Shown here piece after piece: positions 1-64,000 of a stretch of DNA of 64,000 bases (position 1 is the stretch's first letter; each line of letters starts with the position of its first letter). The stretch is from Eledone cirrhosa. Taxonomy: Eukaryota. The notes under the pieces were generated by a model. The model made no database searches and was not told the origin of the DNA. It was given only the letters and a program-made list of their open reading frames with translations. The position numbers were made by a program, and so were the translations under genes. Location: the NCBI GenBank assembly GCA_964016885.1, contig OZ024740.1, positions 68,324,001-68,388,000 on the forward strand. The letters run 5' to 3'.

Positions 1-285
1 AGTTCTAACACCAGATAACACCTACCCCCCACTTTTACGATTAGACCTATCTTCCCACACTCACACACACACATACCTACACCTTCATGCTTTCTCCCAC
101 ACACATATACAGGCACGCATATAAAATTTAAAAAACACAACAAAAACATAAACAAACCCCTCTTAAAGGGAGACTACTCTTTACCCACCTAATTTTAATT
201 CTTTGATATTAAAGTTAGAACTCTATACTATTTCCGGTCAGCATGGCTTCATTGGAAATTTAGACGCTGGTCTGAGACTTTTACT

Positions 286-324
286 TCCCTCCGAAGAAGA
301 GATATTATCTCGAAAATTAAGGAC
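286..324 (+). ncRNA. Degenerate minimal type I hammerhead ribozyme-like motif in a Penelope-like terminus
   Basis: CCT-CCGAAGA-A-GAGAT(ATT)ATCTC-GAAA-ATT-A-AGG: stem II, palindromic AATT stem III and short stem I are present; core U4 is changed to C. Confidence 0.5.
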
Positions 325-435
325 ATTTAAATAAATTCAAGGTGAAAGACGAATTCTCATCAATATCTCTCACTATTGCATTCTTTTTCTATGTCCATAT
401 CTGCATTGTCTTGGCCTTATTACACATATTCTAAC

Positions 436-493
<58 letters not shown>

Positions 494-815
494 CGTAAAA
501 TAAGAAAATTTTTTAAAAAAATTAAAAAAAAATTAACTTACTTACTTAAATTTTCACTCCAACTAATTAGTTTCTGCAATGGGATAAAGACAGTTACGTA
601 ATGAACTGTTGAGAATTTCATTGCGTCATCAGGGAGATCTATTCTCAGACAAGTCTCCAGGCAATGCGCGGACACTGGGGACTCATATAAAAATAATAAT
701 AATTCGGTAAATGGAACAGCTATCGAGGACTGGATTCCAGGCACTGAAAATTCTCACTGCCACTGGTCATATGGCCGATTCTAAATTATCTAAATTATCT
801 AAATTATCTAAATTA

Positions 816-927
<112 letters not shown>

Positions 928-1263
928 TGATGCTTTCTCACTTACTTTTGCGGACGTCCGACGTTTTTTTCTCGTCCACACCAATCTCGAACTAATGTTC
1001 AGTAATTGATGCTGACTTTAACTTTTTCTCTCTCTTCGAGTGGCTCACAAACATGTGGTTCGGGTTTCCATCGTTGGTTTGTTGTTTCCCGTTTCTTTTT
1101 GCTGTTTTATTTTTCTCTCTCTTCCTTTTTTCCCAAATAACTTCCTTGATTTATTGACGCACTGGGGTGAGACATATTTTCTTTAATGCCTTGAAATGCC
1201 CATGACCCCCAGCAGACTACTGATGAAGGAAGATGTTCTCCCGTTCTTGTTTTACTCTCATGC

Positions 1264-1304
<41 letters not shown>

Positions 1305-1308
<4 letters not shown>

Positions 1309-2053
1309 AACCAGTAAGACCCCGACGACTGAGCTCAAGCCGTTTCGACGGCTAATTCTGGACTAAATGAAAATTTAACCTGGTATTTAAATAGCCGAGC
1401 TTCTCAAGGGGTTATTCCATATATGGTCAAAGTGATTGTCAAAAGTCAGTAGTAATTCTGTGATTGCAAATTAGTAGGGGAGATGGTGGCTAAAGCTGCC
1501 AGTAGGAGAAAAAGGGAGGGCGTGGAGTAGACCCAATCATGCGTCGGTAGTGCCAGCTACAGCTGAGCATGAGGTCAAAGAAGATACTGGGGAGGGGGAG
1601 GGGGAGGAAGTCGGGACGGTAGGTAGAACAATGAGGGGTAAAAATATATATATGAAAGAAAAAAATACTGAGAGTGATGAAAAGCGAATAAATGTAAAGA
1701 AAAAAGTAAAGCAAGTTCTACGACCTAAGCCTCTAGCTATTGTTAGGCTAGATAAATAAATAAAGAAAGAAAGAAATAAAGAAATAACGAAATAAGTAAA
1801 TAAACTAGGTGGGACGGAATAGGCAAGGACCCTTTTAAGAGGTATAAGTACGTAAATCATACGGTGACGGGTCAACAAATGGGGCCAAAAAGCTAAAGAA
1901 ACTACCACGAAATAAATAATAAAGGTTTCTAACCCGGGCACAATGCCAGCAACCACCCAGTGCAGCAAAGTAAACTAGTACGAGATAATAATTCTGAGTC
2001 CCGAAAAAAATATATACTAATGCTAACTCTAAAAGATCTTATACAAGCTACAT
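1305..2053 (-). repeat. Inverted copy (about 750 bp) of pseudo-LTR 3393-4157
   Basis: Direct reverse-complement match, e.g. ATACAAGCTACAT (2041-2053) vs ATGTAGCTTGTAT (3393-3405); the mirrored ORFs 1537..1968(-) and 3478..3714(+) translate almost identically. Confidence 0.95.
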
Positions 2054-2952
2054 CCTAGGAACATCACCAGCAACCTGGTCAAAATCATCTCCCTCCGCAT
2101 ATCCCGTTTGTCAGCTAATGAGCGGATATTCGATGAACATGCGCCTTATTACAACCAGGCCCTCAAGCGGAGTGGTTCCGGGAGGAAATATCCTACTGTA
2201 CAGCTCCCATTAGCGGAACCAGCAGGAGACACCGCCGCTCACGCAATGTAACATGGTTCAATCCTCCCCACAACGCAGAGGTGACAACTCCCATCGGGAA
2301 ACTATTCTTTAGGCTCATTGAAAAATACTTCCCACTACAACACCGCTACCACAAAATGATTAACAAAAATACCATCAAACTCTCTTACAGCACTACACCA
2401 AACTTCCTACAAAACATCGTCTCTTCTAACAACAAAAAACTCAACCCCGATGGCAGAAATAACCTAAATAGCCATGGAGAGCCGACCAGGAGGTGCAACT
2501 GTCCGGATAGATCCATTTGCCCACTCGACAATAGATGCAGAGACCGTAATGTGATCTACCAGTGCAACGTGAGGACGGACACCTCCAACAAAGCTTATAT
2601 AGGACTAACCGCATGTGACTTCAAGACCCGGCTATACCAACATAGACATACCTTCCGAAACCCGGCCCGGCGTCACGCCACTAGACCTTCGGGCCACATA
2701 TGGGACCTCAAGGACAACAACATCACCTATGATCTCACTTGGAGATTACTGTCCAGAGCCAATTCTTACACGGGAGGACGCCTTCCGTGCAATTTATGCT
2801 CGGAGGAAACTTTACAAATGCTGTTTTCGACGGACCAACTCCTAAACAAGAAAGATGAACTGGTTACTGCATGTAAACATAGATTGCGTAGGACTTACCT
2901 CGCCCTCAAACCCCATATTGTCCGGTGGAGGGGGGGTAGACTAAGGCTATAA
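2054..2952 (+). pseudogene. C-terminal part of a Penelope-like ORF: Cys-rich linker plus GIY-YIG endonuclease
   Basis: WFNPP, IKLSYS, CNC...CPLDNRC, VIYQC...YIGLT...FKTRLYQH, CNLCSEE...LLNK..E motifs typical of PLE endonucleases; RT part missing, frameshift near 2180. Confidence 0.85.
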
Positions 2953-4302
2953 CACCCCAAATGCCGATTTTGCAATGGATAAGCCCTGCTTGCCAAAGGA
3001 GACGTAAGATCTTTTTATTCTTTTATTGCTTCCTTTATTTCCTTCTACCCCCATCCCTCCTTAGTCCTTCTACGCCAGTTCTTTTTTTTTGTCGGCGTCT
3101 TTTCTCGCCCACCCGAGGCTGCCCTTTGGCCCCTTGTAGCCTCAGTACCCCCACCCCTCCCCTAGTCTATGATAGATTTGGCAGACTCCGCTTTTTATAG
3201 CAGTTGTGTTAGACCTCGGATGCTTGCCCCCTTTTTCCGACCACTCCCACTATTTTCCGTGCCTTCTATATTTCTTAGTGGCACTTATGCCTTATTTTCT
3301 CGTTTCAGTATTTCTTTCTCCTCTTTTCTTTTGGGCGGGGTGGATTCTGAATTTATTTTTCCGTATTCTACCTTTACTTCGTACGAACATTCATGTAGCT
3401 TGTATAAGATCTTTTAGAGTTAGCATTAGTATATATTTTTTTCGGAACACAGAATTATTATCTCGTACTAGTTTACTTTGCTGCACTGGGTGGTTGCTGG
3501 CATTGTACCCGAGATAGAAACCTTTATTATTTATTTCGTGGTAGTTTCTTTAGCTTTTTGGCCTCATTTGTTGACCCGTCACCGTATGATTTACGTACTT
3601 ATACCTCTTAAAAGGGTCCTTGCCTATTCCGTCCCACCTAGTTTATTTACTTATTTCGTTATTTCTTTATTTCTTTCTTTATTTCTTTCTTTCTTTATTT
3701 ATTTATTTATCTAGCCTAACAATAGCTAGAGATTTAGGTCGTAGAACTTGCTTTACTTTTTTCTTTACACTTATTCGCTTTTCATCACTCTCAGTATTTT
3801 TTCTTTCATATATATATTTTTACCCCTCATTGTTCTACCTACCGTCCCGACTTCCTCCCCCTCCCCCTCCCCAGTATCTTCTTTGACCTCATGCCCAGCT
3901 GTAGCTGGCACTACCGACGCATGATTGGGTCTACTCCACCCCCTCCCTTTTTCTCCTACTGGCAGCTTTAGCCACCATCTCCCCTACTAATTTGCAATCA
4001 CAGAATTACTACTGACTTTTGACAATCACTTTGACCATATATGGAATTACCCCTTGAGAAGCTCGGCTATTCAAATACCAGGTTAAATTTTCATTTAGTC
4101 CAGAATTAGCCGTCGAAACGGCTTGAGTTCAGCCGTCTGGGTCTTATTGGTTCCTATTACCCACTCTACTACCCTAAGTATTGAGTACTTTGGTGCGTTA
4201 AGGTCCACCTGGTTCCTTACTACATTTCCTTCGTTATATATATATATATATATATATAATACGATATTAAATAAATGGAAACTACATTTATAAAACCATA
4301 TT

Positions 4303-4368
4303 TACTTCATTATATATATTTCAGGGATATCATATTAAAAATATGGTATGCCCTCTTCAGACAAAATA
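4303..4368 (-). ncRNA. Hammerhead-like motif with long stem II
   Basis: Minus strand TATTTTGT-CTGAAGA-GGGCATACCATATT(TTT)AATATGATATCCCT-GAAA-TATATA-TA-ATGAAGTA; the downstream flank is homologous to the flank of 52302-52356. Confidence 0.6.
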
Positions 4369-4699
4369 CAATATATAAACAGTTTTATAAATAAATTTGA
4401 CATACCTTAAACTTTACAACTTCCATAAAATCCTGGTTTGTTTATTGAATTTGGATTTTAAAAAACAAAAATGCAATCTATATGAAAGTGGGGCTGGAGA
4501 AGGGAGAAGGAAAGGGAAAATAAAATAAAACTACACATGCAAACACACACACACAAAAAAACACAAAAGCATACTTACACGCACATACATATATACATAT
4601 GTATATGTACGCATACATATATACACATACACATATATATAAAACGTACACTTACATACACATACACATATATACACATATACACATACATACATTCAT

Positions 4700-4752
<53 letters not shown>

Positions 4753-4814
4753 TACACACACACACACACACACACATACAAACACACATATATATATGTA
4801 TATATATATATATA

Positions 4815-4950
4815 TTGGTAAACGGAATAGAAAATGCTGACAAATTGTTCACGGTTGAAAAATGGTTTAATTAGGAATAATTAATTATTCCTAATTAAAC
4901 CATTTTTCAACTGTGAACAATTTGTCAGCATTTTCTATACCGTTTACCAA
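4815..4950. repeat. Fold-back palindrome, 68-bp arms, no spacer, within (TA)n
   Basis: Arms are reverse complements with two mismatches; centre TT|AA at 4882/4883. Confidence 0.95.
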
Positions 4951-4985
4951 TATATAATAACTTGTGTGTTACACCTCTATTCTTT

Positions 4986-5068
<83 letters not shown>

Positions 5069-5673
5069 ACATACACACACATACACATGTGTGTGTACAC
5101 GCATACACATACACAAACATAGCCATACACACACACATATACATACATACATTCACACAAACATACAAAACGTACATACATACACATACATGAATGCACT
5201 CCTCTACATATTCACACACGCAAATAAATATAAGAAAAAAAATATATATATATATTAAAAAATTTTTGACACCGTTACATGAACCAGCTAACAGGACAGA
5301 CACGCGTGGTAAATATTACACACAAAAGCACGTATACATACGTACGAAATAATAAACACATACACACACTCTCACACATAAACATACATATACAAATACA
5401 TAAACACATACATACACATTCATACACAAACACGCACACGTATACAATATATACACACACACACATGTATATGTAATTATATACACACACACATATATAT
5501 ATATATATATACAAAAATATAAACGCACACACACACATATACGTATACATACACACACATACATAGCTAAACAATTATACACATGCAAATACGTATATAT
5601 AATAAACACGCACAACCAAATAGAAACACACACACACATACATATATATAAATACACACACATACATACGTAC

Positions 5674-5769
<96 letters not shown>

Positions 5770-5893
5770 GCATACACATACACCCACACATATACATGTG
5801 TGTATGTGTAAAACTCAGTCTTAGATAAGACAAATGAACCTTACATAAACGTATATATAGTAGTAAAGTAATAAAGCAACATAAGGCAATTAT

Positions 5894-5952
5894 TCCATTC
5901 ACCAGTGGTTTCTTAAACGCAAAAAAATGTTTCCTTCAATCTTCAGAATGAA
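5894..5952 (-). ncRNA. Degenerate hammerhead-like motif
   Basis: TTCATT-CTGAAGA-TTGAA...TTTAA-GAAA-CCACTGGT-G-AATGGA; stems I-III are present but the cleavage triplet is GUG (disfavoured). Confidence 0.4.
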
Positions 5953-6056
5953 AAAAACCTGGTTTATCCACATATACATACATATACACACACAAATATA
6001 CATATATATACACATACACATACACACACATACGTATATATATATATATATATATA

Positions 6057-6094
<38 letters not shown>

Positions 6095-6285
6095 CAAAAA
6101 TACATACACATACACATAGGTATGTGAAGGGCAAAACAAAAAGAATATATGGGGGGGGGGGGGCATAAGAGGAGGTAAAATATAAGGGGAGGTAAGGGAG
6201 AACAAATTTAGTAAATATACAAGAGTACAGAACGTAGAATCAGCAAAATAAAAACCGCAGCAGAAGTAAAGAGCAGAGAGGGAGT

Positions 6286-6450
6286 TCAAGGCGGTTGATT
6301 TATCATAGGAGTGTCAATCCAGTTACAGATCAGATGCGATTTCAAATGAGGCCAGCATCTGAAGATCTCAGTCTTTGAGTTAAGGCAAGCGGAAGTGGCT
6401 CTCAAGTTTAGCAAAATCCTATACTTTTCTGTGGTACACAAAGAACAATT

Positions 6451-6455
<5 letters not shown>
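6286..6455 (-). pseudogene. Extreme C-terminus of a second Penelope-like GIY-YIG ORF
   Basis: CSLCTTEKYRIL...LNSKTEIFRCWPH parallels CNLCSEE...LLNKKDELVTACKH in the 2281 ORF; truncated at a (TA)n tract. Confidence 0.7.
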
Positions 6456-6495
<40 letters not shown>

Positions 6496-7171
6496 TAATT
6501 CCAGGTTACGATTTCTCACGAATTAAACATTTCTAGTCCTGTAGAAGATTTTCTTTATCACTCCCCCCCCCTACACACACACATATATACACCCACATCC
6601 ACACATACACACACACACTCATAAACACCCACACACATCCTGCGGCTACCACTCACGTACGATTACTTTCCCTTCCTTTTACATACGGCCAACATTCTCT
6701 TACTAATTTGGATGTATCAATCTGTATACGAAAACCCAACTCGGGCCTTACTAGAAACGAAAACACATCCCATCCTATTTGTACACAAATCCACGTATAC
6801 ACCAATGCATGCAACCACACTATATACACTAATAACCATACATAGTTATACGCGCACACACACAAACCGAAGAGTGTATACAGTGGTACGTGTGTATCCG
6901 AACCTACATATATACACTTTACATAGACACACTCCCACAAACAACACACTTAAAACCTCATACGCTCACAGACAGCTTAATCTGCACCCACGCACACATA
7001 ACCACCAATTACACTTTTGCACCGTTCAATTCTATCCCGACACTGACACACCGCCCCCCCCCCCCCCGCACTCCATCACCCCCACACACACACATACACA
7101 CACATCACACCTCCTCATTACCCCAAACCTTTATATTTTCTTCGTGTTTTTTCACAACTGTGACCGCTGTT

Positions 7172-7210
7172 TTGTTTTCTGAGGAAGGGCAATGCCCGAT
7201 ACGTTGACTA
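7172..7210 (+). ncRNA. Degenerate minimal hammerhead-like motif
   Basis: CTGAGGA-A-GGGC(AAT)GCCC-GATA-CGTT; GAAA is mutated to GATA. Confidence 0.5.
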
Positions 7211-7254
7211 TACAACTCACGCTCTTTCTTTTAAGCCTGAAACTAATAGGATTT

Positions 7255-7442
7255 TGTGGATTGGCAGTAACAGTAGAGGGTCGGACGCCATGCTTTGACG
7301 CAAAGAGTTACGTCCCTTTACGATCTGAGCTCAAATCCCGCCGAGGTTAACTTTGCCTTTCGTCCTTACGGGGTCGATAAAATAAAGTACCAGTAATGTA
7401 CTGGATAATTTCTGGCCTTGTGCAAAAAGTAGAAACAATTAT
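7255..7442 (+). mobile_element. tRNA-derived SINE (family S1)
   Basis: B-box-like GAGCTCAAATCC, central GCCTTTC.TCCTTACGGGGTCGATAAAATAAAGTACCAG, 3' end GGCCTTGTGC...GTAGAAACAATTA; homologues at 8120, 21411 and 47302. Confidence 0.8.
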
Positions 7443-7465
7443 ATATATATAACGAATATATACAT

Positions 7466-7592
7466 AACGAAGGAAGTGTGGTAAGGAACCAGGTGGACAT
7501 AAGGCAGCAGAGTGTTACCCACTCTACTACCCAAAGTATCGAGTACTCTGGTGCGTTATGGGCCACCTGGTTCCTTACCACACTTCCTTCGT

Positions 7593-7593
<1 letters not shown>
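7466..7593. mobile_element. Miniature fold-back derivative of the Penelope-like 3' tail
   Basis: AACGAAGGAAGTGTGGTAAGGAACCAGGTGG ... CCACCTGGTTCCTTACCACACTTCCTTCGTT; 7515-7593 is homologous to 4157-4235; TA-rich flanks. Confidence 0.8.
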
Positions 7594-7625
<32 letters not shown>

Positions 7626-8119
7626 ATATATATATTGTGGTTATCACTGCTGATTTTTATTTACTTTTGAGCCTAGCAAGTCCTTAGAACCTTTAAATAA
7701 ATACATTGGTTTTTACTGATAACACAAAGTCTTTCTTCTTCAAATCAAATACTTGAGTTTTTATTTCCAGCTTAGTTTTCGTAGTATTGCATGTTTTTCC
7801 CTGCTTGGTTCCATAAGCGCGGATTCGCTAATTCCACCCTATTACGAAAGAAGTCAAACCAAAACAAAGTTCAAATTTTTCGATAAAATTCATTATCTTT
7901 TTGTTGTGAAAAGTAATCAAATAAAATAAACCTGTCTTGTAAAATACGTTTGCTCGATTCAAACAATCAACTAAACATAATATCCAATTTCTGGGAAATC
8001 TTTGCAAAAGAATAAATTGACGTAACCGAGTGGGCAAATGTGACAGGAAATGTAAACACATCCACAATCAAAGATATATAAAACAATAACGACATTAGCA
8101 ACAACGCGTATAATAATAT

Positions 8120-8307
8120 AATTGTTTCTACTTTTGGCACAGGCCAGCAATTACCCAGTACATTACTGGTACTTTATCTTATCGACTCCGTCAGGATGAA
8201 ACGCGATGTTAACCTCGACTGGATTTAAACTCAGTCCGTAAAGGGACATATATATGGTAGAAAGCATGGCGTCCAACCAACTACCGATACTGCCAATTCA
8301 CTACGCG
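8120..8307 (-). mobile_element. SINE family S1 copy
   Basis: Reverse complement of 7255-7442 along its length (ATTGTTTCTAC...TTATCGAC...ACTGCCAAT). Confidence 0.8.
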
Positions 8308-8782
8308 TATAATAATATAATAAGTTAAAGATAGACATTGTACGAATGTGGTTATTATCAACTAACTGCATCAATGTTGTACCAGTCCAGCTGTCATCGG
8401 AGATATGGGTTCAAAACCATTAACATTGGAAATTATATAGTTAAAAAATATCTTAAACTAGAAGTTGTTTTCCTATAAAAGACTGATCTGTTGAGCACTG
8501 TGCATATATTTACGAAATTTTTGTCCAATCAATTTAATTATTTATAATATTTGCACCTACCCTGAAATTAGGGAAACGGTGAAGAAGATTATGTCAACCT
8601 AGTGGTTTTCATCGACCACGGATGGATGAAAGGCAAAGTTGACAAAGGCAGGACTTAGTCTCAGCGCATTGAATCACCCACCTTGTACGAGAACTTTCAT
8701 GTTGTGTGTGTTTACATTTGTACATACATAAATATAATCTGGTGATCAGGCAATTGGGAAAATCATCGTCAGAATCAAAAAA

Positions 8783-8846
<64 letters not shown>

Positions 8847-9174
8847 TTAAAATATATGATAAACACGAAATGTGTTTATATTGCAACAGACAAAGTTAGC
8901 TATTAATGAAATAAACTAATTAAAGTGAATACAATTTGTCTGTCTCGATATAAGTCAATAAAGACAAGCTTATATTGGCAACGGCCATGACCTGGATATA
9001 TTTAAATTTCAAAATTCAAACCTGTTCTGTAGACGAATTTGAACTTCGAATTTTTTTACAAAATGAAAAATAGCCGAGGTGTCCTACACGAGTGAAAGTA
9101 TAAAGAAAAAGAGATGAAATCGAATATGCAACTGGAGTCTTATTTTTTTTTTAAATATATATATTTATTTGGTT

Positions 9175-9212
9175 CCTTTACCGGTTTCGCAGTTCTTCTG
9201 CTTTTCAAAAGG
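9175..9212 (-). ncRNA. Identical hammerhead copy on the opposite arm
   Basis: Exact reverse complement of 9288-9325. Confidence 0.75.
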
Positions 9213-9287
9213 TGAGTTGAGATGGAGGGTATGTGGTTTTTCTCACATCTGATGTGAGAAAAACCATAGACCCTCCATCTCAACTCA

Positions 9288-9325
9288 CCTTTTGAAAAGC
9301 AGAAGAACTGCGAAACCGGTAAAGG
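9288..9325 (+). ncRNA. Minimal type I hammerhead ribozyme, U3-A8 core variant
   Basis: CCTT-TTGAAAA-GCAG(AAGAA)CTGC-GAAA-CCGG-TA-AAGG: perfect stems I and II, palindromic ACCGGU stem III, GUA triplet. Confidence 0.75.
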
Positions 9326-9392
9326 AACCAAATAAATATATATATTTTTTTTTAAAATAAGACTCCAGTTGCATTTTTGATTTCATCTCTTT

Positions 9393-9476
<84 letters not shown>

Positions 9477-9479
<3 letters not shown>

Positions 9480-9745
9480 ATTATAAGATGGTTAAAAGAG
9501 TTCCATGTATTTTATTATGCGCATTTCAAAAACAAATATCATCATACAATAACATTTGCGTTTTCGTCAGATAAAATAGGGAGACATGATATGAAAGTTA
9601 AAACACTTGTGAATAGTGTTTTAACCTTCATATCATGTCTCCCTATTTTATCTAACGAAAACGCAAATGTTATTGCATGATGATATTTGTTTTTGAAATG
9701 CGCATAATAAAATACATGGAACTCTTTTAACGATCTTTTGATCTT
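9477..9745. repeat. Fold-back palindrome, about 130-bp arms, flanked by TA repeats
   Basis: Arms are reverse complements around AAACACT-TGTGAAT-AGTGTTT (about 9611) with few mismatches. Confidence 0.95.
9508..9578 (-). ncRNA. Type I hammerhead ribozyme with long stem II, intact core
   Basis: TATTTTAT-CTGACGA-[about 16-bp stem II]-GAAA-TGCGCA-TA-ATAAAATA; 8-bp stem I; the mirror copy 9644-9714(+) has CTAACGA. Confidence 0.75.
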
Positions 9746-9840
9746 ATATATTATTATTTATACTCCAGTCCTACAAACTGTAGAGTGCCATTTATCCGAT
9801 ATCTGCATTGCTTTATTGTAATACAATAAAACTCACCTCC

Positions 9841-9950
<110 letters not shown>

Positions 9951-10050
9951 AGTATGTATGTATGTATAACGTAAACAGAAATAACAACACAATCGGTACA
10001 GTATATTGAGGGGATATATTAGGTTAACGCTTGATATAGCAAGCAGATGG

Positions 10051-10086
10051 TCTTAACGTTTCGGACGCCATTCCTTCATCAGAAGA
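10051..10086 (-). ncRNA. Canonical minimal Penelope-type hammerhead ribozyme
   Basis: TCTT-CTGATGA-A-GGA(ATGGCG)TCC-GAAA-CG-TT-AAGA; ACGU palindrome at stem III; stem I TCTT/AAGA. Confidence 0.8.
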
Positions 10087-10172
10087 AAGAATGATAAATA
10101 AGATAGATTGAGGGAACGGGCGGGATGGAATTGGAAAAAATGTATTATATATATACACACACATAGACATAC

Positions 10173-10277
<105 letters not shown>

Positions 10278-10348
10278 TTATAATATATTTGATATATATT
10301 TATCCTTATCGAGTCTCTTTGGATTTTAGTATTCGCATTTATTATTAT

Positions 10349-10516
<168 letters not shown>

Positions 10517-10933
10517 ATATATACATTGTGTTTTCTATGTGCTCGTGAACACGTGTAAGATCGTGCGTGTGGTCAATTTCTTGGCTTTGATGCTGCTTTC
10601 AACTTGAGAATGTATTCTGATTGTTTTTAACTTAGAGGCACAACATATTTTCTCCTCGGCACATCACATCACATTTGAATCAGATGAATGTCAGTTGATC
10701 CTATTGCAAAGCTGACTGAAGACAATGCTAACTTTTTAAGCCAGTCTTGTCCATAACATTGTACTATGGTGTATTCACAAGCAGTATATTCATGACACAC
10801 GAGGTTAGAATTGAAAACGCATTGTGATATATGAAAGAAACCCTAATTTTGGAATCAAGTCACCACATCACAGTTTGAAGCAATCACTATAACTTGCTAT
10901 TTATTGTTTCGAATTCTTAGGTACTTTACATAC

Positions 10934-11024
10934 CGTTTACCTTCTGGACATAAAGCAAGACAAGTATCGTAATTAGAAAAGCGATTTGAAGTATCCATCT
11001 TGAGTTTACAGCAGTATCCTTCAT
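10934..11024 (-). CDS. Candidate first coding exon encoding a signal-peptide-like sequence
   Basis: MKDTAVNSRWILQIAFLITILVLLYVQKVN followed by a phase-1 donor G|GTATGT; no partner exon established. Confidence 0.25.
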
Positions 11025-11220
11025 TACAAGAAGTTGAAGCAAGTACAGTTTATGCCTTTACAAATGGTTAATAAAAAGTGGATGAAATGTGATTTGACAC
11101 AACTAGATTCGTTTTGCTTGAAATTTGTATATCTCACATCATTGATTGACTGTAGTACGCACACACATGCACATACACACACATGTATATATATATATAC
11201 ATGTAGAAAAATATATATAT

Positions 11221-11267
<47 letters not shown>

Positions 11268-11877
11268 ATAATAATAAATTTGAAGACTAAAATCCAAAGA
11301 GGGCTCGATTCTTTGCTTAAGCAGCGGTTCTTTGCTTAAACTTTAATCTGTTATTTTAATAAATATATATATATATATATATACAATATGATTGTGCATA
11401 TGTGTGGATACGCGCGCATCTGTATCGCAATTACAGCTTATATGAGTCATTTTAACCATATAATCTCACACAAAACTATTAACATTTCTACGTATTTATC
11501 CTGATGTTACTATGTCCAAATTTTCGTCGCACTGTCCGCATAATTGTCACTACCATATTATCAGTGCAACTGATTTGTTTCAGTTGAAATGTGTCAGCGA
11601 CCAGGTCACAGGCAGTTGGACGAAAATATTAGCACTCAGATATTAAACAGATAAATATAAAGTAATTAAAAAGTTTGGAACTTTTTAAATGGCTAAACTG
11701 ATCCACTCATGCATTGATTTCAACAGACGATATGATATAAATTCACTTCCCAGAGATGTGCAATACCAGAACGTAGAGGGGAAGATCTTTTAAAATGTAT
11801 TAGGCTGTTCCATCTCTTAAAATAATTGAAAAAAGTACACAGTATTTTTTTCTATTTAATCATTTTAATTAATTACT

Positions 11878-11947
11878 TTACCATTGAATCCATCTATAAT
11901 CACCAACATTTTCGAAAAACATCAATTCATCTTCAGCCTCATTTGAT
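11878..11947 (-). CDS. Candidate short (possibly terminal) host exon
   Basis: Acceptor TTTACTGCTAG|, single open frame SNEAEDELMFFENVGDYRWIQW then TAA (or donor TG|GTAAAG); non-repetitive composition; protein not recognised. Confidence 0.3.
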
Positions 11948-12040
11948 CTAGCAGTAAATTTAAACATTTCAAAGAGTATTCAAACATGTACATCAATATA
12001 TTCCTTTAACTCACACGCACACATACAAATAAATATATAT

Positions 12041-12084
<44 letters not shown>

Positions 12085-12087
<3 letters not shown>

Positions 12088-12706
12088 TGGATGCCAACTC
12101 GGTTTCGAGTACGGCCACTACTTTATATCCACGTCGGAGAACCCCTACCGATGCGCTGAAAGAGTGTGACTTTTTAGTCCAGCCAGCGACATGAAAACTC
12201 TGGTACAAACACTACACTATATGTCAGGTCACCAGTTGGTGCTACTGGTAGCATGTATCCCAGTACAACCTGTCCCATGGTAGGGTCGTTGGCGACTAAA
12301 CTGGCAACCCCACCAAGGTTTCTTGGTGAGGAGGGTCACTATGGACATCCTGCAGGAAAAATATATATATATATGGTGGCTGCCAACTCGTTTTCGAGTA
12401 CGGCCACTACTTTATATCCATGTAGGAGAACCCCTACCGATGCGCTGAACGAGTGTGACTTTTTAGTCCAGCCAGTGACTTGAAAACTCTGGTACAAACA
12501 CTACAGTTGTGACAATTATTGACACATAGTGCTGGGCCCATGGTACCATGTGACGACAAGTGCAGAGAGATCTCCAGATATAAAGAAATGCCTGTGCCGT
12601 GAAGCTTTTATAGTGAGCAAAGGCACTGCACAAAGCCAGTCCCACTCTCTTAACCAAGATGATATTTACCAAAAAGAAGAACAAGTCAACATCATTGGAT
12701 AGCATC

Positions 12707-12710
<4 letters not shown>
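12085..12710 (+). mobile_element. Two related retroelement head fragments (RTE-like 5' region, tentative) sharing a 132-bp direct repeat
   Basis: 12085-12216 and 12374-12505 are near identical and each starts right after (TA)n; the intervening GGCGACTAAACTGGCAACCCC resembles RTE-type 5'UTR ends. Confidence 0.45.
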
Positions 12711-12744
<34 letters not shown>

Positions 12745-12833
12745 GTTATTCCGGGTTGAATCGGAGGTAACCACAGTAAGTAAGGTACTCAATACATTGC
12801 AGAGTATAACAGTTTTAATATAGATGAGCTTCT

Positions 12834-12880
12834 ACAGGACTAGAACTGTTTCATTCATTAGAAATCACCAGGAATCCTGT
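12834..12880 (-). ncRNA. Degenerate hammerhead-like motif
   Basis: ACAGGATT-C-CTGGTGA-TTTCTAATGAAT-GAAA-CAGTTC-T-AGTCCTGT; 8-bp stem I; core A6>G; a related decayed copy lies at about 6495-6550(+). Confidence 0.5.
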
Positions 12881-12914
12881 ATGTATGTATATATATATAT
12901 ATGCATACATACAA

Positions 12915-12978
<64 letters not shown>

Positions 12979-13445
12979 AACACACACACAAGCACATATA
13001 TATTTTAGATAGATAGATATATCAATATTCAGACTGGGTTTCCATGATAGTATTCATATATGCATACACACATGGACGCATGCATATATACAAACATCCA
13101 TACAAACATAGATACAAGCGTACATACGTACAAACATATATACATTCACACATACAAACAGCCAGACCGAAAGATATACTACATTTGCATATATGTTTGT
13201 ATGTGGAAAACATTCATATGAAGAACTATCTTTAACTTTCCACAGAATTGCATTTGTGATTGTCTTCCCGTATGCTATTAGTTGGCTGTACCTTATTTGT
13301 TATATGTTACTGTCATTTTTGTTGCTTTCTGCTGTTGCTGCTGTTATTGTTGTCACAAGAATGTCCCTACTGCAGCAGACCGTCGTAGCATTAATTCTCA
13401 AATAAGCAGAGATGAGTCATATCCATACTTACAACCCTAAAGCTT

Positions 13446-13546
<101 letters not shown>

Positions 13547-13572
13547 GTTTGCTGCCTCTCTCCCCTCCCTCA

Positions 13573-13718
<146 letters not shown>

Positions 13719-13807
13719 CTAAATTCCTCTTTCCTCCTTTCCCTCACTCTCCCTGTCTCTCTCTATATATATGTGTGTAAATGAGAGAGAGTTGGCGTAT
13801 GTGTGGT

Positions 13808-13892
<85 letters not shown>

Positions 13893-13961
13893 TATAAATA
13901 ATATAAATAATATTAATAATTATATATACATATAAAATATGAGGGACATGTATATATACAT

Positions 13962-13996
<35 letters not shown>

Positions 13997-13997
13997 C

Positions 13998-14086
<89 letters not shown>

Positions 14087-14097
14087 TATATATATAA

Positions 14098-14141
<44 letters not shown>

Positions 14142-14169
14142 TATAAATAATATAAATAATATAAATAAT

Positions 14170-14232
<63 letters not shown>

Positions 14233-14585
14233 ATATATACATATCCCTCATATTTTATATGTATATATAATTATTTATATATGTTTATATCCCTGTGGTA
14301 TCTTTTGGTTTACGTGATCGAGTTTCTTAACATACAACAAACCCATTTCTTAACATTAGACAGCTGATCCATCCACTGACATATTTCATTAAAATGGGCC
14401 TTCATCAGAATAACATCTAATCACACATTCTCATACACATACACAGCCGCGGACACCCACCTAGTTATACATCTCCATGCACATGCACGCATACACACAA
14501 ATGTATGTATGTATGCATGAATGCATGGAAGTATAGATATGTATATATATATATTTATATATATGGAAGTATATATATATACAAA

Positions 14586-14617
<32 letters not shown>

Positions 14618-15565
14618 AAAACATATATATATATGCGTGTGTGTTTATCTGTGTGTATATACTCCCACTCGTATATAAATATATATAAGTTGATAGGTAT
14701 GTATATCATATGCTGATATGGATTTCCGGTATTAGATGGGCATTATTTTTTCTGTTTTTTAACTCGTTTTAGGTGATGTATTTCAGAGTGTTGGTGTTTA
14801 CAGCTCGTCCTATATGACGGAGGCTATCAAATGAAACATTTATTAACAAAGTAAACAGTTAATTAATATGAATATATGTACACTACGCTAGATTGTCCGA
14901 GAATATAAATTTTATATTTTTCGATATAGATATGTGTAGAACTCTGCTCTTTGTTATATTAATGTCCTTCCATCCATTCTTATGACTCTATATGTTAAGG
15001 GCTCTTAATAACATATAAAGTGATATGGATGTTCTCATGATATTTGAACCCTAGCGAATCAATTTCTCTCCACGGTTGAAAACAGCAGACATCTTCCAAA
15101 TAAATAGAACAAGGGAGAGAGAGAAAGAGAGAGACTGAGAAAGGGAAAGAGAGAGATGGGTGTGAAATAAAAAAAAGAGAAAGAGAAAGTGAGAGATGGA
15201 GAAACAGATAGGTATATCTAGATAGATATCTAGATAGACATATAGATAGATATATATAGGGAGAGAGAAAGATAGAGAGAGAGAAATAGAGATATATCGA
15301 GAGAGAGAAAGAGAGATAGATAGATAACTTTCTATTTATTTGCCACCAGGGCATCAAAGATTGGGACAAATACAAGGGGGAAGTTTACATATATTTCAAA
15401 GGACGTGTAAAAACATATAACAAATCAAATTCAACAATCGAAGTCCTCAATAGGGAGGGGCGTTGACGTGGGTCGCAGACACCCCCGAAAAAATGATGAA
15501 CCCCCCTCCTCAGGAGCACAAAGAGCAGGTGCTCCCTTCCTCTCCTCCTTCTTCTCCTCTCTCAC

Positions 15566-18500
15566 CTATAGGCTGATATAGAGAGAAGGCCCATTCACTC
15601 GGGCCATTCTCGCCACTTTCACCCAACTTTCATAAAACTTGCTGGGGTAGAGCACCTCTCTCCTCATTCTGATCCTTCTTCTAAAATGGTACTTGAAAAA
15701 AAGGACCAGTTGTTGGTCGGAGAGAAAAGTGTCTGACCTGAGGCCTTTCAACTTCGTCCACCATACAACCTGTTTCGCCATAGCTATCACACAGAGGAAA
15801 ACCGCCTCTCCTTCGTTTTTGAAGGGGAGAGGCAGTTTGCTCGTGACAATGTGGTCAACCGGATTGGTCCCACCCGCGACAGTACTCGGTCCACATAGCC
15901 CCACAGGTCAGCAACGCCCGGGAAGTGTACGAATGCGTGCGCGACGGTTTCATCGTCACGCACGCATCTCGGACAGATCTTCTTCGAGGGGTTACCCACG
16001 CGCCCGTGTCTGTAGAGCTTGTCTCGATCGGGTAGAGCTCCTAGGTTGCCTGCCAAGCCTGTGTCTTTTGGAAGTTGTCTATCGGACCCGGGCCAAACGT
16101 CCTACCGAACAGACTGGCTAGCTCGTCTTCCTCCATGCCCAGAGCCTCTCCGAGGAGCGTCGTCGCACTTACTGCGCACCAACCCTCTATAGAATGAGGT
16201 TGAGGCTCCTCTGATTGCCGGATCTGATTGCCGGATCCGCTGCCAGAGGGCTGTGAGCGCCTGAACACATTCAATGTGCCAGTCGCCCACTTTTCTCGGA
16301 CTTTGCTTGACCCAGGATTGCAGCTGACCGGCTGACCGGTGAAGAGTGCCTGGAGGTGCCGTAGCCTTAATGCGTGTCTACGCATCGTCTGCCACGGCAA
16401 TCCCAGCCCTCCGTTCGAAGCGGGTTGACAGCAGAGGGATTTTTTCACAAAAGGGGCCCGCTCCTTCCAAAGGAATCGGAAGAGCGCGGGCTCCATTTTG
16501 GCGAGCATTCTCGCTGGGCAAGGCACGACGGTCAAGCGGTAGTAGATGACGGACATTATATAAGTGTTCGTCACTCCCGCCCGACCTTTCAGGGATAGTT
16601 TGCACTCGGCCCACATCTTGGCGAGTGCAAACACCCTGCCGGCTACCTCGTCCCAGTGTTTCTCCACCTGGAGGTCCGGTCCGAACCAGACCCCAAGTAG
16701 CTTCAATGGTCCCTCCGTCCAGCGTCGGACGACGCCGTCGGAGGGCATCGGTTTGCCTCTTCACGTCCCGAGTTGCAAACCGACGGACTTGTCTCGGTTC
16801 AGGTTGGCTCCTGGAAACCTTTCGTATTCCTCCAGTGAGGTGCCGATCTGCCCGATTTCCGAGGCGCACGCCATCATTAGTGTCACGTCATCGGCGTAGG
16901 CCGACACCGCTTTCCGCAATCCCGGTTCCAAGGGGATTCCATGCAACAGCTCCAACTTCAGCAGTAATGGCTCGAAAGCCAGCACATACAGAGGGGAGGA
17001 GAGAGGGCATCCCTGTCGGATGGATCGCGCGATTTGGAACGGCTCCGAGAGGTAGCCGTTCACCTTGACCCACGAGCAGGTGTTGCTGCTGTGCATTTCA
17101 GCAATCCAGCCCCTGAAAACGGGTCCGAAATCTGCCGCCGCGAGCACCGCATCCAGGTACCGATGGTCGACCCTATCGAACGCATTGGACCGATCCTAGT
17201 TGATCAGGGCCCCACCAAAGCCATGTTCGTCGAAGCCTCTCTACGATGTATCGCATGAGGTGGAGGTTGTCGTGTATGGACCTGGACGGGATTGCGCATG
17301 TCTGCGCTTCTCCCACCAGGTTGCCGACGACAAGCGCCAACCTCTTCGCTAACACCTTGGCCAAAATCTTTAACTCTGTGTTTAGCAGAATTATGGGCCT
17401 GAGGTTATTTATGTCATCCCCCTTGTTCTCGTCCTTCCTCACCAGCGAGACTACGCCCTTGGTCACAGAACTGGAAATTCTCCCGTTCTGTTGTCAGTTG
17501 CAGTAGACCGTCTCGAGGAGATCGAAGTATACGTCCGGCATCGCTACATAAATTTCGTATGGTAGACCATCGAGACCGGAAGTTTTGCGTTTGCCGCATA
17601 GGCTCAGCGCTTCCCCTATTTCAGCGGCTGAAATCGGCCTTTCGCAGGACTTAGCCTCCCCGTCAGAGAGCCGCGGGAGACCATCGAGGTATGGACCGAA
17701 ATCCATGGCCTCACCCGGCCCTCACCCCTCGCGAACAATCGTGCATAGCGCCGGTGAAAGACGCGCACATCCGCTCAGGTTCAAGGATCGCGCATCCATC
17801 CTGGTCCTTCAAGACCGAATCGTGGACTTGTTTCCACAGATTGCCTCTGTCACTCGGGCCCAGCTAACAGCTTTGGCTCCTTCGTTACCCAGAGCACGTA
17901 TTTTACTCCTGACAACATAGCCCTCGTGCTTCGCGTCAAAGAACTGGTCTAGGGCCGTTCTTGACGCCAGCACGCCGGCCATGTTGCCCCTCCCAATCGC
18001 CTTTTCTACTTTACCTATCAATACCCTTTCAGTTCTATTCCTATCTGATGCTAATTCCTCACTAAAACCTACCGATTCTATTCTAATTTCTCTCTTGAGA
18101 GAGCCCCACCACCTGCTGTTGACGATTGCCCCCGTCAACCGCTGCTTAACTAGAGTGCTAATTCGCTATCTGTAAGCTTTGTTTGTCGGTAAGGACAAGT
18201 TTAGCTTCTAGTAGCGAGACGTTCCCAGAAAAGTCTGTAAGCGCTGGAAGAAGTCCGGTCGCGGTGTCCCAGATAGGGCATACGCTGCCACCAGCCTGAA
18301 GGCTCCACCTTCACTACTGCCTACGTCTAGAACCACCAGTAGACCCTCCGGGTCCAGGTGAACCTTCCGTGTTGCGAGGCCCAGGTGTTTTCGCAGCAAA
18401 ACGACCACCCCGCCCCCACCCCCAGCAGACAGAGAGATGCATAGATCTCAAAGTCGTCGAAGATGGGGGCCAGTTAGTGCTCGCTGCTGATCCTGGACTC

Positions 18501-18614
18501 GCAAATAGCAATTACATCCATTCTGTGCGAGCTGAGGTCATTTAAGAGTTTGCCCTGCTTCCAGGACATCCCCAGGCCGCGCACATTTAAACATCCAACT
18601 CTCATAACAGCCAT
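15566..18614 (-). pseudogene. ORF2 (APE endonuclease - RT - CCHC), multiple frameshifts and an internal deletion
   Basis: ORF fragments 18474, 18208, 17809, 17494, 17173, 16761, 16041 and 15566 are colinear with ORF2 at 26481-29899. Confidence 0.9.
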
Positions 18615-18629
18615 GTTGGTGGTGAAAAG

Positions 18630-20320
18630 TTTAGAGTGGAGAAAAAGGAAAATACACATATCTGTCCTTCTCCTGGGGACCAGGCTGCACAATTTCCATG
18701 GCGGTGCGGCGGGGTTGTTTGGTGGGGCGGTGGTTTGGAATGTGGTGGGGACATCAGCGTGTGGTGTGTGTGTGGAGGGGGACATTTCAAGAGGACGCGT
18801 TTGCTAGGTCTAGTACAGGGGTTCCCCACGTCCTCGGGAAACTTCTGTTTGAGCATTGCGTAGTTGTCCCTTGGGACCCTAATCATCTTTAAATGCAGTT
18901 TAGTCGCCGCGTTGGTGAACATTTTCCCTTCGGTTTCCACCGAAGAGTCTTTGTCTATTGTTTGCACAAGTGTTTTGTTGTTTGTGTTGATGTATGTATA
19001 CTGTTTTTGTTGTGTTGTGTTTGTTTTTGTTTGTTGTTCTTGTGTGTGATTGCGTTTTGTAGTATGTGTTATGTTTTCGGGAGGGGTGGGTTTTTTTGTT
19101 TGTGATGTTTGTTCTGTTTGTGCTGGCGGTTGTGTGTTTGTTACATTTTTGTTAATTAGGTGCCTTCTTTTCTTTCTTTTTACAGGTTGAAAGGGTTCTC
19201 CCTCGTCGTCACTGGGTGACGTTGATAAGGTTCCTCGTCCGTGTTGTTAGGGAGGGGTATATTTTGGGATTTTGTTGTGGTTGCTTTTGTATGTGTTTTA
19301 GGTGGAGAGGGGTTGGGTGGGACAGTGTCTTGTGTTGTTCTTTTTTCGTGTTGTTGTTGTGGTAGTGGTGATGGTGGTGGTGGTTGTGTTGTTGTGTGTG
19401 GGGTGGGCATAAGCGTCTTATTTTTTTTTGGGGGGGGCACTTAAAAGGGAACAGGAAGCCCTCAGATGACCACTTCTTGAACAGTGATAGCATGAAGCCC
19501 GCCTGCCCTCAACAGAAATGTGTATGAAGGCGACTCCATCCAGGGACACACGCTGCGGTATTCTTGCTATCCGTTCTGGTCTCATTTGGACCAGAACTTC
19601 AAGGCTATTGCCACCGAATACGCCACCGGTGGATTCGCCTATCGAAAGGATTGTGTCCTTATCTTCTAAGAATCCCGTTAGCACGCCCCAAATGCTCGCA
19701 TTTGGCCTGATGCCCGAGATTCTTATCTTTTGAGTTCTTTTCCCCAAATATGTGGGGAAAAAGATGTATGCTTTGGATACAATTGGCGACACAGAATATT
19801 TCCGTGCCGCCAATTCATCTTGTATTAAAACAGATATGCTTCCATACAGTTTCCCTTTCTGTATGAAAGCGATATCCTTTCAGACACTACTTAGGACCAT
19901 CTCAATTTCGCTTTGGGACAATTGAACCGGTTTATTAGTCGTGTTCGAAACTGTCCAAAAATTTACAGTCCTGAAGACTGTGTCCCTTCTAATTTCTTCG
20001 GGTGAGGTAATTGTGAATTCCTCAGCTTCCCCGAAATTTACATAATTCCTTGCTTCTTTCAGCAAATTCTTGGCATTCGAGATGTCAAGAAGCTTGTATG
20101 TCTGCGTTTCTCGAACCGCCTGTGCGAAGGACACTGCAGCTGTGGGTCCGTTTACTTTCGTGTTGTTATCATTGTTGTTGTTGTTATTCGTGTTGGCTTG
20201 CTTTTTTCCTTTGTTAGTGTTGTCATTATTGCTGTTGTTGGTCGTGTTGTTATTGTCATTGTTGTTTTGTTTGTGTAATTGTTACTTTGGGGGTTTTCAC
20301 CCATGTCCACAACTTTTCTT
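18630..20320 (-). pseudogene. ORF1 (gag-like, zinc knuckle) of family B
   Basis: SFAQAV, ISVEGRRASCYHC...H...C and C-terminal YAMLKQKFPEDVG motifs align with ORF1 of the + strand copies. Confidence 0.75.
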
Positions 20321-20836
20321 TTGATTCCGTGGTATCTTTTGCGGAAGTGAGGAAGGAAGGCTTACATCATTGTGCTGCTACCTTCTCTCTATCACTTTCC
20401 TTGGGGGGGGCGTGGCATGCGTCGTATTAATGGCGGCCATTACGCCTAAACGTCTTTTTATTGACAACTTATAACTATTAAATTTCGCCCCAAATAGGGG
20501 CGAAATTTATTTTTCGTAACGTCTGCAGGCCCAGGCGAGGGGTTAAACACAACAAATAACAAATTACTTAAACAGACCTACCGCTTCTCTTAATAAATTC
20601 AGACAAAACGCAGGAGCGAAACAAAAACATGTCTATCTTCTTCGAGATAGAGGGATAGATAGACAGATAAAGGGAGGGAGAGGGAGAGTCAGACAGACAG
20701 GAGGAACTGAAAATATGATTGGAATTAACCTTTGTTCATCGCACACGAAAGATGTAAATAACAATTTTAGTTGGTCGTAATTAGATTACAGAGTGACGGA
20801 ACGAATAGTGCAAATATATATATATATATATATATA

Positions 20837-21410
20837 GCTGTATATAGCTATGGTGCGGCCACACTTAGAATTAGCATCACCAGTCTGGAAGCCCTCTCTT
20901 GCTCAGAAAATTGACTACCTGAAAACTGTTCAGAGACGGGCAACCAAGCGAGTACCCTACATTAGGCGTCTACCATACTCTGAACGCCTTGCTTCCCTGG
21001 GCATGGATACATTGAAGCTCTGACGTCTGGCAACTGACTTGGTAAATACCCACAATATTATTAACCATCTTGCCAACAAAAACCCTGAGCACCGTTTGGA
21101 TTTCCATGTGTTTAACACAGGTGGGCATGGCTACAAAGTCAGTAAACAGCACGGCTCCCACGACTTTCGGAAACATTTTTCACGCTCAGGGTTGCTGTAG
21201 GAAGCAACAAACTACCTGCATTAGTTGTTAACTGTCGAGATACTGCATCCTTTAAAACCTCTATGCTTCCTGTGATTTGCCAACACTACACCTGATGTGC
21301 CCCCTCCATACGCACGCATATAATGTGTTTCGTGACTCGTACACTGTTCATTTTTCTGACATTTGTACATCATTCTATGTACTATACATGCACCTTTGAT
21401 GAGTTGTAGT
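20837..21410 (+). mobile_element. 3' fragment of a CR1-clade LINE
   Basis: Translates VRPHLELASPVW...LKTVQRRATKRVP...YSERL..LG..TL..R...DL, then TGGHGYKV...RKHFFTLRV, the typical CR1 C-terminus, with stops. Confidence 0.8.
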
Positions 21411-21606
21411 GCGGCGGATTGGCAGTGTCGGTAGAGAGTCGGACACCATGCTTTGAATCATAGAGTTACATCCTTTTCTGATCTGAGTTCAAATCCCGCC
21501 GAGGTTAACTTTGCCTTTCATCCTTACGGGGTCGATAAAATAAAGTACCAGTAATGCACTGGGTGATTGCTGGCCTTGTGCCTAAAGTAGAAACAATTAT
21601 TATTAC
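21411..21606 (+). mobile_element. SINE family S1 copy ending in a (TTA)n tail
   Basis: A-box-like TGGCAGTGTCGG, B-box GAGTTCAAATCC, conserved core, tail AGAAACAATTATTATTA. Confidence 0.85.
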
Positions 21607-21608
21607 AG

Positions 21609-22511
21609 TTGCATTTATCTTGCTTTATGTTCATACGAGATATCACCAAGTCACAAACAGTGACCTTAAGAGACAACAAGGTCCACCATGTTCAAGAAAG
21701 AACATACATACACACACATGTATCTTTAGGTGTTTAGACTTGTGATGTACTTATATTGACAGATTCTTCCTTAGTATATGGGCAGTTCCAATTAGTACTA
21801 TCTTTTTTTAATTTCTTCTATACGCGGGTTTCTGGGATTTGCGATAAGTAATCATTAGACATCTAGATGGTATTGTTTTAGTTCTCAATTGCCACATTTT
21901 TCCAATTTCTGTCTCCAGGTCCTTATACTTGCTCAATTTTTCAAATGTTTTTATAGATACATTCTTGTCTATTGTAACGGACATATCAATTAGTAGGCAT
22001 ACCCTCTTTTTAAAGGCCTTCAGTATTATATCAGGTCTATTTGCATCTATTTTTCGGTCTGTTTGGATGCTAAAGTTCCACAAGATTGAGATGTGATCTT
22101 TTTCAAGTACGGGAGGTTGTTGATTCTCCCACCAATTCTTTTAATGTGGCAGGTCAAAATGCTTACACATTATCCAATGTATGTATTGTGCAGCTCTGGC
22201 ATGCATGTTTAGGTATTCGGTTGGAGCTATATGACTGCACATTGAAATTATATGATCAATGGTCTCTGCTTGTTTTTTTACATACACGGCATAATGGTTT
22301 GCATCCATTTTTTATTATTTTGGCTTGATCATTTTTTGTTGGCAGACACTGATCATGTGCTGATAAAATCCTTTTGATGCCAACCACTGATGTGTTAAAA
22401 TGTTGTCAACATCAGGATGGTTAGCTCTTTCTGGATTCTCAACATCAGGATTGTTAGCTTTTCTTGCCATTTCTTAGCCAGTTTCTTTAGCAGTTCGTTC
22501 TTTGCATAACA
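21609..22511 (-). mobile_element. R4/Dong-like non-LTR element family D2, 3' fragment with deletions
   Basis: RLE motif WNFSIQTDRKIDANRPDIILK...LIDMSV; 3'UTR nearly identical to 40554-40693. Confidence 0.85.
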
Positions 22512-22526
22512 GTTTTTATTATTATT

Positions 22527-24110
22527 GTTCTCTGAGTCTCAGTCATTGATGTTATTTAACAGGAAAGTTTGCTGAAATGAATATCAAACCGCAACCTGCA
22601 GCCTCAGATATTCAGGACGTATCGGAGGATTCTTTCTGTTCCCAGCAAGCATGTCCTTTGAAGTGTTCCAAAAGGCGGGGCTGGACTAATCATCTTTAAC
22701 CATCCTTGGAAACTCTTTGAGATTGTACCTAGTGTGCTTATGACAATCGGGACGACCTTGATTTCATGGTAGTTACAAATCCTTTTTACATCCCATTTTA
22801 AGTCTTGGTATCGGTTACTTTATCCCACTCCTTTTCTTGCACTCTCGTGTCAAATGGGCAGGCTACATCTACAATCAGGCACGATCGTTTTTTCTTGTCC
22901 AAAACCAACAGGACAGGCCTATTGTGTTCTAATTTCTTGTCCGTCAGTATCCTAAAATCCCACAGCACTTTCACCTAATCGTTTTCTATCACCAGCTCTG
23001 GATTATTCTCGTACCACTTCTCAGAATGTGGTAAATTGCATAGGTTCCAGTGGATCAGCCTGCTCATCACATCATGTCACCAGTCTTTATAGTGAATCTG
23101 GGCTAGGTGCTTACACTCGGATACAACGTGAGCCACAGTCTCCTCCCTCTCTCTCCACAGATCCTACACAGTGCGCTAGCCTCCTCGTTGTAAATATGGT
23201 GTTTCACCCAGTTCGTTCTGAGGGCCTGCTCTTGCGCAGCTATTAGCATTCCTTCTGTAGCCGTTTTAAGGTCTCCTCTTTTTAACCAGTTCCATGTCTG
23301 TGGATCTCTAAATTCAGTTTTCTTAAAGAAGGTACTATGAAGGGATTTCTCATTAAGGTTGCTCTTCCTCCTTGTTGTTATTTCCTCCTTAGACATCCTA
23401 TGGTCTATTGTCTTCTCCTTCAGTACAATTCTGAGCATTGGCTCCCTACTGTCAGTCACGTATTTGTGCAGGTTGTTTTTCGCCATCTCAACACAGTCCT
23501 CTATGCTGATAAGACCTCTTCCACCTTCAGATTTATTTATGTAGACTCTATCGACATCAATTCTCTTGTGGAACATGTTGTAGATAGTCAATAGCTTCCT
23601 AGTCTTCCTATCCATTTCTTTTTGTTCAGCAATATTCCATCTCAGAATTCCCGCACTGTACCAAATAATAGACACAGCTCGGGAATTCACTGCACTTATG
23701 ACATTCCTACTATTTAGATGTGATTTTAATACGCTCCTTACTCTCCTAATGTACTCAGACCTCATCAATTCCTTCATTTTTTTTATCTTAATGTCATCTG
23801 CCTCCAGAACACCTAAATATTGGTATCCTTCTTCAGTGTCAATTTCCTTTAACATCTCACTTGTCGGTACTTGGATTCCGTTGCTTCTGCCCAATTTACC
23901 CCTCTTAATAACTAGGACTCCAGAATTAATACCAAAGTGCATACATATATCATTGCAGAAAATACGGACAGTGTCAACAAGTACATCCAACTCTTTCTCA
24001 CTCTTCCCAAAGAGTTTAAGATCGTCCATGAAGAGGAGGTGGTTGATGGTAAGCTCTCTTTTTCCCAAATTGTATCCTGCTCTCACCTTTCGAAAGATAA
24101 CGGTCAGGGG
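22527..24110 (-). mobile_element. R4/Dong-like element family D1, 5'-truncated, bracketed by (TAA)n
   Basis: INHLLFMDDLKLF, YLGVLE, GGRGL, AAQEQAL, CRICGE and RLE domain; TTA tracts at 22515-22526 and 24111-24135. Confidence 0.9.
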
Positions 24111-24350
24111 TATTATTATTATTATTATTATTATTGAATGCCATGGTTGACGGAGGCTCGGCTCTGTAAGGTATAGTAATTTTTAACCGTTAAAACAATT
24201 GTAAATTGTTTAAAACTTGAACCAAATTGTTAATAAAGACACCCTCCTCCTCGTGAGAGGGGTCTTTCTGTCCGTTATTTGGCCCTTCGGGGTTAAATAA
24301 CCAGTTATTGGGGTTTTGTACCCAAAATTTCATTTTAAACAAAAAACAAC

Positions 24351-26445
24351 ATGGCTACGAAAAAGAAATTTCATACGTCACTCCCACTCATTCCGTCTTC
24401 TTCTTCCTCAATCATCACTACAGCAGAGAGAAGATTGTCTCTCTCCCTCCCTTCTTTAAATGTGTCTCTCTCCCTCCCTTCTCTTTCGCAAGCGACGAAA
24501 GAAAAGAAAAGTCTCGTGCAAAGCGTGCAAGGTTTCTCCACGACGACGACGACAGCGACGAAACAGGTGTGCGGAAATACGAAAACCCAGTTCATTCGTC
24601 TGACGTCAGGAATAATAGCAGTAGCAGCCGTAATAACAACAGCAACAGTGACAATGAAAACAACAGTAGCAGCCGCAACAGCATCACCAGCAGCATAAAC
24701 AACAACAGCATTAGCAGCAGCAACACCAACAACAACCACAGCAACAGCGGCGGAGGCAGTAGTCGTAGTACCTGCAGCAACAACAAAAGTACCAGCAGCT
24801 CTGACGACAACAACAACAGCAGAGAAAAACCAATCTCATTTGCAGGTATTGCGAAAAACTTGGAAACAATCCTCATAACAAATGAGGAATTAGAGGAAGC
24901 GAAGAAGATGGTGACAAAGAACGGACACCGAGCAATCTGCAAGGCAGCGAAAAATTTTTTCGAAACCCAAGAGCACTGTACGGTCACGTACCGTACAGTA
25001 AGTACAAAATCCCGTAGGGTGGAAAGAGCCACAGAGGCCCAAATACAAAAAGCCTTGGGGTCTGTGTGGCAGAGGAAAACGCACATCACCCGAGGCAAAA
25101 AATACGCCACCGTAGACGTACTTTTTGCCACACCCCAGGAGGCAAAGGCCCAATCAGTAGTGACCCTAAGGAGCGAGGAAATGGTGTTGGTGCCCTCCTA
25201 CTGCGGGCAAAAAATTGTGAGGGTCAAACTGACCCACGTCCCCCCCGGAATGACCCCTTCTTGGCTGGCCGCGTCTGTCCTCGTCGGAATCGAGGACAAA
25301 ACAACTGTACTGCAAGTACAGAAAAAAGTAAGAGAAGATTGGGTCGGCTCCTCCATTGAGATGCTAATCCAAACCAACCAGGAGTGCATCGAAGCTATCC
25401 CGGATGTGATAGACTTCGATAACGGCACTCAACTGCCCATAAGTGTTGAGGGCAAACGCCCGAAATGCTTTCGCTGTGGATCGAAGACTCACCTCAGGGC
25501 CTTCTGCAACGAGAAGACCCTGAGAAAGGAGAAAACCCCCCTCCTTCCGAATCCGGCTCCACGGCTACCAGCAACAGGACAAGCGGCAACCAGGAACGAT
25601 AGGTCCGTGGCACCCATACCCACTCCACGGAAATCAAAGACAGCAGCAGCAGTGGAAATATTAACAACAACAACAGCAATACCAAATGCAGCTGCAACAG
25701 AGACTCCAGTGCAAACATCACCAACAACAACAAGTGAAAGAGTGGAGCTGGTACCCCTCCCCGACCTTACAGAATCAGACATAGAGTGTGAGGTGGGAGA
25801 GGGATGGCAAAAGGTCGCAAGAAGGCACAAACGCAGAAGCAGCGCATCGTCGCCTTTGAAAAGGGAGGAAAGAAATGAGAAAAGGGTAAAATCTACTGCA
25901 AAGAGACCACAGCAGCAACACCACCAACACCATCACCACCCACACCAGCACCACCATCACCACCGGCGACAACCCCACCGCCAACAACACCTTCAACACC
26001 ACCACCACAAGCACCAACATCGCAAACACAACAACAAAACACACACACCCAGCAACAACGACAAGAAAATAGCAGAACCACACCCCACCCCCAGAAAAAC
26101 AAATGCACGGCAATAAATACACACAACAAGAAACTAATGACTTACATAATTGAACACACAGACATTTCACAACAGGACTACATAATACCAGCACCAATCA
26201 AAACGCCAACTAACATAAGACTGCTAAAAATAGCACAGAAACAATACACAAACATTAAAACGAAATTCCCCAACGCAGTTGGTGATTTCAGGGACCTAGG
26301 AGGAACCATCCATCGAAGAGTATACTCAGACATTCTCTTAGAAGAGCCGACGACCAGCCGAAGGGACGATTCAACGGTCCCTTCACCAGACGATCAAGTG
26401 AAAAGGGATGTAAAAACCATCCCTCCTCTACCAAAAGTACGGTAA
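24351..26445 (+). CDS. ORF1 gag-like protein (CCHC knuckle), interrupted by single-base frameshifts
   Basis: CFRCGSKTHLRAFC; the -1 frame is open from 25879 to 26445 and carries the conserved YTNIKTKFPNAVGDF block; start position uncertain. Confidence 0.75.
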
Positions 26446-26480
26446 GTGGTCTTTCCCATCTTTTCCACTCTATTTTAAAC

Positions 26481-29400
26481 ATGACCTCACTCAGAATAGG
26501 CAGCATAAATGCGCGTGGCTTGGGGTCGTCATGGAAGCAGGGTCACCTGCTCAACGACCTCAGGTCACTAAACATAGATGTAGTGGCCATCAGCGAGACC
26601 AGAATCTCCGAAGCACGGGCCTTCGCACCGATCTTCGGCGGCTACGATGTGTACGCATCTCCCAGCCGTCCTGGATCGGGTGGAGGAGTTGCTGTGCTTT
26701 TTCGGAGAGGTTTGGATCTCGCCATACGGGCCATCTTCCTGGAACCAGAGGGTAAGCTGGTGGTGCTGGACGTGACCAGCGGAGACGAGCAAGCTTTCAG
26801 GCTAGTGGCCGTCTATGCCCCGACAGGAGCAGGGCGGCCTGATTTCTTCCGGCGTCTGGAGACCTTTCTTGGAACGTCCCGCTCTTTAGTGTTAGTGGGC
26901 GACTGGAACGGGATCTTAGATGCACGCTGGGACTGTGTGGGATTAGCGGATAGGGGTGGAGGGTGCAAGAGCCTCACCAACCTGCTCAGGCGTTTTGAAC
27001 TGTCTGACAGGTACCGATTGGATTTCCCGAATGTGCCAATGTGGACTTGGACAAACCGCATAGGGTCATCCAGATCATATCTAGATAGAGTATTTTGTAG
27101 GGAAATAGATAGGTCTAGCATAGGCTGTCCACAATTCAAGATAGTCAGCTACACGGACCACAAATTCGTGACCTGTGTGCTTGACTTAGATAGGCTTCAT
27201 AGACGAGGACCCGGCTACTGGAAGCTAAACGCGTCCTTACCAGCGCGCAAGGCCTACAGAGACCGGATTAGCGAACTAGTTAAGCGGGCGTTGACGGGGG
27301 CCATCGTCAACAACAAGTGGTGGTTTGCTCTGAAAAGAGCGATTAGAATAGAATCGATTAGGTTTAGTAAGGCTTTAGCAATAGAGAAAAATAGAGCAGA
27401 GGGAGAACTAGTTAGAAAATTAGACGAGGCGCTTAGCAAAGGCATTGCGACCGACGTGCTTGCGGCGAAATTGGCCCTTGACCAATTCTTCAATGCAAAG
27501 CACGAAGGCTGCGTTGTCAGAGCTAGGGTGCGTGCTCTCAGACACGAGGGGACGAAAGCCGTTCAATGGGCCCGAGTGGCGGAGGCGCGTCGTGGCAACA
27601 AAGCCACGATCCGGTCTTTGGTGGACCACGACGGGCGCATGCTACTCGATCCCGGGCAAATGTGTGAAGCTTTTCAGCGACACTTCGCTCAGCTGTTCGG
27701 GGGCAGCGGGGGGCCGGGTAGAGGGATGGACTTTAGTGTCTACCTCGACGGACTGCCGCGGCTCTCGGCCACTGAGGCGAAGTGTTGCGAAAAGTCGATA
27801 ACAGCCGCTGAAGTACGGGAGGCAATGACTGGCTGGACAAGGGGTAAATCGCCTGGTTTGGATGGTCTGCCCTATGAACTTTACGTACAAATGCCAGACT
27901 TGTTCGGAGGCCTCTTGGCGGACGTCTACTGCAACTGGCAACAGAACGGGAGAATTCCCAGTTCTGTGAGCCGAGGAGCGGTGGCACTGCTGAGAAAGGA
28001 TCCGAACAAGGGGGATAACATAGACAATTTCCGGCCCATAACTCTGCTAAACACAGAGTTTAAGATTTTGGCCAAGGTGCTAGCAAAGAGTTGGCGCTTG
28101 TCGTTGGTGGTCTGGTGGGAGAGGCGCAGACATGCGCCATTCCCGACAGATCCATCCACGACAACCTCCACCTCATGCGATACATCGTAGAGAGGGTAGC
28201 TAGGGAACCTGGCACGGGTGGGTCCTTGATCAATTTAGATCAGTCGAAAGCTTTCGATAGGGTCGACCATCGTTACCTAGCGGCAGTCCTGAGGGCGGCT
28301 GGCTTTGGGCCCGTCTTCAGAGGCTGGATCGCTGCCATGCACAGCGACATCTGCTCTGTGGTGAGAGTGAACGGTAACCTGTCGGAACCGTTCAACATCA
28401 TGCGCTCGGTCCGCCAAGGATGTCCCCTCTCGTCCCTCTTGTACGTATTGACTCTCGAGCCATTACTGCACAAACTGGAGACGTTGAGGGGAGTCCCGCG
28501 CGAACTAGGATGCGGAAGATCCGTGTCAGCATATGCGGACGATGTCACCGTAGTGGTGTCGAACGCCAAACACATCGAGGCGATCGGCACTACACTAAGA
28601 GAATACGAAGCGGTGACAGGAGCAATGATCAACCAGGAAAAGTCAGTGGGCCTGCAGCTCGGCACCTGGAGAGGCAGGTCCATGCCGTCCAACAGCGTCG
28701 TCGGGCGCTGGACGGACGGCCCGGTTAAATTGCTAGGGGTCTGGTTCGGTCCGGACCTCCAGACGGACAAAAACTGGGACGAGGTGACGAGCAGGGTGGC
28801 TTCTCTCACCCAGAAATGGGCGGAGAGGAAGCTATCCCTGAAAGGTCGAGCGGAGGTGGCTAACGCGTACATCGCGTCTGTCATCTGCTACCGCCTAACC
28901 GTCGTACCTTGTCCTAAGCCTCGCCTGACTGCGCTGGAGCGTTTGCTCTTTCGCTTTTTGTGGAAGGGACGTGCTCCGATGGTCAGGCGGTCCATCTGTT
29001 GTCAACACCCGCTACGTGGAGGGCTGGGCATGCCGTGGCTGATGATGCGCAGGCACGCGCTCAGGCTACGACATCTCCACCTCTTCCTCGACGGTGATCA
29101 GGTGTGGTCGCCGTTTGCTAGACGCGTTTTTCCCCAGCTCGTTTCCTTGACGGAGCTGCAGTCCTGGGTCAAGCGAAGACCGAGAGTGAGCGCCTGGAGA
29201 CTGGAATGTCTTCAGGCGCTCACAGCCCTCGACCAATCGGGCAATGTGATCGGTGGAAACTCCACCTTGGCGTTCTATAGAGGATTAGTGGAGGGGAAGA
29301 GCGACGACGTACTTGGGGAAACTCTAGGCGTCGACGAAAATCAACTAGCCAATCTCTTCGGAAGAACTTTCGGGCCAGGGCCTATGGACAACTTCCAGAA

Positions 29401-29899
29401 ATCTCTGGCCTGGCAGTGCTACCGAGGAGCCTTGCCAGTTCGGGATAAACTCTACAGGCATGGAGGTGCCGTCAGCCGGGCATGTCCGAGATGCGCGCAG
29501 GGCGACGAAACCGTCCTGCACGCACTCGTCCAGTGTCCGAAAATTGCTGACTTGTGGGTTTATGTCGAACACCTGCTGTCGCGTTTAGGACGGATCCAGC
29601 TATCATCTGAGTCTATCGTGAGGATTGCCCCGCCCTCCTCCTTTAGCCGGGAAGGGCAGGCAGTTTTTATCTGTCTGGTGGCCATGGCGAAAGAGATAGT
29701 ATGGTGGACACGTTTGAAAGGGCTGAAGACGAGCACTTACCTCTTCGGTGATGCTCTGATTGACTTTTTCAAATTTCATTTGAAAAGGAAAATCAGAGTA
29801 GAGAAGGAAGTGCTCTCTTCCCAGCATTTTGTTGAAAGATGGGTGAGAGAAGCAAGAATGGCCCGAGTGAATGGGCCGACTCTGAGTATATATCTGTAA
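26481..29899 (+). CDS. ORF2 APE-RT-CCHC polyprotein, one frameshift at about 28088
   Basis: GSINARGL, SETR, GDWN, SYLDR, TDHK, YWKLN; SPGLDG, KAFDRVDH, RQGCPLS, AYADDV; CPRC...ETVLHALVQC. One G is missing versus copy A2. Confidence 0.95.
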
Positions 29900-30147
29900 A
29901 CTAAATGTGGAAAACTGGGAGAGGGCACTTGCCTTGGTGGTCAAGGTCATTGTGGCTTTTTACTGGGCTTTCTCCACAAATGTCCCTCCGAAGTCTCCCC
30001 CCCTATTGGGGAATTTTTCATTGTTATTTTTGTTACATCCTCTGTTTTTGTTTTTTACACGCAGAAATGCCCATTTGTACCGTCCTGCATTGTCCTGCAC
30101 TGTCCTTAATGTCTACTTTATGTAAACCCTTGTGGTTAATAAAGAAA

Positions 30148-30197
<50 letters not shown>

Positions 30198-30540
30198 GGC
30201 GACCTACGTAGGAAATCGTATTATCGTGAGCTCCGCAAAGGTTTGTTATTTCCGTTTGTTTAAAAATTGCCATTTATGGAAAATTTTATTGTTAACTGTT
30301 TATAAGCACACATACATTGTTTTCCGAAAAGGACACCCAAAAACATTGGGGCCTTGTGCCCAAAATTTTAACTTTTATTATTATCCAAAAATTTCTTTGA
30401 AAAAAAATGGCTAATTCCCCTCTGCACGAAGCAGCTGAAAGCCTTCCTCACAAAATAACACCTCACACCGACACCACCATTGTAAATGTTACTACGTTTG
30501 CCAACACAAAAAAAATATAAGCAGTAGCAATATTTTAAAT

Positions 30541-32399
30541 TTGTCTCAGGCAGACATTCATTTCCCGCCATTACCAATGACTGCAGGTGTTAAAGCCTCC
30601 ACCACCACCACCACCGCGACAACCACCACCCCCACCACCACCGCGACAACAGAAACAAAAGAAGAAAAAAATAAATTAACTCGTGATGTCGAAATGAAAT
30701 CAAGCAAAATGGACTCTTCCGCACCAAAGACGACTGACGTCACCACCACCGAAACTGAAAATAAAATTAATATTAACGATAGCAACAACAACAACAATGA
30801 CATTATAAAACCGACCCTCAGTTTCGCCATCGTAGCAAAACAATTCGAAGCGTTCACGGTAACTCAAGAAGATTTAGAAAATGCCAAACAAATGGTAAAG
30901 AAAGATGGGTACAGGGTCAGCCTCCCCCCCCCCCCACCCCCACCTAATAAAATGGAGCATCGGCGCCTGTGCACCGTGTCGTATAGAACAATAAATGTAA
31001 AATCGCGCCGAGTGGAACGGGCATCCGAGTCCCAAATCCAAAAAGCTTTGGGACATGTGTGGGCAAGAAAAACCCACATCAGACGTGGGCAAAAGTATGG
31101 AACCGTGGATGTGTTATTTGAAACACCAGAGGAGGCTAGAGAACACTCCATGGCCCCATTAAAAAGTGACGACCTCACACTCGTCCCAAGCTATTGTGGC
31201 CAGAGACTCGTAAAGATCAGGGTGACCCACGTTCCACCGGCCATCGAAATTCCCTGGCTAATAGCGGCTGTCCTCACCGGCATCGAAGCCAACACGAAAA
31301 TAATAGCAGTAGCAAAAGAAAAGCAGGAAAACTGGTCCGGATCTGGGATGGAGCTCCTGATCCAAGCGGACCAAAAAAGCATTGAGGAGATCCCAGAGGT
31401 AATAGACCTCACTGACGGCAGCCACCTCACGGTAATTGTCGAGGGCAGAAGACCTAGGACTGTCGTTTGTGGTGAAGGAACCCACCTAAGGGCTTTCTGC
31501 CCTCAGGCTAAAAGGTTGAGGCCACCTCTCCTACCCACCCCAGTGACAAAACCACCAACACCACCAGTAGCAGAGATGGCAGCAACAACTGTAGCAGCAA
31601 CAACAGAAGCAACTATAACAGCAACAACCCCAGCAACAGTAGCAAAACCAACACCACTACCACCACCAGCAAAACCAACAACACCACCACCCAACGCTTC
31701 AGAACTAGCACCAGCGCCTACACCATCCACCACACCACAACCAAAACTAACGGCTGTGGAGGATTTTCCACTCCCCGGCCTATCACAACTGGAGACAGAT
31801 TGTGACGACGAGGAGTGGGAAACGATATCCGGAAAAAAAAAAAGAAACCAAAAAAGAAAAAATTCTCTTCCTTCCCCCTCCAAAAACAAAATACAGAGGG
31901 AAACAAATAAACTAAGAAACAAAAAAGTTAGGACAGATATGCCCCATCCACACCAGCATCACCAACCCCATCAACCCAAACACCAACACCATCACCATCA
32001 TCATCCCCAGCACCACCATCACCTACACCACAAAAGTCACCAAAAAGCGAAACAGAAACAAACCCACAACAAACGCAAACAAAACAAAACAACCAAAACG
32101 ATACACACTACACAACATTAAATTTGAACAACAAGCAATTATTAAACTACATCCAACACGACACCAGCATCACAGAAAAAGACTACACAACAACCCCAAA
32201 ATTCACACCACCTCCACACATACAAATCACTCGCATCACACAGAAAACGTACATGACACTAAAACAAAAATTCCCCAAAGACATCGGAGACTTCCGACAA
32301 GCACTCTCCAGGAGGATTTATAAGGACATCCTTCCTGAGGAGGCCACAAGCAGTGAAAAGGATGGAAAAGCCGTCCTTCCCCTAGGAGAAGTAAGGTAA
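30541..32399 (+). CDS. ORF1 gag-like protein, frameshift near 31940
   Basis: Core alignable with A1 ORF1 (CTVSYRT...QIQKALG...LVPSYCGQ...VEGRRP); knuckle lacks the first Cys; C-terminal block at 32124-32399. Confidence 0.75.
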
Positions 32400-32433
32400 G
32401 TGGTCTTTCCCATCTTTTCCACTCCTTTTCAAC

Positions 32434-35400
32434 ATGACCTCACTCAGAATAGGCAGCATAAATGCGCGTGGCTTGGGGTCGTCATGGAAGCAGGGCCACC
32501 TGCTCAACGACCTCAGGTCACTAATCATAGATGTAGTGGCCATCAGCGAGACCAGAATCTCCGAAGCACAGGCTTTCGCACCGATCTTCGGCGGCTACGA
32601 TGTGTACGCATCTCCCAGCCGTCCGGGATCGGGGGGAGGAGTTGCTGTGCTTTTTCGGAGAGGTTTGGATCTTGACATACGGGCCATCTTCCTGGACCCA
32701 GAAGGTAAGTTGGTGGTGCTGGACGTGACCAGCGGAGACGGGCAAGCTTTCAGGTTAGTGGCCGTCTATGCCCCGACAGGAACAGGGCGGCCTGATTTCT
32801 TCCGGCGTCTGGAGACCTTTCTTGGAACGTCCCGCTCTTTAGTGTTAGTGGGCGACTGGAACGGGATCTTAGATGCACGCTGGGATTGTGTGGGATTAGT
32901 GGATAGGGAAGGAGGGTGCAAGAGTCTCACCAACCTGCTCAGACGTTTTGAACTGTCTGACAGGTACCGAATGGATTTCCCGAATGTACCAATGTGGACT
33001 TGGACAAATCGCATAGGGTCATCCAGATCATATCTAGATAGAGTATTTTGTAGGAAAATAGATAGGTCTAGCATAGGCTGTCCACAATTCAAGATAGTCA
33101 GCTACACGGACCACAAATTCGTGATCTGTGTGCTTGACTTAGATAGGCTTCATAGACGAGGACCCGGCTACTGGAAGCTAAACGCGTCCTTACCAGCGCG
33201 CAAGGCCTACAGAGACCGGATTAGCGAACTAGTTAAGCGGGCGTTGACGGGGGCCATCTTCAACAACAAGTGGTGGTTTGCTCTGAAAAGAGCAATTAGA
33301 ATAGAGTCCATTAGGTTTAGTAAGACTTTAGCAATAGAGAAAAATAGAGCAGAGGGAGAATTAGTTAGAAAATTAGATGAGGCGCTTAGCAAAGGCATCG
33401 CGACCGACGTGCTTGCGGCGAAATTGGCCCTTGACCAATTCTTCAATGCAAAGCACGAAGGCTGCGTTGTCAGAGCTAGGGTGCGTGCTCTCAGACACGA
33501 GGGGACGAAAGCCGTTGAATGGGCCCGAGTGGCGGAGGCGCGTCGTGGCAACAAAGCCACGATCCGGTCTTTGGTGGACCACGACGGGCGCATGCTACTC
33601 GATCCCGGGCAAATGTGTGAAGCTTTTCAGCGACACTTCGCTCAACTGTTCGGGGGCAGTGGCGGGCCGGATCGAGGGATGGACTTTAGTGTCTACCTCG
33701 ACGGACTGCCGCGGCTTTCTGCCACTGAGGCGGAGTGTTGCGAAAAGCCGATAACAACCGCTGAAGTACGGGATGCAATGACTAGTTGCACAAGGGGCAA
33801 ATCGCCTGGTTTGGATGGTCTGCCCTATGAATTTTACGTACAAATGCCAAACTTGTTCGGAGGCCTCTTGGCGGACGTCTACTGCAACTGGCAACAGAAC
33901 GGGAGAATTCCCAGCTCTGTGAGCCGAGGAGCGGTGGCGCTGCTGAGAAAGGATCCGAACAAGGGGGATAACATAGATAATTTTAGGGCCATAACTCTGC
34001 TAAACACAGAGTTCAAGATTTTGGCCAAGGTGCTAGCAAAGAGGTTGGCGCTTGTCGTTGGTGGTCTGGTGGGAGAGGCACAGACATGCGCCATTCCCGA
34101 CAGATCCATCCACGACAACCTCCACCTCATGCGATACATCGTAGGGAGGGTAGCTAGGGAACCTGGCACGGGTGGGTCTTTGATCAATTTAGATCAGTCG
34201 AAAGCCTTCGATAGGGTCGACCATCGTTACCTAGCGGCAGTCCTGAGGGCGGCTGGCTTTGGGCCCGTCTTCAGAGGCTGGATCGCTGCCATGCACAGCG
34301 ACATCTGCTCTGTAGTGAGAGTGAACGGTCACCTTTCGGAACCGTTCAACATCATGCGCTCGGTCCGCCAAGGATGTCCCCTCTCGTCCCTATTGTACGT
34401 ATTGACTCTCGAGCCATTACTGCACAAACTGGAGACGTTCAGGGGGGGTCCCGCGCGAACTAGGATGCGGAAGATCCGTGTCAGCATATGCGGACGATGT
34501 CACCGTAGTGGTGTCGAACGCCAAACACATCGAGGCGATCGGCACTACACTAAGAGAATACGAAGCGGTGACAGGAGCAATGATCAACCAGGAAAAGTCA
34601 GTGGGCCTGCAGCTCGGCACCTGGAGAGGCAGGTCCATGCCGTCCAACAGCGTCGTCGGGCGCTGGACGGACGGACCGGTTAAATTGCTAGGGGTCTGGT
34701 TCGGTCCATACCTCCAGACGGACAAAAACTGGGACGAGGTGACGAGCAGGGTGGCTTTTCTCACCCAGAAATGGGCCGAGAGGAAGCTATCCCTAAAAGG
34801 TCGAGCGGAGGTGGCGAATGCGTACATCGCATCCGTCATCTACTACCGCCTGACCGTCGTACCTTGTCCTAAGCCCCGCCTGACTGCGCTGGAGCGTTTG
34901 CTCTTTCGCTTCTTGTGGAAGGGACGCGCTCCGATGGTCAGGCGGTCCATCTGCTGTCAACACCCGCTACGTGGAGGGCTGGGCATGTCGTGGCTGATGA
35001 TGCGCAGACACGCGCTCAGGCTACGACATCTCCACCTCTTCCTCGACGGTGATCAGGTGTGGTCGCCGTTTGCAAGACACGTTTTTCCCCAGCTCGTCTC
35101 CTTGACGGAGCTGCAGTCCTGGGTCAAGCGAAGACCGAGAGGGAGCGCTTGGAGACTGGAATGTCTTCAGGCGCTCACAGCCCTCGACCAATCGGGCAAT
35201 GTGATCGGTGGAAACTCCACCTTGGCGTTCTATAGGGGATTAGTGGAGGGGAAGAGCGACGACGTACTTGGAGAAACTCTAGGCGTCGACGAAAATCAAC
35301 TAGCCAATCTCTTCGGAAGGACTTTCGGGCCGGGGCCTATGGACAACTTCCAGAAATCCCTGGCCTGGCAGTGCTACCGAGGAGCTTTGCCAGTTCGGGA

Positions 35401-35854
35401 TAAACTCTACAGGCATGGAGGTGCCGTCAGCCGGGCATGTCCGAGATGCGCGCAGGGCGACGAAACCGTCCTGCACGCACTCGTCCAGTGTCCGAGCATT
35501 GCTGACTTGTGGGTTTATGTCGAACACCTGCTGTCACGTGTAGGACGGATCCAGCTATCAGCTGAGTCCATCGTGAGGATTGCCCCACCCCCTTCCTTTA
35601 GCCTGGAAGGGCAGGCAGTTTTTATCTGTCTGGTGGCCATGGCGAAAGAGATAGTATGGTGGACACGTTTGAAAGGGCTGAAGACGAGCACTTACCTCTT
35701 CGGTGATGCCCTGATTAACTTTTTCAAATTTCATTTGAAAAGGAAAATCAGGGTAGAGAGGGAAGTGCTCTCTTCCCAGCATTTTGTTGAAAGATGGGTG
35801 AGAGAAGCAAGTATGGCCCGAATGAATGGGCCTTCTCTGAGTATGTGTCTGTAA
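32434..35854 (+). CDS. ORF2 APE-RT-CCHC polyprotein, one frameshift in a G-run at about 34442
   Basis: ORFs 32434..34683 and 34478..35854 are nearly identical in translation to A1 ORF2. Confidence 0.95.
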
Positions 35855-36110
35855 ATTAAAGGTGGAAAACTGGGAGAGGGCACTTGCCCTGGAGGTCAGG
35901 GCCACTGTGGTATTTTAATGGGCTTTCTCCACAAATGTCCCTTGGAAGTCTCCCCCCTATTGGGGAATTTTTCTTTGTTATTTTATTTCAACCTCTGTTT
36001 TTTTACACGCAGAAATGCCCATTTGTACCGTCCTGTATTGTCCTGTACTGTCCTTAATGTCTACTTTATGTGAACCCTTGTGGTTAATAAAGAAAACATT
36101 ATTATTATTA

Positions 36111-36153
<43 letters not shown>

Positions 36154-36159
36154 TATTAC

Positions 36160-39100
36160 TCTTTGAGTCTCAGTCATTGATGTTAGTTAACTGGAAAGTT
36201 TGTTGAAATGAATATCAATGAACTACCTGCAGCCTCAGATATTCAGGATGTATCGGAAGGTTCTGGCTGTTCCAAGCAAGCATGCCTTTTGAAGCGTTCC
36301 AAAAAGCGTGAAGGAGCCGATTTTCTTTAACCATCCCTGGAAACTTTTGGAGATAGTCCCCAGTGCGCCTATGACAACCGGGATCACTTTGACTTCATGG
36401 CAGTTCCAAATCCTTTTTACCTCCCAATTTAAATCCTGGTATCGGTTAACTTTCGCCCTCTCCTTCTCTTGCACTCTCGTGTCGAAAGGGCAGGCCACAT
36501 CCACAATCAGGCACGATCTTTTTTCTTTATCCAAAACCACCAAGTCCGGTCTATTGTGTTCCAGTTTCTTGTCCGTCTGTATCGTAAAATCCCACAGCAC
36601 CTTCACCTGATCGTTTTCTATCACCGCCTCTGGCTTATGCTGATAGCACTTCTCAGAATGTGGTAAATTGTTTACTTTGCATAGGTTCCAGTGGATCAGC
36701 CTGCTCATCACATCATGTCACCAGTCTGTATAGTGAGTCTGGGCTAGGTGTTTACACTCGGAAACAATGTGAGCCACAGTCTCCTCTCTCTCTCCACAGA
36801 TCCTGCAGTGGGCTAGCCTCCTCCTTGTAAATGTGGTGTTTCAACCACTTCGTTTTGAGGGCCTGCTCCTGCGCAGCCATTAACATTCCTTCTGTAGCCT
36901 TTTTAAGGTCTCCTCTTTTCAACCAGTTCCATGTCTGTGGATCTCTAAATTCAGTTTTCTCAAAGAAGGTACTATGAAGGGATTTTTCCTGAAGGCTGCT
37001 CTTTCTCCTTGATGTTATTTCCTCCTTGGACATCCCCTGGCCTATTGTCCCATCCTTCTGTATAGTTCTAAGCATTGGCTCCTTACTATCAGTCAAGTAT
37101 TTGTGTAGATTGTTTTTCTCCATCTGAACACAGTCCTCTATGCTGATAAGACCTCTGCCACCTTCAGTTCTCCTTAAGTAGTGTCTATCAACATCACTCC
37201 TCTTGTGGAACATATTGTACATAGTCAATAGCTTTCTCGTCTTCCTATCCATTTCTTTTTGTTCAGCAACATTCCATCTCAGAATTCCCGCACTGTACTT
37301 AATAATAGACACAGCTCTGGAATTTACTTCACTTATGGCATTCCTACTGTTCATATGTGACTTTAATACGCTCCGTAATCTCCGAAGGTATTCAGTTCTT
37401 ATCAATTCCTTCAATTTTTTGTTCTTGATGTCATCAGCCTCCAGAACGCCCAAATACTTGTATCCTTCCTCAGAGTCAATTTCCTTTATCATCTCACCTG
37501 TTGGTATCTGGATTCCGTTACTTCTGCTCAACTTACCCCTCCTCATCACAATGACTCCACACTTACTAATACCAAAGTGCATACATATATCATTGCTGAA
37601 AATACGGACAGTGTCAACAAGCACATCCAACTCCTTCTCAATCTTCCTGAAGAGCTTAAGATCGTCCATGAAGAGGAGGTGATTGATGGTAAGCCCTCCC
37701 TTTCCCAACCTGTATCCTGCTCTCACTTTTCGCAGTACACTGGTCAGGGGCATCAGGGCAAGTACAAACAACAGAGGGGACAGACTATCTCCCTGGAAGA
37801 TACCTCTCTTGATCTTCACGCTTCCCAAGGATTCTCCAGTTGATGTTAACTCTGTTTCCCAGGACTTCATACTTTTGCCCAACAACTGTCTGATGTTATC
37901 TGCCACCTTGAAGATCTCCAGGCTTTTGGTGGTCCAAGATGAGGCACCATCTCAAATGCCTTTTTGTAGTCTATCCATCCCATGGCAAGACAAATGTGTC
38001 TCCTCTTGCAATTCGTCATTACCAACTTATCAATAAGTAACTGGTCCTTTGTACCCGTGACTTCTTTCGGCATACTTTCTGTTCGTCCGGTAATAAGTTG
38101 TTTGTGTGGATGTGATGGCAGATTTCCTCAGATATAATGCTTGTCAACAGTTTCCACATTACGGACAGACATGTGATAGGTCTATAATTGGTAACATCAT
38201 TACCCTTGATTCGGACTTTCATCATAAGAACTGTGGTACCTTTTGTCAACCACTCTGGTACCTCACCTGACATCAAGCAGTCATTGAACATGGTTGTCAG
38301 TTTCGGGTGGAGGGATGTTATGTTTTTAATCCAATACGCCTGCACACCATCTGGGCCAGGTGATTTCCAGTTGGTTAGTTTTTTGGCCTGCCCTTAAGAG
38401 TTTCAACTGTGATACTCAAATCAGTTTGTTGGTGTGCCTGTTCACTGATCTCCTTCTGTACTGTCTCAATCCACACTGCCTGGTCATTATGTTTAACATT
38501 CTGCTCCCATATTCCTCTCCAGAATGTTTTAGTTTGTTCCGCCTCAGGGATCAAGTCGTTGCCTCTTTCTTTCTCTTCAAGCTGTCCAAACAACATCTTC
38601 TGGTTGTTGTCGAACATGCGGTTCTGTCTATACTGGCTGACCCTGTTCTCGTATCGCCTGATTTTTGCATTCTTTGCTACAATGCGTTGCTTCAGTTCCT
38701 CTATGATAATATTAAGCTTTTTCCTCCTAGTTTTGTACTTTATTTCCAGTCTATTTTTAGCGTCTATGTTTTTTAGTGTCCCATTCAGTAGGGACTCAAG
38801 CTTTCCAATGTCATTTCTCATTTCCCTGATTTGACCACCAAGGCTCTGCTCTTTCTTGTCTGTTGTTTCCTCTCGCTTTTATACCAAGTAGTTTCCTCAC
38901 CGTATTTGCTGTTGCTTTGAGGATATTGTTGCACTGGTGAAGGCTCCTCGCCTCAAGGTATGGGATGACTTTGTTTACCTTAGCTTTTGTTTCCTTTAAA
39001 TTTTTCCTGTCTACAAATCTTAGGTTCATAGGTCTCCCACTATCATTGTTCAATTCATCTACCACTAAGTTTAGGATATCAACCAAATCTTGTCCTAGCC

Positions 39101-39761
39101 CGTCAGCATTCATCACCTCAGTCGCCGTATCTCTGTTCCAGGTATTATTTATCTCAGCATTCAGATCATTGTCTACTTCGGGTGGTTCCTCCGTTCTCTC
39201 GACCACTTCACCTTCATTTCCCACTGGCTCGTTTGCCTGGCATACTGCACTCTCCATCTCCAAGCTAATCTCTCTGCTCAGTTCCTCCAGTTCCAGCTCG
39301 CTTATCCACCCATTAGTTCTTATTACCCGAGCCTGCCCGGCCAGTTTTTGTTCATCTAATTTAAATGGACCAATCTCGTTCCAGATGTTATGCATCCTTT
39401 TCCTATAGCCTTTCTCGTTGGGGTTACCTTTCAGGTAACATTGCATAACAGTTCTATTCAATTCTTTCTCCAGTTGGTTATGGTCCCTTTGCTTCTTCTT
39501 CTTCCTCTGACACCAGCAGTATTTGGTTGACAGCCAGGTCCCTGCTGCTGAGCCAGGGAGCACCTGTTGGGTGAGAGTCTGTCACATGACATTCTAGTGT
39601 CCATTTCACAATTATTCGAACCGTTTAGGTTCGACATTTAAACACTCTTATCGTGGATTGGCGAATGTATGGTTACATAACCACCGGTGAATTACTCGTC
39701 TCCGGTGGTTTCGTCACTCCGCGGGACATTTGTGTGGCATTATCACGCTGTAGACGAACCC
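36160..39761 (-). mobile_element. Near full-length decayed R4/Dong-like element (family D1), tail-to-tail with A2 across (TTA)n
   Basis: N-terminal ELN..VMQCY...GYRKRM..IW, WKSPGPDG, NYRPITCL, GIFQGDSLSPLLF, FMDDLKL, RLE NRPDLVV...IVDVACP; several frameshifts; 5' end approximate. Confidence 0.9.
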
Positions 39762-40082
39762 AAATAAACAAACAAACAAACAAGCAGAAAAAAACCCCAA
39801 CATGAATAAGCATAAGTTTCATTGTAATGTAGTGTTTGAATGTCTGACTTGGTTTTTCCCTTCCCTTCTCTGTCCGTCCATTAGTTTTTCTCTTCATTTT
39901 TATTTCCTTTACGTTTTTCGTTGTTGCTGTGCTGCTTTGATTTTTATTTTTGTTTTTTTTTTATTTTGACCGGGTCATCAATTCAGTCTATTTATATAGT
40001 TTGATGCCGTCCTCTTTTAGTTAGAATTCTACAATGTAGCAGGGGCTAGCGGGAGAGAATAGCGGCGGTAGTTATAATGAGC

Positions 40083-40447
40083 CAGTGGTGGTGGTGGTGG
40101 TGACGGTGCTGTGCTAGCAGCAACTAGCAGGAGGTAGTGGGAGAGAATAGCGGCGGTAGCGATAATGAGGAGGTGGTGGTGGTGATGTGGTCGTATTACT
40201 GTAGTGATGGTGTTGAAGACGGCGTAGAAATCTGAGTCGGCTTGACCAGAGTTTTCATCGTGGCAGTGGTGGTGGTGGTGGTGGTGGCGGTGCTGTGCTA
40301 GCAGCAACTAGCAGGAGGTAGTGGGAGAGAATAGCGGCGGTAGCGATAATGAGGCAGTGGTGCTGGTGATGTGGTAGTATTACTGTAGTGATGGTGTTGA
40401 AGTTGGAGTAGAAATTTGAGTCGACTTGACCAGAGTTTTCATCGTGC
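40083..40447. repeat. About 180-bp tandem duplication in (GGT)-rich sequence
   Basis: GGTGCTGTGCTAGCAGCAACTAGCAGG...TTGACCAGAGTTTTCATCGTG occurs twice. Confidence 0.8.
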
Positions 40448-40553
40448 TAGTGGTGGTGGTATTGGTGGTGAAATTATCTTTAGTGAAATTATCATTAGTC
40501 GCGTATATGTGTTGACATATTTTCTTAATATTATTATTATTATTATTATTATT

Positions 40554-41610
40554 TGCATTTATCTTGCTTTATGTTTATACGAGTTATCACCAAGTCACAA
40601 CCAGTGACCTCAAGAGACAACAAGGTCCGCCATGTTCAAGAAAGAACACACATATTCACACATGCATCCTTAGTGTTTAGACTTGTGATGTACTTATATT
40701 GACAGGATCTTCCTTAGTATATGGGCAGTTCCCATTAGTACTATCTTTTGTATTTCTCCTATACGCAGGTTTCCTGGGATTTGCGATAAGTAGTCGTTAG
40801 ACCCCTTAGGTATCATTCCCAGAGCGCCTACAACCACTGGTATTGTTTTAGTTCTCAATTTCCACATTTTTCCAATTTCTATCTCCAGGTCCTTATACTT
40901 GCTCAATTTTTCAAATGTTTTTATAGATACATTCTTGTCTATTGGAACAGACATATCAATTAGCAGGCATACCCTCCTTTGAAAGTCCTTCAATATTATA
41001 TCAGGTCTATTTGCATCTATTTTTCGGTCTGTTTGGATGCTAAAGTTCCACAAGATTGAGATGTGATCTTTTTCAAGTATGGGAGGTGGTTGATGCTCCC
41101 ACCAATTCTTTTGATGGGGCAGGTCAAAATGCTTGCACATTATCCAATGTATGTATTGTGCAGCTCTGTCATGCCTGTTTAGGTATTCGGTTGGAGCTAT
41201 AGGACTGCACATTGAAATTATATGGTCAATGGTCTCTGGTTGTTTTTTGCATACACGGCATAATGGGCTGCACCCATTTTTTATTATGTTGGCTTGGTAA
41301 TTTTTTGTTGGCAGACACTGATCTTGTGCGGATATAATCAGTCCTTCAGTCTCCGATTTCAGTCCAGAGGATGCCAACCACTGATGGGTTAAAGTTTTGT
41401 CAACATCAGGATTGTTAGCTCGCTCTGGGTATTTTCCATACAGAGGCTTTTCTTGCCATTTCTTAGCCAGTTTCTGTAGCAGTTCTTTCTTTGCAGTTAC
41501 TTTTACCTGCTTTGCTTTTTCTGTGTTTTCCATTTCAGCAGTAAATGGGACTTCTGAAATTTGTAGTCCATTACTGTATCTTTGTGCATCTTTTGTAATG
41601 GAATATGATC

Positions 41611-41613
<3 letters not shown>
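40554..41613 (-). mobile_element. R4/Dong-like element family D2, 5'-truncated, bracketed by (TAA)n; remaining ORF open
   Basis: AQDQCL, CRVC...ETIDHIISMC, RHDRAA, NRPDII...LIDMSVP, K..KY.DL, PVVVGALG; TTA tracts on both sides. Confidence 0.9.
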
Positions 41614-41675
<62 letters not shown>

Positions 41676-44600
41676 GGCGACTTACAAGTAAATCGTATCA
41701 TCGTGAGCTCCGCAAAGATTTGTTATTTTCGGTTATTTAAAATTGCCATTTATGGAAAATGGTTATTGTTAACTGTATATAAGCGCACACACATTGATTT
41801 TTGAAAAGGACACTCAAAAAGATTGAGGCCTTGACCCCAAAATTTAAACTTTTTATAATTATCAAACAAAAAAAAAATTCTTTGAAAAATTATGGCCTCA
41901 CAAACTAGCACCCCAAACCGCCACCACCATTGTAAATATTACTACGTTTGCCAACACTAAAAATATAAGCAGTAGCAATATTTTAAATTTGTCTCAGGCA
42001 GACATTCATTTCTCGCCATTACCAATGACCGCAGGTGCTAAAGCCGATCCCCCCCATCCCAACCCCAGCACCACAGCGACAACAGAAACAAAAGAAAAAA
42101 TATATTAACACGTGATATCGAAATGAATTCAACCAAAATGAACTCTTCCACACCGAACACCACTGACGCCACCACCACCACAACTGAAACTAAAATTAAC
42201 AATAACAAAAATAACGATAACAACAACAATGGAATTAAGAAAACTACCCTGTCTTTTGCGAGCGTAGCAAAAACGGGCGAAGCGATCCAGGTAACTCAGG
42301 AGGAATAAGAAGAAGCCAAAAGAATGGCAAAGAATATGGGTACAGGGTCCCCCCCACACACACACCTAATAAAATGGAGCATCATCGCCTGTGCACCGTG
42401 TCTTATCGGACAATTAACATAAAATCGCGCCGAGTGGAACGGGCATCCGAATCCCAAATCCCAAAAGCTTTGGGACTTGTGTGGGCAAAAAAAACCCACA
42501 TCAGACGTGGGAAGAAATATGGAACCGTTCACGTGTTCTTTGAAACACCACAGGAGGCCAGAGAACACTCCATGGCCCCATTAAGAAGTGACGACTTCAC
42601 ATTTGTCCCAAGCTATTGCGGCCAGAGAGTCGTGAAGATCAGGGTGACCCACGTATACGGCCCATCGAAATTCCCTGGCTAATGGCTGCCGTCCTCGCCG
42701 GCATCGAGGCCAACACCAAGATAATCGAAATAGCGAAAGAAAAGCAGGAGAACTGGTCGGGATCTGAGATGGAGCTCCTGATCCAAGCGGACCATAAAAG
42801 CATTGAGGAAATGCCAGAGGCAATAGACCTCACTGGCGGCAGCCACCTCACCGTAATCGTCGAGGGCAGAAGGCCTAGGTGTGTCGTTTGTGGTGAAGGA
42901 ACCCACCTAAGTGATTTCTGCCCTCAGGCTGAAAGGTTGAGGTCACCTATCTTACCCACTCTAGTGACTCAACCATCAACACCACCAGCAGCAGAGATGG
43001 CAGCAACAACTGTAGCAGCAACAGCAGATGCAACTGTAACAGCAACAACCGCAGCAACAGTAGCAAAACAAACAGCACCACCACCCAACGCGCCAGAAGT
43101 AGCACCAGCGCCTACACCATCCACCACGCCACAACCAAAACCAACGCCTGTCGAGGATTTTTCACTCCCCGGCCTATCGCAACTGGAAACAGATTGTGAC
43201 GTCGAGAAGTGGGAAACGGTATCAGGAAAAAAAGAAAAAAAGAAGCCCAAAAAGAAAATATTCTCTTCCTTCCCACTCTAATAACAAAATACAGAGGGAA
43301 ACAAATAAACTATCAAACAAAAAAGTTAGGACAGATATACCACCATCCACACCAGCATCACCAACCCCATCACCACAAACACCAACACCATCACCATCAT
43401 TAACCCCAACACCACCATCACCGACACCACAAAAGTCATCAAAAAGCGAAACAGAAAAATCCCACAACAAACGCAAACAAAACAAAACAACCAAAACGAT
43501 ACACACTACAGAGCATTAAATTTGAACAACAACCAATTATTACACTACATCCAGCACACAGAAAAATACTATACAACAACCCCAAAGTTCACACCACCTC
43601 CACACATACAAATCACTCGCATCACACAGAAAACGTACACGACACTAAAATAAAAATTCCCCAAAGACATCGGAGACTTCCGACAAGCACTCTCCAGGAG
43701 GATTTATAAGGACATCCTTCCGGAGTAGGCCACAAGCAAAGAAAAGGATGGACAAACCATCCTTCCTCTACGAGAAGTAAGGTATGTGGTCTTTCCCATC
43801 TTTTCCACTCCATTTCAACATGACCTCACTCAGAATAGGCAGCATAAATGCGCGTGTCTTGGGGTCGTCATGTAAGCAGGGACACCTACTCAACGACCTC
43901 AGGTTACTAAACATCGCCGAAGCACGGGCCTTCGCACCGATCTTCGGCGGCTACCATGTGTATGCATCTCCCAGCCGTCCTGGATCGGGGGGAGGAGTTG
44001 CTGTGCTTTTTCGGAGAGGTTTGGATCTCGCCATACGGGCCATCTTCCTGGACCCAGAAAGTAAGTTAGTGGTGCTAGACGTGACCAGCGGAGACGGGCA
44101 AGCTTTCAGGCTAGTGGCTGTCTATGCCCCGACAGGAGCAGGGCGGCCTGATTTCTTCCGGCGTCTGGAGACCTTTCTTGGAACGTCCCACTCTTTTATG
44201 TTAGAGGGCGACTGGAACGGGATCTTAGATGCACGCTGGGACTGTTTGGGATTAGCGGACAGGGGAGGAGGGTGCAAGAGCCTCGCCAACCTGCTCAGGC
44301 GTTTTGAACTGTCTGACAGGTACCGATTGGATTTCCCGAATGTGACATTGTGGACTTGGACAAATCGCATAGAGTCATCCAGATCATATCTAGATAGAGT
44401 ATTTTGTAGGGAAATATATAGGTCTAGCATAGGCTGTCCACAATTCAAGATAGTCAGCTACACGGACCACAAATTCGTGATCTGTGTGCTTGACTTAGAT
44501 AGGCTTCATAGACGAGGACCTGTCTACTGGAAGCTAAACGCGTCCTCATCTGCGCGCAAGGTCTACAGAGACCGGATTAGCGAACTAGTTAAGCGGGCGT

Positions 44601-47266
44601 TGACGGGGCCATCGTCAACAACAAGTGGTGGTTTGCTCTGAAAAGAGCAATTAGAATAGAGTCCATTAGGTTTAGTAAGGCTTTAGCAATAGAGAAAAAT
44701 AGAACAGAGGGAGAATTAGTTAGAAACTTAGACGAGGCGCTTAGCAAAGGCATCGTGACCGACGTACTTGCGGCGAAATTGGCCCTTGACCAATTATTCA
44801 ATGCAAAGCACGAAAGCTGCGTTGTCAGAGCTAGGGTGCGTGCTCTCAGACACGAGGAGACGAAAGCCGTTGAATGGGCCCGAGTGGCGGAGGTGCGCCG
44901 TGCCAACAAAGCCACGATCCGCTCTTTGGTGGACCACGACGGGCGCATGTTACTCCATCACGGGCAAATGTGTGAAGCTTTTCAGCGACACTTCGCACAG
45001 CTGTTCGGGGGCAGCGGCGGACCGGATCGAGGGATGGACATTAGTGTCTACTTCGACGGACTGCCGCGGCTCTCAGCCACTGAGGCGGAGTGTTGCGAAA
45101 AGCCGATAACAGCTGCTGAAGTACGGGAGGCAATGACTGACTGCACAATGGGTAAATCGCTTGGTTTGAATGGTCTAAACTATGAACTTTACGTACAGAT
45201 GCCAGACTTGTTCGGAAGCCTCTATGCGGACGTCTACTGCAACTGGCAAGAGAACGGGAGAATTCCCAGCTCTGTGAGCCGAGGAGCTGTGGCGCTGCTG
45301 AGAAAGGATCCGAACAACAAGGAGGATAACAAAGATAATTTTAGGCCCATGACTCTGCTAAACACAGAGTTCAAGATTTTGGCCAAGGTGCTATCAAAAA
45401 GGTTGGCGTTTGTCGTTTGTGGTCTGGTGGGAGAGGCGCAGACATGTGCCATTCCCGACAGATACAACCCCGACAACCTCCACCTCATGCGTACAGCGTG
45501 GATAGGGGAGCTAGTGAACCCGGCATTGGTGGGTCCTTGATTAATTTAGATCAGTCGAAAGCTTTCGATAGGGTCGACCATCGTTACCTAGCGGCAGTCC
45601 TGAGGGCGGCTTGCCTTGGGCCCGTCTTCAGAGGCTGGATCGCTGCCATGCACAGCGACATCTGCTCTGAGGTGAGAATGAACGGTCACCTTTCGGAACC
45701 AACACATCGAGGCGATCGGCACTACACTAAGTGAATACGAAGCGGTGACAGGAGCAATGATCAAACAGGAAAATTAAGTGGGCCTGCAGCTCGGCAGCTG
45801 GAGAGGCACGTCCATGCCGTCCAACAGCTTCGTCGGGCGCTGGACGGACGGACCGGTTAAATTGCTAGGGGTCTGGCTCGGTCCGGATTTCCAGACGGAC
45901 AAAAGTTGGGACGAGGTGACGAGCAGGGTGGCTTCTCTCACCCAGAAATGGGCGGAGAGGAAGCTATCCATGAAAGGTCGAGCGGAGGTGGCTAACGCGT
46001 ATATCGCGTCCGTCAGCTACTACCGCCTGACCGTCGTACCTTGTCCTAAGCCCCGCTTGACTGCGCTGGAGCGTTTGCACTTTAGCTTTTTGTGGAAGGG
46101 ACGCGCTCCGATGGTTAGGCGATACATCTGCTGTCAACACCCGCTACGTGGAGGGCCGGGCGTGCCGTGGCTGATGATGCGCAGACACGCTCTCAGGCTA
46201 CGACATCTCCACCTCTTCCTCGACGGTGATCAGGTGTGGTCGCCGTTTGCTAGACGCGTCTTTCCCCAGCTCGTATCCTTGACAGAGCTGCAGTCCTGGG
46301 TCAAGCGAAGCCTGAGAGGGAGCGCTTGGAGACTGGAATGTATATAGCTGCTCACAGCCCTCGACCAATCGGGCAATGTGATCCACCTTGGCGTTCTATA
46401 GAGGATTAGTGGAAGGGAACAGCGACGACGTACTTGGAGAAACTCTAGGCGTCGACGAAAATCAACTAGCTAACCTCTTCGGAAGGACTTTCTGGCCGGG
46501 GCCTATGGACAACTTGCAGAAATCCCTGGCCTGGCAGTGCTGCCGAGGAGCTTTGCCAGTTCGGGATAAACTCCACAGGCATGGAGGTGCCGTCAGCCAG
46601 GCATGTCCGAGATGCGCGCAGGGTGACGAAACCGTCCTGCACGCACTCGTCCAGTGTCCGAGCATTGCTGACTTGTGGGTTTATGTCGAACACTTGCTGT
46701 CACGTGTAGGACGGATCCAACTATCAGCTGAGTCCATCGTGAGGATTGCCCCGCCCTCTTCTTTTAGCCGGGAAGGGCAGGCAGTCTTTATCTGTCTGGT
46801 GGCCATGGCGAAAGAGATAGTATGGTGGACACGTTTGAAAGGGCTGAAGACGAGCACTTACCTCTTCGGTGATACCTTGATTAACTTTTTCAAATTTCAT
46901 TTGAAAAGGAAAATCAGGGTAGAGAGGTAAGTGCTCTCTACCCAGCATTTTGTTGAAAGATGGGTGAGAAAAGCAAGAATGGCCCGAGTGAATGGGCCTA
47001 CTCTGAGTATGTGTCTTTAAATTAAAGGTGAAAATCTGGGAGAGGGCACTTGTCCTCGTCGTCAGGGTCACTGTGGCCTTTTAATGGGCTTTCTCCACAG
47101 ATGTCCTTCGGAAGTCTCCCCCCTATTGGGGAATTTTTCATTGTTATTTTTCTAACATCCTTTGTTTTTTTACACGAAGAAATTCCCATTTGTACCGTCC
47201 TGTATTGTCTTGTACTGTCCTTAATGTCTACTTCATGTAAACCCTTGTCGTTAATAAAAAAAAAGC
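41676..47266 (+). mobile_element. Full-length but decayed Tx1/L1-clade LINE (copy A3, same 5' module as A2) in (TTA)n
   Basis: 5' end GGCGAC matches A2; many frameshifts and stops; deletion in RT near 45700 removes the YADD region. Confidence 0.93.
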
Positions 47267-47301
47267 GTTATTTATTATTATTATTCAAATTATTATTATT
47301 A

Positions 47302-47457
47302 TGAGTTCAAATCCCGCAGAGGTTAACTTTGCCTTTCATCCTTACGGGGTCGATAAAATAAAGTGCCAGTAATACACTGGTTAATTGGTGGCCTTGTGCC
47401 TAACGTAGAAACAATTAATATTATTATTATTATTATCATTATTATTATTATTATTAT
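47302..47457 (+). mobile_element. 5'-truncated SINE S1 with long (TTA)n tail, sitting in the A3 tail
   Basis: GAGTTCAAATCCCGC...GGGGTCGATAAAATAAAG...GTAGAAACAATTAATATTATTA. Confidence 0.85.
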
Positions 47458-47669
47458 AATAGGAACATAGTCAGGACACCAACGGCTGAGCTCCGGCCGT
47501 TTTGACAGCTATTCCGAACTGAATTCGGATCTAACTGCCGAAGCGGCCGAAGCGGCCGACGCTCAGCCGTCAGGGTCCTGACTCTTTTCCTATTATCCAC
47601 TCTACTATCCTAAGTATTAAGTACTCTGGTGCGTTAAGGCCCACCTGGTATCTTACCATACACTCTTTG

Positions 47670-47671
<2 letters not shown>
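47458..47671 (+). mobile_element. Penelope-like 3' terminus with short inverted arm (diverged relative of 4100-4235)
   Basis: TTCCTATTATCCACTCTACTATCCTAAGTATTAAGTACTCTGGTGCGTTAAGG tail followed by (TA)n; inverted arm starts ATAGGAAC. Confidence 0.75.
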
Positions 47672-47720
<49 letters not shown>

Positions 47721-47869
47721 TACGTACATATAAATGCAGGCGCGCACACATTGGAAAAACACAGAAACATTTCACACAACATATAGAGATAAAGTTAAAA
47801 CTACGTCAACCATAACAACATCACAGCCTGCAGCAACAATACAGCTAACATCAGCCGCACACCCAATGC

Positions 47870-49700
47870 TACCATGGAAACAAAAACACAGATGATAACA
47901 CACAGGCACCAAACTTTGTGTTAGTTAGAAGTATCAACGAAAAACTGATGGCCCTCATAGCACGAAGTAAAGATATTGAGAGAATGGAAGATTTTCGGCA
48001 TCAACTCATTCGATGTACCACAAAAACTAACGATGGGGCAAATCTCTCTAAGCGCCTTTAAACATATTAGGGAGAGCTTCCCCACGACGTGAAAACCCTT
48101 TATATGAAATCAGCGAGTTGATTTTTAAAAGAGTTCCCAAATGAAACCCCGCTAGATATGAAAGTCAAATCACCTGATCCCTAAAATCACCGACTTACAT
48201 GGCAATGCTGATGTTAGTGTGTATAAATGTTTGTGAGCTGGGGTTGTCCTGAAAGCAAGGACGTTTGCTCAAAGACCTCTCGTCTCTAGCTGTGTATGAA
48301 GAGCTACCGGCATGACAAGGATTTCCGACACGCACGTTCGAGGACATCATTTTGACGACTTTGAAATCTACTCATAGTGCATTTTAGGAAAGGATTGACA
48401 CTCGAGCTGCGCACTATCGTCCTCGATCTAGTCGGTAAGTTGGTGGTCAAGGACGAGTCTATTAGCGAAGGTGGTGCTTTTAGACTGGTGGCAGTCTATG
48501 TCCAGACTGGTGGTGGATGGTCGGATATCTTCAGGCTTTTGAAATATTTTCTAGTAACGTCTCGCACTTTAATCTAAGCAGAGGAATGGAACGCAACTAG
48601 GACGTTGCTGTGATTGTCGAGAGTAGGGTTGGAGACGCTATGGGACTACAGTTTTTATCTCGATGGACGGCTGCGTCTTTCATCGACCAATGCGTAGAGC
48701 TGCTAAAATACGGTAATTGTAGCTCAGATACGGAAATCTCTGGCAGGTAGTAAGAGGCGAAAATTTCGTCTATAGAATTTAGGTAGACATTCTATGCTTC
48801 ATCAATGTCCTGAATGGTGTCTACTGCAGATGGCAGCAGAAGAGGACAATTCCCTCTTCTGGAAGTCGGGGCGTTGCAACGTTGATGAGGTTGGTATACA
48901 TAATTTCCAGTTTATTACTATTTTCATCCCAGTGCTTAAAGTTTTGACAGATGTACTTGCAAAGAGGTTGGCACTTGTCGTCAATAATCTTATAGAAGAG
49001 ACGTGGGCGTGCGCAATCCTAACCAGGTTGTTACCCTACAAACTCTACCTCATGTGATACATAATTGAGAGGGTACAAGGTGAACATCGCTTCGGTGCGG
49101 CTTTGTTCAAATTTAGATAAATCAAAGGTTTTCGAAAAGTCGACACTGTCGTCAAGGCAACCGGCTTCAGTCTCGTCTTCAGATGCTCGATCACTGCAAT
49201 GACTATACATCTGTTCGATTGGCAAAATCAACGACTAACTACAGGAACCGTTTTAGATATTTTCGGACGATAAAACCGTGATGGTCTCGAACGCCACGGA
49301 TATCGATGTGGCCAGCTACATAATAGAAAAAAAAAAGAAAGAAAAAGTTGAAAGGAGCAAACATCAACCCGGAAAAGGCAGTGGGTTTGTAGATCAGCCC
49401 ACAAAGAGGAACATCCATTTCTTTCAATAGTATCATCGGACTCTATAGAACAAAATGTTGTGTGGTGGATGTTGCTGAAACCACTGAAGGTAGACACTTT
49501 CCTCTTCGGCCAAATCTTCGTCAACATTTCCAAATTCCACTTAGAATGAAGAATGAGAGTAGACAGGGAAGTGCTACCCGCCCCAGTACATTTGATAAAT
49601 GATGGATGACTGTAGTGGAGATGGCCTAAGATAATGGGATTCCTTTGTACATACGTCTTGAGGCTAGAAAGTTTAGAGAAAAGAGTGGCCATTTCTGACG
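47870..49700 (+). pseudogene. Old, heavily deleted Tx1-like relic
   Basis: Colinear residual motifs INVCELGLS*KQGRLLKDL, GGAFRLVAVY, VLAKRLALVV, INPEKAVGL, VVWW...FHLE*RMRVDREVL. Confidence 0.75.
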
Positions 49701-50973
49701 TTGTTCTTAGCGATTAGGGTATTTTAGGATCTGTGGTGTTTCTAAATCTAGGTGGCTCATCTAGGTTGCTCTCCCTCATATTAGTGAATTTTGTTGTCAT
49801 TTATTTATTGTTAATTGTTTTCTTTTATTAATTAATTTTTTGCACGTTTTACGTAGATCGTCTCCGCCCCACCTATTGCCCTTTAGGTTCGGCCCTCGTT
49901 GCCAACACAGTTAAAAACATTTATTTTTATCTGATGTTATGTGGCGTTGTTATTTTTGTTTTCCTTCTCCTCCTTATCCGCCTTATCGTCGTCATTTTCT
50001 TCTTCTTCTTCTTCTTCTTCTTCTTCTGCGTCACCATCATCACCAACACTACCACCATCATCATAAATCATCATCATCATCATCATCCTTTATTTCAACG
50101 CTATAGTTATTACCATTGTTATAGTTCTTCCTTATTATTAATGTTATCTTTGCTTATCCTTGTTTTGTTGCAGTTGTCTTTACTGCAACTTTTAGTGTTG
50201 CTCTTGTAATTATTGTTTTTGTTATTTTTCTTCTCAAAGGAAATACAATTAATTGGAAAATGTCAGCTTATCAGACATTCGATATAAATATATTATTCTG
50301 TAAATGTCGTTAGAAAATATACTGCAAAGCAAAAACACAACACAACACATCATAACAGAGCAGTTTTTATTAGATTACAAATATGATTCCTGTTAGGAGT
50401 ATATTAAATAGCCATCGTATTCAAACTGCTATTTAACTGTTAATCAAAAGAGACAAGTTTATACTTTGTCGATGAAGATCAATGAACAGAAATGGTTGCA
50501 CAAACAACTCCCAGCGTTTACATACAATGTCAGCCATTGAAAACATACATCAAGCATGAATTCTTCAATGCAGTATATCGAGCTTTTGTTAAGTTTGTCA
50601 AACCGATCTTCCAAATTTACAATAGAAACTCAATGATTTATAAGGAAAAGCAAATCATTGCGGGGGAAATATTATAGTTATGATTATTTATCAATAAACG
50701 TTTCTAAAATATTCACCGAAAATGTCATTATCTTAAGTATATTATATCCATTATTTAATATTCTAAATTATTCCATAAAAGTTTGATGTTGGACACAAAG
50801 TACAAATAAGTCTTGATGCAACAAAAATGTAAAGTGCGAGTGATGAATTCAATTTATATTGAAAGTAGTCAAAATATATTAATATAGGCATTAGCATAAG
50901 GCTAGAGTCACACCATCTTCGTACATACAAGTGTGCTTTACCCTCCGCAAAATTGGGTATAAGTGACACCAAT

Positions 50974-51020
<47 letters not shown>

Positions 51021-51052
51021 TAGATATACATATATATATATACATATATATA

Positions 51053-51410
<358 letters not shown>

Positions 51411-51456
51411 ATATATATATATATATATATATACATATATATGTATATATATATAT

Positions 51457-51600
51457 GCGTGTGGCTGAGTGGTTAGAGAATCGGATTCGCAATCGTAAGG
51501 TTGTGAGTTCTATTCCTGGACCAGGCGATGCGTTATGTCCTTGAGCAAGACAATTTATTTCACGTTGCTCCTTCTACCTGGAGTTGCGACCGATACATAG
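51457..51600 (+). mobile_element. tRNA-derived SINE (second family)
   Basis: A box TGGCTGAGTGG, B box GAGTTCTATTCC, followed by the conserved SINE body motif TGTCCTTGAGCAAGACA. Confidence 0.75.
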
Positions 51601-52301
51601 TATTAGCAATTGGAAAGACCAACGGAAACATTATTCCCTCGGTCCGATTTGACGAAAGTCGATCGTTCCTTATATATATTATATGGTAAACATTGATGTA
51701 GTTATAGAAATTTACATATATATACACCCAAAGATATATTCATGAGTTTAGAAAGAATGACATAATTATACTTATTTATCTATTTAATTTTTTAATATAT
51801 ATTTTAAGAATATGGATGTTATAATATTTAGAGGAGAATTATAATGTATTGTATTAAATTACAAACTACTAATTCATTAAAGCAATTACAACAATATAAT
51901 ATGTGAATGAATATGCACCGTATTTACGAGTGCATTTATTTGTTTACATATATTTTAATACTATGAATGTAGTTATAAATATAATGTATTGTAGTTTATT
52001 GTAAGACATTATTATATATCGTTATTTAAAAAATAAATAAATAAATAATTATTTAGTACATTGATGATTATACGTTAATATAGATCTTATTTCAGAGTAT
52101 ATATACATAGATTTATAACTGAGCGTATGATAGATCAAGTAATAATACACATGTATTTTTTTATATATACTTTTAACGTTATCCTCATATACTTTTAACG
52201 TTATCATTGAGTGTTGAACCTTACAATTCACTATCTTCACTGGACTTATGCCACTAAGGTCCCATGAAGACACGTCACTATTTTAACACCAATTATTATA
52301 G

Positions 52302-52356
52302 TTTATCTGAGGAAAGCGTACTTAAATATTAGTACACTTGAAACACGTATAATAAA
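52302..52356 (+). ncRNA. Hammerhead-like motif with long stem II
   Basis: TTTAT-CTGAGGA-AAGCGTACT(TAAATATT)AGTACACTT-GAAA-CACGTA-TA-ATAAA. Confidence 0.65.
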
Positions 52357-52710
52357 ATAAATATGGTTTTATAAAGATATTTTCCATTTATTAATATTAT
52401 TAATATTAATGATAGTCCAGATAAATATTGTAGAATGCTTCTAATCTGTTGTAAAATTAACTTTGTTGAATAATCAACAAACCAAATGACTCATTGTTTA
52501 TATATATAGATATTGGTCGATACACTAAATATGGATCGTATTGGTGGTAAATGCACTGGCCGGCCGTATTTTTAAACGTTGCTCCTCATTGGTTACCTAA
52601 GTCAACTCAACTAAGTAACAGTTCGATCACAAAGAAGATACTAGGAGCAGGAATACAATTGTATTGTATTGTGAATATATGTATTCAATATATGTATATT
52701 GATATATATT

Positions 52711-52812
<102 letters not shown>

Positions 52813-53016
52813 GATATATATATATATATATAAAAGTTAAAACAATGAAACAAAAAATCAAGTCATTAGAGATATACCTCACTGCTTTACGATCGTTTCT
52901 AGGTGATGATAATACGTGGTGACTATACTTCGTTATCGATATATGTAAGGTTAGTTACAAACTATCAGATAAGGAGAATATTTACTTACACGCATATCAC
53001 CAGCTGTTGTAGAAAG

Positions 53017-53050
<34 letters not shown>

Positions 53051-53141
53051 TGTATATTGGGTCTTCAAGTATGAAATGTGTGGACATTTCTGGAAAAGAA
53101 GAAAATCCCTACAACTTCCATAGTTGACGACCAACTATATG

Positions 53142-53186
<45 letters not shown>

Positions 53187-53406
53187 GTCAACAAACCTGT
53201 TGGGTTCTGAGGCATTAATAGAATTTGAAACTTAAAATATGCGAGTCCCAGGAGTAATGGTTTTAATAATCAATGGTTGTAATAACCAATGTAAAATAAA
53301 TGTAAGTAGTAATTGAGAATATGGAATATAATAATTGTATGATACATAGAGTTTTTCATGATTTGTGGGCTAAGATCATCGCTTAGGGATCTACCACACT
53401 CACACA

Positions 53407-53491
<85 letters not shown>

Positions 53492-53810
53492 CCACACGCA
53501 CACACTCACATACACACACACAGAGAAATATGTTAATTGTATCTAGGAATTTGGAAAGGCACTAATATCAATGAACTGCATCAGAGAGCCAATTTCATTT
53601 CTCGGTTGGAATAACTCCACTTCTTGTGATAATGCACATTGGAATAGGATGAAAGCGATCGGATCCTAATTTCCCCAATATCTTTCAAATTCAGTCCCAT
53701 GCATAATGGTGTATTCATGCGTTGTTATACGAAGCATCATACATCCAGACAATTAAACATGTATACACATGCACCCACTCATAAACTCTTGTAAGTATAT
53801 ATACATATGT

Positions 53811-53901
<91 letters not shown>

Positions 53902-54056
53902 TACATACACTTATATATATGTGTGTGTGCGTGCCGGAGGTGATCTATAAATGGGTCATACACTCTACTCTAATGGTATACAAACAGACACACTTATAAT
54001 CATATGAGCATACGCATATCATAATAATGTGTAAATATATATATATATATATATAT

Positions 54057-54475
54057 TAGGATGGCCCTCAATTTTCAGCTTCCTAAAGGATTAGATCGCA
54101 CCCCCCTATTTTGTTCCAATTAACAAAAAACTATCCAAAATGTTAGCCCAACCGGTCATCTGCAAGGCGACCCACATCGAGGGGGAAATTTTGATGTTTT
54201 CGCCCGGAAAAATATGCCTTTCAGATAAAAATGTTTCGCCTTTCAGCTAAAAATGTTTCATCTCTTATATAATTTTCTCTTAACTTAAAAACTTGTTCAT
54301 ACTTATTCCTGGTATTAGAATTTAATAATGGGGGAAGACAACTTGCAAAGCTGGGGACAGAGCACTGGTATATAGGTAATTTTCCGAAAGTTAAAATTTT
54401 GGTGCTCCTTCAGCGAAAAATATGTTTGCAAAATTTTAACTTTCGGAAAATTACCTCGTGTTAAGGGCCACCCTA
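54057..54475. mobile_element. Non-autonomous hAT (hATm-like) element
   Basis: TIRs TAGGATGGCCCTCAA / TTAAGGGCCACCCTA; ATATATAT on both sides (compatible with an 8-bp TSD); internal inverted repeat 54374-54400 / 54430-54456. Confidence 0.7.
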
Positions 54476-54641
54476 ATATATATATATCCATATGTGGTGG
54501 ACGGCTGAGAGAAATGAGTACTCGGCAAATATGTTTACATATGATATATATATATATGTACTCTCCTTACTATCCTTGCTTTCATATTTCTCATTGCACC
54601 ACTTTTCTCATTGTATCTATATATAAACAAGTACATACATA

Positions 54642-55081
54642 CAAGGAGAAAGGGAGAACAGGGAGAAAAGGAGAGTAAGGAGAGCAATGAGAAAAGGAGA
54701 GCAATGAGAGCAAGGAGAGCAAGGAGAGCAAGGAGAGCAAGGAGAGCAAGGAGAAAAAAGAGCAAGGAGAGCAAGGACAGCAATACGAAAAAGAGAGCAA
54801 ATAAAGCAATGACAAAAGGAGAGCAAGGAGAGCAAGGAGTGCAATGAGAAAAAGAGAGGAAGAAGAGCAAGGAGAGCAAGGACAACAATAAGAAAAAGAG
54901 AGCGAATAGAGTAATGAGAAAAGTAGAGCAAGGAGCGCAAAGAGAGCAATGAGAGCAATAAGAAAAAGAGAGCAAATAGAGCATTGAGAAAAGGAGAGGA
55001 AAGAGAGCAATGCTACAGGAGAACAAGGAGAGCAATGAGAAAAGGAGAGCAAGGAGAGCAAGGAGAGCAAAGAGAGCAAGG
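54642..55081. repeat. (GGAGAGCAA)n 9-mer minisatellite with variants
   Basis: Directly visible tandem units. Confidence 0.9.
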
Positions 55082-55084
55082 AAA

Positions 55085-55951
55085 ACAGAAGGGCAAGGAG
55101 GGATTAAGGCAAATATTGCTCAAAATGCTGGAAGCAGACAAATGTGAAGAAGCGGAAGAAGAAAAACAATCAACTGAAGAGATACATTCAGCGCCAAAAT
55201 GACTTTTCTTCCTTTACAAACAGCGAGTTTTCGTTTTTTGTAACTCCTGGTACAAACACTTTCTTCACGAGATTTTCTATCAGCACCGATTCCTCGATAA
55301 AGACCCTTCAACATGGAAGGATGAGCCTCGTTACAAAAGTGGACTTTAAAAACTTGAGAAGACAGTTGTTGTGAATAATGTTGTAGAAGGAGGTGTCAAA
55401 CTCATTTAGGATTACAATAACATTCTCACAAAAGATGAAACTGAGAAACAATTTGTTTTACAGATTGTTACCTAAAACCGTAAAACATAACCAACTGCCA
55501 CTAAATCCTCTCATGCAAAAATAATGTCAATATTCAGTGTTCAGTGTTCATATGTTTTTGCTTCAATAAAAATTATTCTTGTAAATAAAAATGTGTTTCT
55601 CTCATAGAGACAAAACCTAATATTTCTTAAGTTTTTCATGTTATTTCAGGAATGTTTCAACATAACTATTGGTACATTTGTTTCAGAACCTGTTTAAACA
55701 CTGGCTAGAGTTGCCTGGATATGTCCACATAAATTTCTCTAAGAAGAAAAAAGAAAATGGTCGAGATAGGGAACAGTATACCGCTTTTGAACAGAATTAA
55801 TCGGTATCTATAATATGTTCCAAATTCAAGGTATTTGAGGGTCGCCTAACAGTTGTCCTATTGACCTGAAATGTGTCCACAGCCCATGAAACAGGCGTAG
55901 GGTGCAAAAGTTGAACTTTCGTAAAATTACCTATTGCTAAGGCCCACCCTA
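55085..55951 (+). mobile_element. 3' part of a hATm-like transposon: transposase C-terminus remnant plus right TIR
   Basis: FFTRFSISTD..DPSTWKDEPRY...VVNNVVEGGVKLI*DYNNILTKDETEKQFVLQIV resembles the hATm VVNDxAERGVKL motif; ends CTAAGGCCCACCCTA|ATATATAT. Confidence 0.75.
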
Positions 55952-55984
55952 ATATATATATGAATGTATGTATTAATATATATA

Positions 55985-56650
55985 TAATTAATTAATTATG
56001 GGTAAAGTATAGTAATTAAGACAAAAGCAGTTTACCTCGTAATACCTCTTGTATCCTAATGCAGTTTCGTCCTAAATAACCAAACAAATAAACAAATAAT
56101 TTAGCATATAGGCCGGGAGAATAAGATTCACCAGAGAACCTTCTCGTACCAGGAGAATTTCGAGTAACTAATTGTGATTTACATTTTTCAAAAGTGACAA
56201 CCGTCACGTGGTATATAGTTCACAAGGAGGGAAGTAATACATGGACTCTTGGCAAGCAAAGAGGGGCGCTTGAAATAGCAGTTCCTTTTAGATTTCTCCA
56301 CGCAACCGTTTTCGTAGTACACACAAATAATAAGAGATACATAAGTATATATATTTACATATAAAAGTGTCCATCAATTACAGGTTTCCTCAATGAATGA
56401 GCTAAGTAAATCGTTAATTAATCGGCGTTAATTAGTTAATTAATTTCATAATTAATAATGCGTAAGGTAAAGTAATTCACACGTATAAAGTTTACCTCAA
56501 AATCCTTTTTTGTTCCTACTGCACTTTCGTCCTATAAGAACAACGTAATATTCTAATAATTTAGCAGCATATTGGCCAGGAGAATAAGACTCCCTAGGGA
56601 ACCTTTCCGATGAATTTTACAAAAGGCTCAACCATCACGTAGTATGCTTG
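55985..56650 (-). repeat. Diverged direct duplication (period 460 bp), each unit with a 36-nt exon-like cassette (56036-56071, 56496-56531)
   Basis: Both units: T-rich TAG| 36 nt |GTAAAC; phase-0 translations DETALGYKRYYE and DESAVGTKKDFE. Confidence 0.5.
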
Positions 56651-57869
56651 TCAACAGTCCATCTTTTACTCCCCTTCTTGTGCACTATATATAGCATTTG
56701 GTGATACATACAATATATATTTGTGTGTGTATATATGTGTGTGTGTGTATGCGTGTATATGTATGTGTGTATGTGTGCGTGCGTGTGTGAGCGCGTTTGT
56801 ATATATATATATGTATATATATTCATGTATATTATTCAAATTTTACTTGATTCCTCATTACCGGTATTTTCATGGGGTAAACACATATTTCTGTCGAGAT
56901 GCATTTAAGAATAAGCGAGAAAAGAAATTCAGAATAGAGTTTAGAAGCATGCTGTTACCATATGTTCTGATCATGTGGTAACATTGATAATTCATCGACT
57001 TAAAATATGTGAGGAATTGCAGCAATTTTGGCGTCTTGGTAGCGTAATTAATTTCGATCGAATAGAAGGATATTGGTCCCAATTTCCTAGGCTCTCTGCT
57101 GGCGCCATTTAGTCTAACAACGTTTCTGTTCTCTGTATCTTGTCTCGCTGGCGAGTTGTATGTAGGTTTTTATTTTTCATGGTGTCTTTTGGGCTTATGA
57201 GTTGTATATCCATCTGACATACGTGAGTTGGTTGGAATTGATGTGATATTTGAGGACTGTTACGGCCAGTGACATGTAACCATTCAAGAGGGCACTTTTC
57301 TGGTGGCAGCATATGCAAATTTGCGCAGAGGCAGAGTTGACGGTTGGGGCCCTCGACCTGATATGTGAATGTTTTTTTTTTCAGAATGCTCCGATTAAAG
57401 CTGTGGATCTGTGGCTTTGGTCATAGAAACTCCATATTAAACACGTCAGGGAAATGAAGTTCTCCCTGTTACTAATTGGCGTTTAGGCCCGTACATTTAC
57501 CCTGGAATCTTCGGGGTGGTGTGAAAGTGGCTCTATACTTCACGACATGTGAGAGGATTGTTCAAACCACAAAAGATTTGGTCAAATCGCGTGTCTCTGT
57601 GTGTGTGTTTGTGTGTGCGTGTATTTATGTGTTTGTGTTTGTGTGTGTTGATGACTAAACATACACGTGCTTTCCTCCCATATGGTTTTACGTTACTTCC
57701 TCGCCTTATCTTCGTTTACCTTTCTATATAATCTTATACCCCTTATTTTGTGTTTAATTGAATTACTAATGTCCGGAACATTACCACTTTTTTTTTTATT
57801 AGATTAATCGTTAACGTATGCCATCATTGTACCGTCTCTTTCCTTCTGTTGTTTTTCCTAGTTGACTTT

Positions 57870-60800
57870 CCGCATGCCTACATACATGCTGGTGATGACT
57901 TCGAGTGGAAGACATCTAAAAGTTGCGCTCGTTCCAACCCCGCATCCTGTATGCATCCTAGAGATTAATGGGATCGATCCGTGATCAACAGGTCTGCCGA
58001 GAGCGGCCCCAGGGAAATGTCTGTATTGTGCATGAGTCCACGTTGACACCTCCGTTCTACCAGGGTCTGCTCCAGGCTAACACGACGGTTTGTCTCAAAT
58101 ACACTAGAAACGTTCTGGGTGGTGCAGGCCAAGCATTGGAATTAGCAGCTTGGGTGATCAAGTGTTGGGGGTCGTTGTTACACAACAATTTCCGGATCTT
58201 CTTTTGCACGTCTTTGTACCAATTCTTAAGTATTCTGCAGTTTCGACAGCCAGAAGCCAATTCTTTGAAGATTACGATCTTTGACATTAAAAGTTTGTCA
58301 TGCAGCCAGCAAGTGATGAAACCCAAAGTTTCTAATATCAGAAATGGGTACCCTTCCGTAACACCCGTAGTATGCTTAAGTGTAGATTCTCAGAAAATGA
58401 AAACAAGTGGTGGACAAGTCTTGTTGAGAAAATTCAGCCATATTCATACATACATACATATATACATACATACAAGCATACATACATACCAAAGCGCAAC
58501 TACAACCGTTGTATACAGTGGAGCTACGAGCTTAACAAAGTATTATATGAAGCATACAAACAATCTGAACCCCAAAAGTTCGGTTTTATGCAAAGGCTAA
58601 CAACTTAATGGAACTCCAAACACCCAGAATTAGACGTTTCTCCAAAGCATTTAAATGAACAGGCAAAACGTATCATTAGATGTAAATTGATACATCTAAC
58701 GGAATTGAGTGATACTACAAATACATCCCTTGTAGACAACCACCCCACCTCCACTGACAGACAAAGAGAATGGCCAGCTAAATCTAACAGTGAACAGCTC
58801 ACCAACAATTTTGCTGAAATCCATCCCACTTCCACTGAAGAACAGCGAGAAAGGTCAGCTAACTCTAGTAGTAATTGTCACCAAATCAACAACGAGGATG
58901 AAATTCATGACTCTACTGAACAAACAGAGCACCAAAAACTTGTGGACACCCTACAAGTGACATGGAACGATATGTTTCAAGAGATACACAGCCTTAATGT
59001 GAGTGACAGACCATACTACACCAGAATCAGTAAAGAACCCACTAAATTGGAATTGGCCAAAATAGCCAAACCACCCTTGCTAAAAATTACCACCCAATAG
59101 CCTGCCAAAACATCATGTATAAATTATATAATGGGTGCCTTAACCTCTTCTTACAGGATCACTGTGCTACCAACAACGTCATAACACCTGAGCAAGCTGG
59201 TGGAAAGAGGGAGGTGTGGGGTTCCATAGATCACCTACTAACCAACAAAATGATTCAGGAGAAAACAACAAAGAATCGCAGAAACATGACTGGTGTGGCT
59301 GAACTATCAAAAAGCATTTGATAGTGTACCTCATGGGTGGATTATTAAGGCTTTACAGTTAGCTAAAATCCCACAACCATTGGTAGCTGCTGTTGAACGC
59401 CTGACCAAGAACTGGTACACCAATTTGATCCTTAGAGGTGAGAAGGAGCAAGTTAAGACTGATAAGATACATTACCAGAAGGGCATCTTTCAGGGTGATA
59501 GCTTGTCAGTGCTACTCTTCGTTCTCTCACTGAATTCACTATCTTACCTACCCAGGAAACAAGGTGGACAAAGAAGTGGGCCCAGAAGTATCTCCCATCT
59601 TTTCTTTGTTGATGACCTGAAGTTGTATGGGCCAAATATCAATGACATCAAGAAACAATTGGACCTCATTACACAATTTTCAACCGACATCAAAATGAAA
59701 TTTGGTGAGTCCAAGTGTGCATATTTGGCAATAAAACGTGGAAGAGCTGTGCCCTCCTCTAGAAATCTAGGAATGAACGGCCTGACAATACAACCTCTGC
59801 AGTCAGGTGACAACTACAGATATCTTGGACAGGATGAGAATGTCAGATATGATGCACCCATAAATAAGGAGAGAACCAGAACTGAATACCCCAGAAGAGT
59901 AAAAAAATATGGTCATCAGAACTGTCAGCATACAACAAATACATTGCCCACAATACTTATGCTGTGCCAATTCTAACGCCAACATTTGGCCTGCTGAACT
60001 GGTCATTGCAAGAACTAAGTGAGATGGATGTTAGAACTCGAAAACTTCTCAGTGTTACTGGGAACTTTAACATCAATGGTGATGTGGATAGGCTATACTT
60101 CTCACGCAAGGAAGGTGGCCGGGGTCTAAAATCAATATTAACAACATATGAGACCCGGATAGTAACACTGAAGCAACACCTTCAACAGAGGAAAAAGGTT
60201 GGCAACCATCTTGCCCAGGTTTATGAGCATGAAAAAAAAAATATCATTAGAATAGCGACTGATCTGGAGGAGAGATATGGAATAAAACCTGATATAAATC
60301 TCTCACTCAGAGAAATATGAAGATCCTATTCAATGTTCAAACACGATAAAAAAATTGACCAATTTACAGAAAATGTCGTGCATGGATACTTGAGGCGTAA
60401 AACACAGACCATAGAGGGGATAAACCCTCAAAAAGCCTGGCATGGAGTTCCGACAAGTTTATGACATCACACCTTGAGGGATATCTCTATGCAATGCAGG
60501 AACAAGAACTCCCTACCAAATATCTGCTGCACAAAAGGGGAGGGCCAGCAGCTGACAATAAATGTAGGCTATGTAAAACAAAGATCGAGGATGTAAGCCA
60601 TATTGTTGCCAGCTGCGAAAGAATGTCATCTGGCTACTACCTCCCCATGAGACACGATGGGATAGCTAGAACCATCTGGAACGCACTTCGGAAAACAAAA
60701 TTAACAACAAACGAGGAAGAATATATTGAGACAGATGGCACTAAGGAATACTGGTGGAACCTGAAAATAAAAACTGCCACCAAATTAAAGCACAACCGGC

Positions 60801-61190
60801 CTGATATTGTTGTGTGGGACCACACATTGAAAACGTGTTCTGTTGTGGAGATCAGCTGCCCACTTGATGTAAACGTTGTCAGAAAAATGCAGGAGAAGGA
60901 GGACATCTACGGACCGTTGATGAGGAGTTTACAAATCCAGTATCCAAGATACACCTTTAGCTTCACACCCATCATTATTGGAGCTACGGGTTATATACCA
61001 ACTCGCTTGGACCAAAGTATGGCTGAACTTGGATTTGCGGACAAAAAGCGCAGCTCCCTAATTCATAGTCTAAAAATGGCTGCGATAGCTGGCACCTTCA
61101 AAATTTGCAAAACATTCTTGCAATTCAAGGGATGACAATTTCTTTTCTTTTACAACCTTGCCACCAGGAAGGTGGCCGGTCAAAAAAATA
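57870..61190 (+). mobile_element. Third R4-clade RLE non-LTR element, internally deleted and decayed
   Basis: WSYELNKVLYEAY...GFMQRL N-terminal motif; KAFDSVPH, GIFQGDSLS, FVDDLKLY, GGRGL, CRLC...HIVASC, RHD, NRPDIVV...VEISCP; 5' boundary approximate. Confidence 0.85.
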
Positions 61191-61399
61191 TATATACTCG
61201 AAATTAAGAGAAAGAGATAACATGCATACATAGCCATGTATATGCGAAGTCTCAACAATGGAAATTTACACAGGAGAACAATATATTATTTTGACGCTTG
61301 ATAAAATAGGCAAATATCTTTTCCGTTATTACTCTCTTCTTCTTAGCGGAGTTCGAGTTCAACATTGAATAGTTTCGAATTAGCATCATTTATCAGAAC

Positions 61400-61930
61400 A
61401 CAAATATTCGGGCACCTAGAAGCTGGCAAGCGATCCCATATTCCATGAAAATCTTCCACCGTAGGTCCGGAGAAATGCCGTCATATGTCTTTTCCAGGTC
61501 TACAAAGCAAGAATACACCCTTGGCAGTACGGACAAAATGTTTTGACGACCTGCGAATATTTGATCAATTGATCAATTCTGCTGCGTCCGGAGCGAACCC
61601 GTATTATTCATCAGTTAGCTTAGACTCGACAACTCCCCATTCTCTTTGCTAGACACTTAGCATTTACTTTACCGAAGAGGTTTAACAAGAAGTTCCCACT
61701 ATAATTGAAGCAATCTCACTTTTCACCCTTTTTGAAAATTGAGATTATCACTTTTGAATGCCATTGCGTAGGTGCCTTTCAAGAAATCTAGTTCACCCGG
61801 CATATACGAACCAGCTAGAGAATACCTTTATTTAAGGCTTTTAATATCTCTGACCTAATTCCATTCCCCAAGCAGCCGTGCCACATTTGAGCTCCATAAT
61901 TGCTCTTGTGACCTCAGCATCCAAGAGATT
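61400..61930 (-). pseudogene. RTE-clade RT fragment
   Basis: Minus strand yields FKKGEK*DCFNYSG, E*YGF.SGRSRIDQ, VYSCFVDLEKTYD. Confidence 0.7.
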
Positions 61931-63550
61931 ATTCATCACTCCGAGATGCATTTCATGCACATAAGAATTGTTGTGATCGGGTTTAGAAGATGAGCAAAGT
62001 ATTCTATCCATCTCGCAAGGATGCACATCTCTGAAAAGACGAGAACCCCAGGCGCATTCATGATAGTAAATGTTGAGGAGGACTTTTTTTATTACGAAAT
62101 TGCCGACTGGTCTTCCAGAACACTTTTTTCTGCATCGGAATTTAGAAAGGGAGACCGGATAAGCAATAGAAAGATAGTGAGCGTAAGAATCCCCTTGTTG
62201 TTTATACGTTTTTATGTGAATAACATAGGGCGTGCATTATTTTATTTTGGCTTCGTATCTTATGGCTACTGTTTCACCGTTGTTGCGGATGGATAGAGTA
62301 GACGCTTGGAAAGAAAGCTTAGTTGCCGATTCATAATTTAGGTGATAGGCGACTGTACGCAGGAAATAGTTGTCAGGCCGCTGTTCTTCATTGGACGGAA
62401 TTGCATCGGAGGTATTTCGGATGCGATAATATTGCAATAACTTTGATTCAGCTTTTTCAATCGTATGTTTCAGATTAGAACCTGTCAGTTAGATACTATT
62501 CCCTATTGTTTGGATTGTAATAGTTTTCTGATTCCAGTTATCACCGATTTATTTTTTTGCGTTTTCTCTTTGTTTTAATAAGTTTTTGGTTTGGAATAAT
62601 ATTTATGGTTATATCACAGACTTTTCTGCTGGTTGCTAAGGTGATAAGTGATTTGTATTGCTTCCTGTGAATTATTATTCACTTTTAATGGGTATTTTAT
62701 ATCTTCATTTATTTGTTAAGCCTGTGGCTTCACTCCGTTAGTTTGCTCCGGTTTGTCGGTTCGTTAAGTAAGGTAGTGTTTGGACTAGGCTAATGGGTGG
62801 TAATAGGGTTTTCCTTTCGCTAAGCCGGAGCCTTTGTATTAGGTTAATCGGTGATTCCAGGGTTTAGATTTGGGCGCTTTAGGTTATAATTATAGAGCTT
62901 ATGGTTTATTTCGGTGGATGTCTATGCCGGATAGGATTCTTTTTATATATATGGTCGGAGAATATTTTTGATGGTTGTGGTAATTATGTATGCATGCATG
63001 GGCAATGAAGCTATGAGGTCGTACTCAGTGTAGATTATAGTGACTATGTAATACAAGGCTGCAGGCTGATGATGTTCATCATTTCCATACCAGTAATTAT
63101 TGCAATGCGGTTGTCGTTTTTCGAAAAAGTCGTGACATAGTTTAGAAGGTTGTTTTACCTTTCCCTGTGTGGAATGGGTTTGGTGAGTTAGATCGTATGT
63201 GGGTTTATTGAATACATTTGTCCGGGGATAGCTTTGGTTTGTACGCTGTCGTTACATTCAGGTTTAGGTAGGGTCAATAATAGAGCTACACAGATACATT
63301 CACAAGCAAACAACCCGCACACATCCATCCATCCCCCATCCATTCATCCATCCATTCATACATTCATAGATACATACAAACATGTTTAGATGTATGAAAA
63401 TATATCAACAACAACCTTTATATGAAATAGTATATTGATCTAAATATGAAAGCTAGCGCGCAAAACTTCCTCCTAAACATAGGTCTTCCCACGTTACACG
63501 CACACACACACACATACACGCACTCGCACACACACGCACACACACACACG

Positions 63551-63655
<105 letters not shown>

Positions 63656-64000
63656 ATACATCTGTGTGTCTGTGTGAGTATAATACATACATAGTTTATA
63701 CATTGATGCAGATATATAGATTTCATTACACACACAAACACAAGCAGGCACACACATACACACACACACACACAAATACATACACACACAACTATATATA
63801 TACGTGTGTGTGTGTGTCTGTATGTGTGTGTGTGTGTGTGTACGTGTGTGTGTATTATATATATAATGTATATAAGTATATGCAATATGTTATTGTGACT
63901 TTACTGTTGCCGACAAGGCAAGCAACAGATTACAGAAAATGGAAGTTAGTGTGTTTAATGTTTTTCGCTTCATTTATCCGTTTGATGCCCTTTAATCAAC

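Follow-up and report, generated by a model that had tools for sequence, protein, structure and literature searches.

Positions 21408-47457 of the window, by which we mean the whole 64-kb stretch of DNA that was analyzed, form a 26-kb pile-up in the genome of the cephalopod Eledone cirrhosa that consists of retroelements and the TTA tracts joining them, and of nothing else. Three copies of an L1/Tx1-type LINE lie on the plus strand, four Dong-like copies with a restriction-like endonuclease (RLE) lie on the minus strand, and two SINE-like pieces accompany them. This arrangement raises the questions of (i) whether (TTA)n is the insertion target of these elements or only their tail; (ii) why the two classes of LINE face in opposite directions; and (iii) whether the cluster arose by insertion or by duplication. 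We consider it probable that the cluster reflects independent insertions into one (TTA)n microsatellite by an APE-encoding L1/Tx1-type LINE and two RLE-encoding Dong-like families, the LINE likely being confined to such tracts by a predicted nick at TTAT together with annealing of its tail.

Composition of the cluster

The features of the cluster, and a copy of a sister LINE family that lies upstream of it, are as follows.

15338..20650, minus strand: sister LINE family, with about 70% DNA identity and 54-68% amino-acid identity in ORF2
21408..21596, plus strand: SINE-like element of ~189 bp, followed by (TTA)3 at 21597-21606; matches copies at 7258-7438 and 8122-8297
21607..22513, minus strand: Ea1, Dong-like family Ea, 5'-truncated, RLE end only; 3' end at a TAA run
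22514..22526: short TTA remnant that separates Ea1 from Eb1 (sequence inspection)
22527..24110, minus strand: Eb1, Dong-like family Eb, 5'-truncated (C-terminal part of RT, and RLE); 3' end at a TAA run
24111..24135: (TAT)8 tract lying directly 5' of LINE copy A (TRF and sequence)
24136..30149, plus strand: LINE copy A, L1/Tx1-type, 6014 bp, with ORF1 and ORF2 (APE, RT, zf-RVT; Pfam)
30150..30197: (ATT)16, at once the tail of A and the 5' flank of B (TRF and sequence)
30198..36097, plus strand: LINE copy B, of a subfamily with a different 5' 2.2 kb, ORF2 frameshifted; about 18 ATT units follow
36098..36150: TTA tract common to LINE B (plus) and Eb2 (minus), which meet tail to tail (TRF and sequence)
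36151..40484 (end approximate), minus strand: Eb2, Dong-like family Eb, near full-length (~4.3 kb), reading frames disrupted; 3' end at a TAA run
40525..40553: (TTA)9.7 tract, the tail of Ea2 (TRF and sequence)
40554..41613, minus strand: Ea2, Dong-like family Ea, 5'-truncated; 241 nt are 100% identical to copies elsewhere
41614..41675: (TTA)20.7, which lies 5' of LINE C and, read on the minus strand, also 5' of Ea2 (TRF and sequence)
41676..47264, plus strand: LINE copy C, the oldest, with many indels, a ~180-bp deletion and a decayed tail; 88-92% identical to A and B
47303..47457, plus strand: 5'-truncated SINE-like piece (47303-47413), then (ATT)14 (sequence comparison)

As an earlier note on this DNA had stated, the three LINE copies, at 24136, 30198 and 41676, each open with a G directly after ...TTATT, and the 3' ends of all four Dong-like copies lie at a TAA run when read on the minus strand. 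The same note had placed SINEs with TTA tails at both ends of the cluster; pieces with TTA units after them are indeed present at 21408-21596 and 47303-47413, but the supposed tail consists for the most part of duplicated target.

All six TTA-type period-3 arrays detected by TRF in the 64-kb window are within the cluster. The other simple tracts of the window comprise 26 period-2 TA/AT rows and 8 AC/CA/TG/GT rows, and no LINEs of the cluster's families were found at any of these, so that the claim that (TA)n and (CA)n tracts are free of the three families stands for the LINEs. For the SINE there is one near-exception, the copy at 7258-7438, the 3' end of which lies against a short AT-rich run.

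The element families and their use of the repeat

The ORF2 of the LINE contains the Pfam domains Exo_endo_phos (residues 22-210), RVT_1 (511-754) and zf-RVT (974-1026), and is collinear over residues 5-855 with the human L1 ORF2p of the PDB (E 1.5e-52), the match to R2 being far weaker (1.8e-21). This domain order and collinearity confirm the original description of the element as Tx1-like down to the level of the L1 group, which comprises the L1 and Tx1 clades. Its homologues in octopods, turtles and teleosts are either unnamed or called "reverse transcriptase domain-containing"; protein searches, a cluster look-up and an Atlas search returned no proteins named Tx1, Kibi, Koshi, Dong or R4. 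An intact genomic copy, L097, has upstream of ORF2 a separate ORF1 of 697 aa with a CX2CX4HX4C knuckle, for which no Pfam family exceeded the cut-off. Copy A is 98.9% identical to this copy (L097:730-6741) and is frameshifted in both ORFs relative to it. All 150 RT matches that were scored are 100% identical over 200 aa, most of them in open frames of 1195 or 1204 aa. Intact, near-identical copies are present in large numbers in the genome, and the family is young.

Genome-wide, (TTA)n directly precedes the 5' end in 60 of 60 full-length LINE copies, in the constant phase ...TTATT|G; this sample, 30 per subfamily with the window's own two included, consists of the best-scoring and hence youngest copies. 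Since the queries were internal to the element, the choice of copies was unbiased by flank. A query with the LINE's first 200 bases, for which common words were skipped, gave only 6 candidates and was uninformative. TTA is also found on the 5' side of 6 of 10 5'-truncated copies, a count that leaves aside L085 and L088, which are internally rearranged, and a short second copy in L080; the specificity is not absolute, as the other four have no TTA at the 5' junction. In one truncated copy, L077, the target duplication TTATTATATC runs past the edge of the tract. Several solitary loci with unique flanks on both sides nevertheless carry the 5' TTA. No allele with an empty site was encountered. The proposal that TTA is a target and not a tail alone is upheld by these counts. 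A LINE is regarded as microsatellite-specific when more than 20% of its flanks contain the target (Kojima 2015), and here the same simple repeat occupies both the 5' flank and the tail.

In the sister LINE family, tail and flank are together changed to TATC: its copy in the window ends in (TATC)n/(TC)n at 15214-15337 and has a TATC-like tract past its 5' end, near 20660-20720.

The Dong-like elements have a single ORF of 1140 aa; C-terminal to its RT lie a CCHC motif and a PD-(D/E)xK restriction-like endonuclease. Among proteins of solved structure it is closest to those of R2, with residues 1033-1101 aligned to the RLE motif of R2. In the window, Ea1, the translation of which shows CCHC and RPD..D motifs, is 86% identical to 40554-41495; Eb1 has 86-88% identity to part of Eb2 (36151-37753) and to the complete element of L164; and Eb2, in which Pfam finds RVT_1, is 94% identical to L164:1984-6146 and has a 184-bp duplication in its 5' UTR (40085-40471, TRF). 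The two families are 38% identical over their C-terminal 268 aligned residues. Every copy evaluated has a (TAA)n tail (22 of 22 for Eb, 17 of 17 for Ea, after an end-match filter had removed 8 of 30 and 13 of 30 loci, respectively), and (TAA)n lies at, or no more than 26 nt from, the 5' break of 14 of 15 truncated copies (Eb 8 of 9, Ea 6 of 6). One complete Eb copy lies between (TAA)21 and (TAA)20. That these are Dong-like LINEs, with (TAA)n on both sides in the sense orientation, agrees with the earlier proposal, the assignment being based on motifs and target.

The SINE yielded 2597 first-look candidates in the genome. Target duplications were found in 26 of 30 copies, with a median length of 16.5 bp; 24 of these 26 start with TTAT and all 26 are preceded by A, while none of the 30 copies lies within a long tract. 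The SINE is not microsatellite-bound, but inserts at single ATTAT sites. ARAGORN detected no tRNA genes and Rfam gave no matches for a tRNA-like head. The 3' ends of SINE and LINE match at 15 of 20 nt in a short local alignment; this 20-nt alignment and their shared orientation are what links the two, and should the SINE be mobilized by some other LINE, the TTAT nick motif would not carry over to this one. As a separate observation, intermediate tail variants are visible by eye among the full-length LINE loci.

Origin of the cluster and choice of target

Thirty-nine upstream neighbours could be classified genome-wide: 25 are Tx-type elements or SINEs in the same orientation, 13 are Dong-like elements in the opposite orientation and one is an exception, so that the rule of opposite orientation for APE and RLE elements extends beyond the window to 38 of 39 cases. 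The opposite orientations likely reflect two unrelated nucleases that nick opposite strands of one microsatellite. In their sense strands the LINE reads (TTA)n and the Dong-like families (TAA)n, and we expect priming on the TAA strand for the APE element and on the TTA strand for the RLE elements. As the target duplications of the partner-like SINE begin with TTAT, we infer that the APE of the LINE nicks at TTAT and that the (UUA)n tail of its RNA would anneal to the (TAA)n primer thereby freed; this predicted combination of nick and annealing likely confines the LINE to TTA tracts. Each insertion would add a tail and a duplicated target, and may provide more landing sites for both classes. 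The earlier idea of a self-extending landing pad fits the finding that all 14 (TTA)>=12 tracts sampled, which come from one chromosome end (the initial 2.8 Mb of contig 1), adjoin these families.

A more far-reaching version of this mechanism is possible, although we put it forward only tentatively: the nuclease may need no more than ATTAT and the annealing of the tail may set the specificity, so that a change of tail alone would shift the target, as between (TTA)n and (TATC)n, and this L1/Tx1-type lineage, together with the Dong-like RLE elements on the other strand, would have made most long (TTA)n tracts of the 3-Gb genome. Alternatively, the endonuclease itself might read several TTA repeats, with the strict sequence specificity assumed for the APEs of Kibi and Koshi; tail annealing would then play no part, and the SINE would owe its movement to another, less specific LINE. 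The differing behaviour of the two elements speaks for this alternative, full-length LINEs being in tracts in all 60 cases and the SINE in a long tract in none of 30; but the non-TTA junctions of four of the ten truncated LINE copies, the resemblance between the SINE and LINE 3' ends, and the opening of the SINE target with the same TTAT make it unlikely in our estimation. The joint change of tail and flank to TATC in the sister family is predicted by both models.

The reading in which TTA is a tail alone, with clusters built by tandem or segmental duplication and by unequal crossing-over between tails, applies to part of the genome. An array elsewhere, of at least nine copies, has near-constant spacers (52, 52, 37, 52, 52, 52, 52 and 51 bp), and identical flanks are common to loci L028-L031 and, likewise, to L024/L025; part of the genome-wide clustering is therefore duplication rather than insertion, and the arrays with identical 52-bp spacers reveal that recombination also builds such clusters elsewhere and point to unequal crossing-over. 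The three LINE copies of the window, however, are not duplicates of one another and differ in subfamily and age: A and B have only the 3' 3.8 kb in common (95.8% identity), their ORF1 products are 52% identical over 241 aligned residues, and B and C are 88% identical. At the junction of Eb1, the TTA tract and copy A, the 11 bases to the left of the tract are matched by the window alone among the 40 genome matches scored. Segmental duplication, which the earlier note had named as a possible refutation, accounts for some arrays elsewhere and fails for the window's copies. As 5' TTA also borders unique DNA and, at many positions, the 5' breaks of opposite-strand Dong-like elements, and as it precedes truncated copies and solitary ones with unique flanks, we see very little chance that duplication of tails is the general explanation.

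The constant phase in all 60 full-length copies and the frequency of head-to-tail arrays might instead mean that the 5' (TTA)n is a component of the element itself, or that it arises during insertion, the reverse transcriptase passing from the 5' end of one RNA to the (UUA)n tail of another. Yet the 5' tract varies from 6 to 69 nt among full-length copies, tracts run on into Dong-like elements of the minus strand, for which they are themselves the target, and TTA precedes 5'-truncated copies, which lack the 5' end of the element; such an origin is thus very unlikely. An assembly artefact, with repeats collapsed or chained through TTA tracts, has no direct support. Short-read contigs do break at TTA tracts, so the joins are hard to assemble; the Logan contigs from four runs are interrupted at 24102-24141, with none crossing the junction, an outcome without bearing on assembly or expression. 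Each join in the cluster, however, unites a different family, strand, age and truncation point, and dozens of other loci show joins of the same kinds, so that we find an artefact scarcely credible.

Relation to known retroelements and significance

Independent insertion by nick and tail annealing has a precedent in human L1, which nicks at a short T/A motif and for which the same combination of nick and tail annealing is the model. Human L1 and the LINE described here both have two ORFs and a collinear ORF2, and the target duplications of the SINE are, like those of L1, ~16 bp long, whereas the tail here is (UUA)n rather than poly(A) and integration is almost confined to one microsatellite.

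The closest parallels in target behaviour, as distinct from kinship, are Tx1-clade LINEs. The available passages of two papers describe Kibi and Koshi of teleosts, with (TC)n and (TTC)n as targets (PMC3812793, PMC4494074), and, in the second, crocodilian Tx1 families that target (TTCC)n/(TTTC)n. As far as those passages go, these families and the LINE of E. cirrhosa are alike in encoding an APE, in inserting into microsatellites and hence having the repeat on both sides, and in a repeat unit that varies among related families, as TTA and TATC do here; the unit here is TTA (TATC in the sister family) and the host is a cephalopod. The crocodilian Tx1-Mar and SINEU are likewise a Tx1-type LINE and a SINE with a common target preference, which in the passages available suggests trans-mobilization (PMC4494074); in E. 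cirrhosa, by contrast, the SINE is at single ATTAT sites and the LINE in long tracts. Dong of the R4 clade, including DongBg of Biomphalaria glabrata, is listed as (TAA)n-specific in the part of PMC3812793 available and shares with the families described here an RLE, one ORF only, and (TAA)n both as the tail and in the 5' flank; here two such families coexist, interleaved with an APE LINE on the other strand. For Octopus vulgaris, Table 1 and the supplement of PMC13282606 give "Dong-R4" LINEs as abundant and recently active, and in Table 1 "L1-Tx1" is the sole L1-group label among recently active LINEs; targets are not discussed in the passages of the octopus repeat papers examined. A literature search, with Repbase outside its scope, found no published description of a TAA/TTA-specific APE LINE of the Tx1 or L1 type. 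The LINE belongs to a known kind, the microsatellite-specific LINEs, with a TTA target that the literature searched does not describe.

The choice of microsatellite by APE-type LINEs is called poorly understood in the passages available of PMC3812793, and the present genome provides a natural set on which to test it: a TTA-bound LINE with hundreds of intact and nearly identical copies, a 70%-related sister family with a TATC tail, unrelated RLE elements working on the opposite strand of the TTA repeat, and a SINE whose clean target duplications expose the likely nick motif. Domain and tail swaps on this set could separate nuclease specificity from primer annealing. Our results suggest that the long TTA microsatellites of octopods are largely both products and targets of retroelements, which matters for the annotation of repeats, for the design of markers and for claims of LINE activity in octopus tissues.

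Composition of the TTA-linked cluster

Using self-comparison, junction reading and a small element library, we determined that positions 21408-47457 consist solely of retroelements linked by TTA-type tracts; the coordinates and junctions proposed for this cluster in the earlier note proved correct.

Cluster members in order along the window
21408-21596, +, SINE-like piece, leftmost cluster member
21607-22513, -, Dong-like Ea1
22527-24110, -, Dong-like Eb1
between Eb1 and LINE A, (TAT)8
24136-30149, +, LINE A
between LINE A and LINE B, (ATT)16
30198-36097, +, LINE B
between LINE B and Eb2, about 18 ATT units
36151-~40484, -, Dong-like Eb2
between Eb2 and Ea2, (TTA)9.7
40554-41613, -, Dong-like Ea2
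between Ea2 and LINE C, (TTA)20.7
41676-47264, +, LINE C, then decayed tail
right end at 47457, truncated SINE-like piece and (ATT)14

All six TTA-type arrays detected by TRF in the 64-kb window lie inside the cluster. As had been claimed for the TA and CA tracts, none of the window's dinucleotide rows (26 TA/AT and 8 AC/CA/TG/GT) bears these LINEs in the element library comparison. Just right of the cluster, three old fragments of the same LINE type (67-71% identity) occupy 48377-49609 (+). The GGT-rich 5' UTR of Eb2 contains a 184-bp unit repeated 2.1 times (40085-40471, 92% identity), and an inverted repeat pair of about 760 bp (1304-2053 and 3393-4157, 95% identity) is unrelated to the cluster.

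We assign the plus-strand LINE to the L1 group on the basis of its predicted ORF2, since this is collinear with human L1 ORF2p (residues 5-855, E 1.5e-52), an alignment far above those to R2 proteins. An intact genomic copy (locus L097, 730-6741) encodes an ORF1 of 697 aa with a CCHC knuckle and an ORF2 of 1139 aa with Exo_endo_phos, RVT_1 and zf-RVT domains; relative to it, LINEs A, B and C each have frameshifting indels. Protein searches identified octopod, turtle and teleost homologues, all without family names, including one from Argonauta hians (74% identity in the RT region) and a match within an Octopus bimaculoides protein; by these matches the host is an octopod cephalopod. A 200-aa RT query was 100% identical in all 150 matches scored, most of them within open reading frames 1195 or 1204 aa long, and 5' region queries of the two subfamilies represented by A and B returned 1327 and 1467 first-look candidates (raw counts).

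The two Dong-like families, Ea and Eb, are 38% identical over their C-terminal 268 residues, and in each, RPD...D...K comes after a CCHC motif. A full Eb copy has a single ORF of 1140 aa; R2 proteins are the nearest to its RT, and the R2 restriction-like endonuclease aligns with its residues 1033-1101. Once an end filter had removed 8 Eb and 13 Ea loci, every remaining copy (22/22 Eb, 17/17 Ea) had a (TAA)n 3' end, as expected from the earlier description of the minus-strand elements as Dong-like with 3' ends at TAA. Furthermore, (TAA)n lies no more than 26 nt from the break in eight of nine truncated Eb copies, the remaining one having (GAA)n, and precedes the break in 6/6 truncated Ea copies; one full Eb element lies between (TAA)21 and (TAA)20 in a head-to-tail series. 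This behaviour is that of Dong, snail Dong included, in passages of PMC3812793. Ea is as young as the LINE (100% over 241 nt), while Eb is older (about 95% DNA and 90% protein identity). At L109, L123, L127, L160, L199 and other loci, (TAA)n runs straight into a recurrent sequence with GGGAAGAAGACGCACG as its first bases; this is probably where a full-length Dong-like family, distinct from that of locus L164, has its 5' end. The LINE reported to be active in octopus brain is named RTE in passages of PMC9115989, which give it a zinc finger at the N-terminus, then RT, an endonuclease at the C-terminus and a microsatellite immediately downstream of the ORF; by description, this is the order of the Dong-like elements reported here.

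TTA tracts as insertion targets

LINE queries were placed at least 150 bases inside each subfamily, so that the flank had no influence on ranking, and 5' junctions were then read. All 60 copies (30 per subfamily, the window's own included) have TTA immediately 5', in tracts of 6-69 nt and with constant phase (...TTATT|G in 60/60). Counting the tandem duplicates L028-L031 and L024/L025, whose flanks are identical, once each, 56 of these loci are independent. A 3'-end query yielded 30 loci, 10 with copies truncated within view. Six of these follow TTA (L077, L081, L084, L087, L090, L093), L084 with 22 nt of filler at the junction and L077 at a tract edge with the target duplication TTATTATATC; four lack a 5' TTA (L071, L079, L082, L089). 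TTA is therefore a target of the LINE, strongly but not absolutely preferred. These counts bear out the claim that TTA is more than a tail; a majority of non-TTA 5' flanks, which would speak against it, was not seen in these samples.

For the 60 copies, the 400 nt beyond the 5' tract were classified. Neighbours in the LINE's own orientation comprise 23 LINE 3' ends from the same family, two SINE ends and one Dong-like element; 13 other Dong-like elements point the opposite way, in agreement with the opposite orientations described earlier. The other 21 include, by eye, five related LINE-type tails, four duplicates and one N gap. At the lone exception, L037 (G000:C4:71256440-71259690), an internal position of a same-orientation Eb body abuts the LINE 5' TTA. 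Often (at least 5/22 Eb and at least 4/17 Ea copies, by eye), a Dong-like tail is joined directly to the 3' end of the LINE in reverse complement.

The first 2.8 Mb of contig 1 contain 14 (TTA)≥12 tracts, and all of them adjoin these families; two are assigned via a recurrent sequence presumed to be the 5' terminus of full-length copies of a Dong-like family. The long TTA tracts of this genome therefore look to be largely tails and targets of these elements, as a self-extending landing pad predicts.

Insertion is not the sole source of arrays: unequal crossing-over or block duplication contributes as well. At L099-L103 (G000:C1:441094001-441143999), at least nine LINE copies are separated by near-constant TTA spacers (52, 52, 37, 52, 52, 52, 52 and 51 bp) and fall into two classes, 98.1% and 99.0% identical to copy A. 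As independent insertions would not yield equal tails, this array looks like the product of recombination rather than repeated insertion. By sequence comparison, that explanation is inapplicable to the window cluster, since LINEs A and B have only the 3' 3.8 kb in common (95.8% identity), with ORF1 cores 52% identical, and LINE C, 88-92% identical to both, has its own deletions. These differences in subfamily and divergence argue against a segmental duplication, the alternative named in the earlier note. Between A and B (24136-26400 vs 30198-32350), ORF2 DNA is 96% identical while 5' UTR and ORF1 are unalignable as DNA, which, with the low ORF1 protein identity, suggests module exchange between lineages.

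Proposed priming and the SINE-like element

With (TTA)n on its sense strand, the LINE would nick the TAA strand to begin target-primed reverse transcription; the Dong-like elements, which have (TAA)n there, would use the TTA strand. The SINE-like element (also at 8114-8297, -) may provide a clue to the LINE nick site, because its 3' end matches that of the LINE at 15/20 nt, its orientation is the same, and its target duplications (26/30 genomic copies, L231-L260; median 16.5 bp) start with TTAT in 24/26, with A just before in 26/26. These copies sit at single ATTAT sites, outside long tracts; the SINE head gave no recognised tRNA and no Rfam match. If the LINE moves the SINE, its nuclease would need only a short motif, contained in every TTA repeat, and the long (UUA)n tail of the LINE, by annealing, would confine it to long tracts. 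Alternatively, the nuclease may read several repeats, the SINE being mobilised by another element.

Related and known microsatellite-specific LINEs

A sister LINE (15338-~20650, -; about 70% DNA and 54-68% ORF2 amino-acid identity) ends in (TATC)n/(TC)n and is flanked 5' by a TATC-like tract (whole span 15214-20720); a deletion in its APE region leaves ORF2 residues 135-245 unmatched. Of 30 genomic copies, about 26 have a (TATC)n-type tail and three a (TC)n tail (by eye), and TATC-type tracts precede several truncated copies. Judged by these tails, the lineage includes families on different microsatellites, as do Kibi, Koshi and the crocodilian Tx1 families, for which passages of PMC4494074 give (TTCC)n/(TTTC)n as target.

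Microsatellite-targeting LINEs listed in passages of PMC3812793 are Waldo (ACAY), Mino (AC), Kibi (TC), Koshi (TTC) and Dong (TAA). Octopus genomes are reportedly rich in recently active 'Dong-R4' and 'L1-Tx1' LINEs (PMC13282606, PMC8967140); passages of these papers matched by term searches hold nothing on targets. The literature searched yielded no TTA- or TATC-specific APE LINE, although Repbase or the PMC4494074 supplements may include one.

The earlier observation is thus confirmed and its interpretation supported: the LINE is a microsatellite-specific LINE, a known kind, with a new target unit, which Dong-like elements also use on the other strand. Its value is as natural material to separate nuclease specificity from tail annealing.
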